From IMG/VR virus record IMGVR_UViG_638341086_000008: a stretch of 49,769 nucleotides of DNA; one strand, written 5' to 3'. This document shows positions 1 to 49,769 of the stretch, one piece after another. This DNA comes from a virus. Its lineage: Duplodnaviria; Heunggongvirae; Uroviricota; Caudoviricetes. The notes under the pieces are model-generated. The model was not told the origin of the DNA. It ran no database searches and saw only the letters and a program-made list of their open reading frames with translations. How positions within the stretch are numbered: position 1 is the first letter of the stretch; each line of letters starts with the position of its first letter. Made by a program: the position numbers and the translations under genes.

Positions 1-19
1 CTATTTGATAAATATTAAA

Positions 20-130
20 TTAATTTTTCATTGCTTCGTTATGGGGCATGGTTGGGGCAAACTCGCTTAACTGTGTATTTAACAAAGCTACCTGTGCATT
101 ATTGTTTTCAGACATCCATTTTCCGTATAC
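20..130 (-). pseudogene. int: 3' fragment of the prophage tyrosine integrase gene, displaced by the IS66-family insertion; encodes VYGKWMSENNNAQVALLNTQLSEFAPTMPHNEAMKN including the presumed catalytic Tyr
   Basis: Manual translation of the minus strand from 130 continues in frame with the int ORF at 2836..4022 once the IS (137..2835) and one copy of the 8-bp duplication are removed; stop TAA at 22..20; the Y-G-K-W motif follows the G-H box as expected for tyrosine recombinases. Confidence 0.7.
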
Positions 131-189
131 CTGAAAGTAACCGGCTCATTTAAACCGTCTGGTCTGTTTCCTCCGGCTCTACAAAAATA

Positions 190-867
190 ATGTCCATCAT
201 TTTTAATGGACACTATCGTATGAAACACCGGACCTGGATCACTGAAGCTTTACGTCTTCACTTTGAAGAACATTTACCCCGGGTTGTGGCCGGGCGTCGC
301 CTGAGTGTACCAAAATCAACAGTTTGTAGTATGTTCGTGCGCTTTCGGAGAGCTGGCCTTTCGTGGCCTTTGCCCGCAGGCATGTCGGAGCAGGAACTTG
401 ATGCCTGCCTTTACGGACAATTTTCCACGGTACCAGTCGTACGTCCTGAAAGCACCGTTATATCCGAAGCCCCCGTGGTAAAAAAACGTCCCCGGCGGCC
501 CAACTTCCCTTATGAGTTTAAAATCGCCTTAGTGGAGCAGTCACTACAGCCCGGAGCCTGTGTGGCGCAGATCGCCCGGGAAAACGGAATCAACGATAAC
601 CTGCTCTTCAACTGGCGCCATCAATACCGGAAAGGTGGCCTGCTGCCTTCCGGAAAAAATATGCCGGCACTGCTTCCCGTGACGTTAACGCCGGAGCCGG
701 ATAATAAAATCCCGGCCCCCGCACAGGAACCAGAGCAGATAAATACACCGTCCGACAGTCTGTGTTGTGAGCTGGTTCTGCCGGCCGGAACTCTCAGGCT
801 TAAAGGTAAACTGACGCCGGCGTTATTACAGACACTTATCCGCGAAATAAAAGGGAGCAGCCACTGA
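190..867 (+). CDS. tnpA: IS66-family accessory protein TnpA with an unusual ~95 aa N-terminal extension
   Basis: C-terminal half (PNFPYEFKIALVEQSLQPGACVAQIARENGINDNLLFNWR) matches the HTH of the other two IS66 TnpA copies in this window; the N-terminal part (..RAGLSWPLPAGMSEQELDACLYG) resembles an IstA-like HTH region. Confidence 0.7.
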   Translation: MSIIFNGHYRMKHRTWITEALRLHFEEHLPRVVAGRRLSVPKSTVCSMFVRFRRAGLSWPLPAGMSEQELDACLYGQFSTVPVVRPESTVISEAPVVKKRPRRPNFPYEFKIALVEQSLQPGACVAQIARENGINDNLLFNWRHQYRKGGLLPSGKNMPALLPVTLTPEPDNKIPAPAQEPEQINTPSDSLCCELVLPAGTLRLKGKLTPALLQTLIREIKGSSH

Positions 868-1214
868 TGATATCTCTCCCTGCAGGTTCGCGTATCTGGC
901 TGGTTGCAGGTATCACCGATATGCGAAATGGCTTTAACGGCCTGGCATCAAAAGTTCAGAACGTCCTGAAGGATGACCCGTTCTCCGGACACCTGTTCAT
1001 CTTCCGCGGACGCCGGGGTGACCAGATAAAAGTGTTGTGGGCTGACAGTGACGGACTGTGCCTCTTCACCAAACGCCAGGAGCGGGGCCGCTTCGTCTGG
1101 CCAGTCACCCGTGACGGCAAGGTGCACCTTACTCCGGCTCAGTTATCCATGCTTCTTGAAGGTATCAACTGGAAGCACCCGAAACGAACGGAACGCGCTG
1201 GAATCCGCATATAA
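867..1214 (+). CDS. tnpB: IS66-family TnpB (Orf2)
   Basis: 115 aa; ATGA overlap with tnpA; motif LVAGITDMRNGFNGLA...LFIFRGRRGD...LCLF conserved with the two other copies in the window. Confidence 0.85.
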   Translation: MISLPAGSRIWLVAGITDMRNGFNGLASKVQNVLKDDPFSGHLFIFRGRRGDQIKVLWADSDGLCLFTKRQERGRFVWPVTRDGKVHLTPAQLSMLLEGINWKHPKRTERAGIRI

Positions 1215-1233
1215 CCCGTTGTAAAGTGAGGAT

Positions 1234-2805
1234 ATGGACACCTCACTTGCTCATGAGAACGCCCGCCTGCGGGCACTGTTGCAGACGCAACAGGACACCA
1301 TCCGCCAGATGGCTGAATACAACCGCCTGCTCTCACAGCGGGTGGCGGCTTATGCTTCCGAAATCAACCGGCTGAAGGCGCTGGTTGCGAAACTGCAACG
1401 TATGCAGTTCGGTAAAAGCTCAGAAAAACTTCGTGCAAAAACCGAACGGCAGATACAGGAAGCACAGGAGCGAATCAGCGCACTTCAGGAAGAAATGGCG
1501 GAAACGCTGGGTGAGCAATATGACCCGGTACTGCCATCCGCCCTGCGCCAGTCTTCAGCCCGTAAACCGTTACCGGCCTCACTTCCCCGTGAAACCCGGG
1601 TTATCCGGCCGGAAGAGGAATGCTGTCCTGCCTGTGGTGGTGAACTCAGTTCTCTGGGATGTGATGTGTCAGAGCAACTGGAGCTTATCAGCAGCGCCTT
1701 TAAGGTTATCGAAACACAACGTCCGAAACAGGCCTGTTGCCGGTGCGACCATATCGTGCAGGCACCAGTACCTTCAAAACCCATTGCACGCAGTTATGCC
1801 GGAGCGGGGCTTCTGGCCCATGTTGTCACCGGGAAATATGCAGACCATCTGCCGTTATACCGCCAGTCAGAAATATACCGTCGTCAGGGAGTGGAGCTGA
1901 GCCGTGCCACACTGGGGCGCTGGACAGGTGCTGTTGCTGAACTGCTGGAGCCGCTGTATGACGTCCTGCGCCAGTATGTGCTGATGCCCGGTAAAGTCCA
2001 TGCTGATGATATCCCCGTCCCGGTCCAGGAGCCGGGCAGCGGTAAAACCCGGACAGCCCGGCTGTGGGTCTACGTCCGTGATGACCGTAACGCCGGTTCA
2101 CAGATGCCCCCGGCGGTCTGGTTCGCGTACAGTCCGGACCGGAAAGGTATCCATCCACAAAATCACCTGGCCGGTTACAGCGGTGTGCTTCAGGCCGATG
2201 CTTACGGTGGTTACCGGGCGTTATACGAATCCGGCAGAATAACGGAAGCCGCGTGTATGGCTCATGCCCGGAGAAAAATCCACGATGTGCATGCAAGAGC
2301 GCCCACCTACATCACCACGGAAGCCCTGCAGCGTATCGGTGAACTGTATGCCATCGAGGCAGAGGTCCGGGGCTGTTCAGCAGAACAGCGTCTGGCGGCA
2401 AGAAAAGCCAGAGCCGCGCCACTGATGCAGTCACTGTATGACTGGATACAGCAACAGATGAAAACACTGTCGCGTCACTCAGATACGGCAAAAGCGTTCG
2501 CATACCTGCTGAAACAGTGGGATGCACTGAACGTGTACTGCAGTAATGGCTGGGTGGAAATCGACAACAACATCGCAGAGAACGCCTTACGGGGAGTGGC
2601 CGTAGGCCGGAAAAACTGGATGTTCGCGGGTTCCGACAGCGGTGGTGAACATGCGGCGGTGTTGTACTCGCTGATCGGCACATGCCGTCTGAACAATGTG
2701 GAGCCAGAAAAGTGGCTGCGTTACGTCATTGAACATATCCAGGACTGGCCGGCAAACCGGGTACGCGATCTGTTGCCCTGGAAAGTTGATCTGAGCTCTC
2801 AGTAA
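1234..2805 (+). CDS. tnpC: IS66-family transposase TnpC (intact, 523 aa)
   Basis: N-terminal leucine-zipper-like region, CxxC...CxxC zinc-finger motifs, DDE-type core; full length with no frameshift, unlike copies 2 and 3. Confidence 0.85.
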
Positions 2806-2831
2806 ATATCAATACGGTTCTGACGAGTCGC

Positions 2832-4022
2832 TTACACCTGAAATACCATTTGCGCATCTGCATGGCCCATCTGGTTTGCTATAAATGCCGGGTTAGCACC
2901 AGCTGTCAGCGACCAGCAGGCATAAGTATGTCTCGACTGATATGATTTTCGATGGCGGAGTCCGGCACGTTTTATCGCTGCGTCCCACATCTGCCTTATT
3001 GAGTCAACGGTAAAATGGTCACCATAATTTTTTACTCTCGCTGACACTTCAGGTTGAAAAACAAAGGTGCATTTTTGTTTTTCTGTTCTGCCATACTCTC
3101 TGAGGTGAACATCAATGATATGCTCTTTGCTCAGTCTCGTTAATGTCATCTGACTCCGGAGAGCGTCGATTGCTGGCTTAATAAGATGAATGACCCGATT
3201 GGTTCCCGCCTGTGTTTTTGGTACCGTGAAACGGTCTTTTGCTAAATTTCTCCTGATCATCATTGTTCCATTTTTCAGATCTATGTCCTCCCATCCAAGT
3301 GCACACAGCTCACCAGGGCGAACGCCAGTATAAACAGAAACACACCATAAATTTTTTGCTTGCTGATTTCTGCACGCATCGATAAGACGGATAAATTCCT
3401 CCCGCGCAAGAGGATCCGGAATGGTTCTTGATTCCTTTAATGGCGAGATCCCCTTAAACGGATTATCTGCCAGGTAACCGTTATCAACACCAAACTGGAA
3501 CACGGCGTTAAGATTTGTCATGTAATTATTTACAGTTACAGCCGTTCTCCCTGGTTGTGTAACAATATAGTTACTTTTGGGGATCTGGTATCCAGTCAGT
3601 AGCTCTTTACGAACCTCCAGTAATTTTTCTTTATTAATCGATGAGGCAAGATTTTTTTCACCGATTATGCTCAGGATATTTTTGATGACGGCACGGTATG
3701 TGTTGAGTGATGTTTTGGCGACTTCAGTTTCTTTCAGTGCCAGAAATTTTTCAGCCAGTTCTTTTATGGTTAAATCTTGTCGGGCCTCACCAAATTTTTC
3801 CAGATTGCGTGAGGAGGGAAACTGTTTTGCATAGTCGAAAACACCAGTTTTTATTGCGTAACAAACAGAGGAGCGTAGTTCACCTGCAACGCGCCTGTTT
3901 TTTGCTGTGTCAGGAACCCCCAGATTTTCCCTGACTCTTACGCCTTTATAAACAAACCAGATACGTAATTTCCCTCCATGGTTTTCCACGCCTGTCGGAT
4001 ATTTCATTTCAACTTCTCTCAT
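2832..4022 (-). pseudogene. int: Prophage tyrosine integrase, truncated at the C-terminus by IS66 insertion (stop codon supplied by the IS terminus)
   Basis: 396-aa ORF with integrase boxes (..RHTYACWSL.., ..MGHADAQMVFQV) ends at a TAA lying inside the IS end (2832..2834); native int sequence starts at 2836; the catalytic Tyr codon lies in the displaced fragment at 20..130. Confidence 0.8.
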
Positions 4023-4041
4023 TAGTTAGTGTGGCTTTTAG

Positions 4042-4293
4042 TCAAGTAAGATGACGTCTTGGTCTCGCTGATGCCTGGCGCTCAATCCAGCGATCAATTT
4101 CTTCCAGGTTGTAAAAGCATGGACTGTTATCCCATGGCATACCGTCATGAGCGACATGCTTATATTCCCTTCCTTCCATAAACGATTTTTCCCGGGCCTT
4201 TTTTAACGTACCTTTTTTTATTCCTTTCAGCGCAATTAACTGCTCTTCGGATACCCATTTGCCGGGAGAGACAATCATGATTACTTCGCTCAT
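4042..4293 (-). CDS. xis: Putative excisionase / small DNA-binding protein downstream of int
   Basis: 83-aa basic ORF immediately adjacent to int in the canonical int-xis position; function assigned by position and size only. Confidence 0.45.
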   Translation of the reverse strand: MSEVIMIVSPGKWVSEEQLIALKGIKKGTLKKAREKSFMEGREYKHVAHDGMPWDNSPCFYNLEEIDRWIERQASARPRRHLT

Positions 4294-4365
4294 CGATTTC
4301 TTTATCTCTTACATCAGACGAGCGCCGGTTGCAGAATACCAGTCACAACCGGCGACAGTTGAACA

Positions 4366-6837
4366 TTAAGAATCAGCCTGACTCGGGATCAGTTTTTGCC
4401 AGATAACTGAAACGTATTTTGCCTGGTAACGGGCGTCATCAAGTGCATTATGGCGCTCACCTTCGAATGGAATAGCCGTTCTGGCATCGAAGTCTATGGC
4501 TTTCCCCAGCTCAACGATTGTGCGTACATCGCGATCGTTGTAGTAACGCCACGGGCAGGGGATCCCCTGCCGTTCGTATGAACGGCGCAAAATCGTGTTG
4601 TCGAAGTTGGCTCCATTTCCCCAAACCTGAACAAAAAATTCACCGGAGTTTTCGTCGATAAATTCCCGCAATTGTAACAGTGCATCATCTAACGGGATTT
4701 CATCGGTCATAATGGCAGATTGCGCTTCGCGTGATTGCTTAAGCCACCATTTAATGGTGTCCCGATCAATGACTCCGCCAGCAGTTTCCAGATCGATAGT
4801 CTTACTAAATTCCGGTCCCATATCTCCGGTTTGCGGATCGAAAAATATTGCACCTATTGAGATGATCGGGGCATCAGGATTTTTTCCCATGGTTTCAAGG
4901 TCGATCATTAGATGGTCACACGTCCTGCTGGTGGATGTGATTTCGTGATGACCGTTCACCTTAATTGGGTGATCTGCCGTCTCGCCAGTTTCATTATCGC
5001 TATTGTGATGCTGATTGCCGCCAGTGTTCTCCTTGTGTGGATGTTCAGCGCCTTCCATTTCCTCCGGATCATCTTCCTGAACTTCAACCTGATACTCTTC
5101 ATCGAATGTTTCTTGGTATGTTGCGTCGCCCATCACCGCGCCACAATCAGGGCAGTTGCCGTCGCCGGTCTGACCGCAGGCGGTGCAGGCTTTTTCCACT
5201 TCCTGTTGCGCCACTGGTTCAGGCTGTTTCGTTTCTGGCTCGTTTTGTAACGCATTTGGACTGTTTTGTTCCGCTTTTTGGTAGTTCCGTTCCGATTCAT
5301 GCTGGTTCTGGTTCACAGAATCGCGGGTCTGGATCCCCTTAACCCATTTCGGATCATTCGGGTCACTAATCCCTTCAACAAATTCACCACGTGATGCAGC
5401 AAGCAACTTATCGGCGTCAGGCTGGCTGATATTGGCTGCCTGCATAATTTTGTTTACTTCGTCAGCGGTAACTTTTATCGGCTCTGGTTGTTCTGAATCT
5501 TCAGCGGTATCTACATTTTGCGGTAAGCCCGTGTATGTGCCATTTTTTCGGGCAAAATATTCTTCTTTTGTGATTTCAGTGGCGCCAGCAGCCAGTGCCT
5601 TATCCAGACCAGAAAGTTTGTTTGCGCGACCGTATTTTTCTCCGTCCTTATCTGCGAAGAGGAAATAGAACGGCCCCTCACGCTCTACAGATGGTTCAGC
5701 TTCCGGCGCGGTTTCATTTTTTGGGATATCAGATACCTCAGTTTCCACTGCATCAGTTTGTGTTTCTGATGACTGGAGAACATCAACAGTGCCCAGGTCT
5801 GTTTCTTCATTCTCAAACACGCCCTTTGTCGTCAGGTATTCGCAGATATATTTGTTCAGTGCTACGGGATCTTTGTGAATGTCGATCGGACGCTCACGGA
5901 CAAGGCCAAAAATAGTTTGGCGGTCGTAGCGAAGGGCATCAGGCTGTTTGCGCATTGATGCCGAGATACGCTTCCAGTCTTCGCGGTCGTTGTCGATAAC
6001 TTCTTTTTTTGCCCAGCGATGGATGCTGCCGTCAATGTTTCCGGCATCCACATCACCAGGCCAGAGAGCGTAGGCCAGTTCGTCATCCAGTGTTTTCCAT
6101 GTCTGCTTGTATTCGCGATGAATGGCAGCAATGACCGGGCTGATTTTTCCTGTTGAATTTTCAGTGTACTGTTGATTGGCTCTGGCGCGGGCGAGATCAA
6201 CAACAGACGTGTATTTTCCGGTTTCCTTGCGTTCACCTTCGCGACGTTTTTTCCAGATGCGCATCTCTGCCTGAATTTCGGGCCATTTAGCACCAGGAAT
6301 ACATTTATGCTTAACCCACCCAATGGCGTGCAACTTAAGCTCCGGATACATGGCGTTAACTTCTGGCATTTTCATCAACGCTTCAACGATATGTCCGTCG
6401 AATGTTGCCATGTCTTCCTGCAACAATTCCTGTGCGCTAATAACCATATCAACGGTGATGTTTTCACATGTGTCGAACTTAACCATGACAGCGTTCTGTA
6501 CTTCAGGGGCCAGCTTGTCAAAAGTGACGTTCATCGGATCGGATTCAGTCTCAACCGGGACAAAAGAAGCAGACTCCTCATCCCAGCGGTTTTCCTGCAT
6601 ATATTCAGCATCCCATGAATCGAGGGCAGGGCGGGGTATGCCAGGTTTATCCTCGCAGACAATAAATTTATAAGCGCAGTCCTGAGCAGCCGGATAATGT
6701 TCCAGGAACTGCCAGTGAAATTTTGCTCGAGCACGGCGTTCGTCGCCAGCTTCAATGGCTGTGGCTACAGCCACAGCGCCTTCTTCCCTTGTTGCCAGTT
6801 CGTCAGGAATAGCGGCGCAAATAAAGACTTTACTCAT
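4366..6837 (-). CDS. Large phage exonuclease-like protein: C-terminal DnaQ-like (DEDDh) 3'-5' exonuclease domain, central Cys4 zinc ribbon, long acidic linker
   Basis: 823-aa ORF; C-terminus carries exonuclease motifs (MIDLETMG..., ...HNALDDARY); CTACG...CPDCG zinc ribbon; position next to xis matches the early-left exo slot of lambdoid phages. Confidence 0.65.
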   Translation of the reverse strand: MSKVFICAAIPDELATREEGAVAVATAIEAGDERRARAKFHWQFLEHYPAAQDCAYKFIVCEDKPGIPRPALDSWDAEYMQENRWDEESASFVPVETESDPMNVTFDKLAPEVQNAVMVKFDTCENITVDMVISAQELLQEDMATFDGHIVEALMKMPEVNAMYPELKLHAIGWVKHKCIPGAKWPEIQAEMRIWKKRREGERKETGKYTSVVDLARARANQQYTENSTGKISPVIAAIHREYKQTWKTLDDELAYALWPGDVDAGNIDGSIHRWAKKEVIDNDREDWKRISASMRKQPDALRYDRQTIFGLVRERPIDIHKDPVALNKYICEYLTTKGVFENEETDLGTVDVLQSSETQTDAVETEVSDIPKNETAPEAEPSVEREGPFYFLFADKDGEKYGRANKLSGLDKALAAGATEITKEEYFARKNGTYTGLPQNVDTAEDSEQPEPIKVTADEVNKIMQAANISQPDADKLLAASRGEFVEGISDPNDPKWVKGIQTRDSVNQNQHESERNYQKAEQNSPNALQNEPETKQPEPVAQQEVEKACTACGQTGDGNCPDCGAVMGDATYQETFDEEYQVEVQEDDPEEMEGAEHPHKENTGGNQHHNSDNETGETADHPIKVNGHHEITSTSRTCDHLMIDLETMGKNPDAPIISIGAIFFDPQTGDMGPEFSKTIDLETAGGVIDRDTIKWWLKQSREAQSAIMTDEIPLDDALLQLREFIDENSGEFFVQVWGNGANFDNTILRRSYERQGIPCPWRYYNDRDVRTIVELGKAIDFDARTAIPFEGERHNALDDARYQAKYVSVIWQKLIPSQADS

Positions 6838-7146
6838 TTTGTTTTAACCTCATGACAGATTTAAGGATGAACAAATCCCTGCCATTGCTGGCATATAAGA
6901 ATGAAACCGGATATTTATTACGGAACTGTTTTAAAGACCTGCCGGGATTTCGATATTATCCTGGTGAATAACTTTATCGACCGGGTAACAGTTACCGGGA
7001 ATTTTCTGTTCGGTTGCTGCAGTCATACACTCCTGCATTGTCCTGTGAACACTGACTGCAATATCAACTGGCACTCCGGAAACAAGAAAAACTGAACCGC
7101 CCCGGGAATCCTGGAGACTAAACTTCCTGAGAAAGAGGTAAACAGG

Positions 7147-7473
7147 ATGACTAAAAATACTCGTTTTTCCCCTGAAGTCCGTCAACGGGCAGTCCGTATG
7201 GTTCTGGAAAGTCAGGGCGAATATGACTCACAATGGGCGACAATTTGTTCCATTGCTCCAAAGATTGGCTGTACGCCGGAGACTCTGCGTGTCTGGGTTC
7301 GCCAGCATGAGCGGGATACCGGGGGCGGTGATGGAGGGCTCACCACCGCTGAACGTCAGCGTCTGAAAGAGCTGGAGCGTGAAAATCGTGAACTGCGCCG
7401 CAGTAACGATATCCTTCGCCAGGCTTCCGCTTATTTTGCGAAGGCGGAGTTCGACCGCCTCTGGAAAAAATAA
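7147..7473 (+). CDS. IS629 OrfA (HTH/leucine zipper transposase subunit)
   Basis: 108 aa, [19 protein letters not shown]...; identical to the inverted copy at 17729..18055. Confidence 0.9.
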
Positions 7474-8360
7474 TGCCACTGCTGGATAAGCTGCGTGAGC
7501 AGTGCGGGGTCGGACCGGTATGCAGTGAACTGCATATTGCCCCGTCAACGTATTACCACTGTCAGCAACAGCGACATCATCCGGATAAACGCAGTGCCCG
7601 TGCGCAGCGCGATGACTGGCTGAAGAAAGAGATACAGCGCGTATACGATGAAAATCACAAGGTATACGGTGTGCGTAAAGTCTGGCGTCAGTTGTTACGG
7701 GAAGGTATCAGAGTGGCCAGATGCACTGTGGCACGTCTCATGGCGGTTATGGGACTTGCCGGTGTTCTCCGGGGTAAAAAGGTCCGTACGACCATCAGCC
7801 GGAAAGCCGTTGCCGCAGGCGACCGCGTAAACCGTCAGTTCGTGGCAGAACGACCTGACCAGCTGTGGGTGGCTGATTTTACTTACGTCAGCACATGGCA
7901 GGGCTTCGTCTATGTGGCGTTCATCATTGATGTGTTTGCCGGATACATTGTGGGGTGGCGGGTCTCATCGTCCATGGAGACGACATTCGTGCTGGATGCA
8001 CTGGAGCAGGCGTTATGGGCCCGTCGACCGTCCGGCACGGTCCATCACAGTGATAAAGGTTCTCAGTATGTATCGCTGGCCTACACACAGCGGCTTAAGG
8101 AAGCCGGATTACTGGCATCAACAGGAAGTACAGGCGACTCGTATGACAACGCGATGGCGGAGAGCATCAATGGTCTTTACAAAGCGGAGGTAATACACCG
8201 TAAGAGCTGGAAAAACCGTGCAGAAGTGGAACTGGCCACACTCACGTGGGTGGACTGGTATAACAATCGACGATTGCTGGAAAGGCTGGGCCATACTCCT
8301 CCGGCAGAAGCAGAAAAAGCTTATTATGCTTCCATCGGAAACGATGATCTGGCAGCCTGA
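7473..8360 (+). CDS. IS629 OrfB (DDE transposase catalytic subunit); probably expressed as OrfAB by -1 frameshift in the A6 run at 7464..7469
   Basis: 295 aa with DDE integrase core; reading frame is -1 relative to orfA; identical to the copy at 16842..17729. Confidence 0.9.
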   Translation: MPLLDKLREQCGVGPVCSELHIAPSTYYHCQQQRHHPDKRSARAQRDDWLKKEIQRVYDENHKVYGVRKVWRQLLREGIRVARCTVARLMAVMGLAGVLRGKKVRTTISRKAVAAGDRVNRQFVAERPDQLWVADFTYVSTWQGFVYVAFIIDVFAGYIVGWRVSSSMETTFVLDALEQALWARRPSGTVHHSDKGSQYVSLAYTQRLKEAGLLASTGSTGDSYDNAMAESINGLYKAEVIHRKSWKNRAEVELATLTWVDWYNNRRLLERLGHTPPAEAEKAYYASIGNDDLAA

Positions 8361-8431
8361 GTTCACAGATAAAACACTCTCCAGGAAACCCGGGGCGGTT
8401 CAGTATACGGCCATTTATACAGGAAAAGCCT

Positions 8432-8602
8432 ATGTCAGAACGTAAAAACTCAAAATCACGCCGTAATTATCTCGTTAAATGTTCCTGCCCAAACTGCACC
8501 CAAGAGTCAGAACACAGTTTTTCAAGAGTACAAAAAGGTGCCCTTTTGATCTGCCCTCATTGCAACAAAGTATTCCAGACAAATCTTAAAGCTGTAGCCT
8601 GA
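8432..8602 (+). CDS. Small zinc-ribbon protein (56 aa, CxxC...CxxC), hypothetical
   Basis: Manually translated ORF MSERKNSKSRRNYLVKCSCPNCTQESEHSFSRVQKGALLICPHCNKVFQTNLKAVA; below the 60-aa cut-off of the ORF track; two CxxC pairs. Confidence 0.35.
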   Translation: MSERKNSKSRRNYLVKCSCPNCTQESEHSFSRVQKGALLICPHCNKVFQTNLKAVA

Positions 8603-8659
8603 TTGATTTTATTAGTAACAAGTATTTTTTATATTTTAATAATATATTTAAAGCAGATA

Positions 8660-8684
8660 ATAAAAAACCCGCCTGAGCGGGTTT
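8660..8684 (-). terminator. Rho-independent terminator hairpin (AAACCCGC-ctga-GCGGGTTT) with flanking A/T runs, downstream of cspB
   Basis: Perfect 8-bp GC-rich stem, 4-nt loop, T-run on the minus strand. Confidence 0.5.
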
Positions 8685-8965
8685 GAGATTGTGGTGCTTT
8701 TTGTGGGAGTCATCCACTTACGCACTTTGTTTTGCCATGCCAGCAGTTAGCTTCTGCTGTAAAACTATTCATGCAGCAAACCTGCACTTCACCACAATGG
8801 TTAGCATACTTTTCCTGATTAAGATTTTGCCAAATATGCTAGCCATTGTTTCATGTATTGGACCTCCTTACTTTTTATTAAAGAGATCCAATATTCACTA
8901 CTCTGTCCGTATCTCTACTCAGGCATCAGCCTTCTTCGTTATCGTATACAGACGAGCGATGAATT

Positions 8966-9181
8966 TTAATCAGTAATGATGACATTTGCTGCTGCAGGAC
9001 CTTTAGCACCACTCTCTATAGAGAAGGTAACCTTTTGACCTTCAAATAAGGTTCGATAATTATCATTCTGAATCGCAGAAAAATGCACAAACACATCTTT
9101 ACTACCATCAACAGGAGAAATAAAGCCGAAACCTTTATCAGCGTTAAACCATTTTACTAAACCAGTCATTTTATTTGACAT
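8966..9181 (-). CDS. cspB: Cold-shock protein CspB-like (CspA family)
   Basis: 71 aa, [21 protein letters not shown]... with RNP1/RNP2 cold-shock domain motifs. Confidence 0.85.
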
Positions 9182-9481
9182 TCTACATTCCTTAACTTGA
9201 GCCTTTCGGCATAAATGGTTTGCATAACAGAAACGACTTCGTACTTAATTGGAGAGACTCAAAGAAGGAATAAGTGAATAACACCTGAAATGAGAACTGC
9301 TTTAGTAAACTACTTCGTATATCGTCTGTTCTTCAAACCGACGCAATCATTAACGCATAGTTGAACATATGAAGCAATGTTTATTTTAGACATCCAGCCA
9401 TCTTCAACCCCATCAAAAAACTATAGCTTTCTTCAGGAACGTGTGTATAGTGCGCCAAGTTATCAGTATTAAGGAATTTTT

Positions 9482-9694
9482 TTGTCCCGTAAAATGACAG
9501 GAATTGTCAAAACCTTTGACGGCAAAAGCGGCAAGGGTCTTATCACCCCATCCGATGGTCGTATCGATGTCCAGCTTCATGTTTCAGCGCTCAATCTCCG
9601 CGATGCAGAAGAAATTACCACCGGATTACGCGTGGAATTTTGCCGGATAAATGGTCTGCGTGGCCCTTCAGCTGCCAATGTTTACCTTTCATGA
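9482..9694 (+). CDS. cspF: Cold-shock-like protein CspF-like
   Basis: 70 aa, [23 protein letters not shown]...; divergently arranged with cspB as in Qin-type prophages. Confidence 0.8.
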
Positions 9695-9978
9695 GCTATA
9701 TTAAAGCTTTAATTTCAGGCCCCATCGGATCACACATGGAGAGTTTTTATGAATAACCCCGTCTGTCTTGATGACTGGTTGATTGGCTTTAAAAGCTTAT
9801 GCTGTACTTTGGCCGTAATAGCTCTGCTAATAATATAATAAGCAGACTCATTGTGTTTAGGGACATTGTACTGGAAGAAAACATTTTAAACATCAGGCAA
9901 ATAACCAAGTCACCAGCTAAATAATAAGTTAACAGACATGAGTCCCGGGATGAGATTCAACATTACCATTGCCCCATT

Positions 9979-10009
9979 TAAAGCACAAAACCCGCTCATC
10001 AGCGGGTTT
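9979..10009 (-). terminator. tR'-like intrinsic terminator just downstream of the late promoter (possibly bidirectional)
   Basis: Hairpin AAAACCCGC-tcatca-GCGGGTTTT followed by a T-rich tract on the minus strand; sits about 40 nt downstream of the predicted promoter, as lambda tR' follows pR'. Confidence 0.55.
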
Positions 10010-10055
10010 TCTACTTTTTCTTAACGTCGGGTATACAAAGCCCATCGTTGAAAAA

Positions 10056-10084
10056 ATTTTATCCATATTTTTTGAAAAATGCAA
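10056..10084 (-). promoter_or_regulatory. Candidate Q-dependent late promoter (pR'-like): TTGCAT - 17 bp - TAAAAT
   Basis: Sigma70-like -35/-10 with 17-bp spacer, immediately downstream of the antiterminator Q gene and upstream of the hairpin at 9979..10009. Confidence 0.5.
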
Positions 10085-10115
10085 ACATCATGTCGCCATC
10101 TTCAGCAAAAATCAT

Positions 10116-10868
10116 TTATCTCGTCACCTTCCTCAATTGCGCTTCCGCGTATGCTTCTTCCTGCCAGCACTTTGTTACCAGTTTACCAATGACGTCCGCA
10201 TACCCCTTATACCACTGATAATCGGTCAGGTCTGGTACCAGCTTCTGGACATGACGTCGTGCCAGCGTGGTCGGTAAACGACTAAACCGGTTTCCATTAC
10301 AACGCCCACAAATCTTATATACCGGTACGCCATGAAACCGGGTTCTTTTTTCATCCAGAACAATCCCTTTACCCTTACACCCTCTGCACGCTGTGCTGAC
10401 TTCGCCCTTACCATGGCAATGCTGACATAGTTCCTTCACCCATTCTTCCTTGATTACAGATTCCCCGCGTCTGTAGTGTTTCACCACTTCGCGCAATACA
10501 TTATAAAATCCCGTACCTGAACAATGCTCACAGCGAGCCTTACTTGCCGCAGACCTGGAGTAATCAGCAAAGGCAAAACTCACGAGGTAAGGAATAATCT
10601 GTAACCGGATTTCTTCACTCAATTTGTTCAATGTCGGGTTATCCAGTGCCATCGCGTAATTTAGCAGGCCTTCAATCGCAAACTGAGGGTCCTGAACACC
10701 AACTTTTGCCAGAAATAAGGCCAACCCAAGTGGTGCTTTCGACTGCACCATCCCCTGCGCTGCCATTACATCCGTAATTGTTAAACAACCGGTGCCTGTC
10801 GCTGGAGCGTCATCGCTCAATTTTGGAGATTTTGGGGAGTAATATTTTGGTAAGGCTTCAAGGTTCAT
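10116..10868 (-). CDS. quuQ: Late-gene antitermination protein Q homologue
   Basis: ORF with multiple CxxC zinc-binding motifs (CEHCSGTG, CQHCHGKG, CRGCKGKG, CGRCNG); start taken at the internal Met (MNLEALPKYY) giving ~250 aa; position upstream of the pR'/tR' pair. Confidence 0.75.
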   Translation of the reverse strand: MNLEALPKYYSPKSPKLSDDAPATGTGCLTITDVMAAQGMVQSKAPLGLALFLAKVGVQDPQFAIEGLLNYAMALDNPTLNKLSEEIRLQIIPYLVSFAFADYSRSAASKARCEHCSGTGFYNVLREVVKHYRRGESVIKEEWVKELCQHCHGKGEVSTACRGCKGKGIVLDEKRTRFHGVPVYKICGRCNGNRFSRLPTTLARRHVQKLVPDLTDYQWYKGYADVIGKLVTKCWQEEAYAEAQLRKVTR

Positions 10869-10881
10869 GCTCGTTCTCCAC

Positions 10882-11931
10882 TTACGCCAGTACGCCAATT
10901 GCCAGCGCGCGATCGATAAAACGAAATATCAGCTCCAGTTGGGAGCCATACTTATCTTCAAATGCCACTGTATCCGTATGCAGCTCGTTGTGATGCTTTC
11001 TGCACAAAGGCAACACAAAGAGATCATGTGCTTTTGTTCCCATTCCGCCCTGCCCGTGACCAATCAGATGATGCGGATCGTCGGCTGGCATACCGCAGCA
11101 AGCACACGGCTGTGTCTTAACCCAACGTGTGTATTTCTCCTTAACCCAGCGGCGACGTTTAGGCAGCTTCATGAAAGATTCCGGAGACTCTGGATCAACG
11201 GTGATGCTTACCACCGTCTTTTCCTGTGGTGATTTTTGTTGCTGGTGGGCGTAAGGCAACGGTGCAAGATTTTTTGTGCGTTGTTTCAATATGCTGGTGG
11301 CGGTCTGCTCTCCCGGTACGATGTCGCTTTCGCGGTACACCGAGCAGATTTTTTCCGCTGGTAATCCCAGCGAACGACGCGATACAGCCTCAGGTAGTGC
11401 ATCCACCACCTGATTGCAGACCGCCCACCAGGATAATTCAGCCAAAGATAATTCCCGCTCCTGCGTACCGCTTATTGCGTGACGGATGACGTCAATCACC
11501 CATGCTGTCAGATTTTGTTGAGCAAGCAGCTCCAGTGATTCCGATGTCTGGTCACGCAGTTGGTTGTCGCAGTGCCAGCACAACACCATTGCGCCGGTAC
11601 CATAACGGTGAATGACTGTTTCAGTGTGATGGTAATCGCCATTAGGCCACTGGCAGGATGTAACATGACGTAATAGCCAGTCGGACAATGCGCCAACGCC
11701 GCCAGCAGCACGAATCACCCGTTCGTTACTAAAAAACGGCAGCAATGTTTTGTCTTCCGCCAGCGGCTGGCGAACGGCAGGAACGACTCCGGATGGCAGA
11801 TTACGCATGCTTTTTGGTTCCGGTTCCACCAGCACTCGAGGATTATGAAATATCTGTATGGATTCACGGCCCGGCTTAAGGACCACCAGCCCAAGCTCAG
11901 GCACCAGAACAGGTCTAAGTAATACCCGCAC
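10882..11931 (-). CDS. ydfU: DUF968-family prophage protein (YdfU-like), C-terminal Cys/His-rich motif
   Basis: Long ORF with C-terminal ...CACCGMPADDPHHL...CRKHHNELH; start placed at the GTG at 11931..11929 preceded by GGAGG, giving 349 aa and removing the overlap with the upstream ORF. Confidence 0.7.
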   Translation of the reverse strand: MRVLLRPVLVPELGLVVLKPGRESIQIFHNPRVLVEPEPKSMRNLPSGVVPAVRQPLAEDKTLLPFFSNERVIRAAGGVGALSDWLLRHVTSCQWPNGDYHHTETVIHRYGTGAMVLCWHCDNQLRDQTSESLELLAQQNLTAWVIDVIRHAISGTQERELSLAELSWWAVCNQVVDALPEAVSRRSLGLPAEKICSVYRESDIVPGEQTATSILKQRTKNLAPLPYAHQQQKSPQEKTVVSITVDPESPESFMKLPKRRRWVKEKYTRWVKTQPCACCGMPADDPHHLIGHGQGGMGTKAHDLFVLPLCRKHHNELHTDTVAFEDKYGSQLELIFRFIDRALAIGVLA

Positions 11932-11932
11932 G

Positions 11933-12211
11933 TTACCTCCAGATCCGTTGCTGGAAAGTGCGGGACGCACGTGGTGGGCGTTCGGAATAAGGCAGCCTGA
12001 CAGAGATTATCCAGTGCCGATAGTCGAGACTGAGAGCTTTCTTAACCTCGAACCCGCGCCTGCGGTAAGAATGAATCAGCCATTCGGCCTGTTCTGCAGT
12101 GCATGGAGGGTGCTGGAACCATTCAGACTTGAATGCGTGAGAATACCGCCCGTGCGTGCAGGCAAGAACGGGCGAATTATCAGAATTGTAATATTTTGCG
12201 TTGCGTGCCAT
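11933..12211 (-). CDS. Hypothetical phage protein (92 aa) immediately upstream of ydfU
   Basis: ORF with GGAG 8 nt upstream of the ATG; stop abuts the proposed ydfU start; no function assignable. Confidence 0.45.
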   Translation of the reverse strand: MARNAKYYNSDNSPVLACTHGRYSHAFKSEWFQHPPCTAEQAEWLIHSYRRRGFEVKKALSLDYRHWIISVRLPYSERPPRASRTFQQRIWR

Positions 12212-12277
12212 CGGTTTTCTCCGGTGGCACGGTGTTACTCAGCGGGAGTTCAGCCCCGCGCAAGATTGTAGATGAGT

Positions 12278-12529
12278 TTATTCTCCTGAAAAAGCAGAAA
12301 AGCCAGCTTTTATTCCGATCTCTTTCAATGCCTGTAATGAAGTGACAAACTCACCTTCGCGCAAGATAAATCCGTCCGTGACCCGAGCATCCACAAAATT
12401 AATTAACGCAGCCCCATTCTTTCGCAAACACATAATGCGGTAATGACTAACAAGATTTCCATTTTCAACGCACACAGCATAGAGGCCATCTTCACAAAAA
12501 ATTTTACGCAGTTCTTCGATGTTCATCAT
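12278..12529 (-). CDS. rem: Rem-like small prophage protein
   Basis: 83 aa, MMNIEELRKIFCEDGLYAVCVENGN...; position between ydfU and hokD as in Qin. Confidence 0.65.
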   Translation of the reverse strand: MMNIEELRKIFCEDGLYAVCVENGNLVSHYRIMCLRKNGAALINFVDARVTDGFILREGEFVTSLQALKEIGIKAGFSAFSGE

Positions 12530-12640
12530 CAGAATCCTTCCGGATAATTAGCTCTCCCCTTTAAGGGACCATCCCTCTTATCCCTGCGCGCTACTTAAGT
12601 ATTTTTGATTCTATTCCGGCACCGTCCAGAACTTCAAACG

Positions 12641-12677
12641 CGTTGAAAATAAAAACAAAAACCCGCCGAAGCGGGTT
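12641..12677 (-). terminator. Rho-independent terminator downstream of the relB-relE-hokD operon
   Basis: Hairpin AACCCGC-cgaa-GCGGGTT followed on the minus strand by TTTTTGTTTTTATTTTC. Confidence 0.6.
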
Positions 12678-12745
12678 AAGTGCGGGTGCGTTGAGGATGC
12701 CTGCCACATCAGAGGTGGCGAGGGATTTCTCCCCCGCCGGGTCTC

Positions 12746-12901
12746 TTACTCCTCAGGTTCGTAAGCTGTGAAGACAGCGACCTCCGTCTGGCCGGTTCGG
12801 ATTCGTACCTCGCAGAGGTCTTTCCTCGTTACCAGTGCCGTCACTATGACGGTTAAACAGATGACGATCAGGGCGATTAACATCGCCTTTTGCTGCTTCA
12901 T
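12746..12901 (-). CDS. hokD: Hok-family membrane toxin (HokD/RelF-like), 51 aa
   Basis: Manual translation gives MKQQKAMLIALIVICLTVIVTALVTRKDLCEVRIRTGQTEVAVFTAYEPEE; absent from the ORF track because it is under 60 aa; a spurious plus-strand ORF (12768..12989) overlaps it. Confidence 0.85.
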   Translation of the reverse strand: MKQQKAMLIALIVICLTVIVTALVTRKDLCEVRIRTGQTEVAVFTAYEPEE

Positions 12902-12972
12902 AGCCTGCTTCTCCTGTCAACGCAAAGCAGAAGTGTCACCTTCGGTGCGAAACAGAGATGTCATGCTTTGGT

Positions 12973-13260
12973 TCAGAGAATGCGTTTGACCGCCTCGCTA
13001 TATACTTCCGAGCGTTCTCTTTTCCCAACAGAAATCACGAAAACGACAACTTTCTCGTCTATAACCTGGTATACAAGGCGATAGCCTGAAGACCGGAGCT
13101 TAATCTTGTAACAATCAGGCATACCACGGAGCTTGTTTGCTTCAATCCGGGGTGACTCAAGTACTTCAACCAGCTTCTTTTTCAACTGTTCACGTACCGT
13201 CGAGCCCAGCTTTCGCCATTCCTTTAGTGCCCGCTCGTCAAAATCCAGAAAATACGCCAT
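12973..13260 (-). CDS. relE: RelE mRNA interferase toxin
   Basis: 95 aa, MAYFLDFDERALKEWRKL...; ATGA overlap with relB (shared position 13260). Confidence 0.9.
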   Translation of the reverse strand: MAYFLDFDERALKEWRKLGSTVREQLKKKLVEVLESPRIEANKLRGMPDCYKIKLRSSGYRLVYQVIDEKVVVFVISVGKRERSEVYSEAVKRIL

Positions 13261-13499
13261 CAGAGTTCATCCAGCGTCACACGTACTGGCTTAGGATTAC
13301 GAAGCCGTTCTTTCACTATCTCCACAAGTTCAGCATCTTCATCACTCAGGAGTGTCTGTTTGAACGGCAAGCGTTCATTGTCAGCGATATACTCGAGCAT
13401 GAGACGAAGCGCTTCAGAAGGAGTTACACCCATTTTTTCAAGCGCGGCGTAAGAACGCGCTTTAAGTTCATCGTCAATACGCAGGTTAATGCTACCCAT
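13260..13499 (-). CDS. relB: RelB antitoxin
   Basis: 79 aa, MGSINLRIDDELKARSYAALEKMGVTPSEALR...; RHH-type antitoxin upstream of relE. Confidence 0.9.
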   Translation of the reverse strand: MGSINLRIDDELKARSYAALEKMGVTPSEALRLMLEYIADNERLPFKQTLLSDEDAELVEIVKERLRNPKPVRVTLDEL

Positions 13500-13510
13500 G
13501 TCTTACACCT

Positions 13511-13536
13511 CTTGTAATTACAAATGTCATTACAAG
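13511..13536 (-). promoter_or_regulatory. relO-like operator: inverted TTGTAAT repeats (CTTGTAATTACAAATGTCATTACAAG) immediately upstream of relB
   Basis: Palindromic hexad repeats within 12-40 bp of the relB start codon, typical of the RelB/RelE autoregulated operator. Confidence 0.55.
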
Positions 13537-13829
13537 TATCGCACTACAACATGCTTAGGGCAAGTCACGAAGGAAGTCAGAAAGTAGTCGTAAGAACGGT
13601 GATCACTGTCCGCTTTGTGCCAGGAGCAGCCATTGCTAAGTCCATCCTGTATTGTGCAGGTCAGCTCGTTTTTAAAGAGTCCGGCCATCATCTTACTGGT
13701 ACAGACACCATATACTTTGTGACGGTCAGGCTACATATGCACAACTCAACTTATTCATCTATTTTTTGCTTTAGCATGTCAGTGTTGCTTTCTCGTCGGC
13801 GGGTGAGCGGTGACCTGACCTGTCGATAA
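13524..13829 (+). CDS. Hypothetical 101-aa ORF divergent from relB (possibly ydfV-like)
   Basis: Open reading frame only; start codon lies inside the relO palindrome; no recognisable motif. Kept at low confidence. Confidence 0.25.
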   Translation: MSLQVSHYNMLRASHEGSQKVVVRTVITVRFVPGAAIAKSILYCAGQLVFKESGHHLTGTDTIYFVTVRLHMHNSTYSSIFCFSMSVLLSRRRVSGDLTCR

Positions 13830-14101
13830 AGGAACGTAGCACGTTTTATGCAACACCCGCATGCGGCAGAAAATTATTGCCGAACGTTTACCCCTGTCAA
13901 CAAGCTTTACTTTCTGAGGCGCGCCAGCCCGCGAGGAAAACAATCTGAACATCAAACAATTAATGACACAAGAAATACGATTAAAGATTTTTTTGTGCAT
14001 GCCGATAGTGCTTTTTGTAAGCGTAAACTGACCGCCGTATGTAGCCATCAGACGAGAATTGGTAACTTAGACGCCCATCTGATATAGACGGACATCTAAG
14101 T

Positions 14102-14527
14102 ATGGAATTACAGGACTGGCGAAAAGAACCTCGTAAAAACTATTCGAATGAATTCAAACTTCGTATGGTGGAACTGGCATCACAACCTGGAGCTTGTGTT
14201 GCACAGATTGCACGTGAAAATGGCGTCAATGATAATGTTATTTTCAAATGGCTCAGGCTCTGGCAGAACGAAGGGCGTGTTTCGCGGCGTCTTCCGGTAA
14301 CGACCTCTTCTGACACTGGCGTTGAATTATTACCTGTAGAAATAACGCCGGATGAGCAGAAAGAACCTGTGGCGGCCATTGCGCCGTCTTTATCCACTTC
14401 CACTCAGACCAGAGTCAGTGCCAGTTCCTGCAAGGTGGAATTCCGTCACGGTAACATGACGCTGGAAAATCCATCGCCAGAGCTGCTCACAGTGTTGATC
14501 CGTGAACTGACCGGGAGGGGAAGATGA
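14102..14527 (+). CDS. tnpA: IS66-family TnpA (copy 2)
   Basis: 141 aa; HTH region ASQPGACVAQIARENGVNDNVIFKWLR. Confidence 0.8.
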   Translation: MELQDWRKEPRKNYSNEFKLRMVELASQPGACVAQIARENGVNDNVIFKWLRLWQNEGRVSRRLPVTTSSDTGVELLPVEITPDEQKEPVAAIAPSLSTSTQTRVSASSCKVEFRHGNMTLENPSPELLTVLIRELTGRGR

Positions 14528-14874
14528 TCTCACTCCCATCAGGTACCCGTATCTGGCTCGTTGCCGGCGTTACCGATATGCGTAAATCCTTCAACGGACT
14601 GGGAGAACAGGTACAACATGTGCTGAATGATAATCCCTTCTCCGGTCACCTGTTTATCTTCCGTGGCCGACGGGGTGACACCGTCAAAATTCTTTGGGCT
14701 GATGCTGATGGTCTGTGCCTGTTCACCAAACGCCTGGAGGAAGGCCAGTTTATCTGGCCTGCGGTACGTGACGGCAAGGTATCCATTACCCGCTCGCAAC
14801 TGGCAATGCTCCTCGATAAGCTGGACTGGCGTCAGCCAAAAACATCCAGCCGTAACTCACTGACAATGTTGTAA
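14524..14874 (+). CDS. tnpB: IS66-family TnpB (copy 2)
   Basis: 116 aa; MISLPSGTRIWLVAGVTDMRKSFNGL... conserved with the other copies; ATGA overlap with tnpA. Confidence 0.85.
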   Translation: MISLPSGTRIWLVAGVTDMRKSFNGLGEQVQHVLNDNPFSGHLFIFRGRRGDTVKILWADADGLCLFTKRLEEGQFIWPAVRDGKVSITRSQLAMLLDKLDWRQPKTSSRNSLTML

Positions 14875-14904
14875 AAAACTCCTGACCGCATTATAAAAAC
14901 GGTC

Positions 14905-16517
14905 ATGAGTCAGAAATACCTCATTCGCATCGCAGAGCTGGAAAGGTTGCTCTCTGAGCAGGCTGAAGCCCTCCGTCAGAAAGACCAGCAACTGAGTCTG
15001 GTTGAAGAGACGGAAGCCTTCCTGCGCTCTGCACTGACACGTGCCGAAGAAAAGATCGAAGAAGATGAACGGGAAATAGAACATCTGCGGGCTCAGATAG
15101 AAAAACTGCGCCGGATGCTGTTCGGTACCCGTTCTGAAAAACTGCGTCGTGAAGTTGAACTGGCTGAGGCTCTGCTGAAACAACGTGAACAGGACAGCGA
15201 TCGTTACAGTGGGCGGGAAGACGATCCTCAGGTTCCCCGCCAGTTGCGACAGTCGCGCCATCGTCGTCCGTTACCGGCACACCTTCCCCGTGAAATACAC
15301 CGCCTGGAGCCAGAAGAAAGCTGTTGCCCGGAGTGTGGCGGTGAGCTGGATTATCTGGGGGAAGTCAGCGCTGAACAGCTGGAACTGGTGAGCAGTGCCC
15401 TGAAAGTGATCCGCACAGAACGGGTAAAAAAAGCCTGTACAAAATGTGACTGTATTGTTGAAGCACCGGCGCCGTCCCGCCCGATAGAGCGTGGTATCGC
15501 GGGCCCCGGATTACTTGCCCGCGTGTTAACGGGAAAATACTGCGAACATCTGCCACTGTATCGTCAGAGTGAAATCTTTGCCCGCCAGGGTGTCGAACTG
15601 AGCCGGGCCTTACTCTCCAACTGGGTTGACGCGTGCTGCCAGTTAATGACACCGGTGATGATGCCCTGTACCGTTATGTAATGAACACCCGCAAGGTTCA
15701 CACTGATGACACACCGGTAAAGGTACTGGCACCGGGTCAGAAAAAGGCGAAAACAGGGCGTATCTGGACGTATGTCCGGGATGATCGCAATGTGGGTTCG
15801 TCATCTCCTCCAGCGGTCTGGTTCGCGTACTCGCCGAACCGGCAGGGGAAACACCCGGAGCAACACCTCCGCCCCTTCCGGGGTATCCTGCAGGCGGATG
15901 CGTTCACAGGTTACGACAGGTTGTTCAGTGCAGAACGTGAAGGTGGTGCACTGACAGAAGTTGCGTGCTGGGCCCATGCCCGGCGAAAAATCCACGATGT
16001 ATACATCAGCAGCAAAAGTGCGACGGCAGAAGAAGCCCTGAAGCGAATCAGTGAACTGTACGCCATCGAGGATGAAATACGGGGATTACCGGAGTTAGAG
16101 CGTCTTGCCGTCAGGCAGCAGCGAAGCAAAGTGTTACTGACGTCGCTGCATGAATGGATGGTGGAGAAGAATGGTACGCTGTCGAAAAAATCCAGACTGG
16201 GCGAAGCGTTCAGCTATGTACTGAATCAGTGGGATGCCCTCTGTTATTACAGTGATGACGGTCTGGCGGAGGCGGATAATAATGCTGCGGAAAGAGCGCT
16301 TCGTGCAGTCTGTCTCGGAAAGAAAAACTTTATGTTCTTTGGCAGCGATCACGGCGGCGAGCGTGGAGCACTGTTGTACGGGCTGATCGGCACCTGCCGT
16401 CTGAACGGTATCGATCCGGAAGCGTATCTGCGCCATATCCTGAGCGTACTGCCGGAATGGCCTTCCAACCGAGTTGATGAACTCCTGCCATGGAACGTAG
16501 TACTCACCAATAAATAA
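14905..16517 (+). pseudogene. tnpC: IS66-family transposase TnpC (copy 2), interrupted by a frameshift near 15633..15681
   Basis: Two overlapping ORFs (14905..15681 and 15633..16517) together cover the full TnpC alignment seen in copy 1; the frame changes where copy 1 reads ..[14 protein letters not shown]... Confidence 0.75.
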
Positions 16518-16570
16518 GCGTCAATACGGTGCTCCGTTGACGCTTACTGCTTTTTTAAAAGGAGAAATCT

Positions 16571-16799
16571 ATGTCTGTCACAATTCAGGGAAATACCTCA
16601 ACCGTTATTTCAAACAACTCCGCCCCGGAAGGAACATCAGAAATAGCCAAAATCACAAGACAAATTCAGGTGCTGACTGAAAAGCTTGGGAAAATCTCAT
16701 CGGAAGAGGGGATGACGACACAGCAGAAAAAAGAAATGGCTGCATTGGTACAGAAGCAAATTGAAAGCCTCAGGGCTCAACTGGAGCAGTTGTTAAGGC
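16571..16799 (+). pseudogene. flxA: flxA-like gene truncated at its 3' end by IS629 copy 2
   Basis: ORF begins MSVTIQGNTSTVISNNSAPEG...; from codon 77 onward the reading frame runs into the IS629 terminal repeat (16800). Confidence 0.6.
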
Positions 16800-16841
16800 T
16801 GAACCGCCCCGGGTTTCCTGGAGAGTATTTTATCTGTGAAC

Positions 16842-17729
16842 TCAGGCTGCCAGATCATCGTTTCCGATGGAAGCATAATAAGCTTTTTCTGCTTCTGCCG
16901 GAGGAGTATGGCCCAGCCTTTCCAGCAATCGTCGATTGTTATACCAGTCCACCCACGTGAGTGTGGCCAGTTCCACTTCTGCACGGTTTTTCCAGCTCTT
17001 ACGGTGTATTACCTCCGCTTTGTAAAGACCATTGATGCTCTCCGCCATCGCGTTGTCATACGAGTCGCCTGTACTTCCTGTTGATGCCAGTAATCCGGCT
17101 TCCTTAAGCCGCTGTGTGTAGGCCAGCGATACATACTGAGAACCTTTATCACTGTGATGGACCGTGCCGGACGGTCGACGGGCCCATAACGCCTGCTCCA
17201 GTGCATCCAGCACGAATGTCGTCTCCATGGACGATGAGACCCGCCACCCCACAATGTATCCGGCAAACACATCAATGATGAACGCCACATAGACGAAGCC
17301 CTGCCATGTGCTGACGTAAGTAAAATCAGCCACCCACAGCTGGTCAGGTCGTTCTGCCACGAACTGACGGTTTACGCGGTCGCCTGCGGCAACGGCTTTC
17401 CGGCTGATGGTCGTACGGACCTTTTTACCCCGGAGAACACCGGCAAGTCCCATAACCGCCATGAGACGTGCCACAGTGCATCTGGCCACTCTGATACCTT
17501 CCCGTAACAACTGACGCCAGACTTTACGCACACCGTATACCTTGTGATTTTCATCGTATACGCGCTGTATCTCTTTCTTCAGCCAGTCATCGCGCTGCGC
17601 ACGGGCACTGCGTTTATCCGGATGATGTCGCTGTTGCTGACAGTGGTAATACGTTGACGGGGCAATATGCAGTTCACTGCATACCGGTCCGACCCCGCAC
17701 TGCTCACGCAGCTTATCCAGCAGTGGCAT
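16842..17729 (-). CDS. IS629 OrfB (copy 2)
   Basis: Protein identical to 7473..8360. Confidence 0.9.
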   Translation of the reverse strand: MPLLDKLREQCGVGPVCSELHIAPSTYYHCQQQRHHPDKRSARAQRDDWLKKEIQRVYDENHKVYGVRKVWRQLLREGIRVARCTVARLMAVMGLAGVLRGKKVRTTISRKAVAAGDRVNRQFVAERPDQLWVADFTYVSTWQGFVYVAFIIDVFAGYIVGWRVSSSMETTFVLDALEQALWARRPSGTVHHSDKGSQYVSLAYTQRLKEAGLLASTGSTGDSYDNAMAESINGLYKAEVIHRKSWKNRAEVELATLTWVDWYNNRRLLERLGHTPPAEAEKAYYASIGNDDLAA

Positions 17730-18055
17730 TATTTTTTCCAGAGGCGGTCGAACTCCGCCTTCGCAAAATAAGCGGAAGCCTGGCGAAGGATATCGTTACT
17801 GCGGCGCAGTTCACGATTTTCACGCTCCAGCTCTTTCAGACGCTGACGTTCAGCGGTGGTGAGCCCTCCATCACCGCCCCCGGTATCCCGCTCATGCTGG
17901 CGAACCCAGACACGCAGAGTCTCCGGCGTACAGCCAATCTTTGGAGCAATGGAACAAATTGTCGCCCATTGTGAGTCATATTCGCCCTGACTTTCCAGAA
18001 CCATACGGACTGCCCGTTGACGGACTTCAGGGGAAAAACGAGTATTTTTAGTCAT
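17729..18055 (-). CDS. IS629 OrfA (copy 2)
   Basis: Protein identical to 7147..7473. Confidence 0.9.
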
Positions 18056-18645
18056 CCTGTTTACCTCTTTCTCAGGAAGTTTAGTCTCCAGGATTCCCGG
18101 GGCGGTTCACGCTGCCGTCAGAGGCAAAACAACCAAAACCGCCGAAGGAATGCTCACCAACATGCTCGGAGATATTGCAGCAGAAGCTCAGCTTTATGCT
18201 GAAATTGCTGACGAACGCTACATCGCAGGAGTGACTTGTCAACAGATCTATGAATCTTTAAGAGATAAAAAGCATCAAATGTAGGGTAATATTAAATCGG
18301 AACATTTACATCGCGGAATGTAAAATTTGAATAAAAAGGACTCTTCCATGAGCCAAAATTCCTGAAATCTTAAGGGTAAGATAAAAGGTCTTAATCAGAA
18401 TGACACGTTTTATTAATAAATAAAGCTATTCTTTCATTGCTGTGTTTTTCTTTACAAAAGTAATCCTTGCTATGGGTGGTTAATCATGCGTTAATGGTGT
18501 TCTGGTTTGTTACAAATTTATCTGAAGCAGTCATTGTTATAATTTTATTATTTGTACCTCTTGAGATTTCCTTGTTGGTTTTTCTCTCTGATATTTTTTT
18601 CGGACCATTCTGCCCAAGGGCTAATTTCTTCAAAAGGTAATAATT

Positions 18646-18858
18646 ATGTCTAACAAAATGACTGGTTTAGTGAAATGGTTTAACCCTGAAAAAGGTTTTG
18701 GTTTCATCACGCCGAAAGATGGCAGCAAAGATGTGTTTGTCCATTTCTCAGCAATTCAGAGCAACGATTTCAAAACATTAACTGAGAATCAGGAAGTTGA
18801 ATTTGGTATTGAGAACGGACCTAAAGGTCCTGCCGCTGTTCATGTAGTGGCGCTTTGA
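18646..18858 (+). CDS. cspI: Cold-shock protein CspI-like (CspA family)
   Basis: 70 aa, [34 protein letters not shown]...; long AT-rich 5' leader typical of cold-shock genes. Confidence 0.8.
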
Positions 18859-19129
18859 GGTAGACAATATTACAAACCATATTCACTTTAGATGCCCGTG
18901 TTGTCATGGTTCCCAGTATAGAACATCATCTTTTGATGTTTCTGACATGAATCCTTTCGGGGCAAAATGTATCTTTTGTAAATCAATGATGATTACATTT
19001 GATAATATTTCACAATACTTAAATGCCAGCCGTCTGTCGTTGGATTTAAAAAAGTGAAAATGAAGGCTCCTTCGGGAGCTTTTTTGCTTGGTGTCTATTC
19101 GATGGATACTCACATACTACGGTAACATC

Positions 19130-19360
19130 ATGAAAAAAATCATAGTTTTTTTTAACTCTGAACCAGCAGTGGTAGTGCCAGCGATGACTGGAGTTAACAC
19201 CATCATGCGTGAATATCCAAATGGCGAAAAAACACACCTTACTGTAATGGCCGCAGGGTTTCCATCTCTGACCGGAGATCATAAAGTCATTTATGTAGCC
19301 GCGGATCGACATGTTACTTCAGAAGAAATTCTGGAAGCAGCAATAAGGCTCTTGAGTTGA
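19130..19360 (+). CDS. Small hypothetical prophage protein (ynfN-position ORF)
   Basis: ORF from the internal Met MKKIIVFF...; assigned by its position between cspI and gnsB; weak ribosome-binding site. Confidence 0.3.
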   Translation: MKKIIVFFNSEPAVVVPAMTGVNTIMREYPNGEKTHLTVMAAGFPSLTGDHKVIYVAADRHVTSEEILEAAIRLLS

Positions 19361-19528
19361 TTTGATGCTATTGCATTGATAATTCAGGAAAATTCTCTTT
19401 GTCTGTTTGTGTAAAATTTAGACTATCGTATGTTGATTATTGCGATGTTTCATCTTATCTTTTACACGTTTGCACCATATAATCGACTTACTGTGTAACT
19501 GGAAAGTCATAACAGACTAAAAGAGGAA

Positions 19529-19705
19529 ATGATGAATATTGAAGACTTAAAAACAAAAGCAGAAGCAGATATTTCTGAATATATAACAAAAAAAATTATT
19601 GAACTTAAGAAAAAGACCGGGAAAGAAGTTACCAGTATTCAGTTTACCGCACGGGAAAAAATGACGGGTCTTGAAAGCTATGATGTCAAGATTAATTTAA
19701 TCTGA
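19529..19705 (+). CDS. gnsB: GnsA/GnsB-family small protein (58 aa)
   Basis: Manual translation MMNIEDLKTKAEADISEYITKKIIELKKKTGKEVTSIQFTAREKMTGLESYDVKINLI; AAGAGGAAA ribosome-binding site just upstream; under the ORF-track cut-off. Confidence 0.7.
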   Translation: MMNIEDLKTKAEADISEYITKKIIELKKKTGKEVTSIQFTAREKMTGLESYDVKINLI

Positions 19706-19856
19706 TGTATTCAATAATAAAATTTATCCATAAACCTCGTTTTTACGGGGTTTTGTTATATTTGAATGGTTCCGAATATCTAAATCACAATTGTTGATGG
19801 TTTTTATTAAACCAATGCAGTCCGGCTCAGGAGTGAGAGAAGCCGGACGTTATGGT

Positions 19857-20288
19857 TTAGCGTGGTAAGATCTGTGTAGTTTTCTGGATGCTTTCAGTAA
19901 TTTTCTGGATGCTTTCAGTAAATAGTAATGAGTTATCAAAGGCATAGTAATATCTTTGGTGTTCCTGGATATTTGTAACCCATCGGAAAACTCCTGCTTT
20001 AGCAAGATTTTCCCTGTATTGTTGAAATGTGATTTCTTTTGATTTCAACTTATTATAGGAGGTCTCTATAAGATGTTTGTTTCTGGAGAATTTAACATTT
20101 ACAACCTTTTTGAGTCCTTTTACTAACACTATGTTGTCGTTTTCTAACACAATGTGAATATTATCTGTGGCTAAATAGTAAATATAAAGTGAGACATTGT
20201 GACGTTTTAGCTCAGAATAAAATAATTCACAGTTTAAATCTTTACGCACTTGATCGAATATTTCTTTAAAAATGGCAGCCTGAGCCAT
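19857..20288 (-). CDS. ydfO: YdfO-like (DUF1398) prophage protein with a 7-aa C-terminal tandem duplication
   Basis: [34 protein letters not shown]...; start set at the second Met; C-terminus shows [14 protein letters not shown] from the 21-bp tandem repeat at 19880..19921. Confidence 0.65.
19880..19921. repeat. 21-bp near-perfect tandem duplication (TTTCTGGATGCTTTCAGTAAT x2) inside the 3' end of ydfO
   Basis: Direct inspection: two adjacent copies differing at one base. Confidence 0.8.
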
Positions 20289-20588
20289 TGGTAAACCTTC
20301 CATGTGATACGATGGCGCGTAGTTAGCATTATCGTGTTTATTGTTTCAATCTGGTCTGACCTCTTTGTGTTTTGTTGATGATTTATGTCAAATATTAAGC
20401 CTGTTTTTAATGAATAGTGTTGATTGCGTAACAAAATTGAGCCTTGCTGGCATCCAGGAGGGATATGCAACCGACAGATGTATGTAAGGTCGATGTACTC
20501 AAACTTTCATACTTTTCCTCTTTTATGCAGTAAGATTTGAAGTAATATTTTAACCGCTAGATGACGAGCAAACGCATGGAGCGACAAA

Positions 20589-20795
20589 ATGAATAAAGAA
20601 CAATCTGCTGATGAACTCTCGTTGGATCTGATTCGTGTAAAAAATATGCTTAATAGCACCATTTCTATGAGTTACCCGGATGTTGTAATTGCATGTATAG
20701 AACATCAGGTGTCTCTGGAAGCATTCAGGGCAATTGAGGCAGCGTTGGTGAAGCACGATAAGAATTCGAAGGATTATTCCCTGGTGGTTGACTGA
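20589..20795 (+). CDS. Small prophage protein (68 aa; ynfO-position ORF)
   Basis: [71 protein letters not shown]; assigned by position between ydfO and the terminase genes. Confidence 0.45.
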
Positions 20796-21109
20796 GCACC
20801 ATAACTGCTAATCATTCAAACTATTTCACCTGTGACAGAGTCAATATCGCATTCTGTCACTGTCAGGCTAATACAGAGCTGCAATTCAACTACTGCAATG
20901 TCCTCGTAATTAGGTGAATTTACAATATCGTCCTGTTCGGATGCCGGTTGCATTGCTGAAGATGAGGCATTTATGGTTCGCATATTTTCCCCTCATGCTC
21001 GTCAGTCCTGTGCGTAGGAAGAAACAGGACACTCACACTAATTTGTGTGGGCATGCTGTGATGTCCTTCTGAATTATTCCTATGCCATTATGTAAAGCGC
21101 TGTATCAGA

Positions 21110-21260
21110 TGCTCATCACGGCTGTCAGGCTGTCAGGCTGTCGGGTCCTCCCGGTGGGGGCCCCTGCCACGGGGCGGGAGCGTCGCGGAAAAAGGCTAGT
21201 TTTTGCATTTCCATGGCGGCGGCAGCATGTTTGGTAATTTATTGATAATTAAAAGTTATT
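21110..21260 (+). other. Candidate cos / packaging-initiation region upstream of the terminase small-subunit gene
   Basis: GC-rich block (GGCTGTCAGGCTGTCAGGCTGTCGGG tandem repeats, CCCGGTGGGGGCCCCTGCCACGGGGCGGGAGCGTCGCGG, CCATGGCGGCGGCAGC) followed by an AT-rich tract, in the position cosQ-cosN-cosB occupies in lambda. Confidence 0.35.
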
Positions 21261-21367
21261 TCTCTTTTTACCTGTACAATATTTTTTTCTCCCTGTCATT
21301 AGACCAGTTTGCAATTAATTGAAATATATAAATAAACATGATTTTCACCTGCCAGATGGAGTTGCTT

Positions 21368-21895
21368 ATGTCAAATGTGAGCGGGATCGGTGATGCTTAT
21401 TACTGGAGTGTTTTTAAAATCGCTGAGGCCTTTGGGCTTCACCGGGACACAGTAAAAAAACGGCTCCTCGCGGCCAACACTCCTGTGGCTGCGACTATCA
21501 GGGGGAACCCCGTTTACGCCCTGCAGCATGTCGGGCCAGCCCTGTTTAGTGTGAAGCATGAGGCAGCAGACTCTGTTCATGATCCATCCCGTATGGAGCC
21601 GAAAGAGAGAAAGGACTGGTACCAATCTGAAAATGAAAGGATCAAGCTGGAAAAGGAGCAGCGAAAACTCATCCCCGTTGATGAAGTAGTCATCGTCTAT
21701 TCGTCCATGAGAAAGGCTGTCGTCCAGGTTCTGGAGACAATTCCGGATGTTCTTGAACGCGATTGCGCCCTGACTCCTCAGGCCGTCGGCGTTGTGCAGC
21801 AGGCCATTGATGACCTGCGATACACTCTTCAGGAAAAATCCTACGAGGCTTGTGCTGCTGAATTAATTCCTGATGAGGAAGGAGAGAGTCTCTAG
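21368..21895 (+). CDS. Terminase small subunit (Nu1-like)
   Basis: First gene of the morphogenesis cluster, directly upstream of the terminase large subunit; start chosen at the ATG with GGAG 8 nt upstream (the ORF could start at 21338). Confidence 0.65.
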   Translation: MSNVSGIGDAYYWSVFKIAEAFGLHRDTVKKRLLAANTPVAATIRGNPVYALQHVGPALFSVKHEAADSVHDPSRMEPKERKDWYQSENERIKLEKEQRKLIPVDEVVIVYSSMRKAVVQVLETIPDVLERDCALTPQAVGVVQQAIDDLRYTLQEKSYEACAAELIPDEEGESL

Positions 21896-21903
21896 GAGGA
21901 ATA

Positions 21904-24003
21904 ATGGGTTTTTCATCAGCCCGAAATTTGGGAAGGGACATATCGGCAGGATTTTCCCCACCACGTCGCATGCCGATTTCGGAGGCTGTTAAAAAATTCA
22001 TGCGTGTTCCCAAGGGGGCTGGTAACTCGGTGCCATGGGATCCTGAACTGACACCCTACATCATTGAGCCCATGAACTGCCTGGCATCGCGTGAATACGA
22101 TGCGGTGATTTTTGTTGGTCCTGCGCGAACAGGGAAGACCATTGGTCTGATCGATGGATGGATTGTCTATACCATCGTTTGCGATCCTTCGGACATGCTC
22201 GTTGTGCAGATGACCGAAGATAAGGCCCGCGAGCATTCTAAAAAGCGCCTCGACAGAACGTTCAGAAGCAGTGCGGCGGTAAAGAAAAGAATGAGTCCAC
22301 GTCGTAACGACAATAATGTCCATGATAAGACGTTCAGGGATGGCTCGTTCCTTAAAATTGGTTGGCCCTCGGTCAACATTATGTCGTCGTCGGATTACCG
22401 GTTTGTCGCCTTAACCGATTACGACCGTTTTCCGGAGAATATCGACAGCGAGGGTGATGGTTTCTCCCTGGCCTCAAAACGTACCACCACATTTATGTCC
22501 GCCGGGATGACTCTGGTGGAGAGCTCGCCGGGACGTGACATCTGCGACAGCAAATGGCGACGTAAGTCGCCTCATGAAGCGCCACCGACGACTGGTATTC
22601 TTTCCCTTTACAATCGTGGTGACCGCCGCCGCTGGTACTGGTCATGTCCGCACTGCGGTGAATATTTTCAGCCAGCCATGGATGCCATGACCGGCTACCG
22701 TAATGAACCGGATCCCTTTAAAGCCAGTGAGGCGGCGTATCTACTTTGCCCGCACTGCAGCGGCATTATCACTGCGGAGAAAAAGCGTGAGCTCAATAGT
22801 GCAGGAGTCTGGTTGCGTGAAGGTCAGGTCATTGATCGTAACGGCAACGTTTCCGGTGAACCGCGCCGCTCCCGTATCGCCAGTTTCTGGATGGAAGGGC
22901 CAGCTGCTGCGTATCAGACCTGGGCGCAACTGGTTTACAAATTACTGACTGCAGAACAGGAGTATGAAGCGACAGGAAGCGAAGAAACACTCAGGGCGGT
23001 TATCAACACCGACTGGGGATTGCCTTATCTTCCTCGTGCCAGCATGGAGCAACGAAAAAGTGAACTGCTTGAGCAGCGGGCAGAGCCAGTTCCTTCCCGC
23101 AGTGTGCCGGATGGCGTTAATTTCCTTGTGGCGACAGTGGATGTGCAGGCGGGACGTCATCGCCGTTTTGTGGTTCAGGTAACGGGCTATGGCAGTCGTG
23201 GCGAACGCTGGATTATTGATCGTTACAACATCACGCAGTCATTGCGCAGTGACTGCGACGGGGAGAGCCAGCGAATTGATCCGGCCAGCTATCCGGAAGA
23301 CTGGGATGTCCTGCTGACGGATGTTTTTCATAAAAGCTGGCCGCTGGCCTCCGATCCTTCTCAACAAATGCGACTGATGGCAATGGCGGTGGACTCCGGC
23401 GGTGAAGACGGGGTCACTGATAATGCCTATAAATTCTGGCGTCGTTGCCGTCGTGATGGCCTTGGTAAACGTATTTACCTGTTTAAGGGTGACAGCATCC
23501 GGCGCGCAAAACTGATCAGCCGTACATTCCCTGATAACACCGGACGAACGGGCCGCCGGGCGCAGGCCGCAGGTGATGTGCCGCTCTGGCTTCTTCAGAC
23601 GGATGCCCTGAAAGACCGGGTGAATAACGCGTTATGGCGTGACTCGCCAGGTCCAGGCTATGTGCATTTCCCTGACTGGCTGGGGAGCTGGTTTTACGAC
23701 GAACTGACGTATGAAGAGCGGAGCAGTGACGGGAAATGGAGTAAGCCGGGTCGCGGTGCCAACGAAGCTTTTGACCTGATGGTGTATGCCGAGGCTCTGG
23801 TCATTCTGCATGGATACGAAAAGATCCGCTGGCCGGATGCACCGGAATGGGCGAGCCGGGAGACCTGGCTGGAGTGTGTCCAGGACAGTACCGAACCGTC
23901 ATCCTCACCGGAACCGGTATCCACGCCTGTTAAAAAACAAAAACGGAAGAAAACAGTAACTGACGATGTTAACCCCTGGCTGACTTCCGGAGGATGGTTA
24001 TGA
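21904..24003 (+). CDS. Terminase large subunit (gpA-like)
   Basis: 699 aa with a Walker-A-like P-loop (GPARTGKT) and a C-terminal nuclease region; AGGAGG ribosome-binding site; canonical position. Confidence 0.85.
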   Translation: MGFSSARNLGRDISAGFSPPRRMPISEAVKKFMRVPKGAGNSVPWDPELTPYIIEPMNCLASREYDAVIFVGPARTGKTIGLIDGWIVYTIVCDPSDMLVVQMTEDKAREHSKKRLDRTFRSSAAVKKRMSPRRNDNNVHDKTFRDGSFLKIGWPSVNIMSSSDYRFVALTDYDRFPENIDSEGDGFSLASKRTTTFMSAGMTLVESSPGRDICDSKWRRKSPHEAPPTTGILSLYNRGDRRRWYWSCPHCGEYFQPAMDAMTGYRNEPDPFKASEAAYLLCPHCSGIITAEKKRELNSAGVWLREGQVIDRNGNVSGEPRRSRIASFWMEGPAAAYQTWAQLVYKLLTAEQEYEATGSEETLRAVINTDWGLPYLPRASMEQRKSELLEQRAEPVPSRSVPDGVNFLVATVDVQAGRHRRFVVQVTGYGSRGERWIIDRYNITQSLRSDCDGESQRIDPASYPEDWDVLLTDVFHKSWPLASDPSQQMRLMAMAVDSGGEDGVTDNAYKFWRRCRRDGLGKRIYLFKGDSIRRAKLISRTFPDNTGRTGRRAQAAGDVPLWLLQTDALKDRVNNALWRDSPGPGYVHFPDWLGSWFYDELTYEERSSDGKWSKPGRGANEAFDLMVYAEALVILHGYEKIRWPDAPEWASRETWLECVQDSTEPSSSPEPVSTPVKKQKRKKTVTDDVNPWLTSGGWL

Positions 24004-24212
24004 ACCAGAATGATATCGAAGCCATGATTCAGCGTTATACGGAAGCTGAAATGGCGGTGCTGGACGGAAAATCCGTCACCTTTAATGGTCAGCAGATGAC
24101 CATGGAAAACTTATCTGAGATCCGGCAGGGACGGCAGGAGTGGGAGCGCCGCCTTGCGGCTCTGATTACACGACGACGGGGGCATCCCGGGTACCGGCTG
24201 GCGAGGTTCTGA
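24000..24212 (+). CDS. Head-tail joining protein (gpW-like)
   Basis: ~70-aa ORF between terminase and portal; GGAGG 8 nt upstream; stop overlaps the portal start (TGATG). Confidence 0.6.
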   Translation: MNQNDIEAMIQRYTEAEMAVLDGKSVTFNGQQMTMENLSEIRQGRQEWERRLAALITRRRGHPGYRLARF

Positions 24213-25720
24213 TGGCAATTCTTGATGATGTGATTGGCGTTTTTTCACCAGGATGGAAAGCAGCAAGGCTGCGTTCCCGTGCGGTGATCCAGGCTTATGA
24301 GGCCGTAAAAACGACGCGGACACACAAAGCCCGACGGGAGAACCGAACTGCCGACCAGTTAAGCCAGTACGGGGCCGTGTCGTTACGTGAGCAGGCCCGT
24401 TACCTTGATAACAACCACGATCTGGTTATTGGTGTATTTGACAAGCTGGAAGAACGGGTGGTGGGGAAAAACGGGATTATTGTCGAGCCACATCCGGTAT
24501 TACGCAATGGGGCCATTGCCCGTGACCTGGCTGCGGAGATTCGCACCCGATGGAGTGAATGGTCTGTCAGCCCGGAAGTCACCGGGCAGTTTACCCGTCC
24601 GATGCTGGAACGTCTGATGCTTCGTACCTGGCTGCGCGATGGTGAGGTGTTTGCCCAGATGGTTTCCGGGCGCATAAACAGCCTGGCGCCTTCTGCCGGT
24701 GTTCATTTCTGGCTGGAGGCGCTCGAGCCGGACTTTATTCCCATGACCAGTGATGAGAGCAACAGGCTGAATCAGGGCGTGTTTGTTGATGACTGGGGGC
24801 GTCCCGAAAAATATCTGGTGTATAAAAGCCGTCCCGTATCCGGACGGCAGATGGAAACCAAAGAAGTGGATGCAGAGCGAATGCTGCATCTTAAATTTGT
24901 TCGCCGTCTGCACCAGATGCGCGGGACGTCTTTGTTGTCCGGTGTGCTGATCCGCCTCAGTGCCCTGAAAGAATATGAAGATTCTGAGCTGACTGCAGCA
25001 AGGATCGCCGCTGCTCTGGGGATGTACATCCGGAAAGGCGACGGGCAGAGCTATGAACCGGATGGTAATGGCAGAAAGGAGAATGAACGTGAGCTTACCA
25101 TTCAGCCGGGCATTATTTACGACGATCTGAAACCCGGCGAAGAAATCGGAATGGTGAAGTCGGATCGCCCCAATCCTAACCTTGAAACTTTTCGTAATGG
25201 TCAGTTGCGTGCCGTGGCGGCGGGCAGTCGTCTGAGTTTTTCCAGTACAGCGCGCAACTATAACGGCACTTACAGCGCCCAGCGTCAGGAGCTGGTTGAA
25301 TCCACTGATGGCTACCTGATCCTGCAGGACTGGTTTATTGGTGCCGTCACCCGCCCGATGTATCGTGCATGGCTGAAACAGGCTGTGGCATCCGGTGTTA
25401 TCAGGCTACCCCGCGATCTTGACCGTTCTTCACTGTATACCGCGGTGTATTCCGGACCAGTGATGCCGTGGATTGACCCTGTTAAGGAGGCTGAGGCCTG
25501 GAAAATCCAGATTCGTGGTGGAGCGGCGACAGAATCAGACTGGGTACGTGCTGGTGGTCGTAATCCGGATGATGTCAAACGTCGGCGCAAGGCCGAAATT
25601 GATGAAAACCGCAAGCTGGATCTGGTATTTGATACCGATCCGGCCAGTGATAAAGGAGGCAGTAGTGCCGCAACGAAACGACAGGAGCCGCAGCACACCG
25701 ACGACCAGTCCGAAGAATAA
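24212..25720 (+). CDS. Portal protein (gpB-like)
   Basis: ~500 aa in the canonical position after terminase/gpW; start taken at MAILDDVIG, overlapping the gpW stop. Confidence 0.8.
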   Translation: MAILDDVIGVFSPGWKAARLRSRAVIQAYEAVKTTRTHKARRENRTADQLSQYGAVSLREQARYLDNNHDLVIGVFDKLEERVVGKNGIIVEPHPVLRNGAIARDLAAEIRTRWSEWSVSPEVTGQFTRPMLERLMLRTWLRDGEVFAQMVSGRINSLAPSAGVHFWLEALEPDFIPMTSDESNRLNQGVFVDDWGRPEKYLVYKSRPVSGRQMETKEVDAERMLHLKFVRRLHQMRGTSLLSGVLIRLSALKEYEDSELTAARIAAALGMYIRKGDGQSYEPDGNGRKENERELTIQPGIIYDDLKPGEEIGMVKSDRPNPNLETFRNGQLRAVAAGSRLSFSSTARNYNGTYSAQRQELVESTDGYLILQDWFIGAVTRPMYRAWLKQAVASGVIRLPRDLDRSSLYTAVYSGPVMPWIDPVKEAEAWKIQIRGGAATESDWVRAGGRNPDDVKRRRKAEIDENRKLDLVFDTDPASDKGGSSAATKRQEPQHTDDQSEE

Positions 25721-25733
25721 TTCCTGGTTCAGG

Positions 25734-27692
25734 ATGCAGGCTGGTCACCAGAGTGACGCGGATATTTATATTTATGACGAGATTGGTTTCTGGGGTGTTA
25801 CAGCGAAGCAGTTTATCAGTGATCTGAATGCACTGGGCGATATCACCCACATTAATCTCCATATTAATTCACCGGGTGGCGATGTCTTTGAAGGCATCGC
25901 CATTTTTAATGCGCTGAAAACACATGGTGCGTCCATTACCGTTTATGTCGACGGTGTGGCGGCGTCAATGGCGTCGGTCATTGCGATGGTAGGAAACCCG
26001 GTCATTATGCCGGAAAACACCTTCATGATGATTCATAAACCATTTGGCTTTACGGGCGGTGATGCGGAGGACATGCGCACCTATGCCGACCTGCTCGATA
26101 AAGTTGAGGCGGTTCTGTTACCCGCTTATGCACAGAAAACCGGGAAAACCACCGATGAAATTGCTGCCATGCTGGCGGATGAGACCTGGATGTCCGGTGC
26201 CGAATGTCTGGCACAGGGATTTGCTGATCAGGTGACACCAGCCGTTAAGGCAATGGCATGTATTCAGTCAAAACGTACAGAGGAATTTAAAAAGATGCCG
26301 GAATCCATTCGAAATATGATTACTCCGCCACGCAACAGTGCTCCACGCGTACAGGATGATGGACCTGCAGCCTCCCGGACGCCAGTGCAGGCAGCAGCAC
26401 CCGTGGTGGATGAAAACAGCATCCGTGCGCAGGTCTTGGCAGAGCAAAAAGCGCGTGTAAACGGTATTAATGATCTGTTTGCCATGTTTGGCGGGCGTTA
26501 TCAGTCGTTGCAGACTCAGTGTCTTGCCGATCCTGAATGTTCGCTGGAGCAGGCCCGCGAAAAGCTGTTGAACGAGATGGGGCGCGAGTCCACGCCATCC
26601 AATAAAAATACCCCGGCTCATATTTATGCCGGTAACGGTAATTTTGTGGGGGACGGGATCCGCCAGGCGCTGATGGCGCGCGCCGGGTTTGAAAAAACTG
26701 AACGTGATAATGTCTACAACGGGATGACCCTGCGTGAATATGCCCGTATGTCACTGACTGAACGTGGTATTGGTGTTTCCAGTTATAACCCGATGCAGAT
26801 GGTCGGTGCGGCGTTCACACACAGTACGTCTGACTTCGGTAATATTCTGCTGGATGTTGCGAACAAAGCCATTCTGCAGGGCTGGGAAGATGCCCCTGAA
26901 ACCTATGAACAGTGGACGCGGAAAGGTCAGTTGTCTGATTTTAAAATTGCCCATCGTGTGGGTATGGGGGGCTTCAGTGCTCTGCGTCAGGTGCGTGAAG
27001 GGGCAGAATATAAATACGTCACCACCGGAGATAAACAGGCCACTATTGCACTGGCGACCTATGGCGAGCTGTTCAGTATCACCCGTCAGGCCATTATCAA
27101 TGATGATCTGAATATGCTGACCGATGTCCCGATGAAGCTGGGCCGTGCGGCGAAATCCACTATTGCCGATCTGATTTATGCCATTCTGACGTCTAACCCG
27201 AAAATCTCCACAGATAATGTAAGTCTGTTCGATAAAGCGAAACATGCAAACGTACTGGAGAGCGCGGCAATGGACGTGGCATCGCTGGATAAAGCCCGCC
27301 AGTTGATGCGCGTTCAGAAAGAGGGTGAGCGTCATCTGAATATTCGTCCTGCGTTCGTACTGGTACCGACGGCGATGGAGTCTGTTGCTAACCAGGTCAT
27401 TCGCTCCTCAAGTGTCAAGGGGGCTGACATTAACGCCGGTATTATTAACCCGGTGAAAGATTTTGCGACCGTTATTGCAGAGCCTCGTCTTGATGATAAC
27501 AGCCAGACCACCTTCTACCTGGCTGCGTCCAAAGGCTCCGATACGATTGAAGTGGCTTATCTCAACGGTGTGGATACGCCATATATTGATCAGATGGAGG
27601 GCTTCAGTGTGGATGGCGTGACAACGAAAGTGCGTATTGACGCTGGTGTTGCGCCAGTTGATCACCGCGGCCTGGTGAAATGTACGGCGTAA
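25734..27692 (+). CDS. Fused head-maturation protease (ClpP-like serine protease) and major capsid protein
   Basis: N-terminal ClpP-like domain (..INSPGGDVFEGIAIFNAL..HGASITVYVDGVAASMASVIAM..) followed by a long capsid-like C-terminal region in one ORF; start set at the first ATG after the portal stop. Confidence 0.7.
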   Translation: MQAGHQSDADIYIYDEIGFWGVTAKQFISDLNALGDITHINLHINSPGGDVFEGIAIFNALKTHGASITVYVDGVAASMASVIAMVGNPVIMPENTFMMIHKPFGFTGGDAEDMRTYADLLDKVEAVLLPAYAQKTGKTTDEIAAMLADETWMSGAECLAQGFADQVTPAVKAMACIQSKRTEEFKKMPESIRNMITPPRNSAPRVQDDGPAASRTPVQAAAPVVDENSIRAQVLAEQKARVNGINDLFAMFGGRYQSLQTQCLADPECSLEQAREKLLNEMGRESTPSNKNTPAHIYAGNGNFVGDGIRQALMARAGFEKTERDNVYNGMTLREYARMSLTERGIGVSSYNPMQMVGAAFTHSTSDFGNILLDVANKAILQGWEDAPETYEQWTRKGQLSDFKIAHRVGMGGFSALRQVREGAEYKYVTTGDKQATIALATYGELFSITRQAIINDDLNMLTDVPMKLGRAAKSTIADLIYAILTSNPKISTDNVSLFDKAKHANVLESAAMDVASLDKARQLMRVQKEGERHLNIRPAFVLVPTAMESVANQVIRSSSVKGADINAGIINPVKDFATVIAEPRLDDNSQTTFYLAASKGSDTIEVAYLNGVDTPYIDQMEGFSVDGVTTKVRIDAGVAPVDHRGLVKCTA

Positions 27693-27778
27693 ACGTCGCA
27701 GACAACAACTCTGATGGCCCGTAAGGGCTTTTTTTGTACCTGAAATCAGCCCCTGAACGGGGCTGTGCGGAGACAGTT

Positions 27779-28102
27779 ATGGCAAAGAATTTTGTAGAAG
27801 AAGGAAAAACGGTGGCGATTGTTGCAAGTGCAGCCATCAGCAGCGGAGATCTGGTGCAGGTGGGTGATGTTTTTGCGGTGGCGCTGACCGATATTCCACA
27901 GGGAGAAACAGGCGACGGCATAACCGAAGGTGTGTTTATGCTGCCTAAGCTGAAAACGGATGACATGAAAACGGGTAAGAAGGTTTATCTGAAGTCAGGA
28001 AAAGTTCAGCTGACTAACAGCGGCTCTGATCCGCTGGTCGGGGTTGTCTGGGCAGATGCCGGAACCAGTGCAGAAGAAGTGCCGGTAAAACTCAATGTCT
28101 GA
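27779..28102 (+). CDS. Small head-associated structural protein (decoration / DUF2190-like)
   Basis: ~108 aa directly after the capsid gene; GGAG ribosome-binding site; assignment by position and size. Confidence 0.4.
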   Translation: MAKNFVEEGKTVAIVASAAISSGDLVQVGDVFAVALTDIPQGETGDGITEGVFMLPKLKTDDMKTGKKVYLKSGKVQLTNSGSDPLVGVVWADAGTSAEEVPVKLNV

Positions 28103-28370
28103 TCCCTTTTCCCGGCTGGCAGCGCGTATGGATGCGATCACGGTCAGAAAGATGGGAAAGACAGCCTCGATTAATGATGTCGATATGACTGTGATCCCGG
28201 GAGAAACACTGGCAGAGCTGAATGCTCTGTCCGGACCTGCGGTCTCTCTGGTGGTGTTTTCTTCGGGATACCGCCCACGGCGCGGGGATCGCGTTGTTTA
28301 TGACGGACAACAATGGACGGTCACACGGCATGAACGTTTTAACGGTAAGCCAATGATCTTTATTGAGTAA
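28095..28370 (+). CDS. Head completion / head-tail connector protein (FII-like)
   Basis: 91-aa ORF overlapping neighbours in the head-tail joining segment of the cluster. Confidence 0.4.
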   Translation: MSDPFSRLAARMDAITVRKMGKTASINDVDMTVIPGETLAELNALSGPAVSLVVFSSGYRPRRGDRVVYDGQQWTVTRHERFNGKPMIFIE

Positions 28371-28381
28371 TGAGGTGTGGG

Positions 28382-28960
28382 ATGAAGGGGCTTGAGAATG
28401 CCATCCGCAATCTGAACAGCCTTGATACCCGTATGGTGCCACAGGCCAGCGCATGGGCGATAAACCGTGTGGCACAGAAAGCGGTCTCGGTTGCCACCCG
28501 GCAGGTTGCCGGGAATACCGTTGCGGGAGATAACCAGGTGAAAGGGATCCCCCTGAAACTGGTACGTCAGCGTGTCCGGGTGTTTAAAGCCAGTCCGTCA
28601 GGAAAAATGACGGCCAGGATCCGCGTTAACCGGGGCAATCTGCCCGCCATTAAGCTGGGGACAGCCCGGGTCAGACTGGCCCGGCGTGGTGGAAAACTGC
28701 AGTACCGTGGCAGTGTGCTGAAGGTGGGTAAATATCTTTTCCGGGATGCGTTTATTCAGCAACTGGCGAATGGTCGCTGGCATGTGATGCGACGTATTGA
28801 TGGCAAAAATCGTTACCCCATTGATGTGGTGAAAATCCCGCTGTCCGGACCGCTGACACAGGCATTTGAAGATGCCCGCGACCACATCATTGCTGCGGAA
28901 ATGCCGAAACAGCTGGGGTATGCACTGAAACAACAACTGAGGTTATGGCTGACCCGATGA
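28382..28960 (+). CDS. Tail completion / head-tail adaptor protein (gpZ / HK97 gp10-like)
   Basis: ~190 aa between the connector and gpU; GAGGTG ribosome-binding site. Confidence 0.45.
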   Translation: MKGLENAIRNLNSLDTRMVPQASAWAINRVAQKAVSVATRQVAGNTVAGDNQVKGIPLKLVRQRVRVFKASPSGKMTARIRVNRGNLPAIKLGTARVRLARRGGKLQYRGSVLKVGKYLFRDAFIQQLANGRWHVMRRIDGKNRYPIDVVKIPLSGPLTQAFEDARDHIIAAEMPKQLGYALKQQLRLWLTR

Positions 28961-29358
28961 ACCGACATACACAAATCCGCCAGGTCGTACTGGCACGCCT
29001 TCGGGAACAGTGTGGAGACAGCGCCACGTTTTTTGACGGGCTTCCGGCATTTGTTGATGCGCAGGAACTGCCTGCCGTGGCGGTGTGGCTGAGTGATGCT
29101 CAGTACACCGGAAAAATGACGGATGAAGATGACTGGCAGGCTGTTCTGCATATTGCTGTCTTCATCCGGGCACAGGCACCGGATTCAGAGCTGGATATGT
29201 GGATGGAGAGCACCATTTTCCCGGCCCTGAATGATGTACCAGCACTTTCCGGACTCATCGACACCCTGATCCCACTCGGTTTTAACTATCAACGTGATAA
29301 TGAGATGGCCACCTGGGCGATGGCGGAAATCACGTACCAGATCACGTACACGAATTAA
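28945..29358 (+). CDS. Minor tail protein U (tail terminator)
   Basis: ~135 aa with ..ATFFDG..PAVAVWL..AQYTG...DDWQAVLHI..F..AQAPDSELDMWMES motifs resembling lambda gpU as I recall it; directly precedes the major tail gene. Confidence 0.7.
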   Translation: MADPMNRHTQIRQVVLARLREQCGDSATFFDGLPAFVDAQELPAVAVWLSDAQYTGKMTDEDDWQAVLHIAVFIRAQAPDSELDMWMESTIFPALNDVPALSGLIDTLIPLGFNYQRDNEMATWAMAEITYQITYTN

Positions 29359-29368
29359 GGAGGTGGTA

Positions 29369-30112
29369 ATGACCACACCAAATCCACTGGCAAAAACGAA
29401 AGGTGCGGGAACGACGTTCTGGATGTATACCGGCAAGGGCGATGCGTTTGTGAACCCTTTATCGGACACTGACTGGCTGCGTCTTGCGATGGTGAAGGAT
29501 CTGCAACCTGGCGAAATGACCGCTGATGCAGAAGATGACACTTATCTCGATGATGAAGATGCAGACTGGAAAACGACAACCCAGGGGCAGAAATCAGTCG
29601 GTGATACTTCGGCGACGCTGGCCTGGCGTCCGGGGGACAGCGGGCAGAAAAAACTGGTTCAGTTGTTCGACTCCGGTGAAGTCTGCGCGTTTCGTATCAA
29701 ATATCCCAACGGTACTGTTGATGTTTTCCGTGGCTGGCTGAGTTCACTGGGTAAAACCATTGCTTCAAAAGACGTGATGACCCGCACAGTGAAAATCAGC
29801 GGTGTGGGGCGTCCGTATCTGGCAGAGGAAGGCACTGAAACCGTGGGCGTTACCGGGCTGACGGTGGCACCGGCATCTGCCAGTGTAAAAGTGGGAGCAA
29901 CCACCACGCTGACCTTTACAGTAAAACCTGACGGAGCCAGTGACAAAGCGATCAGTGTGCATTCGACAGATCCACAGACTGCCACGGTGACCCTGAACGG
30001 GCTTGTGGCCACGGTGAAAGGCGTGAAGCAGGGCAGTGTCAGCATTGTGGGCATGACTTCTGACGGCGATTTTGTGGCAGTGGCTACGGTGGCTGTCAGC
30101 GCCGCAGGTTAA
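29369..30112 (+). CDS. Major tail protein V with C-terminal Ig-like (Big_2) domain
   Basis: Starts MTTPNPLAKTKGAGTTFWMYTGKGD after AAGGAGGTGG; ..YLDDEDADW..GQKS.GDTS.TLAW.. and a C-terminal Ig-like stretch, as in lambda gpV. Confidence 0.85.
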   Translation: MTTPNPLAKTKGAGTTFWMYTGKGDAFVNPLSDTDWLRLAMVKDLQPGEMTADAEDDTYLDDEDADWKTTTQGQKSVGDTSATLAWRPGDSGQKKLVQLFDSGEVCAFRIKYPNGTVDVFRGWLSSLGKTIASKDVMTRTVKISGVGRPYLAEEGTETVGVTGLTVAPASASVKVGATTTLTFTVKPDGASDKAISVHSTDPQTATVTLNGLVATVKGVKQGSVSIVGMTSDGDFVAVATVAVSAAG

Positions 30113-30169
30113 CAGGACGATACTCATCATTTGCCCCGGTTATCCGGGGCTTTTTTGCAGGTGGAGAAC

Positions 30170-30559
30170 ATGATGTTTCTGAAACAGGGCACGTTTAATT
30201 ATGAAAAGCAGTCCGTGGTGCTCAGTGAGCTGTCCGGGCTGCAGAGAATTGAATATCTGGCGTTTGTTCAGCAGCGAACGGCAAAGTTTGATGCCGAAGA
30301 GGGAGAACTGCCGGAGGCTGAACGACAGATTGCTTTTCTGCGGATGGGGATGGATATCAATGCCTGGCTGGTTTCCCGCTCACTGTGGAATGCGGAACAG
30401 TCTCAGGATGTTGAGACGCTTTGCGCATCCGTTATTACAACATGGTCGTATGATGCCCTGGGAACGGGGGCGGAGATGGTTCTGTCGCTGAGCGGTATGG
30501 GAGCCATTGAGAATGCCGGGGATTTGGAGCATGAGGTGCTGACGCCGGAAAAGTCCTGA
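30170..30559 (+). CDS. Tail assembly chaperone G
   Basis: Starts MMFLKQG after GGTGGAG; ..LSELSGLQRIEYLAF.. motif; immediately upstream of the tape-measure gene. Confidence 0.8.
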   Translation: MMFLKQGTFNYEKQSVVLSELSGLQRIEYLAFVQQRTAKFDAEEGELPEAERQIAFLRMGMDINAWLVSRSLWNAEQSQDVETLCASVITTWSYDALGTGAEMVLSLSGMGAIENAGDLEHEVLTPEKS

Positions 30560-30897
30560 CGCGGGAAATGCAGTTTGTCATGCGGCTTGCCCGGGAGTTC
30601 AGGCGGGCAGACTGGCGGCGGATGCTGTCGGAAATGTCGGCCACTGAGCTTGGTGAGTGGGGCGATTATTTCCGGATGCAGAGCTTCAGTGATGTGTGGA
30701 TGGATGCGCAGTTTGCCTCGCTGAAGGCATTGATCGTGAGAATGGTGTCCGGCAGCAGTGATGCTGCGGTGGCTGATTTCAGCCTTTTACCGGAAGAGAA
30801 CGGGATACCGGAGCGAACGGACGAAGAACTGATGCATCTTGGGGAAGGTATTTCCGGAGGTGTGCGTTATGGACCAGATAGCCAACCTGGTCATTGA
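30170..30897 (+). CDS. Tail assembly chaperone G-T fusion produced by programmed -1 ribosomal frameshift (slip at GGAAAAG, 30547..30553)
   Basis: The -1 frame is open from the end of G through 30897 (..KVLTREMQFVMRLAREF...), overlapping the tape-measure start, the conserved G/GT architecture of long-tailed phages. Confidence 0.6.
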
Positions 30898-33800
30898 TTT
30901 GGGGATTGATGCGGCAGAGTTTAAAAATGAAATTCCCCGTATCAAAAACCTTCTGAATCGTGCAGCCAGCGATGCAGAACGGTCTTCTGCCCGTATGCAG
31001 CGTTTTATGGAGCGTCAGACTCAGGCCGCCCGGCAGACAACGCAGGCGGCTTCTTCGGCTGCAACAGCCGCATCCGTCCATGCGCAGACGGTGGAGAAGA
31101 ACGCACAGGCTCATGAACGCATGGCCCGCGAGGTGGAGAAAACCCGCCAGCGCATGGAGGCGCTGAGCCAGAAAATGCGCGAGGAACAGGCGCAGGCCAT
31201 GGCTCTGGCGGAGGCTCAGGATAAAGCGGCTGCTGCGTTTTATCGTCAGATTGACAGTGTGAAACAGGCCAGTGCGGGGCTGCAGGAATTACAGCGTATT
31301 CAGCAGCAGATCCGACAGGCCAGAAACAGTGGCGGGATTGGTCAGCAGGATTATCTGGCGCTGATTTCTGAGGTTACTGCGAAAACCCGTGTTCTTACAC
31401 AGGCTGAGGAAGAGGCTACCCGACAGAAAGTGGCGTTTATCCGTCAGCTTAAAGAGCAGGCAACCCGCCAGAATCTTTCATCTTCTGAGTTGCTTCGTGC
31501 CAAGGCAGCCCAGCTGGGGGTAAGCAGTGCTGCAGAAGTGTATATCCGCAAAATGGAGCAGGCAGGAAAAGCCACGCATTCGCTGGGTCTGAAAAGTGCA
31601 GCAGCCCGCCAGGAGATAGGCGTTCTGATAGGTGAACTGGCCCGCGGCAATTTAGGGGCGCTGAGGGGATCCGGGATAACGCTGGCTAACCGTGCCGGAT
31701 GGATAGACACACTGATGTCACCGAAAGGCATGATGCTTGGCGGGGTTATTGGCGGTATTGCCGCGGCCGTCTATGGTCTGGGTAAAGCCTGGTATGACGG
31801 TCAGAAGGAGGGGGAAGAATTTAACCGCCAGTTGTCGCTGACGGGGCATTATGCCGGAGTCACTGCCGGGCAGCTGTGGACGCTCAGTCGTGCTATTTCC
31901 GGGAATGGTATCACGCAACATGCTGCAGCCGGTGCGCTGGCTCATGTGGTGGGGAGTGGTGCATTTCGTGGAAACGATATCGGTATGGTGGCGAGAGCTG
32001 CCGCACAGATGGAGCGATCGGTTGGCCAGTCGGTCAGCGATACCATAAATCAGTTTAAGCGGCTGAAGGATGATCCTGTAAATGCCGCGAAGGCTCTGGA
32101 CAATGAGCTGCATTTTCTTACTGCCACTCAGCTTGAGCAGATACGTGTCCTTGGGGATCAGGGACGGTCCAGTGAGGCTGCACGGATAGCCATGTCTGCA
32201 CTGGCAGAGGAAACCGGTCGGCGTACTGCGGATATTGATAATAACCTCAATGCGCTTGGCAGTACGCTGAAGTATCTGTCTGATTTGTGGAGTCGTTTCT
32301 GGGATGCGGCCATGAATATTGGTCGTGAAGACTCGCTGGATGAACAGATTACCGCTTTACAGGAGAAAGTGTCGTGGGCGAAAAGACTCCCCTGGACGGC
32401 ATCATCTTCTCAGGTTGAATACGATCAGCAGCGTCTTAACGATCTTCAGGAGAAAAAACGCCAGAAGGATTTGCAGGATGCAAAAGAGCAGGCAGAGCGG
32501 AATTATCAGGAGCAACAGAAACGACGTAATGCTGAAAATGCTGCACTGAACCGGATGAATGAAACGGAAGCAGCACGACATCAGCGTGAAATTGCGCGTA
32601 TTAATGCCATGCAGTACGCCGACCAGGCTGTCAGGGATGCGGCGATACAACGTGAAAATGAACGTTACGAGAAAGCCCTGGCATCCGGTAAGAAAAAAAC
32701 ACGCGAAACCCGTAATGATGAGGCCACCCGGTTATTGCTGCAGTACAGTCAGCAACAGGCACAGGTGGAAGGACAGATTGCTGCTGCAAGACAGTCAGCA
32801 GGCATTGCCACTGAAAAGATGACAGAAGCGCATAAACAGCTTCTGGCTCTGCAGCAGCGCATCAGCGATCTGGACGGGAAAAAACTGACGGCAGATGAAA
32901 AGAGTGTGCTGGCCCGTAAAGATGAACTGATTCAGGCACTGACGCTGCTGGATGTAAAACAGCAGGAGCTTCAGAAACAGACGGCACTCAACGATCTGAA
33001 GAAAAAAACAATTCAGCTGACCAGTCAACTGGCTGAAGAAGAGCGCGCTCAGCGTCAGCAACATGACCTGGATATCGCCACGGTGGGTATGGGTGATCAG
33101 CAGCGGCAGCGATATCAGGTACAACTGAGTCTTCGCCAGAAATACCAGCAACAGCTGGAGCAGTTGAGGCGGGATAGTGAGCAGAAAGGGACATATAACA
33201 CGGATGACTACAGAAAAGCCGAGCAGGCGCTGACGGAGAGCCTGAACCGACAACTGAATGAGAGTCGCCGTTACTGGCAACAGCTTGAAGTTGTGCAGGG
33301 TAACTGGAAAAACGGAGTCCTGCGTGCATTTCAGGATTTTACCGTGGATGCAGACAATACGGCAGGAATAGCAGAACAGGTGTTCTCGTCAGCCTTCAGC
33401 AACATGAGAAATGGCCTGGCAACTTTTGTCACTACCGGCAAACTCAACTTCAAATCCTTCACCTCTTCGGTGCTGTCAGATATGGCGAAAATCCTGGCGC
33501 AGGCAACCATGATGAAATCGATAAAAGGGATTGGCAGTGTACTGGGATTTGATCTCAGCAGCCTTTCCCTGAATGCCAATGGGGGGATTTATCAGTCTGC
33601 TGATTTGAGTCGTTACAGTGGCACGGTGGTTAACCGTCCGACGTTTTTTGCTTTTGCAAAAGGCGCGGGTGTGATGGGGGAAGCTGGACCTGAAGCCATT
33701 CTGCCACTGCGTCGTGGTGCTGACGGTAAGCTGGGGGTTGTGGCGGATATTGGTGGTTCAGGTATGGCGATGTTTGCCCCGCAGTACAACATCGAGATCA

Positions 33801-33934
33801 ATAACGATGGCACGAACGGGCAGATAGGTCCGGCTGCCCTGAAGGTGGTTTATGACCTTGGGAAAAAAGCGGCAGCGGACTTTATGCAACAGCAGGCCCG
33901 TGATGGTGGTCGGTTAAGTGGAGCATATCGGTAA
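30869..33934 (+). CDS. Tail tape measure protein (gpH-like)
   Basis: ~1020-aa, highly alpha-helical, Q/A/R/E-rich ORF in the canonical position; GGAGGTG ribosome-binding site. Confidence 0.85.
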   Translation: MDQIANLVIDLGIDAAEFKNEIPRIKNLLNRAASDAERSSARMQRFMERQTQAARQTTQAASSAATAASVHAQTVEKNAQAHERMAREVEKTRQRMEALSQKMREEQAQAMALAEAQDKAAAAFYRQIDSVKQASAGLQELQRIQQQIRQARNSGGIGQQDYLALISEVTAKTRVLTQAEEEATRQKVAFIRQLKEQATRQNLSSSELLRAKAAQLGVSSAAEVYIRKMEQAGKATHSLGLKSAAARQEIGVLIGELARGNLGALRGSGITLANRAGWIDTLMSPKGMMLGGVIGGIAAAVYGLGKAWYDGQKEGEEFNRQLSLTGHYAGVTAGQLWTLSRAISGNGITQHAAAGALAHVVGSGAFRGNDIGMVARAAAQMERSVGQSVSDTINQFKRLKDDPVNAAKALDNELHFLTATQLEQIRVLGDQGRSSEAARIAMSALAEETGRRTADIDNNLNALGSTLKYLSDLWSRFWDAAMNIGREDSLDEQITALQEKVSWAKRLPWTASSSQVEYDQQRLNDLQEKKRQKDLQDAKEQAERNYQEQQKRRNAENAALNRMNETEAARHQREIARINAMQYADQAVRDAAIQRENERYEKALASGKKKTRETRNDEATRLLLQYSQQQAQVEGQIAAARQSAGIATEKMTEAHKQLLALQQRISDLDGKKLTADEKSVLARKDELIQALTLLDVKQQELQKQTALNDLKKKTIQLTSQLAEEERAQRQQHDLDIATVGMGDQQRQRYQVQLSLRQKYQQQLEQLRRDSEQKGTYNTDDYRKAEQALTESLNRQLNESRRYWQQLEVVQGNWKNGVLRAFQDFTVDADNTAGIAEQVFSSAFSNMRNGLATFVTTGKLNFKSFTSSVLSDMAKILAQATMMKSIKGIGSVLGFDLSSLSLNANGGIYQSADLSRYSGTVVNRPTFFAFAKGAGVMGEAGPEAILPLRRGADGKLGVVADIGGSGMAMFAPQYNIEINNDGTNGQIGPAALKVVYDLGKKAAADFMQQQARDGGRLSGAYR

Positions 33935-34263
33935 TGGAGACGTTTCACTGGAAAGTGCGCCCGGATATGAATGTGGTATCAGAGCCGAAAGTGGTGACAG
34001 TGAAGCTGGGCGATGGTTATGAACAGCGTCGTGCGGCGGGACTGAATAACCAGTTGTCGATTTACAGCGTGACGATACGTGTTCGTAAATGTGAACACCC
34101 ATCTTTAAAAGCCTTTCTGGAACGGCACTGTGGCGTCCGCGCATTTCAGTGGACGCCACCTTATGACTGGAAGCCGATCAGGGTGGTTTGTCGTAAATGG
34201 TCGGCAAGCGTGGGGGCGTTGTGGGTAACCATAACGGCAGATTTTGAACAGGTCGTGGCATAG
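33934..34263 (+). CDS. Minor tail protein M
   Basis: 109 aa, METFHWKVRPDMNVVSEPKVV..GDGYEQR..WTPPYDW..; lambda gpM-like. Confidence 0.8.
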   Translation: METFHWKVRPDMNVVSEPKVVTVKLGDGYEQRRAAGLNNQLSIYSVTIRVRKCEHPSLKAFLERHCGVRAFQWTPPYDWKPIRVVCRKWSASVGALWVTITADFEQVVA

Positions 34264-34272
34264 GAGTCTCTG

Positions 34273-34971
34273 ATGCAGGATATTCCACAGGAAACACATC
34301 ATGAGACGACACGCCTCACTCAGTCAGCCCAGGTGGTGCTCTGGGAAATCGATCTGACAGTGGTCGGTGGAGAACGTTATTTTTTCTGTAATGAGCAGAA
34401 CGATAAAGGTGAGCCGGTCACCTGGCAGGGGCGACAGTATCAGGCGTATCCCATTCAGGGGACGGGATTTGAACTGAACGGCAAAGGCAGTGCTGCCCGT
34501 CCGACACTGACGGTTTCTAACCTGCACGGCATGGTCACCGGGATGGCGGAAGACCTGCAGAGTCTGGTCGGAGGAACGGTGGTCCGGCGTAAGGTTTACG
34601 CCCGTTTTCTGGATGCGGTGAACTTCGTCAACGGAAACAGTGACGCCGATCCGGAGCAGGAGGTGATCAGCCGCTGGCGCATTGAGCAGTGCAGCGAACT
34701 GAGCGCGGTGAGTGCCTCTTTTGTACTGTCCACGCCGACGGAAACGGACGGCGCTGTTTTTCCGGGACGTATCATGCTGGCCAACACCTGCACCTGGACC
34801 TATCGCGGCGATGAGTGCGGTTATCACGGTCCGGCGGTCGCGGATGAATATGACCAGCCAACGTCCGATATCACGAAGGATAAATGCAGCAAATGCCTGA
34901 GCGGTTGTAAGTTCCGCAATAACGTCGGCAACTTTGGCGGCTTCCTTTCCATTAACAAACTTTCGCAGTGA
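34273..34971 (+). CDS. Minor tail protein L
   Basis: 232 aa with C-terminal Cys cluster (CGYHG...CSKCLSGC), as in lambda gpL. Confidence 0.8.
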   Translation: MQDIPQETHHETTRLTQSAQVVLWEIDLTVVGGERYFFCNEQNDKGEPVTWQGRQYQAYPIQGTGFELNGKGSAARPTLTVSNLHGMVTGMAEDLQSLVGGTVVRRKVYARFLDAVNFVNGNSDADPEQEVISRWRIEQCSELSAVSASFVLSTPTETDGAVFPGRIMLANTCTWTYRGDECGYHGPAVADEYDQPTSDITKDKCSKCLSGCKFRNNVGNFGGFLSINKLSQ

Positions 34972-34976
34972 ATCCC

Positions 34977-35075
34977 ATGACAGAGACAGAATCAGCGATT
35001 CTGGCGCACGCCCGGCGATGTGCGCCAGCAGAGTCGTGCGGCTTCGTGGTGAGAACACCGGAGGGGGAAAGATAT
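34977..35075 (+). pseudogene. Tail assembly protein K, 5' fragment (33 codons) upstream of the IS66 insertion
   Basis: MTETESAILAHARRCAPAESCGFVVRTPEGERY, then the IS end GTAAGCG at 35076; reading frame resumes at 37537. Confidence 0.8.
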
Positions 35076-35112
35076 GTAAGCGTGCAGCAAGAACCGTATT
35101 GACGGGGATGTG

Positions 35113-36650
35113 TTATTCAGTCGGCAGTGCTACGCGCCAGGGGAGCAGTTCGCCGACCCGGTTTATCGGCCAGTCGGCTATGACGTCAAGGACATAGCGG
35201 AGGTAGCTTTCTGGCTCCACTCCGTTCAGTTTGCACGTCCCGATCAGGCTGTACAGCAGCGCTCCCCGCTCTCCTCCATGATCCGAACCGAAGAACAGGT
35301 AGTTTTTGCGGCCCAGACTGACCATCCGCAACGCATTTTCAGCGATGTTATTGTCCGCCTCAGCCCAGCCATCATCTGCATAGTACGTCAGCGCCGGCCA
35401 CTGGTTCAGGGCGTATGCGAACGCTTTCGCCAGTTCTGAGTGTCGCGACAGGGTTTTCATCTTTTCACGCAGCCAGCTTTCCAGGGATTTCAGCAGCGGT
35501 TTCGTTTTCAACTGACGTTCGGCAAGGCGCTGCTCCGCCGTCATTCCCCTTATCTCTGCCTCGATGGCGTACAGTTCGCCGATCCGTTTCAGCGCTTCCT
35601 CCGTCAGGGCTGACGGGGTGCGAACGTGCACATCGTGGATTTTACGGCGGGCGTGAGCCCAACAGGCGGCTTCCGTTATCCGGCCATCCCGGTACAGCTC
35701 GTTGAACCCGGCGTATGCATCCGCCTGCAGTACACCACTGAACCCCGCAAGATGGGTCTGCGGATGGATGCCTTTTCTGTCCGGGCTGTAAGCGAACCAC
35801 ACCGCCGGCGCCAGCGTTGACCCGGCGTTACGGTCGTCACGAACGTAGGTCCATAACCGCCCGGTCTTCGTTTTCTTATTGCCTGGCAACAGCACCGGGA
35901 CAGGCGTGTCATCAGCATGGAGCTTACCGTCAGTCAGCACATAGTCCTGAAGCGCTTCTTCCAGCGGTGACAGTAGCCGGCAGCATGCATCCACCCAGCC
36001 CGACAGCAGTGAACGACTCAGCTCCACGCCCTGGCGGCCGTACATTTCAGACTGGCGGTACAGCGGGGTGTGCTCTGCATACTTTGAGATCAGCACGCGG
36101 GCCAGCAGCCCCGGTCCTGCGATACCCCGCTCGATGGGCCGTGAAGGCGCGGGGGCTGCACGATGGCATCGCACTGAGTACAGGCATGCTTTTCACGTAC
36201 AGTCCGGATAACCCGGAAGGCGCTGCGCATCAGCTCCAGCTGTTCGGCGGCATCCTCACCCAGATAGCTCAGCGAGCCTCCACATTCCGGGCAGCATGAC
36301 GCTGCCGGCAGCAGCCGTTTTTCATCGCGGGGGAGTGATTCGGGGAACGGTTTGCGGGTGCGGGTTTGACGCAGCGGGCGCTGCACGGCCGGGTCGTCAA
36401 CCCGACCGGTAAGGGTATCACTTTCTTTCTGAAGTGCCTTCAGGTCAGCTTCCATCGGTGCGATACGACGGGAGACTTTTTCCGAGCGGCTGCCGAAGTT
36501 CATCCGGCGCAGCTTATCCAGCTGTGCCTGCAGATGGTCTATTTCGCGTTCACGCTCGTTCAGCTTTTCCTGCAGGGCACGGTTCAGCGCCTCCTGTTCG
36601 GCAAGGAGACGTTTCAGTGCATTGATATCGTCAGGAAGTGAGCTGCTCAT
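35113..36650 (-). pseudogene. tnpC: IS66-family transposase TnpC (copy 3), frameshifted near 36090..36174
   Basis: Two overlapping minus-strand ORFs (36090..36650 and 35113..36174) together span the TnpC alignment. Confidence 0.75.
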
Positions 36651-36698
36651 ACCGGGTATATTACCAGGCTCATTCAGCGTCGACCAGGATAAAGAGGC

Positions 36699-37046
36699 TT
36701 ACAACATAGTCAGGGACGTAAGCAGTCTTTTAGGCTGCCGCCAGTCGATACCTTCCAGCAGCATCGCCAGCTGTGCCGGTGTGAGGAACACTTTGCCATC
36801 CCGGGCTGACGGCCAGGCGAAGCGGCCGCGCTCCAGCCGTTTGGTCAGCAGACACAGTCCATCGCCGGTAGACCAGAGGAGCTTTACCTGACTGCCATTA
36901 CGCCCACGGAAGATAAAAACGTGACCTGACATCGGATCGTCTTTCAGCGTCGTCTGCACCTTTGCCGCCAGGCCGTTGAAGCCGTTTCTCATATCGGTGA
37001 TGCCAGCGACCAGCCAGATCTTTGTCCCTGATGGTAATGGGATCAA
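36699..37046 (-). CDS. tnpB: IS66-family TnpB (copy 3)
   Basis: 115 aa, MIPLPSGTKIWLVAGITDMRNGFNGL.... Confidence 0.85.
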   Translation of the reverse strand: MIPLPSGTKIWLVAGITDMRNGFNGLAAKVQTTLKDDPMSGHVFIFRGRNGSQVKLLWSTGDGLCLLTKRLERGRFAWPSARDGKVFLTPAQLAMLLEGIDWRQPKRLLTSLTML

Positions 37047-37447
37047 CGTTTGAGCTCCCGTATCAGCAGGTTCAGGATATTTTCGCTGATGGCACCATTC
37101 AGACGGAGTGATCCGTGCCGGAACGTCACTTCACAGCTGATATTGAGTGATTCAGGTGTCGCAGCAGCTACAGGTTGTGACCGGGGGGAGGTTGTAGGGA
37201 CAACATCTTCGGCATCAAGTGTTATCGGGAGCAGCTCAGGCACGTTGTTTTCTGTTGTTGAAGGAGGACGTAGTTTTCCTTCGCGCCAGTACTGGCGCCA
37301 CTTGAACAGCAAATTATCGTTGATCCCATGCTCACGAGCGAGTTGCGCTACGGAGATCTCTGGTCGATGCGAGAGTTCAACCATTTTGATTTTGAACTCA
37401 ACGGGATAATTAGGGCTTTTTTTACGCACTGCGGTTAATGATTTCAT
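37043..37447 (-). CDS. tnpA: IS66-family TnpA (copy 3)
   Basis: 134 aa, ..YPVEFKIKMVELSHRPEISVAQLAREHGINDNLLFKWR.. Confidence 0.8.
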   Translation of the reverse strand: MKSLTAVRKKSPNYPVEFKIKMVELSHRPEISVAQLAREHGINDNLLFKWRQYWREGKLRPPSTTENNVPELLPITLDAEDVVPTTSPRSQPVAAATPESLNISCEVTFRHGSLRLNGAISENILNLLIRELKR

Positions 37448-37536
37448 GGATAGCGTCCACCATATTTGGTGTCCACTATTCTCTCAGGAATTTCAGGATC
37501 TGCCAGACGGTGCTGAGACGACGCTTACAAAGATAT

Positions 37537-38181
37537 TTTCCCTGCGTGAATATCTCCGGTGAGCCGGAGGCGTATTTCCGGATGTCGCCGGAGGACTGGC
37601 TGCGGGCAGAGATGCAGGGTGAGATTGTGGCGCTGGTCCACAGCCACCCCGGTGGTCTGCCCTGGCTGAGTGAGACCGACCGGCGGCTGCAGGTGCAGAG
37701 TGATTTGCCGTGGTGGCTGGTTTGCCGGGGGGCGATTCACAAGTTCCGCTGTGTGCCACATCTTTCCGGGCGGCGCTTTGAGCACGGGGTGACGGACTGT
37801 TACACGCTGTTCCGGGATGCTTACCATCTGGCGGGGATTGAGATGCCGGATTTTCATCGCGAGGATGACTGGTGGCGTCACGGTCAGAATCTCTATCTGG
37901 ATAATCTGGAGGCCACAGGGCTGTATCAGGTGCCGTTGTCAGCGGCGCAGCCGGGCGATGTGCTGCTGTGCTGTTTTGGTTCATCGGTGCCGAATCATGC
38001 CGCCATTTACTGTGGTGACGGCGAGCTGCTGCACCATATTCCTGAACAACTGAGCAAACGAGAGAGGTATACCGACAAATGGCAGCGACGCACACACTCC
38101 CTCTGGCGTCACCAGGCATGGCACGCATCTGCCTTTACGGGGATTTGCAACGATTTGGCCGCCGCATCGATCTGCGTGTGA
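37537..38181 (+). pseudogene. Tail assembly protein K, 3' fragment (NlpC/P60-like and JAB/MPN-like region)
   Basis: Frame resumes ..FPCVNISGEPEAYFRMSPEDW...HSHPGG...; joined to 34977..35075 it restores a continuous ORF across the target-site duplication. Confidence 0.8.
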
Positions 38182-38720
38182 AAACGGGGGCCGAAGCCAT
38201 CCGGGCGCTGGCCATGCAGATCCCGGCGTTTCGTCAGAAGCTGAGCGACGGCTGGTATCAGGTACGCATTGCCGGGCGTGATACAGGTGAAACGGAATTA
38301 TCAGCCCGTCTTAATGAACCGCTGGCAAATGGTGCTGTGATCCATATCGTGCCGCGTCTGGCAGGAGCCAAAAGTGGCGGTGTGTTTCAGGCTGTGCTGG
38401 GGGCGGCTGTTATGGCGGTTGCTATATGGATGCCGGGGGTAGGAATTATGGCGAGTAATCTGCTGTTTTCTCTCGGTGCCAGTATGACGCTTGGCGGTGT
38501 TGCACAGATGCTGGCCCCTAAACCCAAAACCCCCCGCACACAGACAACGGATAACGGCAAACAGAACACCTATTTCTCCTCACTGGATAACATGGTTGCC
38601 CAGGGCAATGTTCTGCCCGTTCTGTACGGTGAAATGCGCGTGGGGTCACGCGTGGTTTCTCAGGAGATCAGCACGGCAGACGAAGGGGATGGTGGTCAGG
38701 TTGTGGTGATTGGTCGTTGA
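38079..38720 (+). CDS. Tail assembly protein I
   Basis: 213 aa, MAATHTLPLASPGMARICLYGDLQRFG..., ubiquitin-like N-terminus; overlaps the end of K as in lambda. Confidence 0.8.
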   Translation: MAATHTLPLASPGMARICLYGDLQRFGRRIDLRVKTGAEAIRALAMQIPAFRQKLSDGWYQVRIAGRDTGETELSARLNEPLANGAVIHIVPRLAGAKSGGVFQAVLGAAVMAVAIWMPGVGIMASNLLFSLGASMTLGGVAQMLAPKPKTPRTQTTDNGKQNTYFSSLDNMVAQGNVLPVLYGEMRVGSRVVSQEISTADEGDGGQVVVIGR

Positions 38721-38780
38721 TGAAAAACGTTTTATGTGAAACCGCCTGCGGGCGGTTTTGTCGTTTCTGGAGCGTGAGGA

Positions 38781-41700
38781 ATGGGTAAAGGCAGCAGTAA
38801 GGGGCATACCCCGCGCGAAGCGAAGGACAACCTGAAATCATCCCAGATGCTGAGCGTGATAGACGCCATCAGTGAAGGGCCGATTGAAGGTCCGGTGGAT
38901 GGATTAAAAAGCGTGCTGCTGAACAGTACGCCAGTGCTGGACAGTGAGGGGAATACCAACATCTCCGGCGTCACGGTGGTGTTCCGGGCCGGTGAGCAGG
39001 AGCAGACACCGCCGGAGGGATTTGAATCCTCCGGCTCCGAGACGGTGCTCGGTACGGAAGTGAAATACGACACGCCGATCACCCGGACCATCACGTCGGC
39101 AAACATTGACCGACTGCGTTTTACCTTCGGCGTGCAGGCACTGGTGGAAACCACCTCAAAGGGGGACAGGAATCCATCGGAAGTCCGCCTGCTGGTTCAG
39201 ATACAACGTAACGGTGGCTGGGTGACGGAAAAAGACATCACCATTAAGGGTAAAACCACTTCACAGTATCTGGCCTCGGTGGTGGTGGATAACCTGCCGC
39301 CGCGCCCGTTCAGTATCCGGATGCGCAGGATGACGCCGGACAGCACCACAGACCAGCTGCAGAACAAAACGCTCTGGTCGTCATACACCGAAATTATCGA
39401 TGTGAAACAGTGCTACCCGAACACGGCACTGGTCGGCGTGCAGGTGGACTCGGAGCAGTTCGGCAGCCAGCAGGTGAGCCGTAATTATCATCTGCGCGGG
39501 CGTATTCTGCAGGTGCCGTCGAATTATAACCCGCAGACGCGGCAATACAGCGGTATCTGGGACGGAACGTTTAAACCGGCATACAGCAACAACATGGCCT
39601 GGTGTCTGTGGGATATGCTGACCCATCCGCGCTACGGCATGGGGAAACGTCTTGGTGCGGCGGATGTGGATAAATGGGCGCTGTATGTCATCGGCCAGTA
39701 CTGCGACCAGTCAGTGCCGGACGGCTTTGGCGGCACGGAGCCGCGCATCACCTGTAATGCGTATCTGACCACACAGCGCAAGGCGTGGGATGTGCTCAGT
39801 GATTTCTGCTCGGCGATGCGCTGTATGCCGGTATGGAACGGGCAGACGCTGACGTTCGTGCAGGACCGGCCATCAGATAAGGTGTGGACCTATAACCGCA
39901 GTAATGTGGTGATGCCGGATGATGGCGCGCCGTTCCGCTACAGCTTCAGCGCCCTGAAGGACCGCCATAATGCCGTTGAGGTGAACTGGATTGACCCGGA
40001 CAACGGCTGGGAGACGGCGACAGAGCTTGTTGAAGATACGCAGGCCATTGCCCGTTACGGTCGTAACGTCACGAAGATGGATGCCTTTGGCTGTACCAGC
40101 CGGGGGCAGGCACACCGCGCCGGGCTGTGGCTGATTAAAACGGAACTGCTGGAAACGCAGACCGTGGACTTCAGCGTGGGTGCTGAAGGGCTTCGCCATG
40201 TACCGGGCGATGTCATTGAAATCTGCGATGATGACTATGCCGGTATCAGCATCGGCGGGCGCGTGCTGGCGGTGAACAGCCAGACCCGGACGCTGACGCT
40301 CGACCGTGAAATCACGCTGCTATCCTCCGGCACCACGCTGATAAGCCTGGTTGACGGGCAGGGGAGTCCGGTGAGCGTGGAGGTCCAGTCCGTCACTGAC
40401 GGCGTGAAGGTGAAAGTGAGCCGTGTTCCTGACGGCGTTGCCGAATACAGCGTGTGGGGACTGAAGCTGCCGACGCTGCGCCAGCGCCTGTTCCGCTGCG
40501 TGAGTATCCGTGAGAACGACGACGGCACGTATGCCATCACTGCCGTGCAGCATGTACCGGAGAAAGAGGCCATCGTGGATAACGGGGCGCACTTTGACGG
40601 CGACCAGAGCGGCACGGTGAATGGTGTCACGCCGCCAGCGGTGCAGCACCTGACTGCCGAAGTCACCGCAGACAGCGGGGAGTATCAGGTGCTGGCACGC
40701 TGGGATACGCCGAAGGTGGTGAAGGGCGTGAGCTTTATGCTTCGCCTGACCGTGGTAGCGGATGACGGCAGTGAGCGGCTGGTCAGCACGGCCCGGACGG
40801 CGGAAACCACATACCGCTTCACGCAGCTGGCGCCAGGGAACTACAGGCTGACAGTCCGGGCGGTAAATGCCCGGGGGCAGCAGGGCGATCCGGCATCGGT
40901 ATCGTTCCGGATTGCCGCACCTGCAGTGCCGTCGCGGATTGAGCTGACGCCGGGCTATTTTCAGATAACCGCCACGCCGCATCTTGCCGTTTATGACCCG
41001 ACGGTACAGTTTGAGTTCTGGTTCTCGGAAAAGCGGATTACCGATATCAGGCAGGTTGAAACAACAGCCCGCTATCTTGGTACGGCGCTGTACTGGATAG
41101 CCGCCAGTATCAATATCAAACCGGGCCATGATTATTACTTTTATATCCGCAGTGTGAACACCGTTGGCAAATCGGCATTCGTGGAGGCCGTCGGTCGGGC
41201 GAGCGATGATGCGGAAGGTTACCTGGATTTTTTCAAAGGCAAGATAACCGAATCCCATCTCGGCAAGGAGCTGCTGGAAAAAGTTGATCTGACGGAGGAT
41301 AACGCCAGCAGACTGGATGAGTTTTCGAAAGAGTGGAAGGACGCTAACGATAAATGGAATGCCATGTGGGGCGTCAAAATTGAGCAGACCAAAGACGGCA
41401 AACATTATGTCGCGGGTATTGGCCTCAGCATGGAGGACACGGAGGAAGGCAAGCTGAGCCAGTTTCTGGTTGCCGCTAACCGTATCGCGTTTATTGACCC
41501 GGCAAACGGGAATGAAACGCCGATGTTTGTGGCGCAGGGCAACCAGATATTCATGAACGACGTGTTCCTGAAGCGCCTGACAGCCCCGACCATTACCAGT
41601 GGTGGAAATCCACCGGCATTTTCCCTGACATCAGACGGAAAGCTGACCGCTAAAAATGCGGATATCAGTGGCAGTGTGAATGCGAACGCCGGGACGCTCA

Positions 41701-42194
41701 ACAATGTCACGGTAAATGAAAACTGTACGATTAAGGGCATGCTGGAGGCGACTCAGGTCAGAGGTGACTTCGTTAAAGCTGTATCCAAATCATTCCCGAA
41801 ACAGGCTGGTACGTGGGGTAATACGGAAACACCAAACGGGACGGTTACAGTCACCATCAGCGATGATCATAACTTTGACCGTCAAATCATTATTCCGCCC
41901 ATTATCTTTAACGGAATAGCGTATAGCGATCCGGGAAGTGGTAATAACCCGGGAGGTACAAGATACACGGGTTATGGTTTTGAAGTTCGCAAAAACGGTG
42001 TATTAATCGCATCCAGAGAAACTAAAGGGGCCATTCCCGGTAGTTACAGTGCAGTTATTGATATGCCGAGTGGTGGTGGTAGCGTCACTCTGGAGTTTAA
42101 GATTTTCCAGAAAGGCAATCAGGGGGCAGGCAATATCACCGACTGTACGGTGATTGTGACCAAAAAAGCCGCTTCCGGCATCAGTATTCGTTGA
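38781..42194 (+). CDS. Tail tip / host-specificity protein J
   Basis: 1137 aa, [20 protein letters not shown]...; fibronectin-III-like central repeats; a distinct C-terminal ~150 aa that I take to be the receptor-binding region. Confidence 0.9.
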
Positions 42195-42222
42195 AATTGT
42201 TATAACCCATATAAGGGCACCA

Positions 42223-42250
42223 GAAATGGTGCCTTTTTTATTGCAGAAAA
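42223..42250 (+). terminator. Rho-independent terminator after J
   Basis: AAGGGCACC-agaaa-TGGTGCCTT hairpin followed by TTTTTTATT. Confidence 0.7.
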
Positions 42251-42263
42251 GCGAGAGGTAATT

Positions 42264-42863
42264 ATGCGTAAACTTTATGCCGCCATTTTTTCCGCAGCCA
42301 TTTGTCTGGCCGTATCCGGTGCGCCTGCATGGGCATCTGAACATCAGTCCACGCTGAGCGCGGGGTATCTTCATGCCTCGACGAACGTTCCCGGCAGTGA
42401 TGATCTGAACGGGATTAACGTGAAATACCGTTATGAGTTTACGGACACACTGGGGATGGTGACGTCGTTCAGCTATGCAGGAGACAAGAATCGCCAGCTG
42501 ACCCGTTACAGCGATACCCGCTGGTATGAAGATTCCGTGCGTAACCGCTGGTTCAGCGTGATGGCGGGGCCGTCTGTACGCGTGAATGAATGGTTCAGCG
42601 CGTATGCGATGGCAGGCGTGGCTTACAGCCGTGTGTCGACTTTCTCCGGGGATTATCTCCGCGTAACTGACAACAAGGGGAAAACGCACGATGTGCTGAC
42701 CGGAAGTGATGACGGTCGCCACAGCAACACGTCTCTGGCGTGGGGAGCTGGCGTGCAGTTTAACCCGACCGAATCCGTGGCCATTGATATTGCTTATGAA
42801 GGCTCCGGCAGTGGCGACTGGCGCACTGACGGTTTCATCGTGGGTGTCGGTTATAAGTTCTGA
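42264..42863 (+). CDS. lom: Lom/Ail-family outer membrane beta-barrel protein (prophage moron)
   Basis: 199 aa with signal peptide and C-terminal ..YEGSGSGDWRTDGFIVGVGYKF, ending in Phe as beta-barrel outer membrane proteins do; own ribosome-binding site and terminator. Confidence 0.85.
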   Translation: MRKLYAAIFSAAICLAVSGAPAWASEHQSTLSAGYLHASTNVPGSDDLNGINVKYRYEFTDTLGMVTSFSYAGDKNRQLTRYSDTRWYEDSVRNRWFSVMAGPSVRVNEWFSAYAMAGVAYSRVSTFSGDYLRVTDNKGKTHDVLTGSDDGRHSNTSLAWGAGVQFNPTESVAIDIAYEGSGSGDWRTDGFIVGVGYKF

Positions 42864-42888
42864 TTAGCCAGGTAACACAGTGTTATGA

Positions 42889-42917
42889 CAGCCCGCCTGT
42901 TCAGGCGGGCTTTTTTG
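42889..42917 (+). terminator. Rho-independent terminator after lom
   Basis: GCCCGCCTG-ttca-GGCGGGC hairpin followed by TTTTTTG. Confidence 0.7.
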
Positions 42918-42927
42918 TGGGGTGAAT

Positions 42928-45888
42928 ATGGCAGTAAAGATTTCAGGTGTACTGAAAGACGGCACAGGAAAACCGGTACAGAACTGCACAATCCAGCTGA
43001 AAGCAAAACGTAACAGCACCGCGGTGGTGGTGAACACGCTGGCCTCAGAAAATCCGGATGAAGCCGGGCGTTACAGCATGGACGTTGAGTACGGTCAGTA
43101 CAGCGTTATTCTGTTGGTGGAAGGATTCCCGCCGTCACATGCCGGGACCATCACCGTGTATGAAGATTCCCGACCCGGTACGCTGAATGATTTTCTCGGT
43201 GCCATGACGGAGGATGATGCCCGTCCGGAGGCTCTGCGCCGTTTTGAACTGATGGTGGAAGAGGTGGCGCGTAACGCGTCCGCGGTGGCACAGAACACGG
43301 CAGCCGCGAAGAAGTCAGCCGGCGATGCCGGCACATCTGCCCGTGAGGCGGCAACCCATGCGACTGATGCTGCAGGCTCAGCACGCGCAGCCAGCACGTC
43401 AGCCGGACAGGCCGCGTCGTCGGCTCAGTCAGCGTCTTCCAGCGCAGAAACGGCATCAACAAAGGCCACTGAAGCGGAAAAAAGTGCTGCCGCTGCAGAG
43501 TCCTCAAAAAGCGCGGCGGCCACCAGTGCCGCTGCGGCGAAAACGTCAGAAACGAATGCGGCAGCGTCACAACAATCAGCAGCCACTTCTGCATCCACCG
43601 CGACCACGAAAGCGTCAGAAGCAGCCACTTCAGCACGGGATGCGGCGGCTTCAAAAGAGGCGGCAAAATCATCAGAAACGAACGCATCATCAAGCGCCAG
43701 TAGTGCCGCTTCCTCGGCAACGGCGGCAGGAAATTCCGCGAAGGCGGCAAAAACGTCCGAGACGAACGCCAGGTCTTCTGAGACGGCAGCGGGACAGAGC
43801 GCCTCAGCTGCGGCAGGCTCAAAAACAGCGGCTGCATCATCTGCCAGCGCCGCGTCAACAAGTGCCGGGCAGGCCTCAGCCAGTGCCACCGCTGCCGGAA
43901 AATCGGCAGAAAGTGCCGCATCGTCTGCTTTAACAGCCACAACGAAGGCTGGCGAAGCCACTGAACAGGCCAGCGCAGCAGCGAGTTCTGCTTCCGCAGC
44001 GAAGACATCCGAAACGAACGCGAAAGCGTCGGAAACCCGTGCAGAATCCTCAAAAACGGCTGCCGCATCGTCCGCCAGTTCGGCGGCGTCATCGGCATCA
44101 TCTGCATCTGCTTCAAAAGATGAGGCGACCAGACAGGCGTCAGCAGCAAAGGGCAGCGCCACGACGGCATCCACGAAGGCGACAGAGGCAGCTGGCAGTG
44201 CGGCAGCGGCAGCACAGAGCAAAAGTACGGCGGAATCCGCGGCAACGCGCGCCGAGACAGCAGCAAAACGGGCAGAGGATATTGCATCCGCCGTGGCGCT
44301 TGAGGATGCGAGCACGACGAAAAAGGGGATAGTACAGCTCAGCAGTGCGACCAACAGCACTTCCGAGTCACTGGCGGCAACGCCAAAAGCCGTTAAGGCC
44401 GCGTATGAGCTGGCTAACGGGAAATACACCGCACAGGATGCAACGACAGCACAGAAAGGGATAGTTCAGCTTAGCAACGCGACCAACAGCACATCTGAAA
44501 TGCTGGCGGCAACGCCAAAGTCGGTAAAGGCAGCCTATGACCTTGCTAACGGGAAATATACTGCTCAGGACGCTACGACAGCACAAAAAGGAATTGTCCA
44601 GCTCAGTAGTGCAACCAACAGCACATCTGAAACGCTTGCCGCGACACCGAAAGCAGTGAAAGCAGCTAATGACAATGCGAATGGTCGGGTACCTTCTGCC
44701 CGTAAGGTGAATGGTAAGGCGCTTTCAGCGGATATAACACTGACGCCGAAAGATATTGGTACGCTTAACTCAACAACAATGTCATTCAGCGGTGGTGCTG
44801 GTTGGTTCAAATTAGCAACGGTAACCATGCCACAGGCGAGTTCTGTTGTTTCAATTACGTTGATTGGTGGCGCTGGATTTAACGTGGGGTCACCTCAACA
44901 GGCAGGTATATCTGAACTTGTTTTACGTGCAGGTAATGGTAATCCGAAGGGGATTACTGGTGCTTTATGGCAGCGCACATTGACAGGGTTTACAAATTTT
45001 GCCTGGGTTAATACATCTGGTGATACTTACGATATTTACGTTGCAATCGGAAATTATGCGACTGGTGTAAATATTCAATGGGATTATACCAGTAATGCCA
45101 GCGTGACGATTCATACGTCACCAGCATATTCTGCTAATAAGCCGGAAGGGTTAACGGACGGTACAGTTTATTCACTCTATACGCCATCAGAGCAGTTTTA
45201 TCCGCCTGGCGCACCAATCCCGTGGCCATCAGATACCGTTCCGTCTGGCTATGCCCTGATGCAGGGGCAGGCTTTTGACAAATCTGCATACCCGAAACTT
45301 GCAGCGGCTTATCCGTCAGGCGTGATCCCTGATATGCGTGGCTGGACGATTAAGGGCAAACCTGCCAGTGGTCGGGCCGTATTGTCTCAGGAACAGGACG
45401 GCATTAAATCGCATACCCACAGCGCCAGCGCATCCAGTACGGATTTGGGGATGAAAACCACATCGTCGTTTGATTACGGCACTAAATCCACGAATAACAC
45501 TGGTGCGCATACCCATAGTTTAAGTGGCAGCACGAATGCAGCTGGTAATCACAGCCATAGAGATGGCCGTCGATTTAACCCCAGTGTTTTTAAAGATACT
45601 TATCAATATGGTTATACAAGCTCAGGTCAAAATACCTGGGGTGTACAAGGCTCAGTAGGTATGTCTACGGGGTGGTTAGCGAATACCAGTACAGATGGTA
45701 ATCATAGCCATTCACTGTCCGGCACAGCAGCATCTGCAGGTGCACACGCGCATACTGTCGGTATTGGTGCTCATACGCACTCCGTTGCGATTGGTTCACA
45801 TGGACACACCATCACCGTTAACGCTGCTGGTAACGCGGAAAACACCGTCAAAAACATCGCATTTAACTATATTGTGAGGCTTGCATAA
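42928..45888 (+). CDS. stf: Side tail fibre protein (Stf)
   Basis: Starts [17 protein letters not shown]; long Ala/Ser/Thr-rich low-complexity centre; three tandem ~39-aa fibre repeats; His-rich HxH C-terminal tip. Confidence 0.85.
44323..44675 (+). repeat. Three tandem ~117-bp repeats inside stf, each encoding ~39 aa (..[40 protein letters not shown])
   Basis: Direct inspection of nucleotide and translated sequence; the third copy is degenerate at its end. Confidence 0.75.
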
Positions 45889-46463
45889 TGGCATTCAGAA
45901 TGAGTGAACAACCACGGACCATAAAAATTTATAATCTGCTGGCCGGAACTAATGAATTTATTGGTGAAGGTGACGCATATATTCCGCCTCATACAGGTCT
46001 GCCAGCAAACAGTACCGATATTGCACCACCAGATATTCCTGCTGGCTTTGTGGCTGTTTTCAACAGTGATAAGGCATCGTGGCATCTCGTTGAAGACCAT
46101 CGGGGTAAAACGGTTTATGACGTAGCGTCAGGGGACGCGTTATTTATTTCTGAACTCGGTCCGTTACCGGAAAATGTTACCTGGTTATCGCCGGAAGGGG
46201 AGTTTCAGAAGTGGAACGGCACAGCCTGGGTGAAAGATGCAGAAGCAGAAAAACTGTTCCGGATCCGAGAGGCGGAAGAAACAAAAAACAGCCTGATGCA
46301 GGTAGCCAGTGAGCATATTGCGCCACTTCAGGATGCTGTAGATCTGGAAATCGCAACGGAGGAAGAAACCTCATTGCTGGAAGCCTGGAAAAAGTATCGG
46401 GTGTTGCTGAACCGTGTTGATACGTCAACTGCACAGGATATTGAATGGCCAGCACTGCCGTAG
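45888..46463 (+). CDS. tfa: Tail fibre assembly protein (Tfa)
   Basis: 191 aa; start overlaps the stf stop (TAATG); conserved C-terminal ..[26 protein letters not shown]. Confidence 0.85.
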
Positions 46464-46559
46464 GGTAAAACATATAAATTCTATAATTAGATGTATCTTT
46501 CCATTTACGGCAAGGAAGGGGGCTTGGAAGACGTAAGCATCTCACACCGAGATTATTTT

Positions 46560-47150
46560 TTATATGTCAGGTGTCTGAAGTTTTGCTTTGGCTCTTAAAA
46601 TGGTTTGCCGCGAGGTTTTGAATTCCCGGGCAATGGCACTTATACTTACACCTGACTTAATTCGTTCGAATACCACCTGTTTCTGTTCTTCATTTAACAC
46701 AGGTGGTCGACCAAAACGTTTCCCTGCGCCGCGGGCTCTTACTATCCCGGAATGAGTGCGTTCAAGTAAAAGGTCTCGTTCAAATTCAGCGACTGCTGAA
46801 ATTACGTGCATCATCATTTTTCCTGTTGGACTGGTCAGGTCAATGCCCCCCAATGCTAAGCAATGCACTCTGATACCTGTTTCGGTCAGTTGTTCCACTG
46901 TTTTCCTGATATCCATTGCATTACAACCAAGGCGATCCAGTTTTGTCACAATCAATTGATCACCACATTTCAGGCGAGCAAGCAACCGGTTAAAACCAGG
47001 ACGCTCACTGGTTGCTGCTGAGCCGCTAATGTGTTCTTCGATTATTTGCTGAGGTTTGATTTTAAAACCTGCACTTTCGATTTCCCGGCGTTGATTTTCG
47101 ATGGTCTGATCCAGCGTTGATATCCGACAGTAAGCAAAAATTCGAGACAT
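46560..47150 (-). CDS. pin: Serine-recombinase DNA invertase (Pin/Gin/Hin family)
   Basis: 196 aa, [15 protein letters not shown]... with the catalytic Ser in the N-terminal resolvase domain and a C-terminal HTH; convergent with tfa. Confidence 0.9.
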
Positions 47151-47277
47151 AGTGAGACTCTATACGAAATTGGTGTTCATATCATAATGCATCTCAGAAA
47201 ATAATTTTGATTATTTTTGTGCATATTTGTATGTACACGTTCGAAAATAAACGAATGCGTATGCAACCCCGTAATTT

Positions 47278-47291
47278 TGGTGAGACCCAAA
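47278..47291. other. Perfect 14-bp palindrome CAAAATCGATTTTG upstream of pin (candidate recombinase or regulator site)
   Basis: Seen directly; only a loose resemblance to gix/hix-type half sites; followed by a second inverted repeat AACTCGG..CGAGTT at about 47303..47330. Confidence 0.25.
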
Positions 47292-47466
47292 ATCGATTTT
47301 GTGAAAAATGGCTTTAACTCGGTTTGTTTTTCGAGTTCCGGGCGGACTCAAGGAAGAAGAATAGTGTTGCGTGTTATTTTAACCAGATTTCAAGTTGTTT
47401 GGTCGTGGAAAAGTGGAGCAAAATGTTGTTAAAGTGGAAAAATGATAAAAAAGTAAGTTTATTATA

Positions 47467-47700
47467 TTACATTTTACCATTTAAATTTTGGTTGTCTTTA
47501 AGAACTGATATCGCTGTTTGTAATAATTCTTTGTTATCCAGCCATGATTTTTTCTTTATGTTTCCTTCAATGTAATCAAGCAATGTTCTGGTATTGATAG
47601 GTCTTCCCTGTTTTGCTACTTCCACTACAGCATCCCCTAGGATAATTCTTACTTCAGGAAGCTGCGCAGGGAACCACTTTAGGGTGTCTTTTGATTTCAT
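47467..47700 (-). CDS. ydfK: YdfK/YnaE-family small cold-shock-associated prophage protein
   Basis: Start set at the internal Met (MKSKDTLKWFPAQLPEVR..., 77 aa) with AAGGAA ribosome-binding site; the ORF track gives an 88-aa version from 47733. Confidence 0.65.
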   Translation of the reverse strand: MKSKDTLKWFPAQLPEVRIILGDAVVEVAKQGRPINTRTLLDYIEGNIKKKSWLDNKELLQTAISVLKDNQNLNGKM

Positions 47701-48485
47701 GAAGATATTCCTTAAAATATTATTGATTTTCATTGCGATATTGTATGTCTGATTCAGGATATGTTGACTTATACATCGGTTTTGTCTGGGTTATTGGATA
47801 TGCCAATCCCTAATTTTATTAGGGCATGGCTAAAAATGCTGAATATGATAAGGAGAGAAGTGATTATCAGTATGCTGTTCATATAGCCTCGAATTAGTAA
47901 TGTGTTATATATGATATAGTTGACAATTTTTATCTTGGGTGTTCTTAAAGTTCGTAGATAAACATTGTCGTTTCAGGTATACAGGAATGCTAACAGGTGG
48001 CAGCAAAAATCAGGCGGTTTATGGCGCAAGCTGAAGCGGCAACTGCAAACTATCTTATGCAGAGACTCTACACGGATTGGGTTTAAAAGTATACATAGAT
48101 AACAGTTTTTATCTGAAAAAGAAAAATATCAAGGTGATATAGCCTATATGCCTTTGATGCGGAGGAATGAATGTGATGGGAGTGATGTATCTGAATAGTT
48201 GAAAAACCGCAGACACGCCTTATGCAAGAACGTGCTGCGGTTGGCTGGTAAATTTTTCGATAGTGTGAGTATTGAATGATTTCCAGCCGTTCTTGATTTT
48301 ACGCATAAATCCATGAAAAAACTACTTATCTGTTGGGGAGTTTTTTTGGGGCATATATGGGACAGAAATAGGCCCCAGATAGACACTGAGATCGAACTTA
48401 GGATGCTTTTTAAAAAATGCAACTATCTGAAAAAACCTAGAAAACGCCAAGGAAACCACAGGATGGGAAAAAACACCTGTGAATT

Positions 48486-49769
48486 ATGGATTTCCAGTTA
48501 TATTCGCTCGGCGCAGCGTTGGTGTTTCATGAAATATTTTTTCCTGAATCATCAACGGCAATGGCGTTAATTTTGGCAATGGGAACCTACGGTGCAGGTT
48601 ATGTGGCGCGTATTGTCGGAGCATTTATTTTCGGCAAAATGGGCGACAGAATAGGGCGTAAAAAAGTGCTCTTTATTACCATCACCATGATGGGGATCTG
48701 TACCACCTTAATTGGTGTGTTACCGACCTATGCACAGATTGGTGTTTTTGCCCCCATCTTGCTGGTGACGCTGCGTATTATTCAGGGGTTGGGTGCAGGT
48801 GCGGAAATTTCCGGTGCCGGTACGATGCTGGCGGAATATGCACCAAAAGGTAAGCGCGGAATTATCTCCTCATTTGTAGCTATGGGAACTAACTGCGGAA
48901 CCTTGAGCGCAACGGCAATCTGGGCCTTTATGTTCTTCATTCTCAGTAAAGAGGAACTGCTGGCGTGGGGATGGCGTATACCGTTCCTGGCGAGCGTTGT
49001 CGTGATGGTCTTTGCTATCTGGTTACGTATGAATCTGAAAGAAAGCCCGGTCTTTGAGAAGGTTAATGACAGCAACCAACCCACAGCAAAACCTGCACCT
49101 GCTGGTAGCATGTTCCAGAGCAAATCCTTCTGGCTGGCAACAGGGCTGCGTTTTGGTCAGGCGGGTAACTCCGGGTTAATTCAGACTTTCCTTGCAGGCT
49201 ATTTAGTGCAGACGTTATTGTTTAACAAAGCAATTCCAACAGATGCATTGATGATTAGTTCGATTCTCGGCTTTATGACCATTCCGTTCCTTGGTTGGTT
49301 ATCCGATAAAATTGGTCGCCGGATCCCGTATATTATTATGAATACCTCCGCGATTGTGCTGGCATGGCCAATGCTTTCTATCATTGTAGATAAAAGCTAT
49401 GCCCCGAGCACCATTATGGTTGCACTGATTGTGATTCATAACTGTGCGGTGCTGGGATTATTTGCTCTGGAAAACATTACCATGGCAGAAATGTTCGGCT
49501 GTAAAAACCGCTTTACCCGGATGGCTATTTCTAAAGAAATTGGTGGTCTTATCGCTTCCGGTTTTGGTCCTATCCTGGCGGGTATTTTCTGCACCATGAC
49601 GGAATCCTGGTATCCGATCGCCATTATGATCATGGCATATTCAGTAATTGGTTTAATCTCTGCGCTGAAAATGCCAGAGGTGAAAGACCGTGATTTAAGT
49701 GCGCTGGAAGACGCTGCGGAAGATCAACCGCGTGTTGTAAGAGCTGCGCAACCTTCCAGAAGTCTGTAA
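48486..49769 (+). CDS. ydfJ: MFS-superfamily metabolite:H+ symporter, apparently 5'-truncated at the prophage junction
   Basis: 427-aa multi-pass membrane protein with MFS signature (..GKMGDRIGRKKVL..); an in-frame stop sits immediately upstream of the first ATG and the ORF lacks the usual first transmembrane segment; stop codon is the last base of the window. Confidence 0.75.
   Translation: MDFQLYSLGAALVFHEIFFPESSTAMALILAMGTYGAGYVARIVGAFIFGKMGDRIGRKKVLFITITMMGICTTLIGVLPTYAQIGVFAPILLVTLRIIQGLGAGAEISGAGTMLAEYAPKGKRGIISSFVAMGTNCGTLSATAIWAFMFFILSKEELLAWGWRIPFLASVVVMVFAIWLRMNLKESPVFEKVNDSNQPTAKPAPAGSMFQSKSFWLATGLRFGQAGNSGLIQTFLAGYLVQTLLFNKAIPTDALMISSILGFMTIPFLGWLSDKIGRRIPYIIMNTSAIVLAWPMLSIIVDKSYAPSTIMVALIVIHNCAVLGLFALENITMAEMFGCKNRFTRMAISKEIGGLIASGFGPILAGIFCTMTESWYPIAIMIMAYSVIGLISALKMPEVKDRDLSALEDAAEDQPRVVRAAQPSRSL

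Follow-up and report, generated by a model that had tools for sequence, protein, structure and literature searches.

The stretch of DNA analysed here (the window, 49,769 nucleotides) is 100% identical to the chromosome of Escherichia coli E110019 (NZ_CP035751.1), an atypical EPEC strain, and carries a Qin-type lambdoid prophage lying inside ydfJ. The assignment to the Qin type follows from the flanks (left, rspB and the 5' end of ydfJ; right, ydfJ'), from the att core repeated at both junctions and from the annotated Qin cargo genes (relBE, hokD, cspB/F/I, ydfT/U, gnsB, pinQ and tfaQ). At the left end of the prophage the integrase gene int is split by an insertion sequence, with the following features.

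19-29 nt left of window position 1 (E110019 chromosome locus): attL core, matching TTATGGATTTC
20..130, minus strand: orphaned 3' end of int, with the stop codon at 20..22 and the Tyr codon TAC at 125..127, encoding (V)YGKWMSENNNAQVALLNTQLSEFAPTMPHNEAMKN
42..48 and 53..59, plus strand: two tandem TGGGGCA motifs, candidate arm-type sites for Int in attL, with the att core to their left and the insertion sequence to their right
129..136, no strand: left copy of the 8-bp target-site duplication ACCTGAAA, exact
137..2835, plus strand: ISCro1, IS66 family, 2,699 bp, left inverted repeat GTAACCGG, right inverted repeat CGCTTAC
190..867, plus strand: tnpA, 225 aa (Pfam HTH_Tnp_1, E=1.8e-14; PGAP)
867..1214, plus strand: tnpB, 115 aa (Pfam TnpB_IS66, E=1.2e-38)
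1234..2805, plus strand: tnpC, DDE transposase, 523 aa (DDE_Tnp_IS66, E=2.5e-103; also zf-IS66, LZ_Tnp_IS66 and DDE_Tnp_IS66_C)
2832..4007, minus strand: truncated int ORF, 391 aa (start at 4007) or 396 aa (ATG at 4022), ending ...QMVFQV and then TAA
2836..2843, no strand: right copy of the target-site duplication ACCTGAAA, exact
4042..4293, minus strand: xis, excisionase of the XisR type, 83 aa, intact (Pfam DUF1233 'putative excisionase', E=1.6e-31; PGAP)
48484..48494, plus strand: attR core TTATGGATTTC, inside ydfJ

The original prediction placed an IS66-family element at 137..2835 between 8-bp duplications at 129..136 and 2836..2843, and both the coordinates and the Pfam matches of the three ORFs agree with it. 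The match between the two copies of ACCTGAAA stops at 8 bp, with no extension on either side. The element ends in GTAACCGG and (reverse complement) GTAAGCGA, imperfect inverted repeats that are alike at 18 of 26 positions and start with GTAA, and its tnpA, tnpB and tnpC genes are consecutive, as in the IS66 family. The TnpC protein is WP_000381395.1, named by PGAP 'IS66-like element ISCro1 family transposase'; the identification as ISCro1 rests on this product name and on the recurrence of the 2,699-bp element in many E. coli genomes. In gene order, 8-bp duplication and GTAA termini it resembles ISCro1 of Citrobacter rodentium and E. coli without any difference in kind, and only the insertion site is new. 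ISCro1 has expanded to 24 copies in C. rodentium (PMC3072379) and disrupts genes in ST131 (PMC8764528), although the copy length given for ST131 is 2,824 bp, compared with 2,699 bp here.

Removal of the element and of one duplicate restores int in frame. Positions 1..136 joined to 2844..4022 yield a 431-aa ORF (426 aa when counted from the start that PGAP and the homologues use), which ends in ...QVYGKWMSENNNAQVALLNTQLSEFAPTMPHNEAMKN exactly as had been predicted. The likely start is at 4007 (MKYPTG...). The 20..130 frame, had it been unlike integrases, would have spoken against this reconstruction; its product shows no difference from the C-terminal end of an intact homologue or of phage integrases. 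In the present sequence the int ORF ends ...GHADAQMVFQV, its last codon, GTG, borrowing the third base from the insertion sequence, and the TAA stop (2832..2834) lies within the terminus of the element, as anticipated. The exact truncated product has a RefSeq entry (WP_000877008.1), and int of E110019 is already marked in RefSeq/PGAP as a pseudogene 'missing C-terminus'.

The reconstructed protein has both the catalytic domain and fold of a tyrosine recombinase (Phage_integrase, PF00589, E=4e-18, residues 207-397) and an N-terminal arm-binding domain (Arm-DNA-bind_2, PF12167, E=1.6e-23, residues 9-72). A Foldseek search with the model of a 98%-identical intact homologue matched Tn1549 Int, XerA and full-length lambda Int with E values of 1e-11 to 1e-9, the full-length lambda Int structure being aligned over about 400 columns. 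Among 30 homologues, down to 59% identity, R230, K264, Y356-x-x-R359, H382 and Y392 are invariant. Of these, the truncated Int keeps R230, K264, Y356/R359 and H382, together with the arm-binding domain and the core-binding region, and is without Y392, in agreement with the suggestion that the DNA-binding part and most catalytic residues would survive. Since the Tyr is absent, the product encoded in the window lacks a complete active site, whereas the reconstructed protein has one.

The interruption was predicted to fall one codon before the catalytic Tyr, and the alignments bear this out: the Tyr concerned is invariant within a VYGxWM segment, no other Tyr follows the second conserved His, and no alignment places a Tyr upstream of the break. 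By sequence, Y392 is the only candidate nucleophile. Its position was given correctly in the earlier prediction, but, with the likely start at 4007, it is counted as Y392 of 426 aa and not as Y397 of 431. In the homologue model it falls within the C-terminal helix (residues 386-398, pLDDT 74), and the support from the model is limited to the fold and this helix placement. Y392 aligns with the XerA Tyr; the column that holds the canonical Tyr in Tn1549 Int (Y379) and lambda Int (Y342) instead meets the preceding Val when the sequences are aligned without gaps. For lambda Int this placement comes only from a short, gap-free pairwise match near the G-H motif, and an hhalign comparison of the family profile with lambda Int ended at residue 257, short of Y342. 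The canonical spacing between this His and the Tyr is 9 residues, and in E110019 Int it is 10; the nucleophile is therefore assigned from its invariance and as the sole candidate, the columns not matching cleanly.

The 11-bp core TTATGGATTTC is present at both prophage junctions. The heptamer TGGGGCA, a candidate arm-type Int-binding site judged from its sequence and position, occurs in only four copies on both strands of the window, three of them within about 140 bp of an att core; it was picked out by eye and counted afterwards, and a search for arm-type sites with 9-mers and 10-mers returned nothing. Elsewhere the prophage is heavily damaged. Annotation shows four other IS copies, namely ISEc22, which disrupts a tail gene, ISEc23 and two of the IS3 family. 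Genes for a repressor, a holin and an endolysin are absent from the annotation, as is the pL/immunity region, and of the lysis genes only a truncated Rz-like one (DUF2514) remains. In view of these four insertions, the loss of immunity and of holin and endolysin, and the disrupted tail gene, the prophage was already non-viable, and it was defective before ISCro1 arrived in int. A simple inversion between two IS629-like copies was also considered, and the bases flanking them match neither the direct-duplication nor the swapped-duplication pattern.

A 160-bp query for the rejoined empty site matched without a break in 2,950 of the 5,426 complete E. coli genomes, with 99% identity or more in 2,532; MG1655 matches at 100%. 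The contiguous int::ISCro1 junction occurs in just one of the 5,426. The same junction was detected in at least eight short contigs from other assemblies and runs; in two of these contigs the upstream context differs. The allele has thus persisted in a lineage, which is compatible with neutrality without proving it. Insertion of ISCro1 in this region recurs. In other strains the 1.8 kb attL–int–xis segment carries the element at no fewer than eight further positions, mid-int and xis included, and at eight other loci the copy was seen to be 2,699 bp long with an 8-bp duplication of its own. Several leave int intact, being located downstream of int in APEC17, LSN03 and EC4, at the int-proximal end of xis in fS25a and at the xis start in GPEC673. 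In view of this spread, the landing of ISCro1 beside the Tyr codon looks like coincidence. The first eight independent insertions near int all had the same orientation; however, a query containing ISCro1 matched 72 genomes in the original orientation and 80 with the element flipped, and the apparent bias is an artefact of ascertainment, since the search had joined same-strand pieces only.

We consider it about 90% probable that ISCro1 transposed into the 3' end of int in an already decayed Qin-type prophage, abolishing catalysis and excision in what was likely neutral decay. Transposition generated the usual 8-bp target duplication, and because the IS66-type terminus reads G-TAA in frame, translation ends right after Val391 (Val396 in the count of the original prediction). 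The encoded product lacks the nucleophilic Tyr392 and a 34-residue tail. Every tyrosine recombinase needs a covalent 3'-phosphotyrosyl intermediate, which should be impossible once Tyr392 is lost. Excision by the prophage's own Int would accordingly no longer occur despite the intact xis and both att cores, although Int of a related phage could excise the element in trans. The proposal that the insertion locks the prophage in place is plausible, as excision of K-12 Qin, which has an inactive intQ, is not detectable (PMC3105296), but it is overstated: the prophage was defective already, so that nothing viable was being locked, and self-excision was taken from an element unable to grow anyway. 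The insertion is a real but ordinary event, caused by a known mobile element, and most likely a neutral further stage in the decay or "grounding" of the prophage.

Two described cases are close to this one. K-12 Qin intQ' shares with it the integrase gene, the chromosomal site (beside rspB, with the prophage in ydfJ) and the IS-related inactivation. The extent of the lesion differs: in K-12 the N-terminal part of int is gone, as are xis and most of exo, beside an IS2 remnant, whereas E110019 retains xis and the first 391 residues of Int, and ISCro1 takes away only the Tyr and the tail. In the pandemic Vibrio cholerae Aux3 element, the 3' end of the tyrosine integrase gene is likewise interrupted by an IS, here IS5, right next to the codon for the catalytic Tyr, and the element is retained in the chromosome with most phage genes also lost (PMC7721734). 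There IS5 is inserted just after Y375, so that the Tyr is retained and residual excision persists (Santoriello et al. 2020, PMC7721734), while the truncated Int accumulates to a much lower level and has reduced function (PMC7721734). With the insertion just before the Tyr, the loss of catalysis in E110019 Int should, unlike in Aux3, be complete. The two integrases also belong to different subfamilies (P4-like in Aux3, PF12167-arm type in E110019), and Aux3 has been characterised by experiment, the E110019 case being known here from its sequence.

The same lesion might instead have been favoured by selection, keeping cargo such as relBE, hokD and cspB/F/I from loss by excision. One published proposal is that loss of integrase function is a selected way of 'grounding' prophages, Qin among them, and it reports many intQ lesions (PMC6379469); int and xis lesions do recur in this prophage family (IS2 in K-12, IS600 and ISCro1 in O26, and the 72 and 80 genomes matched by the ISCro1 queries); the presence of the allele in several samples would fit as well. 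Relaxed selection on a dead prophage, however, predicts recurrent IS insertions equally, the contiguous junction is confined to a single complete genome, and the nearby insertions that spare int indicate that int function is not specifically the target of ISCro1. We therefore regard positive selection as unlikely. An assembly artefact, or a truncated Int that is still active with a nucleophile elsewhere, has almost no probability in our estimate. The canonical column, 9 residues after the second conserved His, is occupied by Val in the ungapped alignments with Tn1549 Int and lambda Int, and the invariant Y356 occupies the box II first-His position; but that is the position of a general acid and not of a nucleophile, and Y392 is invariant, is placed by the model in the C-terminal helix and aligns with the XerA Tyr. 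The perfect 8-bp duplication around a full-length element is the signature of real transposition, and the same junction recurs in independent assemblies and read sets.

The original prediction also raised the idea of a truncated Int that binds att sites but does not cleave them. Such a tyrosine-less protein, if made, would sit on arm and core sites and could, as a dominant negative or by occupying att, block excision or integration by related phages such as mEp460-like ones. The PF12167 arm domain, the core-binding region and 4/5 of the other conserved active-site positions are retained, both att cores, like the candidate arm sites, are undamaged, and the exact allele persists across several samples; moreover, inactive DNA-binding regulators with the tyrosine recombinase fold exist, as exemplified by SPbeta MrpR (from the literature) and phi3T SroF (from a fold match). 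Nevertheless, we consider such a function very improbable. A promoter scan gave no candidate upstream of int on the int strand, the pL/immunity region is absent, and the existence of at least eight other ISCro1 positions, mid-int and xis included, means that nothing singles out the E110019 allele. In lambda Int and Cre, the C-terminal segment, which is lost here, mediates contacts between protomers, and this also counts against an att-binding role. The closest precedent, IS5-truncated Aux3 Int, accumulates poorly and has reduced function (PMC7721734). That the 391-aa protein is both expressed and kept as a non-catalytic occupant of the arm and core sites of attL, attR or attB appears, if anything, still less credible; if true, it would represent a domesticated dominant-negative integrase that hinders excision or integration by phages sharing this integrase, whether resident in the cell already or newly arriving, for example of the mEp460 type.

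Under the preferred reading of ordinary decay by ISCro1, the insertion is one more way in which a Qin-type prophage has become fixed in its host chromosome, here that of an outbreak strain of EPEC, and it carries little weight beyond strain-level bookkeeping. As a natural Int allele ending one residue before the nucleophile, it could serve as a catalytically dead control. Such a control would be relevant to the integrase family of mEp460-like phages and, more distantly, of Stx phages: the integrases of mEp460_ev081, HannyBb, PhiR42_1 and Tritos are 98.8-99.3% identical to the reconstructed Int over all 426 residues, and those of the Stx phages VT1-Sakai and BP-4795 about 62% identical, all with the same domain layout. 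In all these deposited phage genomes int is intact, whereas the copy in the window is interrupted, and its presence in the first four, which are lambdoid phages, speaks for a functional intact protein outside E110019. The pattern of ISCro1 at many independent attL–int–xis sites may be more useful than this single allele.

The integrase gene (int, minus strand) is split by ISCro1, an IS66-family element of 2,699 bp that starts with GTAACCGG, ends with CGCTTAC and lies between two exact copies of an 8-bp duplication, ACCTGAAA, with no extension of the match on either side. Its terminal inverted repeats are imperfect, being identical at 18 of the first 26 positions, and its three ORFs lie on the same strand.

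Features of the interrupted int gene (window coordinates)
129..136 and 2836..2843, target-site duplication, 8 bp
190..867, ISCro1 ORF 1 (tnpA), Pfam HTH_Tnp_1
867..1214, ISCro1 ORF 2 (tnpB), TnpB_IS66 (E=1e-38)
1234..2805, ISCro1 ORF 3 (transposase), DDE_Tnp_IS66 (E=2.5e-103) plus zinc-finger, leucine-zipper and C-terminal modules
4022 to 2832, minus strand, truncated int ORF, C-terminal end ...GHADAQMVFQV

Transposition of ISCro1 into int generated the duplication, and the IS66-type GTAA terminus gives an immediate stop in the int frame: the third base of the last int codon and the TAA stop are both contributed by the IS terminus. When 137..2843 is deleted in silico, the int ORF reads on as ...QVYGKWMSENNNAQVALLNTQLSEFAPTMPHNEAMKN to a stop at 20..22. 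The duplication, the IS66-type element, the IS-supplied stop and the rejoined frame were all described correctly in the original prediction and were recovered in the sequence; the extent of the int ORF stood as well, but its start at 4022 is less likely than 4007, the choice of PGAP and of all homologues.

Reconstructed Int has Pfam matches to Arm-DNA-bind_2 (residues 9-72) and Phage_integrase (207-397, numbered from the 4022 start), and the latter stops exactly at a tyrosine, Y392 in the 426-aa numbering from 4007. Across 30 aligned homologues, the most distant at 59% identity, R230, K264, Y356-Q-S-R359, H382 and Y392 are invariant, Y392 within an invariant V-Y-G-x-W-M motif, and it is the sole tyrosine beyond the second conserved histidine. 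By phmmer, Y392 pairs with the C-terminal Tyr of XerA at the cost of one gap; in ungapped alignments to Tn1549 Int (Y379, mutated to Phe in 6emy) and lambda Int (Y342), the established nucleophile column is occupied by the preceding Val, and Y392 falls one residue later. Y392 falls in the C-terminal helix (386-398) of an AlphaFold model (pLDDT 74) built for an intact homologue with 98% identity; the structures closest to this model are those of Tn1549 Int, XerA and full-length lambda Int. The His-to-Tyr spacing in this family is 10, compared with the usual 9. The same 10-residue spacing is probably shared by P4-type integrases. The identification of Y392 as the catalytic tyrosine, and with it the predicted loss of this residue, is well supported by the invariance, the single Tyr candidate and the XerA alignment, although the column match is not clean; the present truncated product has no tyrosine at either candidate column. 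At the first-His position of box II, this family (alignment A1) has the invariant Tyr Y356, so that Y-Q-S-R replaces H-x-x-R.

Window positions 1..4400 match the chromosome of E. coli E110019, an atypical EPEC (NZ_CP035751.1), at 100% identity; on that chromosome PGAP annotates ISCro1 (tnpA, tnpB, 'IS66-like element ISCro1 family transposase') and an integrase pseudogene ('incomplete; missing C-terminus'). A 160-bp empty-site query, comprising both flanks and a single duplication copy, was contiguous in 2,950 of the 5,426 complete E. coli genomes searched (at ≥99% identity in 2,532 of them), including K-12 MG1655 and O157:H7, and the empty site expected in related strains is therefore confirmed in silico. 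E110019 is the sole complete genome with a contiguous IS–int junction; beyond the complete genomes, draft assemblies, metagenome assemblies and SRA runs yielded at least eight short contigs with exactly this junction, ...TTTCAGGTG joined to TAAGCGACTCG, and two of these contigs differ in upstream context. The int::ISCro1 allele is real and inherited within a lineage. The exact 391-aa product is RefSeq WP_000877008.1, a non-redundant entry under the name 'site-specific integrase' or 'DUF3596 domain-containing protein' that does not indicate the missing catalytic tyrosine.

ISCro1, the Qin prophage type and this integrase family with its working phage relatives are already known, as is the pseudogene status of int in RefSeq; copies of ISCro1 have multiplied in Citrobacter rodentium (PMC3072379), and in ST131 the element disrupts regulatory DNA (PMC8764528). 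Inactivation of their integrases by IS elements is among the described routes by which prophages become fixed. The finding is correct but ordinary, and what is new is this insertion allele only, the kind being known already.

From the chemistry of tyrosine recombinases, truncated Int without its nucleophile should be unable to cleave DNA, and excision by the prophage's own Int would therefore be impossible. Retention of the DNA-binding domains would allow the truncated protein to act as a dominant-negative, but we consider this very improbable: no promoter-like site was found upstream of int on the int strand, and the early control region, the normal source of lambdoid int transcription, is missing here. 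The C-terminal segment of lambda Int and Cre mediates protomer-protomer contacts, and by analogy its loss would weigh further against such activity. The nearest published parallel points the same way: in pandemic Vibrio cholerae, IS5 cuts the Aux3 integrase directly after the catalytic Y375, and the truncated protein accumulates at much lower levels and has lost part of its function (PMC7721734).

Simple loss of excision by the prophage's own Int has precedents. Excision of K-12 Qin was undetected, which the authors ascribed to an inactive integrase (PMC3105296); the lesion of K-12 intQ differs from that seen here, its N-terminus being lost beside an IS2 remnant. A review covers the 'grounding' of Qin and other prophages by integrase inactivation and notes many intQ lesions (PMC6379469). 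In principle, Int supplied in trans could still excise the prophage, because nothing has disrupted the att cores, xis or the candidate arm sites.

Candidate excision determinants (window coordinates)
19-29 nt left of position 1, and again 48484..48494, att core TTATGGATTTC, 11 bp
4042..4293, xis, intact
42..48, 53..59 and 48347..48353, all on the same strand, candidate arm-type Int-binding sites TGGGGCA

Counting both strands, the 49.8-kb window has only four copies of TGGGGCA, and three of them lie no more than about 140 bp from the core of attL or attR; those at 42 and 53 lie inside the 3' coding end of int, like the annotated 'int 4' binding site of lambda. Intact integrases at 98.8-99.3% identity are encoded in the deposited phage genomes mEp460_ev081, HannyBb, PhiR42_1 and Tritos.

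The window holds an entire Qin-type lambdoid prophage, with rspA, rspB and the first ydfJ codons as left neighbours and ydfJ' ('missing N-terminus') at the right end. Apart from int it is heavily damaged, and it carries further insertions.

Other IS elements of the prophage (window coordinates)
7093..8402 and 16800..18109, two IS629-like (IS3-family) copies, inverted orientation, 100% identical
about 14100..16520, ISEc23 (IS66-family), adjoining truncated flxA
about 35100..37450, ISEc22 (IS66-family), splitting a tail gene (C40 peptidase, gpK-like)

Compared with K-12 Qin, the segment between the IS629-like copies (ynfU-cspB-cspF-ydfT...relBE-ydfV-ISEc23-flxA') has an inverted gene order, and no target duplication flanks either copy. 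The prophage annotation contains no repressor/immunity, replication, holin or endolysin genes, and the dicA/dicC/dicB region is missing. These features point to a history of IS-mediated inversion and deletions, with flanks that match no simple model; phage production is impossible for this prophage even given a working integrase. One 50-kb prophage thus holds three distinct IS66-family members (ISCro1, ISEc22 and ISEc23).

Through independent insertions, ISCro1 of equal length, each time with its own 8-bp duplication, occupies eight or more other positions over about 1.8 kb in Qin-type prophages of other E. coli (loci L002 and L004-L009).

Other ISCro1 insertions in the attL–int–xis region
At or near the rspB end and between rspB and int: LSN03, EC4, APEC17
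Mid-int: GPEC1258
Int-proximal (3') end of xis: fS25a
Within xis: O26:H11 11368
Start of xis: GPEC673

About 92% of the length of int precedes the Tyr codon, and therefore almost any insertion in int removes the tyrosine; the insertion one codon before it is probably a coincidence, and the position not special. The attL–int–xis region could be a true ISCro1 hotspot or merely tolerant of insertions. ISCro1 is in one orientation in 72 genomes with the element in this region and in the other in 80; a seeming bias in orientation stemmed from the search and vanished in a control.

In four proteins of 450-570 aa labelled 'integrase' (P0002-P0004 and P0023), YdfE_N/YdfE_C (exonuclease) Pfam domains are joined to a version of this Int with 98-99% identity. 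Strains that have lost the exo–xis–int interval may have given rise to them, either as gene fusions or as read-throughs in gene calling. ISCro1 TnpA has 225 aa, with the HTH_Tnp_1 match restricted to residues 102-159; no Pfam family matched its N-terminal ~100 residues at the threshold applied, and these residues are missing from the shorter TnpA (122-141 aa) that the annotation of these loci gives for ISEc8, ISEc22 and ISEc23.

Follow-up and report, generated by a model that had tools for sequence, protein, structure and literature searches.

Gene Content and Boundaries of Three IS66-Family Elements

The 49,769-nucleotide stretch of DNA analyzed here (the window) contains a decayed, Qin-like lambdoid prophage of E. 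coli that lies between rspB and ydfJ. Three IS66-family elements, numbered copies 1 to 3 from the left, are inserted in the prophage integrase gene, upstream of flxA, and in tail gene K, respectively (table 1). The limits of the elements and the exact 8-bp target-site duplications that flank all three are as the first-pass annotation gave them, and the corresponding empty sites contain a single 8-mer. These duplications, which each element produced upon insertion, match those tabulated for two other IS66-family elements (PMC3281130). Imperfect terminal inverted repeats are present on all three elements, with GTAAGCG at five of the six ends and GTAACCG at the left end of copy 1, whose repeats read GTAACCGGCTC... 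and GTAAGCGACTC....

Table 1. Coordinates of the three IS66-family elements, their genes and target-site duplications, and the prophage genes that they split
Feature	Position	Strand	Remarks
Prophage tyrosine integrase, split by copy 1	20..4007	-	AR_0369 has the intact form (426 aa)
Copy 1 target-site duplication	129-136 and 2836-2843		ACCTGAAA
Copy 1, ISCro1-family IS66 element	137..2835	+	2699 bp, no interrupted ORF
Copy 1 tnpA, long form, 225 aa	190..867	+	NF038385, HTH_Tnp_1
Copy 1 tnpB, 115 aa	867..1214	+	Pfam TnpB_IS66, E = 1.2e-38
Copy 1 tnpC, 523-aa DDE transposase	1234..2805	+	One ORF; Pfam, NF033517
Copy 2 target-site duplication	14009-14016 and 16548-16555		TGCTTTTT
Copy 2, ISEc23	14017..16547	+	2531 bp (reference 2532 bp)
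Copy 2 tnpA, 141 aa	14102-14527	+	Identical to reference
Copy 2 tnpB, 116 aa	14524-14874	+	Identical to reference; 4-nt overlap with tnpA
Copy 2 tnpC, broken	14905..16517	+	ORFs of 258 and 294 aa
Lambda-type tail gene K (C40 peptidase), interrupted by copy 3	34968..38181	+
Copy 3 target-site duplication	35068-35075 and 37529-37536		AAAGATAT
Copy 3, ISEc22	35076..37528	-	2453 bp (reference 2454 bp)
Copy 3 tnpC, broken	35113..36650	-	ORFs of 186 and 353 aa
Copy 3 tnpB, 115 aa, TTG start	36699-37046	-	Identical to reference
Copy 3 tnpA, 134 aa	37043-37447	-	Identical to reference

An uninterrupted empty site was found in other E. coli for each of the three elements. The empty site of copy 1 is the intact integrase gene of strain AR_0369, which contains a single ACCTGAAA. 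In the window this gene is divided into a 5' part (2836-4007) and a 3' remnant (20-136) by a break immediately preceding the tyrosine of ...MVFQV/YGKWM, and copy 1 thereby removes 35 C-terminal residues of the integrase; the severed tyrosine is presumed from its near-C-terminal position to be the catalytic residue. At least 16 other short contigs carry a gene call for the same truncated integrase product. For copy 2, which is located 15 bp upstream of the flxA start codon, the empty site is found in strain F8704-2 between ydfV and flxA. For copy 3, intact C40-peptidase (tail K) genes match the reconstructed junction with 100% identity, and joining the N-terminal part of gene K (34968-35075) to the remainder (37537-38181) restores a single ORF. 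Full colinearity of the window with F8704-2 was considered and rejected given that only the right 31.6 kb are colinear and the left part is rearranged; the left-arm arrangement of the window occurs in no complete RefSeq E. coli genome.

Family Membership and Divergence of the Elements

The gene order tnpA-tnpB-tnpC noted earlier for each element is supported by the ORFs and by Pfam and NCBIfam assignments, and the tnpA and tnpB reading frames overlap by 1 or 4 nt. This is the standard IS66 layout: TnpA is a small helix–turn–helix (HTH) protein, TnpB has an accessory role and is encoded by a gene overlapping tnpA, and TnpC is the transposase, with leucine-zipper, zinc-finger, and DDE domains. 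All three TnpA proteins match the Pfam model HTH_Tnp_1, and the TnpB proteins of copies 2 and 3, which are 65-75% identical to that of copy 1, are labeled IS66 TnpB by PGAP. The TnpC of copy 1 and the intact reference TnpC proteins for copies 2 and 3 match PF03050 (E = 1e-97 to 1e-107), PF13005, PF13007, and PF13817; in copy 1 the Pfam matches are LZ_Tnp_IS66, zf-IS66, DDE_Tnp_IS66 (E = 2.5e-103), and DDE_Tnp_IS66_C, and the protein scores 477.9 bits against NF033517.

Because the three elements are only 59-64% identical in DNA, they are separate members of the family, and this mutual identity of about 60%, together with their separate PGAP labels, bears out the earlier view that they are not copies of one element. 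At the protein level, identity among the three is 51-65% for TnpC, 65-75% for TnpB, and 38-46% for TnpA. The names ISCro1, ISEc23, and ISEc22 used here are taken from PGAP labels on copies that are 99.9-100% identical. An element in NZ_CP148357.1 is 100% identical to copy 1 from end to end, many other elements differ from copy 1 at a single position, and the PGAP label on the transposase of its matches is "IS66-like element ISCro1 family". Copy 2 is 99.9-100% identical to ISEc23-labeled elements with one gap, and copy 3 is 99.9% identical to ISEc22-labeled elements. Near-identical PGAP-labeled copies are present in thousands of E. coli records, and the occurrence of identical copies at many different loci across genomes is indirect evidence of transposition. 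Hits covering at least 80% of the query were obtained in 1,492 (copy 1), 2,488 (copy 2), and 2,191 (copy 3) of 5,426 genomes, counts that include related IS66-family elements in addition to near-identical copies.

Only in copy 1 is tnpC uninterrupted, as first reported, but "intact" holds for the reading frame alone given that the TnpB of this element carries the substitution L71Q (A replaces T at 1078) at a position occupied by leucine in copies 2 and 3 and in most ISCro1-type copies. The activity of copy 1 is not guaranteed because of this substitution.

The N-Terminal Extension of the Copy 1 TnpA

The copy 1 TnpA is 225 aa in length, compared with 141 and 134 aa for the other two, and the extra residues are N-terminal. 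The first-pass annotation had noted this extension and its resemblance to an IstA-type HTH, and both prove to be real. The whole protein scores 293.9 bits against NF038385 (curated cut-off of 150 bits), with residues 13-206 aligned to profile positions 1-189 of 190; the extension itself accounts for positions 1-73 (E = 4e-27), whereas for the TnpA proteins of copies 2 and 3 the match is confined to positions 80-189 and the score lies below the cut-off. The usual HTH occupies approximately residues 100-150 (Pfam HTH_Tnp_1: residues 102-159), and the IstA-like N-terminal HTH occupies approximately residues 12-77 (about 223-420 in the window). The extension is conserved across Enterobacterales, with many invariant residues in TnpA proteins of 204-229 aa from Escherichia, Salmonella, Pantoea, Erwinia, Klebsiella, Yersinia, Serratia, and Edwardsiella, including about 20 invariant positions within residues 12-77 among proteins that are only 57-70% identical overall.

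The resemblance to IstA is based on an exhaustive phmmer search of 1.84 billion proteins and on reciprocal family matches. The extension matches the N-termini of other proteins with E values of approximately 1e-7 to 1e-5. Of ten hits tested, eight align with NF033546 (IS21 family transposase) starting at profile position 1, and a single one (P0154, 166.3 bits) passes the curated cut-off of 160. Nine of these ten proteins match NF038385 as well, in its N-terminal part (E = 1e-12 to 1e-16). An alignment reveals a motif common to the extension and the IS21-family N-termini, LRLxF..STV..RF..AGLSWPLP..L..LY. An AlphaFold2 model of the copy 1 TnpA (mean pLDDT of 65) consists of two confident helical (HTH) bundles separated by a disordered linker, with pLDDT values of 73-92 for residues 12-77. 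A Foldseek search of this model against the PDB returned nothing at E ≤ 0.001, IstA (8b4h) being listed among generic HTH proteins at E = 1.1-1.6; PDB sequences searched by phmmer and by profile gave no match, a Pfam scan found no domain in the extension, and a single-sequence NCBIfam scan did not reach NF033546.

These data bear on whether the extension could be an annotation artifact, with the true translation start near residue 98. We consider this very improbable: neither the ATG at 190 nor that at 220 is preceded by a clear Shine-Dalgarno sequence, and residues 1-11 are modeled with low confidence, but residues 12-77 combine invariant positions, the NF038385 match, IS21-family homologs, and a confident helical bundle. 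As to the start itself, some homologs that have Val or Leu at position 11 keep the sequence MSIIFNGHYR, which favors Met1 over Met11 as the probable initiator.

Judged by its sequence, copy 1 belongs to a long-TnpA subgroup whose extra N-terminal HTH is homologous to HTH-1 of some IS21-family IstA proteins. The long-form TnpA is already modeled by NCBIfam; a search of the available literature for IS66 with IstA or IS21 found no statement on the extension or on IS21 homology, and the link between IS21 and the IS66 TnpA may therefore be unreported.

Single-Base Deletions in the tnpC Genes of Copies 2 and 3

Copies 2 and 3 are each one base short relative to thousands of other copies, and comparison with reference copies confirms that their tnpC genes are frameshifted by single-base deletions at different positions. 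Copy 2 has lost one A at 15658 (AA to A; GGTGAATGATG to GGTGATGATG), and the frame is lost at TnpC codon 252 of 537, within the DDE domain as delimited in the intact reference. Copy 3 has lost one C at 36156 on the plus strand (GGGGGCC to GGGGGC), with loss of frame at codon 166 of 512, in the stretch that separates the zinc finger from the DDE domain, and its TnpC also carries a private substitution, Q65P (36457).

Both deletions are absent from 5,426 complete E. coli genomes and from approximately 4,500 and 11,700 matching places in other E. coli records; the copy 2 deletion occurs in none of 2,342 E. coli records, and the copy 3 tnpC variant has no full-length exact match among 4,837 records. 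Exact 40-41-mers across each frameshift are found in no GTDB representative genome, that of copy 2 also being absent from IMG/VR, and a 153-billion-gene index contains no entry for the truncated TnpC products. Given their absence from every other record searched, the deletions are private to this sequence and reflect either recent decay or consensus error; copies 2 and 3 would, after their insertion, have acquired the TnpC-breaking deletions or been assembled with them.

We give somewhat less than an even chance to the proposal that both frameshifts are consensus or assembly errors and that the actual genome has three intact elements. Multi-copy insertion sequences are the commonest place for read-based polishing to fail, and in both cases a short run has lost a single base (AA to A, CC to C beside G5), as in a third private deletion of like kind in an intergenic region of the window (AAA to AA, 46534). 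Neither tnpC deletion occurs in any other E. coli record, and F8704-2, whose near-identical prophage differs by only 6 SNPs in 31.6 kb, has the same ISEc22 insertion in intact form. However, the runs at the tnpC deletions are just two bases long, and the other repeats in the window (copy 1 and two IS629-like copies) show no indels relative to their references. The private Q65P of copy 3 also fits real decay, since substitutions are less likely to be consensus errors. That two of the three indels fall within the 3.15 kb of tnpC (p of approximately 0.01 if evenly spread) is compatible both with errors specific to repeats and with relaxed selection. A functional role for the frameshifts, either as programmed ribosomal frameshifting or as slippage-based phase variation, is very improbable, and we reject it. 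Phase variation was raised in the first-pass annotation, which proposed a check for homopolymer runs at the frameshift sites. Programmed frameshifting is used by some IS families other than IS66, for example IS3, and, according to a PGAP note, by the IS629-like copies in the window. The sites, however, are two-base runs (AA, and CC adjoining G5) rather than long homopolymers, which makes phase variation unlikely; they differ between copies 2 and 3, neither contains a slippery heptamer or a long repeat tract, and the reading frame runs through these sites without interruption in all other ISEc23 and ISEc22 copies examined.

If the deletions are real, copies 2 and 3 would probably no longer move autonomously. 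Given that the ends of both elements are intact, an intact sister elsewhere in the genome could still mobilize them in trans.

Interpretation and Comparison with Known Systems

The best explanation of the observed identities, boundaries, empty sites, lesion positions, and domain homologies is that three different catalogued IS66-family insertion sequences, an ISCro1-type element, ISEc23, and ISEc22, independently entered one Qin-like prophage, a reading to which we assign a probability of roughly 0.92. We saw no evidence contradicting the identification of the three elements. The initial observation is accurate but ordinary, the biology involved is already known, and its consequence is mostly limited to correct annotation. 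The prophage has served as a sink for insertion sequences, five of which make up approximately 21% of the length of the window. Jointly these five have knocked out excision (integrase) and tail assembly (gene K), along with the lysis genes (via IS629-associated deletions); with these functions lost, the prophage is locked in place. The tnpC lesions also call for caution, in that private single-base frameshifts in the transposases of multi-copy insertion sequences need a read check before a pseudogene is called.

The sharing of an IS21-type HTH with the long-form IS66 TnpA is of mild evolutionary interest. A second N-terminal HTH would give TnpA a tandem-HTH DNA-binding architecture, and we infer a role in DNA binding for the extra domain. 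More tentatively, and as a reading less likely than not, we speculate that the ISCro1-type long TnpA is a cross-family chimera in which an IS21-type HTH-1 is joined to an IS66 accessory protein to form a tandem-HTH end-binding factor, which may explain recognition of the divergent left end of copy 1 (GTAACCGG vs. GTAAGCG).

Among known elements, ISCro1, a relative of IS679 within the IS66 family, was first named in Citrobacter rodentium, in which 24 copies were counted (PMC3072379). Copy 1 is 100% identical over 2699 bp to ISCro1-family-labeled elements, has their set of 225-, 115-, and 523-aa ORFs, and shows no meaningful difference from them; the L71Q substitution in TnpB is also found in at least one other genome. 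Copy 2 is identical to ISEc23-labeled elements at 2531 of 2532 positions and encodes the same TnpA and TnpB, with one A missing at 15658, a loss seen in none of the other records searched. Copy 3 occupies a site in tail gene K at which E. coli O39:NM F8704-2 also has ISEc22, there without the deletion at 36156 or Q65P. The closest parallel to the TnpA extension is HTH-1 of the IS21 transposase IstA, which contacts the IS21 terminal repeats and reads a conserved block in them (PMC10122671). Residues ~17-80 of the copy 1 TnpA align to the extreme N-terminus of IS21-family transposases, including AGLSWPLP, although the solved IstA structure (8b4h) is too distant from this protein for a significant sequence or fold match. 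In IstA, HTH-1 is fused to a DDE transposase, whereas in copy 1 the corresponding domain is fused to an IS66 accessory protein.

Three Distinct IS66-Family Elements

In essence, the window holds a single Qin-like lambdoid prophage, bordered by rspB immediately to the left of base 1 and by ydfJ at 48.5–49.8 kb. Its three IS66-family elements (copies 1–3) each contain a small helix–turn–helix (HTH) gene (tnpA), a gene encoding about 115 aa (tnpB, an accessory gene), and a gene encoding about 520 aa (tnpC, the transposase gene) in the ORF listing. Reading of their ends shows that the coordinates assigned in the first-pass annotation are exact to the base. GTAAGCG opens five of the six termini, the exception being the left end of copy 1, which starts with GTAACCG; the terminal repeats are imperfect. 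That the 8-bp duplications are true insertion scars, and did not arise by chance, is shown by targets that lack the insertion and carry the 8-mer once, found for each element: the intact integrase gene of strain AR_0369 (copy 1), the ydfV–flxA spacer of E. coli O39:NM strain F8704-2 (copy 2), and C40-peptidase (tail K) genes that are intact and match the rebuilt junction at 100% identity (copy 3). Two further IS66-family elements tabulated (PMC3281130) match copies 1–3 in having 8-bp duplications.

Coordinates of the insertion sequences and of the interrupted integrase gene in the window
Feature	Window position	Strand	Gene set	Flanking duplication	Basis
Copy 1 (ISCro1-type)	137-2835	+	190-2805	ACCTGAAA	ends read directly
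Copy 2 (ISEc23)	14017-16547	+	14102-16517	TGCTTTTT	ends read directly
Copy 3 (ISEc22)	35076-37528	-	37447-35113	AAAGATAT	ends read directly
Prophage integrase, split by copy 1	20-136 and 2836-4007	-			
IS629-like (IS3-family) copy, 1310-bp type	7091-8402	+			
IS629-like (IS3-family) copy, 1310-bp type	16800-18109	-			

Pfam and NCBIfam bear out the IS66 architecture, with HTH_Tnp_1 in TnpA, TnpB_IS66 in TnpB, and leucine-zipper, zinc-finger, DDE_Tnp_IS66, and C-terminal domains in TnpC. In a Megablast search of 5,426 complete E. coli genomes, each copy had near-identical counterparts. In those matching copy 1 (100% identity), the PGAP label of the transposase is ISCro1 family; the elements matching copy 2 (99.9–100%) are labelled ISEc23, and those matching copy 3 (99.9%) are labelled ISEc22. 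At a query coverage of 80% or more, each element has matching places in 27–46% of the genomes, a count that takes in related IS66-family elements as well as near-identical copies. Pairwise identity among copies 1–3 is only 59–64% for DNA (TnpC 51–65%, TnpB 65–75%, TnpA 38–46%); they are therefore separate family members rather than copies of one element, as had been proposed. Copy 1 TnpB has Gln71 (CAG, window 1078) where most ISCro1-type copies and copies 2 and 3 have Leu; this variant is the annotated allele WP_000624629.1 of NZ_CP148357.1.

Frameshifts in tnpC

The earlier claim that the tnpC genes of copies 2 and 3 are frameshifted at different positions holds on alignment to intact references, each having lost one base. 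Copy 2 reads GGTGATGATG where the reference reads GGTGAATGATG (A missing at 15658), and its frame is lost at codon 252 of 537, within the DDE domain; copy 3 reads GGGGGCTG where the reference reads GGGGGCCTG (C missing at 36156), and its frame is lost at codon 166 of 512, directly after the zinc finger. Copy 3 TnpC also has a private substitution, Q65P (window 36457), in a predicted leucine-zipper helix. Searches with 61-nt probes centred on each lesion found the copy 2 variant in 0 of 2,342 matching records and no exact full-length match to the copy 3 variant among 4,837; neither variant was found in GTDB representative genomes, nor either truncated product in a 153-billion-gene index. Strain F8704-2 has ISEc22 at the identical gene K site with TnpC intact, and its prophage differs from window 18110-49769 by just 6 substitutions and 2 indels. 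Given this absence elsewhere and the intact ISEc22 of F8704-2, both lesions are private and recent.

We favor real decay as the origin of the two frameshifts, with a probability of roughly 0.6. That they are consensus errors is a serious though somewhat weaker contender, since all three of the window's private indels are one-base deletions in short runs; the third, AAA to AA at 46534 in the intergenic tfaQ–pinQ spacer relative to F8704-2, resembles the tnpC lesions in type and bears on the question. Against error, the runs at the tnpC lesions are just two bases long, the window's remaining repeated elements are free of indels, and copy 3 also carries its private substitution. The first-pass annotation had raised phase variation, should the lesions lie in homopolymer runs; with neither a repeat tract nor a slippery site at these two-base runs, and with the frame open in every other copy, phase variation and programmed frameshifting are not supported.

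The Long TnpA of Copy 1

TnpA of copy 1 has 225 aa, versus 141 and 134 aa in copies 2 and 3. The N-terminal extension noted at first pass is genuine coding sequence, as four lines of evidence indicate. Residues 13–90 alone match positions 1–73 of NF038385 (IS66-like accessory protein TnpA; E = 4e-27), of which TnpA of copies 2 and 3 match positions 80–189 only. Full-length homologues (204–229 aa, 56–90% identity) occur in Escherichia, Salmonella, Pantoea, Erwinia, Kosakonia, Klebsiella, Yersinia, Serratia, and Edwardsiella, and about 20 extension positions are invariant across them. AlphaFold2 models residues 12–77 as a confident helical bundle (pLDDT 73–92), followed by a disordered linker, the canonical HTH (100–150), and a C-terminal hairpin and helix.

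The suggested resemblance to the HTH of IstA, the IS21 transposase, is also borne out. Exhaustive phmmer against 1.84 billion representative proteins gave 418 matches at E ≤ 1e-3, many with 40–50% identity over residues ~17–80 and placed at the very N-terminal end of longer proteins. Ten of the latter were tested: eight match the IS21 family transposase profile NF033546 from its position 1, one exceeding the curated cut-off, and nine match the N-terminal part of NF038385 (E = 1e-12 to 1e-16). Alignment of the extension with IS21-type N-termini reveals a common motif, LRLxF...STV...RF..AGLSWPLP...L...LY. A fold search of the TnpA model against the PDB gave no significant match, and PDB sequence searches gave no matches. 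The solved complex of IstA shows its first N-terminal HTH in contact with a conserved stretch of the terminal repeats (PMC10122671); by analogy, we infer that long TnpA is a predicted tandem-HTH end-binding protein. The explicit IS21–IstA homology of its N-domain is the one mildly new point and is already covered implicitly by the curated NCBIfam model.

Decay of the Host Prophage

Copy 1 cuts the integrase at …MVFQV|YGKWM, immediately before the presumed catalytic Tyr, with loss of the last 35 residues. The exact truncated product is found on at least 16 short contigs of other assemblies (e.g., GCA_002462235.1 and GCA_041890435.1), and the insertion is therefore common to a lineage. Copy 3 splits tail gene K, and 15 bp separate copy 2 from the flxA start codon downstream of it. 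The segment 8403-14016 (cspB...relBE...ydfV), bracketed by the inverted IS629-like copies, is inverted relative to F8704-2, and about 0.3–1.1 kb of DNA adjoining these copies is missing (9130-9425, 15284-15778, and 17089-18167 of the F8704-2 locus, L004), which removes essD, rrrQ (the lysozyme gene), and flxA sequence at its 3' end. In F8704-2 (NZ_CP050998.1), a 288-bp ISEc23 right-end remnant (L004 7532-7819) adjoins a copy of IS629 and lies next to a truncated nleC, suggesting that ISEc23 was once there too and was rearranged by IS629. Qin-typical toxin–antitoxin and cold-shock cargo (relE/relB, hokD, cspB, cspF, cspI, and ydfK; window 12973-13499, minus strand, and neighbours) is kept despite the decay of phage functions.

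The initial observation is thus confirmed and its interpretation supported; the novelty of the case is low, the elements and patterns all being already known. Given its insertions, rearrangement, and losses, the prophage is in heavy decay and acts as a sink for insertion sequences, a known pattern that recalls C. rodentium, where over half of all IS elements sit on other mobile elements (PMC3072379).

Follow-up and report, generated by a model that had tools for sequence, protein, structure and literature searches.

Inversion and two losses at IS629 termini in the Qin-like prophage of Escherichia coli E110019

How does a prophage come to carry, between two inverted copies of one insertion sequence, a block of genes that points against both of its flanks, and what became of the genes that its relatives have next to that block? 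The DNA analyzed here (the window, 49,769 nucleotides) is the whole Qin-like prophage, from rspB to ydfJ, of E. coli E110019 (NZ_CP035751.1), whose record is a finished chromosome in one contig. Its integration site is that of Qin in K-12 and of fuller ydfJ/rspB relatives (08-00022, E2865, and O26:H11 strains): rspB sits immediately outside the left edge of the window, ydfJ' lies at its right end, and the integrase gene int' (2835-4007) is found beside rspB. The genes held in common with Qin and these relatives are int, xis, exo, ydfD, flxA, ydfV, relBE, hokD, rem, ydfU, ydfT (Q), cspF, cspB, ynfU, cspI, ynfN, and gnsB. However, the canonical Qin-like order (early-left, immunity, replication, flxA to Q, lysis, cspI, terminase) is not found in E110019, which differs from the Qin relatives by an inverted flxA-to-ynfU block, by the absence of 6.2 kb of immunity and replication genes and of a 1.57-kb lysis cassette, and by five IS elements. 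The E110019 prophage is a rearranged Qin-like derivative. Its head genes belong to the ClpP-protease/capsid-fusion type, whereas LC-1302-2020, KGu016, and G5 have lambda-like ones.

The left flank (2833-7092, minus strand) has the canonical orientation and carries int', xis (4042-4293), the exonuclease gene exo (4366-6837), and ydfD' (6931-7092), which has lost its first 10 codons at an IS629 end. It is followed by IS629 copy A (7093-8402, plus strand), an IS3-family element of 1310 bp, and then by the inverted block (8403-16799; 8397 bp), in which we find ynfU (plus), cspB (minus), cspF (plus), the Q antiterminator gene ydfT (10116-10868), ydfU, rem, hokD, and relE/relB (12973-13499), these last all on the minus strand, ydfV (plus), ISEc23, and flxA' (16571-16799, plus; codons 1-76 plus one base). 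IS629 copy B (16800-18109, minus strand), again of 1310 bp, separates the block from a 3' remnant of rzpQ (18110-18284, plus), 175 nt that hold the last 57 codons of an Rz-like spanin (DUF2514). The right flank, in canonical orientation, starts with a segment (18285-24003, plus) that contains cspI (18646-18858), ymcF, ynfR, ynfN, gnsB, a DUF1398 gene (minus), a small terminase-like DUF1441 gene (21338-21895), and the large terminase gene (21904-24003); head and tail genes come next, up to ydfJ' at the window end.

Block orientation and lost intervals relative to other ydfJ-site prophages

The original prediction, made from the letters of the sequence and the Qin gene order, held that the block is inverted relative to the int/exo and cspI/terminase flanks, and named alignment to related ydfJ-site prophages as the check. 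Seven prophages at the rspB/ydfJ site were aligned (4012, LC-1302-2020, KGu016, E2865, F8704-2, 08-00022, and G5), and 7/7 have the flxA-to-ynfU block opposite to E110019. Wherever a relative's flanks give a plus-strand alignment, its block aligns on the minus strand, so that 8403-16799 is reversed relative to both flanks. The Qin order was recovered in every relative examined, including the IS629-free 08-00022; it runs int-xis-exo-ydfD-dicB, on through repressor/cro and replication genes, to ydfW-flxA-ydfV-relBE-hokD-rem-ydfU-Q, and after Q continues as cspF-cspB-ynfU-essD-ydfR-rrrQ-rzpQ-cspI-terminase. Relatives with the E110019 order but without IS629 were also looked for, and no relative has that order. 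08-00022 is without IS629 at the prophage and is 99.91-100% identical to all three window segments, the left flank being collinear (plus) at 99.93%. Relative to this genome the breakpoints are the IS termini: both block ends and both deletion edges match IS629 termini to the base. A further relative, F8704-2, shows 0 mismatches in 5618 bp of the block and 1 mismatch in 14634 bp of the right flank.

These identities bear on the idea that the block arrived reversed, as an IS629 composite transposon or via replacement from another Qin-like prophage, in a prophage without its center. Two inverted IS629 copies whose IRL ends face outward do have the layout of a composite transposon. However, one contiguous target duplicated at the outer ends is not seen (aac vs. 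cgc), and the outer flanks are not adjacent in the IS-free relative 08-00022, where they lie 13.6 kb apart. Moreover, 08-00022 and F8704-2 match not only the block but also both flanks at 99.9-100% identity, which argues for one lineage rearranged in place and makes an imported block extremely unlikely.

Two intervals of 08-00022 are lost in E110019. The first, of 6164 bp, extends from ydfD codon 10 to flxA codon 77 and contains dicB, a cI-like repressor gene, cro, ydaT, an O-like gene, a DUF977 gene, and ydfW. The second, of 1571 bp, consists of the holin gene essD, ydfR, the endolysin gene rrrQ, and two-thirds of rzpQ, the spanin gene, from its 5' end. Just as ydfD is cut at the left IS629, flxA stops after codon 76 at 16799, directly against the IS629 at 16800, as had been noted from the sequence. 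The accompanying claim that holin, endolysin, spanin, repressor, and replication genes are all missing holds for every class but the spanin, of which the rzpQ remnant persists as the sole trace of the lysis cassette. When 14 proteins of the missing intervals were used in tblastn, the window matched only ydfD aa 10-63, flxA aa 1-76, and the rzpQ C-terminus; lysis, immunity, and replication genes were looked for elsewhere in the prophage and none was found. The 6164-bp segment, searched whole, is uninterrupted in 310 genomes; the best 60 of the 310 do not include E110019, but this cut falls within a group of ties, so that it is weak evidence of absence. In a search for the lost DNA beside other IS629 copies, for which four conceivable reciprocal junctions were strung together as one query, joined IS-end pieces rank above any true 203-bp match.

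The arrangement appears to be peculiar to E110019. In searches with 200-bp junction queries, the four E110019 junctions are absent from all other genomes among 5426 complete genomes; seeming full-length matches are two-piece joins with the IS a few hundred bp off, except in KGu016, where an independent flxA insertion lies 4 bp off. Likewise, an exact-protein look-up found the chimeric flxA'-IS ORF in no other entry of a large gene index. Junction and exact-protein searches revealed no intermediate, i.e., no genome with either IS629 at these sites plus a duplication and none with the un-inverted deleted form. Lineage-mates sought through the junction of ISCro1 with int and through exact-protein searches for ydfD' and the flxA'-IS chimera yielded none that was informative. 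ISEc23 was considered as a marker common with G5-type matches and rejected, as the G5 ISEc23 sits elsewhere and the match consists of joined pieces.

The orientation of the block in E110019 was read from one public assembly. The junctions of flanks with IS ends are the same in both orientations, which differ only across a whole IS copy, and segments are classically mis-oriented where repeats exceed the length of short reads. The 8.4-kb segment could then have been misplaced between the 1.3-kb repeats, the true order being canonical with both deletions kept, and it is a single assembly that shows the E110019 order. Against such an artifact, the chromosome is finished as a single contig, a read of ~2 kb across one IS suffices for orientation, and F8704-2 shows IS629-mediated rearrangement in this prophage type; we consider it quite improbable. 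The deletions and junctions are real whichever orientation applies. As a milder variant of the single break-and-rejoin event taken up below, and likewise very improbable, the block might still flip back and forth in culture; if this is true, Q-dependent late transcription would alternate between exo-xis-int' and the morphogenesis genes.

IS629 copies and their target sites

Inverted-repeat detection recovered the two inverted IS629 copies that had been described, with a computed repeat of 7093-8403 and 16799-18109, in which the extra base in each arm is a chance match. They had been called identical, but they agree at 1309/1310 positions, the one exception being IS position 1283, where A has C and B has T. 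Both have imperfect terminal inverted repeats starting TGAACCGCCCCGGG (41 nt at 78%), and copy A contains the overlapping orfA (7147-7473) and orfB (7473-8360), which, as in IS629 generally, are joined by a programmed -1 frameshift to encode a DDE transposase of the IS3 family. The transposase scores 312 bits for NCBIfam transpos_IS3 (cut-off 160), and RefSeq marks both the frameshift and an AL1L pseudoknot here. Identity is 99.5% to the KGu016 copy, annotated in RefSeq as "IS3-like element IS629 family transposase," and the choice of the name IS629 over IS1203 is taken from that annotation.

The IRL of copy A adjoins ydfD' and its IRR adjoins the region 29 nt upstream of ynfU (flanks gaaaaac and gtatacgg); the IRR of copy B adjoins flxA' and its IRL the rzpQ remnant (flanks, in window orientation, gttaaggc and cgctgccg). 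The original prediction saw no target-site duplication here, direct or cross-matched, and indeed none of 3 or 4 bp is present at either copy: direct comparison gives aac/gta (A) and ggc/cgc (B), and crossed comparison gives aac vs. gcc and tac vs. cgc. Sister copies elsewhere have 3-bp duplications, namely, GCA in KGu016, AAG at copy Y of F8704-2, and AAC for IS1203 in NT1N25. The missing duplications mark rearrangement, not non-membership in IS629. By comparison, 3/3 IS66-family elements of the prophage, each a simple insertion, keep perfect 8-bp duplications, whereas 0/2 IS629 copies do. These are ISCro1 (137-2832, plus) in the 3' end of the integrase gene, with ACCTGAAA; ISEc23 (14017-16547, plus) which sits in the inverted block between ydfV and flxA, with TGCTTTTT at 14009-14016 and 16548-16555; and ISEc22 (35076-37528, minus) in a tail gene (C40 peptidase/K-like), with AAAGATAT.

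The single difference between A and B is informative about their origin. Among ~14 IS629 right ends in E110019, ~10 carry C1283 (like A) and ~4 carry T1283 (like B), as estimated from counts of places rather than from inspected sequences. Because both alleles occur in several other E110019 copies, the distribution favors A and B being members of different IS629 sublineages of this genome. A fresh mutation in a newly duplicated 1.3-kb copy is unlikely, given that the prophage differs from that of F8704-2 by ~2-3 changes in 20.5 kb. The different alleles therefore favor independent insertions plus homologous recombination over a one-step duplicative inversion.

In the latter case, an IS629 already present in flxA would have attacked a target in the lysis region, by duplicative inversion or IS dimer dissolution, so that copy A and the inversion arose at once, with deletions following on both sides of copy A. 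The near identity of the copies would suit such an event, both junctions of copy B could be primary ones, the flxA-IRR junction lying at a hot spot, one event fewer is needed than with recombination, and "sloppy" strand transfer has been proposed for IS629-associated deletions (bioRxiv 10.1101/2023.06.07.543989). However, the copy-out-paste-in process of the IS3 family regenerates the donor, and duplicative inversions are not expected from it (bioRxiv 10.1101/2023.06.07.543989). Instead of a fresh duplicate and a split inverted target duplication, we find alleles that differ, at a site where both occur in several other E110019 copies, which fits two sources, and no split duplication. As no inverted target duplication is left, two extra deletions would still be needed, and a one-step transposase event is thus unlikely.

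A proposed history of insertion, loss, and inversion

The proposal of IS629-mediated inversion with adjacent deletions gains support from the finding that the inversion and both losses end exactly at IS629 termini. In the account that we consider fairly likely as a whole, independent IS629 insertions and two losses were combined with an inversion by RecA-type homologous recombination. Two IS629 elements of different sublineages would have inserted in opposite orientations into a defective Qin-like lambdoid prophage, one into flxA, a recurrent IS629 insertion site, and the other in or beside the lysis cassette. The flxA copy would have taken the place of the 6.2 kb leftward to ydfD, and the other copy that of the 1.57 kb holding essD, ydfR, rrrQ, and the 5' part of rzpQ. 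Recombination between the inverted 1.3-kb copies would then account for the flipped 8.4-kb segment, before or after the deletions with equal possibility. Long, near-identical inverted repeats lie exactly at both segment ends, as recombination would have it. The crossed target duplications also expected for such an inversion are missing owing to the accompanying deletions; neither direct nor crossed duplications are left because each copy lost one original flank. The deletions may have arisen by IS-adjacent deletion or by recombination with further direct IS629 copies, and the sequence fits either. In other strains, independent IS629/IS1203 insertions fall in flxA a few bases at most from the cut seen here, and since this is a hot spot, the flxA-IRR junction is probably the original insertion junction. 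Against this history, the two insertions, the two deletions, and the inversion add up to a path of five events or more, no intermediate was found in the searches above, and gene conversion among IS copies, among which recombination is evident, could undo the allele argument.

A single break-and-rejoin event of transposase or IEE type would yield the inversion and both losses at once, if the unit of block and both IS629 copies were cut at its outer IRL ends and rejoined, flipped, to chromosome ends from which 6.2 and 1.6 kb had been resected. In that case the IRR junctions should both date from the original insertions and the IRL junctions should both be new, and one IRR does lie at the known hot spot. 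IEE has microhomology-mediated end-joining activity (PMC9943667). Nevertheless, nothing marks the ynfU-side IRR junction as an original insertion junction, and of the IRL junctions, J1 has just 2 bp (TG) of microhomology and J4 has none, leaving this event very improbable. To our knowledge, no break-and-rejoin of this sort has been documented for IS629.

F8704-2 (O39:NM), with its near-isogenic prophage, also has two inverted IS629 copies, beside flxA and in the lysis cassette, in the relative orientations inferred for E110019 before inversion; its block is canonical, whereas that of E110019 is inverted. We considered its copies as the ancestral insertions and rejected them, as they differ from A and B by 2-7 sites on a near-identical backbone and occupy other positions, 296, 495, and 1079 bp away. 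The F8704-2 insertions are independent of those in E110019, because the copy on the lysis side sits cleanly within ydfR, flanked by the duplication AAG, and is different from A and B at 6-7 sites; the copy next to flxA joins a different prophage region.

IS629 polymorphism in EHEC and EPEC includes insertions, excisions, and IEE-promoted deletions (Kusumoto et al. 2011, as cited in bioRxiv 10.1101/2023.06.07.543989; PMC9943667). The cases described there resemble E110019 in having multicopy IS629 in lambdoid prophages and loss of DNA abutting an intact IS629 end, with no duplication; unlike them, E110019 combines two losses with inversion between both copies. Large chromosomal inversions between prophages of O157:H7 arise by homologous recombination at inverted repeats (e.g., PMC8743559, PMC7430833), and they too concern a segment bounded exactly by long, near-identical inverted repeats with flanks otherwise unaltered, but on a scale of hundreds of kb between prophages, as compared with 8.4 kb within one prophage here. 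Among the papers searched, none names both E110019 and IS629.

Judged by its gene content, the prophage is without repressor, replication, and lysis genes, and its integrase is truncated. The Q antiterminator gene and its presumed late promoter now face IS629 copy A, ydfD', exo, xis, and int', not the terminase, head, and tail genes. This is ordinary prophage decay by insertion sequences, a known type of event, with no new mechanism or system. Within one strain, two deletions take out exactly the dangerous or autonomous functions, i.e., the repressor-controlled dicB and ydfD, replication, and holin/endolysin, and the inversion separates the structural genes from the late-regulatory module of Q. 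The E110019 prophage offers an annotated case for prophage-decay surveys and structural-variant callers, and it cautions against taking the gene order of prophages for granted in IS-rich EPEC and EHEC genomes.

Gene order and inversion of the block

The window reads the E110019 chromosome (NZ_CP035751.1) in reverse, a position in the record being 2184525 minus that in the window; a 19.2-kb query matched this chromosome at 100%. E110019 is an atypical EPEC O111:H9 outbreak strain. The entire lambdoid prophage lies inside the window, with rspB just left of the window and ydfJ, truncated, at its right end. By RefSeq annotation, the left part reads ISCro1, int'(-), xis(-), exo(-) and ydfD'(-) (primes mark truncated genes), and then IS629 copy A on the plus strand (7093-8402). 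The block that follows (8403-16799) carries ynfU(+), cspB(-), cspF(+), ydfT/Q(-), ydfU(-), a hypothetical gene, rem, hokD, relE and relB (all -), ydfV(+), ISEc23(+) and flxA'(+). Beyond IS629 copy B on the minus strand (16800-18109) come 'rzpQ(+), cspI(+), ymcF, ynfR, ynfN, gnsB and a DUF1398 gene (-), the small and large terminase genes, the head and tail genes with ISEc22 within a tail gene, and finally the tail fibre gene, tfaQ, pinQ, ydfK and ydfJ'. At this far end pinQ (46562-47152), a Pin-type serine invertase gene, adjoins the tail-fibre assembly gene tfaQ (45890-46465) and forms a dedicated inversion system of its own, with no relation to the block between the IS629 copies; the long tail-fibre gene contains three tandem 132-nt repeats at 44303-44698 (64-77% identity to the reference copy).

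We read and aligned seven prophages from this chromosomal site (4012, LC-1302-2020, KGu016, E2865, 08-00022, G5 and, for the right part only, F8704-2); all share one order, in which the flxA-ynfU block runs opposite to that of the window: int-xis-exo-ydfD-dicB-...-repressor-cro-ydaT-O-like-DUF977-...-ydfW-flxA on the left, continuing to the right of flxA as ydfV-relBE-hokD-rem-ydfU-Q-cspF-cspB-ynfU-essD-ydfR-rrrQ-rzpQ-cspI-...-terminase. The best reference is 08-00022, which is free of IS629 in the aligned stretch. Both flanks align to its plus strand (2833-7094, 99.93% identity; 18110-21309, 99.91%), whereas the block aligns to its minus strand (8403-14020, 99.93%; 16548-16799, 100%), as expected from the original prediction that the block is inverted relative to both flanks. 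F8704-2 is almost isogenic: its block is free of mismatches over 5618 bp, and its right flank has a single one over 14634 bp. Since the block is as close to these relatives as the two flanks are, it was inverted in place and not imported.

Among 5426 complete genomes, the 19.2-kb query was covered to at least 80% only in E110019, and each of the four junctions between flank and IS629 was unique to E110019 in the complete genomes searched. The chimeric flxA'-IS ORF occurred in no other contig of a large gene index, and the 19.2-kb, junction and exact-ORF searches found no intermediate genome. The orientation of the block is that of a single finished assembly; the junctions are the same in either orientation, and therefore verifying it, or revealing mixtures, would take reads that cross an IS copy from end to end.

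Intervals lost at the IS629 copies

Relative to 08-00022, whose coordinates are used here, four breakpoints delimit two intervals lost from the prophage, though perhaps not from the E110019 chromosome. The first, of 6164 bp, runs from after 24253, inside ydfD (first 10 codons lost), to 30417/30418 in flxA, past codon 76. It holds dicB, ydfA/ydfB, a cI-like HTH repressor gene, cro/dicC, ydaT, an O-like gene, DUF977, an ISEsa1 remnant, ydfW and the 3' end of flxA, and is contiguous in 310 complete genomes. In the window, flxA is cut exactly at the IS629 end (16799/16800), as had been noticed earlier. The second interval, of 1571 bp, runs from after 36275, in the ynfU-essD spacer 29 nt upstream of ynfU, to 37846/37847 in rzpQ (323 nt lost), and comprises essD, ydfR, rrrQ and the 5' part of rzpQ. 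When 14 proteins of the lost intervals were compared with the whole window by tblastn, the only matches were ydfD aa 10-63, flxA aa 1-76 and the rzpQ C-terminus; this search found no lysis, immunity or replication genes elsewhere in the prophage. The predicted absence of such genes thus stands, except that a spanin remnant survives at 18110-18284.

Origin of the rearrangement

A repeat finder reported a 1311-nt inverted repeat (arms 7093-8403 and 16799-18109), within which IS629 proper occupies 1310 bp. Both copies have the IS3-type two-ORF layout, with a score of 312 bits for orfB against NCBIfam transpos_IS3. The RefSeq annotation includes a programmed frameshift and an AL1L pseudoknot, and each copy is 99.5% identical to one that RefSeq names IS629 family. 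The original prediction called the copies identical; they are nearly so, differing at the single IS position 1283 (C in A, T in B). It was right that target-site duplications are missing, as comparison of the flanks (gaaaaac-A-gtatacgg and gttaaggc-B-cgctgccg) found no 3- or 4-bp match at either copy, direct or crossed. All three IS66-family elements of the prophage carry perfect 8-bp duplications: ISCro1 (137-2832; ACCTGAAA), ISEc23 (14017-16547; TGCTTTTT) and ISEc22 (35076-37528; AAAGATAT). The loss of duplications is therefore specific to IS629 and indicates rearrangement at A and B. Five IS elements thus occupy ~47 kb of prophage, and since the near-isogenic F8704-2 lacks ISEc23 at the corresponding site, the insertions are recent.

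When the block is flipped back in silico, the order becomes ydfD'/IRL-IS-IRR/flxA'(-) ... ynfU(-)/IRR-IS-IRL/'rzpQ (IRL and IRR, left and right IS629 ends). This leaves two IS629 copies in opposite orientation, each in place of a lost interval. Such copies would be a substrate for inverted-repeat recombination that flips the block. The arrangement would also explain why both direct and crossed duplications are gone, each copy having lost one of its original flanks.

We favor two independent IS629 insertions followed by homologous recombination. Transposase-driven duplicative inversion is not expected of the IS3 family, which moves by copy-out-paste-in (review, 10.1101/2023.06.07.543989). Furthermore, allele-blind IS-end searches gave place counts of 21 and 21, and allele-specific 44-nt searches with the same flanks gave 17 and 11; solving these four counts indirectly yields ~14 IS629 right ends in E110019, of which ~10 carry C1283 and ~4 T1283. 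A and B therefore derive from different sublineages already in the genome, though gene conversion could blur this count. Two linked SNP blocks (positions 380-434, AGGT/GACC; 547/876, GT/AC) occur in all four possible pairings among six IS629 copies from three strains (A and B, and those at the compared loci L008, from F8704-2, and L003), which indicates that IS629 copies recombine or undergo gene conversion. Because only 2-3 changes in 20.5 kb separate the prophage backbone from that of F8704-2, a 1.3-kb copy that had just been duplicated is unlikely to have gained a new mutation.

The deletions could be IS629-adjacent deletions, which are reported for IS629 together with IEE (10.1101/2023.06.07.543989; PMC9943667), or could have arisen by recombination with further, directly oriented IS629 copies. 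IS629-mediated inversion with deletions, as originally proposed, is supported by the in-place inversion and the losses at both intervals.

Recurrence and consequences for the prophage

The flxA/IRR junction is probably an original insertion junction; no comparable sign was found for the other three junctions. In KGu016, IS629 has inserted independently into flxA, 4 bp downstream, as a simple insertion (L004, its locus, 15102/18685; duplication GCA), and NT1N25 has IS1203, likewise a simple insertion, at the homologous triplet of a chromosomal flxA paralogue beside yfeR (L005, 9021/10332; duplication AAC). The three insertions share one orientation, IRR facing the 5' part of flxA, and none is more than 4 bp from the homologous site. 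From these sequences, flxA-family genes look like a local IS629/IS1203 insertion hot spot, hit three times independently. The KGu016 copy (L004 15105-18685) is in turn split by a group II intron that carries the reverse transcriptase/maturase gene ltrA.

Like that of E110019, the F8704-2 prophage has two inverted IS629 elements, but at other positions, one 296 bp outside the flxA breakpoint and the other cleanly in ydfR (duplication AAG). Given these different positions, and 6-7 sites at which the ydfR copy departs from A and B, the insertions in the two strains are independent. The flxA-side copy (L008 14732-16329) lacks a target duplication and joins the region downstream of flxA to a 288-bp ISEc23 right-end fragment and a truncated nleC of another prophage. 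This locus also lacks the Qin-like prophage's early half, a sign of a more extensive rearrangement mediated by IS629. Thus, IS629-mediated rearrangement of this prophage type is recurrent. The E110019 case is an undescribed instance of the well-known IS-mediated inversion and deletion in prophage decay; it would not surprise a specialist and offers no route to an open question.

Judged by its gene content, the prophage would no longer be capable of immunity, replication or cell lysis, nor, with int cut by ISCro1, of excision. Just downstream of the gene for the Q antiterminator lie a promoter-like site (10085-10056, minus strand) and a perfect bidirectional terminator-like hairpin (AAAACCCGC...GCGGGTTTT, 9987-10010), candidates for a late promoter and terminator re-aimed by the inversion. 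If they are such, Q-modified transcription would now run toward IS629 A, ydfD', exo, xis and int', and the terminase, head and tail genes would have lost their late promoter.

Follow-up and report, generated by a model that had tools for sequence, protein, structure and literature searches.

The window analyzed here, i.e. the whole stretch of 49,769 nucleotides, carries an antiterminator gene Q followed by what is very probably a canonical late switch of the lambda type, lying in a decayed Qin-type prophage that has been broken by IS629; this reading is drawn from sequence comparison. Both the type of switch and the Qin prophage family are already known. The elements of the switch, numbered from the first letter of the window, are distributed as follows:

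10868 to 10116, minus strand: Q antiterminator gene (ydfT/quuQ homologue), from the ATG at 10868 to the stop at 10116, an intact open reading frame of 250 aa.
10084 to 10079, minus strand: pR' -35 hexamer TTGCAT, which aligns with TTGACT of lambda and is kept in all relatives inspected.
10078 to 10062, minus strand: spacer of 17 bp, the candidate Q-binding element by its position, with 11 of its 17 bases the same as in the lambda spacer.
10061 to 10056, minus strand: pR' -10 hexamer TAAAAT, in the same register as lambda TAAATT; relatives have TAAGAT or TAGGAT.
10055 to 10050, minus strand: gap TTTTTC between the -10 hexamer and the pause element.
10049 to 10041, minus strand: predicted sigma-dependent pause element, AACGAT plus GGG (AACGATGGG), with the predicted +1 at 10049.
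10006 to 10001 and 9996 to 9991, minus strand: tR' hairpin with core stem CCCGCT-GAUG-AGCGGG, extendable by A-U pairs to 10010-9987 (-14.8 kcal/mol).
9990 to 9980, minus strand: U-tract UUUUGUGCUUU (tabulated as TTTTGTGCTTT), the predicted 3' end of the RNA.

The Q protein was compared with profile and structure databases. The Pfam scan gave two matches: the Antiterm profile PF03589 (E=2.6e-54, 181.8 bits for a cut-off of 26.7) and, as a secondary match, DnaJ_CXXCXGXG; the profiles PF06530 (Q21) and PF06323 (Q82) had no match in the protein. PHROG 127, 'anti-termination protein Q-like', matched with E=2.8e-106, and the best match among solved structures was Q-lambda (PDB 7ubm, E=4.7e-36). In PMC9388147, PF03589 is given as the Q-lambda family, Q21 being assigned to PF06530 and Q82 to PF06323. 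By these profile matches the protein belongs to the Q-lambda family. An identity as a phage-82-type Q was also considered and rejected, because the Pfam and PDB matches both place the protein in the Q-lambda family. The alignment with the Q chain of 7ubm is in two blocks, residues 1-120 to chain residues 1-125 and residues 160-250 to chain residues 117-207; it skips residues 121-159 and covers the N-terminal RNAP-exit-channel segment of Q and the C-terminal body. In alignments, identity reaches 95% with SfV Q, 94% with Ayreon Q and 41% with Q-lambda, the last over the N-terminal segment, the body and the Zn-ribbon arm; a single residue separates the protein from K-12 QuuQ/YdfT. The four Cys ligands of the zinc-ribbon arm (C161, C164, C187 and C190) are invariant with Q-lambda. 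An insert of 47 aa holds two further CxxC motifs, in line with the DnaJ_CXXCXGXG match; lambda Q has neither this insert nor the second CxxC pair. The protein is full-length and no sign of decay was found in it.

The promoter hexamers TTGCAT-17-TAAAAT sit 32-62 bp past the Q stop. A generic promoter scan reports the site as TTTGCA-18-TAAAAT (9/12), and the -35 hexamer is weak, with 3-4 of 6 consensus positions. The region holds 8 promoter-like sites against 5.7 +/- 2.3 in shuffles, i.e. no enrichment, and the hexamers alone therefore prove nothing. The lambda pR' 60-mer has an ungapped match of 35/60 at this site, the best on either strand of the 49.8-kb window, and none of 200,000 shuffles reached this value: chance does not account for a promoter placed so exactly on the lambda pR' register. 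The pause element CAACGATGGG is the same as in lambda pR', is found 6 bp past the -10 hexamer in both, and occurs as an exact copy once in the whole window. We take AACGAT to be the sigma-dependent pause element of lambda, located at +1 to +6 by convention; a start at 10049 and a pause at about 10034/10033 are predicted from this position. In MG1655 the corresponding minus-strand start is predicted near position 1,642,422 (window position plus 1,632,373, an offset taken from the ynfS coordinates of PMC6001520); a literature search on the MG1655 coordinates gave unrelated numbers only. In lambda, the Q-binding element (QBE) falls within the stretch that separates the two pR' hexamers. In the present sequence the spacer, as candidate QBE, differs from lambda at 6 of 17 positions, and it is nearly invariant among close relatives.

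The likeness to phage lambda comprises a Q of PF03589, a Q gene immediately upstream, -35 and -10 elements with a 17-bp spacer, the pause element 6 bp past the -10 hexamer, and a terminator before the late genes. Two differences from lambda were observed. The -35-like TTGACT that immediately precedes the pause element in lambda is TTTTTT here; given this substitution and the 47-aa insert of Q, the loading geometry may differ from that of lambda. In addition, lambda tR' lies about 194 nt past the start, in contrast to about 40-67 nt for the present terminator. A Q-dependent cassette is defined in PMC9388147 as the Q gene, pR', the SDPE, a terminator and the late genes. By sequence, the promoter directly past Q, the -10-like pause element and the intrinsic terminator are all present; late (lysis and morphogenesis) genes are absent downstream in the window, this member of the class being truncated.

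The first-pass annotation had described a pR'/tR'-like arrangement directly behind Q, with a hairpin plus T-tract about 40 nt downstream and a terminated transcript of about 40 nt. The arrangement and the distance were both recovered, the hairpin beginning about 40 nt past the predicted start (+40). The length of the transcript had to be revised: termination is predicted at about 9983, which would give an RNA of about 67 nt (65-70 nt). The 70-nt RNA from 10049 to 9980 folds at -29.7 kcal/mol, compared with -12.9 +/- 2.5 in shuffles (z = -6.6). The stem of tR' is kept in 8 sequence variants, without double compensatory changes. The U-tract is broken after 4 U where relatives have 5-7 U, and is the weakest among the variants seen; termination may therefore be leaky. 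A terminator score was also obtained on the plus strand for the same hairpin, downstream of cspF and ynfS (AAAACCCGCTCATCAGCGGGTTTT plus CTACTTTTTC), and in the Qin lineage it probably serves as a terminator on both strands.

The distribution of the module in phages and prophages was analyzed. A DNA search of phage genomes gave 35 records, including SfV, mEp460, Ayreon, 2H10, Tritos, PhiR42_1 and 15 Stx2c-converting phages. In most of the 35 the match runs from the gene upstream of Q to window position 9987 (query 914), which is the last base of the hairpin, and the SfV and Ayreon records annotate a 'terminator' at the homologous place. For SfV, Ayreon, mEp460 and the Stx2c/Stx2k phages the homology breaks off where the terminator ends. 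We also considered a sample of 80 IMG/VR loci whose Q is 94-100% identical. The core motif of promoter, pause element and hairpin was present in 71 of them, and 7 further loci carry variants at the same positions, so that the cassette is kept in 78/80. The two loci outside this count are a contig that ends at the Q stop and a locus that was not parsed. The variants of the 7 loci are a -10 hexamer TAGGAT, a pause element AATGAT or GACGAT, and a hairpin CCUCGC-UUCG-GCGGGG with its U-tract. Past the U-tract, the sequence differs between lineages. This pattern in the alignments indicates that the regulatory module is conserved and that a boundary of recombination and cargo comes right after it. 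SfV, Ayreon, mEp460, PhiR42_1 and the Stx2c/Stx2k phages share a Q of about 90-99.9% DNA identity and the same pR', pause element and tR'; they differ in the cargo between tR' and holin, and all retain lysis genes. Among complete E. coli genomes, at least 80% of the region 8900-10900 is present in 1,555 of 5,426.

Among the closest known systems is the Qin prophage of K-12, with 99.9% DNA identity over 8403-14020 (5,618 bp). The gene order ynfU-cspB-cspF-ydfT-ydfU-rem-hokD-relEB-ydfV is the same in K-12 Qin and in the window. In contrast, K-12 Qin keeps the lysis cassette directly downstream, as well as the dicA/dicC immunity region, and both are deleted in the window. The part of the window that follows tR' contains cold-shock genes and small neighbours:

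9749 to 9838, plus strand, antisense to the read-through: ynfS, a small ORF of 29 aa whose translation is the same as that of YnfS in PMC6001520.
9482 to 9694, plus strand, antisense to the read-through: cspF (Pfam CSD, E=5.6e-22), annotated as cspF in K-12, O39 and O26.
8950 to 9342, minus strand: cspB with its own 5'UTR thermoregulator of the cspA type, the CDS being at 8966-9181 (Pfam CSD, E=9.8e-32).
8684 to 8665, minus strand: intrinsic terminator after cspB, AAACCCGCTCAGGCGGGTTT plus TTTATTATCT.
8432 to 8602, plus strand, antisense to the read-through: ynfU (Pfam PF23499 YnfU, E=3.5e-31).

The cspB 5'UTR corresponds to Rfam family RF01766 (9342-8950, 158.8 bits for a gathering score of 78), and promoter-like hexamers TTGCTT...GTTAAT are found just upstream of this leader. 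K-12 Qin has, one after the other, ydfT (Q), ynfS and cspF on the opposite strand, cspB, ynfU on the opposite strand, the holin essD, ydfR, the lysozyme rrrQ, rzpQ and cspI. Strain O39:NM F8704-2 has the order of K-12 Qin with an IS in ydfR; O26:H11 11368 has Q-cspF-cspB-ynfU-holin-ydfR-lysozyme, again as in K-12 Qin; and phage PhiR42_1 (48.7 kb) has the K-12 Qin order with the terminase next. The series Q, cspF(-), cspB(+), ynfU(-), holin, YdfR and lysozyme was found in no fewer than 49 of the 80 IMG/VR loci. This distribution indicates that the order Q-cspF-cspB-ynfU is ancestral to the Qin lineage. Other phages carry another kind of cargo: SfV has orf47 and orf48, Ayreon has a putative methylase besides hypothetical ORFs, and phiSTEC1575-Stx2k has stx2A/B together with three tRNAs. 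A holin gene comes after the cargo in these three phages. The slot between tR' and holin is thus occupied by csp genes in Qin and by stx2 in Stx2k phages, the Stx2c records being unannotated. Because the gene order is the standard one and cspB has its own leader and terminator, the csp genes are very probably autonomous passengers between tR' and the lysis genes, and not targets newly acquired by the switch.

The loss of the lysis genes was examined through the IS629 copies and the junctions that they form with the O26 11368 sequence:

7093 to 8402, plus strand: IS629/IS1203 copy A, at the site where relatives continue into the holin gene essD, with an ALIL frameshift pseudoknot and the ends TGAACCGCC...GGCGGTTCA.
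16800 to 18109, minus strand: IS629/IS1203 copy B, in inverted orientation, with a truncated flxA at one end and a truncated rzpQ at the other.
18111 to 18284, plus strand: rzpQ 3' remnant (last 57 codons), the sole piece of the lysis cassette left, facing away from Q.
4366 to 7092, minus strand: ydfD remnant (7092-6931, 53 codons) and intact gene for an 823-aa exonuclease (PF16473), on the same strand as pR' and downstream of it.
8403: junction corresponding to position 3852 of O26 11368, in the essD-ynfU intergenic region.
16799: junction corresponding to position 9708 of O26 11368, inside flxA.
18110: junction corresponding to position 2279 of O26 11368, inside rzpQ, inverted.
7094: junction corresponding to position 15871 of O26 11368, inside ydfD, inverted.

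The two IS629 copies are 100% identical and inverted relative to each other, and the 8.4-kb segment between them is inverted relative to both flanks. Two blocks of O26 11368 are missing. The first (2280-3851) contains the 5' part of rzpQ, rrrQ, ydfR and essD; the second (9709-15870) contains the end of flxA, ydfW, cro/cI-like genes, ydfA and dicB. A terminator follows hokD at 12677-12660, and the cro/pR early promoter region, the normal feed of Q, is deleted in the window. No target-site duplication was found at either IS629 copy, in a direct or in a post-inversion swapped pattern, which fits IS-adjacent deletions. The head and tail genes are on the other side of the window and face away from pR'. 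As a result of the inversion, pR' points at IS629, the ydfD remnant, the exonuclease gene and int. None of the 5,426 complete E. coli genomes contains these IS629 junctions. Three apparent full-length junction matches were rejected: each is put together from two pieces and involves an IS copy inserted in the DUF1327/ydfR gene, just past essD. The mapped junctions and their absence from these genomes indicate that the loss of the lysis genes is a strain-private deletion and inversion associated with IS629, i.e. decay and not a selected new wiring.

For the start site, the pause and the termination we infer by homology to lambda the following sequence of events. Sigma-70 RNA polymerase would start constitutively at pR' (about 10049). 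It would pause at about +16/17, where sigma region 2 is expected to re-bind the -10-like AACGAT. Without Q, the polymerase would terminate at tR' and release the RNA of about 67 nt. With Q, which would bind the promoter spacer and load onto the paused complex, it would be made terminator-resistant. In intact relatives the Q-modified transcript would then pass through the cargo ('moron') slot and reach the genes for holin, lysozyme and head; in the present strain read-through would enter IS629, then the ydfD remnant, exonuclease and int. Qin was reportedly named after Q-independent lambda hybrids (Kaiser 1980, cited in PMC6379469). Such hybrids imply that the Qin Q and late promoter can drive the lambda late genes, which argues that the K-12 module is functional. 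Searches of the literature on quuQ/ydfT, Qin, csp morons and late-promoter pausing in cryptic prophages gave no description of this promoter or RNA, and a search on lambda qin hybrids gave nothing relevant.

A second reading concerns the short RNA itself. The pR'-tR' RNA of about 67 nt could be the retained function, as a constitutive, trans-acting and perhaps Hfq-dependent sRNA similar to StxS. The precedent comes from Stx phages (PMC7547250): in their lysogens pR' is constitutive and terminated at tR', and the pR'-tR' transcript, from elements 258 nt apart, is processed by RNase E into the 74-nt Hfq-binding sRNA StxS; sRNAs of this type from late promoters are proposed there to be perhaps common. 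As for StxS, the short RNA is expected to be produced constitutively in the lysogen from the late promoter and to be ended at tR'; StxS needs processing by RNase E, whereas the primary transcript here is predicted to be already of about 67 nt. The predicted fold, in which a stem-loop at the 5' end and the terminator hairpin with its U tail are joined by unpaired A-rich sequence, is consistent with an sRNA, as is the conservation of the Q/pR'/tR' module at 99.9-100% in many E. coli. Recent common descent of the Qin prophages explains this conservation equally well, however; the linker between pause element and hairpin varies freely among relatives, and an Rfam scan with a permissive threshold found no family over the 9980-10049 RNA. 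On balance we consider this reading unlikely. It is compatible with the lambda-style switch in a decayed prophage, and would explain an intact module in cryptic Qin prophages.

A broader proposal is that the module is kept for the benefit of the host, either through such a StxS-like sRNA of about 67 nt or through occasional expression of Q, by which signals from the prophage or from stress would act on cspB (sense) and on cspF, ynfS and ynfU (antisense). We regard it as distinctly unlikely. If it were true, the csp genes of the cargo slot would form a real regulon under Q control and would not be passive passengers.

The first-pass annotation had gone further and proposed that the late control module was rewired onto the cold-shock genes; on such a reading, Q-dependent read-through would activate cspB and silence cspF through antisense transcription. 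Two of its observations stand. By gene positions, the read-through path does run antisense to cspF, through cspB in sense and into IS629, so that the geometry allows such a regulation, with ynfS and ynfU also read in antisense. Likewise, no lysis or morphogenesis gene is found behind Q in the window: past cspB come its terminator, ynfU (antisense), IS629, the ydfD remnant, the exonuclease gene and int. The rewiring built on them is not supported: the same csp order with lysis genes behind it is the norm in K-12, O26, O39, PhiR42_1 and 49 of the 80 viral contigs. Moreover, cspB comes with a cspA-type leader and promoter-like hexamers of its own, and the deletion has taken away the early promoter from which Q would be expressed. 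The loss of the lysis genes is also without evolutionary depth, since the IS629 event is absent from the 5,426 complete genomes. Repurposing for the cold-shock genes is consequently a highly improbable explanation. The chance of fortuitous hexamers next to a hairpin that merely terminates a convergent plus-strand cspF-ynfS transcript is close to negligible: the plus-strand terminator score and the absence of enrichment in promoter-like sites would suit it, but the same promoter, pause element and hairpin stand behind Q in the cspF-less phages SfV, Ayreon and the Stx2k phage, and the register shared with lambda pR' is very far from random.

With the preferred reading, that of a canonical late switch left in a decayed prophage of Qin type, the result is mainly a clean negative: the apparent cold-shock late switch corresponds to the standard Qin architecture plus strain-private IS629 damage. 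The Q proteins of Qin, SfV and the Stx2c phages emerge as relatives of Q-lambda with a doubled zinc-finger arm, associated with an exact lambda pause element and with no -35-like site for sigma-R4. Such proteins constitute a natural variant for testing the loading model of Q-lambda, and the short pR'-tR' transcript is a candidate for an sRNA of prophage origin.

Read on the plus strand, the tR' hairpin that follows the antiterminator gene Q on the minus strand (window 9987-10010) was likewise scored as an intrinsic terminator by the terminator scan (tail CTACTTTTTC); there its position is downstream of cspF/ynfS. An A-run flanks the tR' stem in the Qin lineage, whereas SfV-type phages lack it. 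The hairpin is probably a bidirectional terminator serving convergent transcription. The terminator also varies among the relatives: five of the retrieved loci (L072, L078, L080, L083 and L084, about 3753-3900) carry the same Q at 95% identity and form one sub-lineage. Their -10 is TAGGAT, and a hairpin of unrelated sequence, CCUCGC-UUCG-GCGGGG followed by a U-tract, stands at an unchanged distance from the pause element. In this sub-lineage the terminator looks to have been swapped and its position kept.

The other features considered are listed below.

Features of the window (window coordinates unless stated)
9929-10084, minus: 51-aa ORF with TTG start, overlapping pR', leader and tR' (6817-6972 in the relative locus L003)
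7093-8402 and 16800-18109: IS629/IS1203 copies, inverted to each other, 100% identical
14021-16544: IS66-family element, inserted between ydfV and flxA
14102-14527, 14524-14874 and 14905-16517: IS66-family ORFs
18646-19705, plus: second cold-shock cluster (cspI, ymcF/ynfQ, ynfN, gnsB)
6931-7185, minus: 84-aa ORF, starting within the IS629 end and continuing into a 53-codon ydfD remnant

In the annotation of phage PhiR42_1 the 51-aa ORF is called a hypothetical protein. No PHROG matched it, its start codon lies upstream of the predicted transcription start, and it is probably not a gene.

Two differences from lambda were observed. Relative to Q-lambda, the Q protein carries a 47-aa insert in the zinc-ribbon "arm" (residues about 114-160; 10388-10528, minus), with two additional CxxC motifs (DnaJ_CXXCXGXG match). 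In lambda a -35-like TTGACT, the site of sigma region 4 repositioning, adjoins the pause element; this Q lineage has TTTTTT or TTTTCC there.

Upstream of Q, between hokD and rem, the Rfam search on a 401-bp stretch gave a weak full-length match to isrK (12656-12737, minus; 25.1 bits versus a gathering score of 50, E=0.0017). Its 3' hairpin is the terminator 12677-12660, and a promoter-like site (12637-12608) comes after it. In Salmonella Gifsy-1, IsrK stands at the head of an operon controlling an antiterminator Q; the isrK-like stretch could be relevant to Q expression in Qin.

An inverted 8.4-kb segment lies between both IS629/IS1203 copies. No target-site duplications were recoverable at either copy, and the IS629 junctions of the window occur in none of 5,426 complete E. 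coli genomes. The rearrangement produced the 84-aa ORF, an IS629-ydfD fusion; in K-12, YdfD is a lysis protein. Unlike the window, K-12 and O26 11368 have no IS66-family element at the ydfV-flxA site; the longest IS66-family ORF (14905-16517) is apparently split.

The second cold-shock cluster is found past the second IS629, flanked by the rzpQ remnant and terminase, so that csp-type cargo is present on either side of the lysis cassette in the Qin late region.

Follow-up and report, generated by a model that had tools for sequence, protein, structure and literature searches.

The window, by which we mean the whole 49,769-nucleotide stretch of DNA that was analysed, contains a prophage tail operon in the order H-M-L-K-I-J, an order that holds in the open reading frame (ORF) map and in the annotations of Escherichia coli F8704-2 and phage mEp460. 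Within this operon the tail-tip assembly gene K is split in two by an insertion sequence (IS). The features at and around the break are as follows.

34977..35075, plus strand: K 5' fragment of the tail-tip assembly gene, codons 1-33, with the JAB-motif Glu in AESCGF
35068..35075, unstranded: left copy of the 8-bp target-site duplication AAAGATAT, K nt 92-99
35076..37528, minus strand: ISEc22 (IS66 family), 2453 bp, its genes antisense to the tail operon
37529..37536, unstranded: right copy of the target-site duplication AAAGATAT
37537..38181, plus strand: K 3' fragment, codons 34-247, with the metal-binding JAB part (HSHPGG...SETD) and the entire NlpC/P60 domain
37438..38181, plus strand: chance chimeric ORF of 247 aa, whose ATG lies inside the IS end in frame with the K 3' fragment
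38145..38720, plus strand: tail assembly gene I, intact, overlapping the K 3' end
38781..42194, plus strand: tail gene J, downstream of I

Direct reading of the sequence places the K start at the ATG at 34977, from which the frame reads MTETESAILAHARRCAPAESCGFVVRTPEGERY (MTETES...PEGERY) up to 35075. The gene resumes in frame at 37537 with FPCVNISGEPE and stops at 38181, and the insertion point therefore lies after codon 33, between codons 33 and 34. A first-pass annotation had proposed that K is split at 35075/37537 by an IS66-family element occupying 35076..37528; these coordinates are exact, and the element is ISEc22. Beyond the junction, the 5' fragment runs for eight codons into the IS (VSVQQEPY) and ends at a stop at 35100-35102 (ORF 34968..35102). 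When 34977-35075 and 37537-38181 are joined, they form 744 nt, comprising 247 codons and a stop with no internal stops; with the IS and one copy of the repeat taken out, a gap-free K protein of 247 aa is recovered.

The joined product is the continuous K-like protein that the first-pass annotation had expected, and it aligns without gaps to intact K proteins, including those of mEp460 and E. coli strain 190. A tblastn search matched 1760 phage records (in 1722 of them one place spans 80% or more of the protein), and the best phage match is the K protein of mEp460, at 97.6% over residues 1-247. More broadly, the intact K proteins of mEp460 and numerous E. coli prophages are 97-98% identical to the joined K, and its close phage relatives carry the label 'tail tip assembly protein K'. 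Two Pfam domains are recognized, Prok-JAB (PF14464) at residues 4-98 (2.2e-14) and NLPC_P60 (PF00877) at residues 111-224 (5.9e-13), and the alignment places the JAB/MPN motif E...HxH...S..D at E19, H68, H70, S78 and D81. In domain composition, and in its location between L and I/J, the window K resembles gpK of phage lambda and the lambdoid tail tip assembly protein K (C40 family peptidase in RefSeq). The lambdoid protein is uninterrupted, whereas the window K is broken after codon 33, and the IS separates the JAB catalytic Glu (AESCGF) from the His/Asp ligands (HSHPGG...SETD) and from the peptidase domain.

In phage lambda, gpK is needed for tail assembly, yet it is not found in virions (PMC12617516, PMC10721106). 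Because gpK is required in lambda, the window prophage would, by analogy with lambda genetics, be unable to make tails. The chimeric ORF at 37438..38181 could in principle yield a K protein with a replaced N-terminus, and the equivalent ORF in strain 64.1 has been called as a CDS by PGAP. An exact look-up of the chimeric product in the protein collection gave no record. Across the IS, a promoter scan found no sigma-70-like sites, and terminator-like sites were no commoner than in shuffled sequences, with no sign of a polar block. Outward transcription of the K 3' fragment thus receives no support from the promoter and terminator scan across the IS.

The inserted element has all of the sequence-readable features that define the IS66 family. 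From the left end to the right end, its parts are the following.

35076..35101, unstranded: terminal inverted repeat at the tnpC end, GTAAGCGT..AG.ACCGT.T.G, an imperfect match to the other end
35113..36155, minus strand: tnpC downstream part, reference codons 166-512, with DDE_Tnp_IS66 and the IS66 C-terminal element (ORF 36174..35113)
36090..36650, minus strand: tnpC upstream ORF, 186 aa, with leucine zipper and zf-IS66, matching TnpC to codon 165 and then continuing for 21 out-of-frame codons
36699..37046, minus strand: tnpB, IS66 Orf2-like (PF05717), with a 4-nt overlap with the tnpA stop
37043..37447, minus strand: tnpA, HTH_Tnp_1 accessory protein
37503..37528, unstranded: terminal inverted repeat at the tnpA end, ending ...ACGCTTAC

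The left IS end opens with GTAAGCGTGCAGC (GTAAGCG) at 35076 and the right end closes with ...GACGCTTAC (CGCTTAC) at 37528; both ends start with GTAAGCGT, beyond which matching positions continue as far as about position 26. The Pfam domains found in the IS are HTH_Tnp_1, TnpB_IS66, LZ_Tnp_IS66, zf-IS66, DDE_Tnp_IS66 and DDE_Tnp_IS66_C. The perfect 8-bp direct repeat previously noted around the element is exact on both sides, and the AAAGATAT 8-mer occurs only five times in the window, two of the copies abutting the IS termini exactly. A staggered 8-bp cut-and-fill is typical of the IS66 family. Over its full length, the window IS is 99.9% identical to copies annotated as 'IS66-like element ISEc22', all of which are 2454 bp long. 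Copies of ISEc22 at 99% identity or more occur in 1071 records, and some match to the element is present in 4006 of 5426 complete E. coli genomes; the eight other copies that we examined each have an 8-bp duplication of their own. The window copy and RefSeq ISEc22 have in common the tnpA-tnpB-tnpC order, the GTAAGCG termini and the 8-bp duplication. They differ in length (2453 versus 2454 bp), in a tnpC frameshift at codon 166 of the window copy and in one SNP (Q65P).

Alleles of this site that lack the IS are widespread. The empty-site query was the 1199-nt sequence joined in silico, searched against 5426 complete E. coli genomes. Matches extend over 1199 bp in one unbroken piece, with identity reaching 99.6%, and 4332 of these genomes have a place that covers 80% or more of the query. 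The uninterrupted site is also found in functional phages, among them Kati, PhiR34_1, 434 and mEp460. IS-free alleles, which the first-pass annotation had suggested seeking in related strains, are accordingly available from both E. coli genomes and phages, with K uninterrupted. In these empty alleles AAAGATAT is single-copy, from which it follows that a single copy was present before the insertion.

Among the 5426 genomes, an identical left junction (100%) was found only in E. coli O39:NM F8704-2 (NZ_CP050998.1). In this genome the IS lies at 214333-216786, the duplication is AAAGATAT, tnpC is intact (WP_000099202.1), and RefSeq marks both K fragments as pseudogenes. The K::ISEc22 allele of F8704-2 has the same insertion point, orientation and duplication as that in the window; the allele is therefore already known, being annotated in a public sister genome. 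Positions 18110-49769 of the window (31.6 kb) are 99.975% identical to F8704-2, with six SNPs and two 1-bp deletions. Upstream of the late genes the two differ in arrangement, and F8704-2, unlike the window, has an intact tnpC, a Q gene co-oriented with the late genes, and both essD and rrrQ. Given the near-identity over 31.6 kb, the K insertion is common by descent to the window and F8704-2, and hence to at least two genomes. It is young, as the IS is near consensus and the duplication perfect, and the tnpC frameshift is either a later change or an error.

These junctions also bear on whether the IS was misplaced by assembly, through a collapsed or misjoined repeat, with K actually intact. 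IS elements are classic misassembly points, and the window has other IS-bounded rearrangements relative to F8704-2. Against this, the K junctions are clean and carry an exact 8-bp duplication that is single-copy in the empty alleles, and the same junctions are found in an independent complete assembly (F8704-2). We consider misplacement very improbable.

The frameshift reported earlier in tnpC is present in the window sequence. Relative to two 2454-bp reference copies, a single base is missing after 36155 (GGGGGCC to GGGGGC on the plus strand), and TnpC is broken at codon 166, which falls between its zinc-finger and DDE domains. When the deleted base is put back, a 512-aa TnpC is recovered with one substitution, Q65P, corresponding to the SNP at 36457, which is the sole substitution relative to the reference ISEc22 copies. 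Programmed frameshifting in tnpC is ruled out, as intact copies have one 512-aa ORF.

The frameshift had been taken to mean that the insertion is probably old or that the element is non-autonomous. An old age is not supported by the data: the IS is one SNP and one 1-bp deletion away from more than 1000 near-identical copies, the duplication is perfect, and tnpC is intact in F8704-2. On sequence grounds the insertion is recent, because the IS is near consensus and the duplication is perfect. As to autonomy, the window ISEc22 does not have an intact TnpC; if the deletion is real, the copy is defective, though still a member of the family, and 'non-autonomous' is literally true, but the pattern of indels described below also fits unpolished repeat copies. 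Since the insertion in F8704-2 has an intact tnpC, the frameshift either postdates the insertion or is an assembly or consensus error.

We place just below an even chance the explanation that the frameshift is a sequencing or assembly artefact and that the ISEc22 copy is truly intact and autonomous. The sole other genome with the K insertion, F8704-2, has tnpC intact at the same place. In addition, the window departs from its nearest relatives by three 1-bp indels, and each of these is the loss of one base from a short run: at 36155 CC has become C, at 15657 AA has become A, and at 46534 AAA has become AA. The first two fall within tnpC genes of multicopy IS66-family elements, the weakest spot for read-based polishing; these are the genes of ISEc22 and of ISEc23, whose tnpC is split by the deletion at 15657 and is intact in strain LC-1302-2020. 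An exact look-up of the truncated TnpC product in the protein collection gave no record. The pattern of deletions in runs fits residual consensus errors in unpolished repeat copies, and also real decay, with roughly even odds. Arguing for real mutation, the SNPs relative to F8704-2 and the IS3-associated rearrangements upstream of 18110 suggest that the window may derive from another strain, where genuine mutations would be expected, and frameshifted ISEc22 copies are annotated in other genomes, for example MLI106K4.

Qin marker genes occur in the window at 100% identity (partial ydfJ, ydfK, pinQ, tfaQ, cspI, gnsB, relBE, hokD, rem, ydfU and ydfT), and the right end of the prophage comprises ydfJ', ydfK, pinQ, tfaQ and stf. 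By this gene content the window prophage is of the Qin type, and it is inserted at ydfJ. Like it, the Qin cryptic prophage of E. coli K-12 lies beside ydfJ and has relBE, hokD, rem, ydfU, ydfT, cspB/F/I, gnsB, tfaQ, pinQ and ydfK, and IS-driven decay is common to both. Qin of E. coli K-12 has lost the head and tail module; set against it, the window prophage has kept a complete-looking head and tail module and contains five IS copies.

The other tail genes had been described as intact, and this is supported: the remaining head and tail ORFs (Z, U, V, G, T, H, M, L, I, J, lom, stf and tfa) are open, and the annotation of the near-identical locus in F8704-2 gives them as intact. The description of K as the sole visible lesion stands insofar as K is the only broken tail gene in the window. 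It does not extend to the prophage as a whole, which other IS events have disabled too. Features outside the tail module that bear on this are listed here.

137..2835: ISCro1, a third IS66-family element, which splits the integrase gene; duplication ACCTGAAA
10116..10868, minus strand: ydfT, the Q antiterminator gene, inverted relative to the late operon
14017..16547: ISEc23, IS66-family; duplication TGCTTTTT

Further, the window lacks essD (holin) and rrrQ (endolysin), and rzpQ (Rz) is truncated at an IS3-family element at 18110, which also truncates flxA. With its integrase gene split, Q inverted, holin and endolysin missing and Rz truncated, the window prophage is cryptic regardless of K; its decay has involved at least five IS events, of which the K hit is one.

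We consider it very likely (probability roughly 0.93) that ISEc22 inserted into K of a Qin-type prophage in a host lineage that includes F8704-2, that this insertion is recent and inherited, and that the prophage is cryptic independently of it. On this reading, ISEc22 (tnpA-tnpB-tnpC) transposed into K at codon 33/34 in an E. coli lineage including O39:NM F8704-2, and the staggered 8-bp cut-and-fill left the AAAGATAT duplication. The insertion was then passed on by descent to two or more genomes. The tnpC base was lost after the insertion, or its absence is an assembly error, and the prophage was, or became, cryptic independently of K. We found no evidence against the K insertion itself. It was most likely a selectively neutral hit in dispensable DNA, and a local preference of ISEc22 for this target may have favoured it.

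Evidence relevant to target preference comes from other insertions nearby. Searches for the K-IS junction were made in both orientations, with about 900 bp visible to them, and identified six ISEc22 insertions in the L-K region that arose independently, every one flanked by a perfect 8-bp duplication of its own.

AAAGATAT, orientation A: the window and F8704-2, at K nt 92-99
ATATCTCC, orientation A: six poultry isolates, 21 bp downstream of the AAAGATAT site
ATATATCC, orientation B: four isolates, at the same nucleotide position as the ATATCTCC site
CTCTGCAG, orientation A: seven isolates including O103:H2, 4 bp past the ATATCTCC/ATATATCC site, in a divergent K allele
GAGCAAAC, orientation B: one isolate, near K codon 207
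ACTTTGGC, orientation B: three isolates, at the 3' end of L

Four of the six insertions fall within a 25-bp stretch of K, and two of these share one nucleotide position but are oppositely oriented. The clustering has p ~0.001 against a uniform null over about 900 bp, in a test that is post hoc. This stretch of K includes the palindromes GGGAAA-N5-TTTCCC and CTCCGG-N4-CCGGAG, with CTCTGCAGAG in the other allele, and as single-stranded DNA it folds better than shuffled sequences (z = -2.99). The left flanks of ISEc22 in metagenome contigs (47 distinct) indicate a weak preference inside the duplicated 8 bp, with G at -8 and A/T-rich positions from -6 to -3; none of these 47 flanks is in K. The three distinct K targets that were compared fit this weak consensus poorly, and sequence preference alone therefore does not explain the K cluster; the fourth target, ATATATCC, is a one-base variant of one of the three. 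A scan of species-representative genomes returned no complete ISEc22 sites and mostly contig-end flanks from one draft genome. One apparent shared K flank was ruled out, as it stems from an unrelated insertion of ISEc22 into a different tail gene.

An alternative explanation for the recurrence is that K inactivation is selected, tail loss of a resident prophage being adaptive, and that K insertions recur by parallel evolution. The occurrence of six independent insertions across lineages is compatible with this, as are the ISEc22-like elements that occupy Stx2a phage tail regions and other structural genes of phages. Selection for K loss would, however, be satisfied by insertion anywhere in the 744 bp of the gene, yet four of the six events lie within the 25-bp stretch. 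This clustering, which includes the pair of insertions at one position in opposite orientations, points to target choice, and the window prophage is already non-inducible, which leaves little to select against. We regard selection as unlikely, and the tight clustering is suggestive of target choice rather than selection for K loss. That K nt ~92-124 (codons 31-42) constitutes a true ISEc22 insertion hotspot is a tentative proposal, to which we give somewhat less than an even likelihood. This apparent hotspot is the only element of the K::ISEc22 case that is new, and only mildly so.

K::ISEc22 is in itself an ordinary event, and the locus is a textbook example of a prophage structural gene knocked out by an IS, with little import beyond correct annotation. 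The case also illustrates that a frameshifted transposase in a multicopy IS is poor evidence of age unless near-identical copies and read support are considered. The recurrent hits in K could serve as a lineage marker in typing. We know of no marked target preference in the IS66 family. If the hotspot is true, an IS66-family transposase would select its targets by local DNA structure or symmetry, and the recurrent ISEc22 hits in 25 bp of K offer a natural target for studying target choice in this family.

Four independent insertions of ISEc22, an IS66-family element, fall inside 25 bp of the tail-tip assembly gene K, in different lineages of E. coli:

window 35068-35100 (K nt ~92-124), the stretch of K concerned, with the insertion in the prophage under study
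L003 3722-6175, L-K region of strain 64.1
L004 3731-6184, L-K region of another E. coli genome
L131 3422-5875, L-K region of another E. coli genome

The target-site duplications of these insertions are AAAGATAT, ATATCTCC, ATATATCC and CTCTGCAG. Two of the four occupy the same position in opposite orientations, and L and K contain two more ISEc22 insertions outside the cluster. Four insertions in 25 bp (p about 0.001, post hoc) suggest that this stretch of K is a local hotspot for ISEc22. An ISEc22-like element is also carried by the Stx2a-converting phages of O157:H7 strains 1447 (AP012536.1 40184-44285) and 980938 (AP012537.1 / NC_049941.1 41497-45598). In these phages the element occupies the I/J part of the tail assembly genes, downstream of the K site by about 1.45 kb, and is a further case of an ISEc22-like element within lambdoid tail genes.

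The tnpA-proximal end of ISEc22 holds an ATG whose reading frame continues into the 3' fragment of K (window 37438-38181). In strain 64.1, where the insertion lies 21 bp downstream, the same ATG is also in frame with that fragment (L003 6085-6807), and PGAP annotates the fusion ORF as a CDS for a C40 family peptidase. Such a fusion CDS is probably an annotation artefact and not an expressed fusion.

Two other IS66-family elements are present in the window, and the second of these splits the prophage integrase gene:

14017-16547, ISEc23, just upstream of flxA, duplication TGCTTTTT
137-2835, ISCro1, 2699 bp, duplication ACCTGAAA
20-136 and 2833-4007, minus strand, int fragments

The tnpC of ISCro1 is an open 523-aa ORF. 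Like that of ISEc22, the tnpC of ISEc23 is out of frame: compared with an intact copy in strain LC-1302-2020, it has a 1-bp deletion (AA to A at 15657) that shifts the reading frame. Another 1-base deletion (AAA to AA at 46534, relative to E. coli F8704-2) is intergenic and lies between the genes tfa and pin. Each of the three indels that separate the window from near-identical genomes is a deletion in a short base run, a pattern that fits consensus errors in the source assembly. Single-base length variants of ISEc22 recur in public assemblies, as the copy that strain MLI106K4 carries in the 3' end of its gene L (L133 4142-5681, NZ_CP117053.1) is 2455 bp long with tnpC annotated as frameshifted.

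A pair of IS3-family elements flanks an inverted block from ynfU to ydfV (window 7091-18109) that includes the Q antiterminator gene:

7091-8402 and 16800-18109, IS3-family copies, mutually inverted
10116-10868, minus strand, ydfT (Q)

Compared with F8704-2, the window is missing essD (holin), the DUF1327 gene and rrrQ (endolysin), and rzpQ is cut at 18110. This arrangement uncouples the late operon of the prophage from Q, and the prophage has lost its lysis cassette.

Follow-up and report, generated by a model that had tools for sequence, protein, structure and literature searches.

The locus and its genes

The tail genes at positions 38781-46463 raise the question of whether the parts of a lambdoid prophage that meet the host cell have been exchanged, and whether a change of receptor should be expected as a consequence. 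The window, i.e., the whole 49,769-nucleotide stretch of DNA that was analyzed, is a 100% match to the chromosome of E. coli O39:NM F8704-2 (NZ_CP050998.1). According to RefSeq annotation, the prophage is lambdoid and is placed at the Qin site beside a truncated ydfJ. The locus encodes J, Lom, Stf and Tfa, all of them already annotated in RefSeq (as gpJ, Ail-Lom, tail fibre and tfaQ, respectively):

38781-42194, plus strand: J, tip attachment protein/central tail fibre, 1137 aa (Pfam, identity to lambda, RefSeq gpJ)
42264-42863, plus strand: lom, Ail/Lom outer-membrane beta-barrel (Pfam Ail_Lom, E=1e-118)
42928-45888, plus strand: stf, intact side tail fibre of the Ur-lambda type, 986 aa, no frameshift (Pfam, lambda orf-401/orf-314, RefSeq CDS)
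45888-46463, plus strand: tfa, tail fibre assembly chaperone (Pfam Caudo_TAP, E=3e-44)

A blastn comparison with lambda revealed five blocks of similarity, 38463-41750 (94.5%), 42736-43835 (88%), 44151-44398 (80%), 45201-45486 (86%) and 45739-46453 (93%), and found no lambda similarity between them. The lom gene falls within the non-lambda block 41750-42736, and its allele differs from that of lambda, with 46% identity between the two Lom proteins. The region is very probably the host-recognition end of a lambda-like prophage tail operon in which the cell-contacting parts were swapped by recombination. As a set, J, lom, stf and tfa are ordinary host-recognition genes of lambda-like prophages, very common and not new. 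The assignments of J, Stf and the fibre tip that had been made in a sequence-only reading are correct by Pfam, solved-structure matches and RefSeq.

The C-terminal domain of J

The J protein carries six Pfam domains in the lambda order (Phage-tail_3, FNIII-A_GpJ, Ig_J, Ig_J_second, Phage_Tail_Tip and Ig_GpJ_C), is 88% identical to lambda J (UniProt P03749) overall and matches lambda J structures PDB 8iyk (E=0) and 8xcj. The two proteins are of the same length class, and both genes are located after I and before lom. Identity to lambda J is 98.2% over residues 1-400, 95.5% over residues 401-800 and 96.9% over residues 801-960, drops to 80% over residues 961-985 and is just 35.4% over residues 986-1137; nucleotide similarity stops at 41750. 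The proposal that J is lambda-like for most of its length and distinct in its last ~150 aa is thus borne out (96-98% to residue 960, 35% over 986-1137), and high identity to lambda J does not extend over the whole length of the protein. The divergent segment is the following:

41736-42191, plus strand: receptor-binding domain (RBD) allele of J, aa 986-1137, non-lambda (35.4% identity to lambda)

The last ~152 residues of lambda J form the RBD, whose loops L1-L4 insert into LamB (PMC11101478). Compared to lambda, the RBD studied here has five indels, at lambda positions ~1012, 1043-1048, 1078, 1100 and 1111-1116. The GC content of third codon positions (GC3) is 0.70 upstream and 0.44 in the RBD (Fisher p=5e-10), with the best change point after codon 937, at nt 41592 (z=6.8, 0/500 permutations). 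The RBD of lambda's own J, unlike this one, has a GC3 of 0.63. Residues 960-1132 of J were described previously as an independently recombining module (PMC6646904). The RBD allele is at least 90% identical in about 74 phage records, and the C-terminal allele is carried by 2090 of the 5426 complete E. coli genomes; its closest relatives are found in Stx1a/Stx2c and other lambdoid phages.

Since the RBD is 35% identical to that of lambda and each of the four known specificity hotspots (lineage positions ~1012, 1048, 1077 and 1107) carries an indel, it is reasonable to suggest that this J may use a receptor other than LamB. Natural C-terminal alleles on lambda-like J proteins can be swapped at about lambda residue 964 (PMC11338833, PMC12502783), and similarly distant ones were shown to use OmpC: A8 (Eligo gpJ, PDB 9wca) and 1A2 (PMC11338833) and the J of phage phi330 (PMC12502783). 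The allele studied here belongs neither to the lambda (LamB) type nor to these OmpC types, being ~46% identical to the A8/phi330 type across the RBD and clearly distinct from the 1A2 C-terminus, and therefore OmpC use is not transferable to it by homology. The opposite reading, that the sequence has changed while the host-range determinant has not and the domain still binds LamB, appears unlikely in view of this divergence and of the OmpC-binding precedents. In its favor, the domain keeps the Ig_GpJ_C fold over its full length (residues 1001-1136, E=2e-25), and PhiR34_1, whose J allele is 95.8% identical, has as its listed host K-12 MG1655, which possesses LamB. The literature that could be searched contained neither a receptor assignment nor an experiment for this RBD allele.

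Architecture of the side tail fibre

Pfam domains phage_tail_N, Phage_fiber_2 (three copies), Collar and Phage_fiber were identified in Stf. The protein resembles lambda orf-401 and orf-314 only patchily, with sharp boundaries, and was divided into the following segments:

42928-43257, plus strand: N-terminal tail-attachment domain and linker, aa 1-110 (PDB 9e7m match)
43258-44292, plus strand: proximal shaft, a coiled coil of 49 heptads in register, aa 111-455 (autocorrelation, consensus xxAxxSA)
44303-44698, plus strand: three tandem 132-nt (44-aa) Phage_fiber_2 repeats, aa ~459-590 (repeat search, TRF, Pfam PF03406)
44698-45198, plus strand: distal-shaft domain that lambda lacks, aa 591-757 (blastn gave no lambda match; GC3 0.35)
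45199-45885, plus strand: collar and T4 gp37-type needle with seven HxH motifs, aa 758-986 (PDB 2XGF, Pfam Collar)
45559-45690, plus strand: tip insert of 44 aa, aa 878-921, predicted receptor-contacting subdomain (position relative to the T4 gp37 tip subdomain)

The N-terminus matches the Ur-lambda Stf chain in PDB 9e7m over its residues 1-94 (E=7e-51), a domain that in Ur-lambda forms a collar around the tail (PMC12617516). The next 345 residues (aa 111-455) consist of Ala (38%), Ser (23%) and Thr (12%) for the most part. The stretch had been noticed as an Ala/Ser/Thr-rich centre of ~330 aa, which is real, but the description of it as low-complexity is wrong: it is an ordered coiled coil of 49 uninterrupted heptads, with autocorrelation z-scores of 11.2, 7.2, 9.1 and 9.4 at lags 7, 14, 21 and 28. 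Ala occupies heptad position 3 in 47 of the 49 heptads and position 7 in 35, and Ser occupies position 6 in 37. Internal DNA repeats of the shaft are spaced in multiples of 21 nt. Residues 102-393 of Ur-lambda Stf are likewise a coiled coil (PMC12617516); the shaft studied here exceeds that of lambda by exactly 15 heptads (105 aa). Across the Ala-rich stretch, two of the three antisense frames contain 0-1 stops, which accounts for antisense ORFs of 378 and 334 aa, as had been supposed when these large ORFs were called spurious.

The shaft is followed by the three tandem repeats, at 44303-44434, 44435-44566 and 44567-44698. Their number agrees with what had been proposed, while one repeat unit spans 44 aa (132 nt), not 39 aa. 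TRF reported a period of 132, 2.7 copies and 78% matches, and PF03406 matches three stretches of Stf (E=1e-52). All copies match a single lambda unit at 20710-20805, and one 44-aa unit is matched by phage Mu tail fibre S (5yvq/8ju3). For the distal-shaft domain (aa 591-757), the best phage match is JL22 (85%), followed at 35-60% by T-even gp37 and FelixO1-type fibres. The segment is present in 1286 of the 5426 complete E. coli genomes. An AF2 model predicts a beta-sandwich with moderate confidence (mean pLDDT 59, pTM 0.62), and its matches to tailspike-domain folds are weak.

Residues 744-986 match the T4 gp37 tip (PDB 2XGF, E=6.7e-84), and Pfam Collar covers residues 761-808. The repeated HxH motifs that had been noticed in the distal domain are seven in number (residues 829, 861, 875, 926, 940, 949 and 958), and all seven align with those of the T4 needle, in which seven His-coordinated iron atoms are bound (PMC6957217). 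The last 180 aa contain 14 of the 17 His residues of Stf. The 44-aa tip insert is located where the 28-residue T4 gp37 tip subdomain (932-959; PMC6957217), which binds LPS/OmpC, is located in T4; the two sequences are unrelated, and the insert is also unlike that of lambda. It shares 41 of its 44 residues (93%) with gp37 of the T-even phage P896 and is 100% identical in six lambdoid phages, although nucleotide identity between stf and P896 across the tip region is only about 70%. The gp37-type tip is found on a siphovirus side fibre here and on myovirus long tail fibres in T4 and P896, and the chaperone that accompanies it here is of the lambda Tfa type, just 28% identical to that of P896.

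Ur-lambda Stf (orf-401 plus orf-314), which is accompanied by a Tfa 95% identical to the one studied here, has in common with our Stf the N-terminal collar domain, in-register Ala-zipper heptads, the Phage_fiber_2 unit and the gp37-type collar and needle. The differences are the additional heptads, a 44-aa unit present three times and not once, another distal-shaft domain and another tip insert. Ur-lambda Stf binds OmpC (PMC12617516); because of these differences, the same receptor should not be assumed here.

Base composition and the origin of the mosaic

The GC content in stf decreases from about 0.60-0.63 (43000-44400) to 0.44-0.50 (44600-45200). A drop from ~44700 had been claimed and is borne out at synonymous positions as well, the best change point of GC3 being after codon 542, at nt 44554 (z=4.6, 0/500 permutations). 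The profile is more than one step down, though: the non-lambda middle (aa 591-757) has a GC3 of 0.35, the lambda-like collar (758-853) returns to 0.54, and the non-lambda needle/tip (854-937) falls to 0.32. Amino-acid composition contributes to the profile: part of the high upstream GC is due to Ala codons, GC2 in the heptad region being about 0.8 with GC3 of just 0.42-0.58, and much of the 0.60-0.63 plateau comes from GCN codons. That the whole drop is a by-product of Ala codons and not a sign of foreign origin is nevertheless quite improbable, since GC3 differs as well between lambda-like and non-lambda segments (0.52 and 0.34, p=4e-7), climbs again exactly in the lambda-like collar and has boundaries that coincide with the blastn breakpoints.

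The patchy similarity to lambda, with sharp boundaries that coincide with GC shifts at synonymous sites, supports the proposal that these are horizontally exchanged host-range modules. So do the closest relatives of the non-lambda pieces, which are found elsewhere (Stx/lambdoid, T-even and FelixO1-type phages and P896). The mosaic reading is right, but it repeats what the literature already describes (J, PMC6646904; lambda Stf/T4 gp37, PMC12617516), modular exchange having been published for the J C-terminal allele as well as for the Stf middle segment. The swaps very probably arose by recombination at conserved flanks, from a fibre gene pool shared by lambdoid and T-even phages. Compared to lambda, the parts predicted to touch the cell (J 986-1137, Stf 591-757 and Stf tip 878-921) have been replaced by other alleles with the same folds, and the Stf shaft has been lengthened by the added heptads and by expansion of the 44-aa unit.

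By analogy with Ur-lambda, an Stf trimer would be fixed to the tail via its N-terminal domain and extend on the long Ala-zipper coiled coil and the gp37-like distal shaft. The cell may first be touched, reversibly, by the short insert at the tip of a putative iron-stapled HxH needle, whose folding would require Tfa. The Ig-like C-terminal domain of J, presumably trimeric, would then dock its loops into an outer-membrane protein, leading to tail opening.

The neighboring invertase and the interrupted tail gene

Two further elements lie outside the module:

46560-47150, minus strand: orphan pinQ-like serine invertase (Pfam Resolvase and HTH_7; RefSeq pinQ)
35076-37528, minus strand: IS66-family element (ISEc22) inside tail gene K (RefSeq IS66 tnpA/tnpB/transposase)

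The invertase gene lies 96-97 nt past tfa on the opposite strand, and an invertase of the same family adjoins the invertible segments of Mu (G/Gin), P1 (C/Cin) and e14 (P/Pin), which could suggest that stf-tfa is an invertible host-range cassette. We consider this extremely improbable. Unlike in those systems, the second, inverted Sv'/U' set of alternative fibre-end genes is absent from the gap of just 96 nt between tfa and pin, no inverted repeats of at least 14 nt above 76% complementarity were found bracketing stf/tfa, and no hix/gix-type crossover core of the AAACCNNGGTTT type was found near them. The only two one-mismatch matches to AAACCNNGGTTT in the window, at 1592 and 19732, are within chance expectation. 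The pinQ-like gene is an orphan and not part of a switch here.

The IS66 element, whose ends are GTAAGCG...CGCTTAC and which is flanked by an 8-bp direct repeat, AAAGATAT, splits K (C40 peptidase) into two pseudogene fragments in the RefSeq annotation. The module is therefore unlikely to be assembled into tails in F8704-2, and it is probably inert in this strain. Whether it is altogether a decaying relic of a defective prophage, devoid of present function, is evenly balanced in our estimate. The intact target duplication around the element in K and the Qin location next to truncated ydfJ point to a relic; this reading bears on current activity in F8704-2 and not on gene identities. Against it, the four ORFs (J, lom, stf and tfa) are full-length and can each be aligned with functional homologues from one end to the other, near-identical modules occur in plaque-forming phages (PhiR26_1, 96.6% over 91%), and Lom can act from the prophage even if no tails are assembled.

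Gene content and chromosomal setting

The 7.7-kb region 38781–46463 was found to be the same as in the chromosome of E. coli O39:NM str. F8704-2 (NZ_CP050998.1), save for one intergenic mismatch. It carries the host-recognition genes of a lambda-like prophage:

38781–42194, + strand, J (ORF of 1137 aa)
42264–42863, + strand, lom (Pfam Ail_Lom)
42928–45888, + strand, stf (986 aa from ATG)
45888–46463, + strand, tfa (Pfam Caudo_TAP)

RefSeq labels their products in NZ_CP050998.1 as gpJ, Ail/Lom protein, ‘prophage tail fiber N-terminal domain-containing protein’ and tfaQ. The RefSeq order of the tail operon is L, K (interrupted), I, J, lom, stf, tfa, which places J as in lambda. Since tfaQ is followed by pinQ, ydfK, ynfT and a truncated ydfJ, the element is a lambdoid prophage occupying the Qin site. 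The module is an ordinary one, annotated by RefSeq, and its alleles are shared by isolated phages and thousands of genomes; at least 80% of the whole module is carried by 2186 complete genomes.

A query spanning J to tfa matched 14 separate places in NZ_CP050998.1. The strain therefore contains many lambdoid prophages or their remnants, which could recombine with the module. Between pinQ and the truncated ydfJ the window is very AT-rich (GC 0.32–0.36 at 47200–48200); RefSeq places ydfK (cold-shock) and ynfT in this interval, which marks the area where prophage and chromosome meet at the Qin site.

J carries a non-lambda C-terminal allele

The Pfam domains of J (Phage-tail_3, FNIII-A_GpJ, Ig_J, Ig_J_second, Phage_Tail_Tip and Ig_GpJ_C) follow the lambda order, with every score over the cut-off (PF13550, PF24801, PF24421, PF24489, PF09327, PF12421). 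In global alignment, identity to lambda J is 98.2% for aa 1–400, 95.5% for aa 401–800 and 96.9% for aa 801–960. It falls to 80% for aa 961–985 and to 35.4% for aa 986–1137, the C-terminal receptor-binding domain (RBD), as expected from the sequence-only reading, which had described J as lambda-like with a distinct end. At the DNA level, similarity to lambda J ends at 41750 (blastn). The divergent end nonetheless matches Ig_GpJ_C at full length (E=2e-25). Indels relative to lambda are located near positions 1012, 1043–1048, 1078, 1100 and 1111–1116 and change loop lengths by +2, +6, +1, +2 and −6. The RBD is thus not of the lambda (LamB-specific) type, being 35.4% identical to lambda J 986–1132 and altered in loop length at ~1012, 1048, 1077 and 1107.

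The J ‘specificity region’ (residues 960–1132) is known to recombine independently of the rest of J, with indel hotspots, at the same positions as the indels seen here, that define lineages (Maddamsetti et al., PMC6646904). Base composition changes as well. GC at third codon positions (GC3) drops from 0.70 in codons 1–990 to 0.44 in codons 991–1137 (Fisher p=5e-10), and a change-point scan placed the break after codon 937, with the observed value reached in none of 500 permutations. The lambda C-terminal domain retains a GC3 of 0.63; the shift is therefore specific to the window J allele.

In lambda, four bottom loops of the J C-terminal domain insert into LamB (PMC11101478). By analogy with the lambda structures, the window J would trimerise, bind a protein of the outer membrane and thereby set off opening of the tail.

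Distribution and possible receptor of the J allele

A tblastn search revealed 74 phage records with the window allele at 90% identity or more, while the other 169 matches were all below 60%. The allele thus makes up ~30% of the phage records matching the J C-terminus query and is the commonest among those measured. Many of the carriers are Stx1a- and Stx2c-converting phages; others are phage 2851, Stx2a_WGPS6, ev099, 2B8, Evi, Tritos and, with an RBD identity of 95.8%, PhiR34_1 and PhiR42_1. The PhiR phages may originate from Brenes & Laub 2025, a study cited in PMC13190303. Among complete E. coli genomes, 2090 of 5426 (39%) contain the allele.

Natural C-terminal alleles A8 and 1A2, grafted onto lambda J at residue 964, were found to use OmpC (Brödel et al., PMC11338833), and the Stx phage phi330 is OmpC-dependent (PMC12502783). 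Neither assignment can be carried over directly. The A8 and 1A2 gpJ sequences, taken from the supplement of PMC11338833, both differ from the window allele, and phi330, which is of A8 type, is only about 46% identical to it in the RBD, so the window RBD does not belong to the OmpC-specific A8/phi330 type. No receptor assignment for the allele was found in the literature on PhiR/ECOR phages, infant-gut phages (ev099, 2B8) and long-tailed Stx phages. PP01, the subject of reference 47 in the phi330 paper (PMC12502783), is a T-even phage. Because OmpC is the receptor of sister alleles that are just as divergent, it may reasonably be inferred that the receptor is not LamB, as the sequence-only reading had suspected. 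A receptor that is neither LamB nor OmpC seems to us a rather unlikely possibility. If it were true, the identity of this receptor would explain the host range of a large proportion of long-tailed Shiga-toxin phages, and a new gpJ module would be gained for engineered lambda delivery particles. A very common allele, present on many Stx1a/Stx2c-converting phages and with no published receptor found, is the one loose end of practical interest here. Its receptor would be a cheap and useful screening target; lambda-chimera platforms already employ the A8 and 1A2 alleles.

Lom

The non-lambda block that begins in J (41750–42736, blastn against lambda) runs on across most of lom. The window Lom is 46% identical to lambda Lom and matches the PF06316 beta-barrel at full length (1–199/199, E=1e-118), with a signal peptide-like N-terminus, MRKLYAAIFSAAICLAVSGAPAWA. 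The GC3 of lom is high (0.62), unlike that of the J C-terminus, though both sit in the same non-lambda block. This difference suggests that lom and the J C-terminus have different histories.

Proximal part of the side fibre Stf

The Pfam composition of Stf is phage_tail_N, three Phage_fiber_2, Collar and Phage_fiber. Residues 1–110 are lambda-like (PF08400 over 1–134, E=3e-71), and the N-terminus matches the resolved 94 residues of Ur-lambda Stf (PDB 9e7m, E=7e-51), a part that forms, in the Ur-lambda virion, a collar joining the fibre to the tail (PMC12617516).

An Ala-rich centre of Stf had been taken for low-complexity sequence. The Ala-rich stretch is real, but it is not filler: aa 111–455 consist of 49 successive heptads in a single register with the consensus xxAxxSA, Ala occupying position 3 in 47 of 49, Ser position 6 in 37 of 49 and Ala position 7 in 35 of 49. 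Autocorrelation peaks solely at lags 7, 14, 21 and 28 (z = 11.2, 7.2, 9.1 and 9.4), and DNA repeats inside the region are spaced by multiples of 21 nt. The counterpart in Ur-lambda Stf, residues 102–393, has been described as a proximal coiled coil (PMC12617516). Lambda Stf has the same register, with only 34 heptads between the same landmarks; the window protein is longer by exactly 105 aa, or 15 heptads.

Several long ORFs overlap the heptads:

43151–44287, − strand, antisense ORF of 378 aa
43425–44429, − strand, antisense ORF of 334 aa
43325–43933, + strand, alternative-frame ORF of 202 aa

The two antisense ORFs arise from a lack of stop-forming codons. The GCN, TCN and ACN codons of the heptads leave few stops in two antisense frames (0–1 over 1035 nt), so that the suspicion that the antisense ORFs are spurious proved correct. 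In lambda, the antisense ‘orf206b’ annotated at the corresponding place is an artefact of this kind too.

The heptads are followed, at aa ~459–590, by three tandem copies of a 132-nt unit (TRF period 132):

44303–44434, + strand, repeat copy 1
44435–44566, + strand, repeat copy 2 (77% identical to copy 1)
44567–44698, + strand, repeat copy 3 (64% identical to copy 1)

Three repeats had been counted in the sequence-only reading with a unit of 39 aa; the number stands, but the unit is 44 aa, five residues longer. Every copy matches Phage_fiber_2 (PF03406; three stretches, E=1e-52), a family defined by one or more ~42-aa units fitting the Pfam model. Lambda has a single such unit, at 20710–20805, which all three window copies match. 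The 15 heptads added to the shaft and the duplicated 44-aa unit show that fibre length is tuned in whole structural units. Such natural spacer variation offers fibre engineering a useful design rule.

Distal part of Stf and the chaperone Tfa

Residues 591–757 have no lambda counterpart (blastn against lambda). They are related to the side fibre of phage JL22 (85%) and, at 35–60% identity, to gp37 of T2/K3/RB49-type phages and to fibres of FelixO1 type; 1286 of 5426 complete genomes contain the segment. An AF2 model built from a 38-sequence alignment is a beta-sandwich of moderate confidence only (pLDDT 59, pTM 0.62), and a Foldseek search of the PDB with it returned weak matches only (TM ~0.47), to beta-sandwich accessory domains of tailspikes.

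Residues 744–986 align with the T4 gp37 tip structure 2XGF (E=6.7e-84), and the Collar domain (PF07484) is present. The distal HxH motifs, already noticed in the sequence-only reading, number seven (829, 861, 875, 926, 940, 949 and 958), and all align with those of the T4 needle, where His residues of three chains coordinate seven iron atoms (PMC6957217). Octahedral Fe2+ coordination by the His residues of three Stf chains would be expected from this homology.

The 28-residue T4 gp37 tip subdomain 932–959, which contacts LPS and OmpC (PMC6957217), is absent from Stf. An unrelated 44-residue insert, aa 878–921, takes its place and differs from the lambda Stf tip as well. The insert recurs at 100% identity in six lambdoid phages (PhiR26_1, PhiR34_1, PhiR42_1, PhiR68_2, mEp460_ev081 and Kati) and shares 41 of 44 residues with gp37 of P896, a 170-kb T-even phage (OL451225.1, Gaprivervirus; gp37 at 711–3899). 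Myovirus long fibres and siphovirus side fibres thus share one adhesin tip. Such close protein similarity could reflect recent transfer from a T-even phage; the P896 DNA, however, is only ~70% identical, which argues instead that the tip allele is of old shared ancestry. Identity between the P896 chaperone and Tfa is only 28%.

Lambda-like sequence resumes in the last ~50 residues of Stf and covers the entire Tfa (93% in nucleotides; Tfa 95% in amino acids), a pattern that fits a chaperone recognising the fibre C-terminal end. The tfa start overlaps the stf stop codon (ATGA at 45888), and PF02413 is matched.

Base composition follows the patchwork

Overall GC falls from 0.60–0.63 at 43000–44400 to 0.44–0.50 at 44600–45200. 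The drop might be a mere product of Ala codons: GC at second codon positions is ~0.8 in the upstream plateau, and these codons do account for part of its high GC. For the break itself this explanation is ruled out, since GC3 shifts too, and the compositional break in stf is therefore real. The best single GC3 change point lies after codon 542 (nt 44554, z=4.6, not equalled in 500 permutations), ~150 nt upstream of the position proposed from sequence inspection. It is not a solitary drop: GC3 alternates several times in step with the lambda/non-lambda patchwork (see list).

GC3 along Stf
N-terminal part (StfN), 0.58
Heptads, 0.51
Repeats, 0.52
Non-lambda middle (aa 591–757), 0.35
Lambda-like collar (aa 758–853), 0.54
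Non-lambda needle/tip (aa 854–937), 0.32
Lambda-like end (aa 938–986), 0.45

When pooled, the lambda-like segments have a GC3 of 0.52 and the non-lambda ones 0.34 (Fisher p=4e-7). The identity of the genes, the domain boundaries and the mosaic structure are observed directly, and the matching GC3 shifts bear out the view of horizontally exchanged host-range modules. Both principles, a J specificity region that recombines independently and lambda Stf/T-even gp37 ends assembled from exchangeable pieces, are published. Such modular exchange is textbook phage biology and carries little weight as a discovery.

Proposed mode of action

Oligomer state, metal binding and receptor contacts are predicted from homologues. 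By homology with Ur-lambda, Stf trimers anchored by StfN would project on a coiled coil. By our own arithmetic, the 105 extra residues would lengthen this coil by ~15 nm if alpha-helical at 1.5 Å per residue, and two additional 44-aa units and the gp37-like domain would extend the fibre further. The needle tip, as in T4 gp37, may touch a surface receptor quickly and reversibly. The J RBD trimer would then engage an outer-membrane protein, as lambda J does LamB; spreading of the J loops would be transmitted up the central fibre and the tail would open.

The adjacent invertase and the interrupted tail operon

A serine invertase gene lies next to the fibre genes, and an insertion element lies upstream of J:

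46560–47150, − strand, pinQ (Resolvase and HTH_7), lying 97 nt downstream of tfa
35076–37528, − strand, IS66-family element ISEc22 (tnpA, tnpB, transposase) with ends GTAAGCG/CGCTTAC

The invertase raises the possibility of an invertible fibre cassette of the Mu/P1/e14 (Gin/Cin/Pin) style. We rejected it: no inverted repeats bracketing stf/tfa were found, a search for hix/gix-type crossover cores returned none, and there is no second inverted set of fibre-end genes, the tfa–pin spacer being only 96 nt. With neither recognisable crossover sites nor an invertible segment, pinQ is an orphan recombinase. The homologous counterpart of this region in phages Kati and Turner is ~11 kb long and includes nine hypothetical genes as well as a DNA invertase, so that a larger cassette may persist in some relatives.

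ISEc22 is flanked by an intact 8-bp target duplication, AAAGATAT, at 35068–35075 and 37529–37536, and splits the tail gene K into two pseudogene fragments. This interrupts the tail operon immediately before I and J. K is required for lambda tail assembly, and a prophage with K split can probably no longer build tails, despite intact J, lom, stf and tfa.

The window differs from NZ_CP050998.1 at six positions over 15 kb (36155, 36457, 42898, 46534, 47767 and 47829). At 36155, a 1-nt deletion in a G/C run divides the IS66 transposase into two window ORFs, 35113–36174 and 36090–36650, where RefSeq has one CDS of 512 aa. The deletion probably reflects a different assembly version or a homopolymer error.
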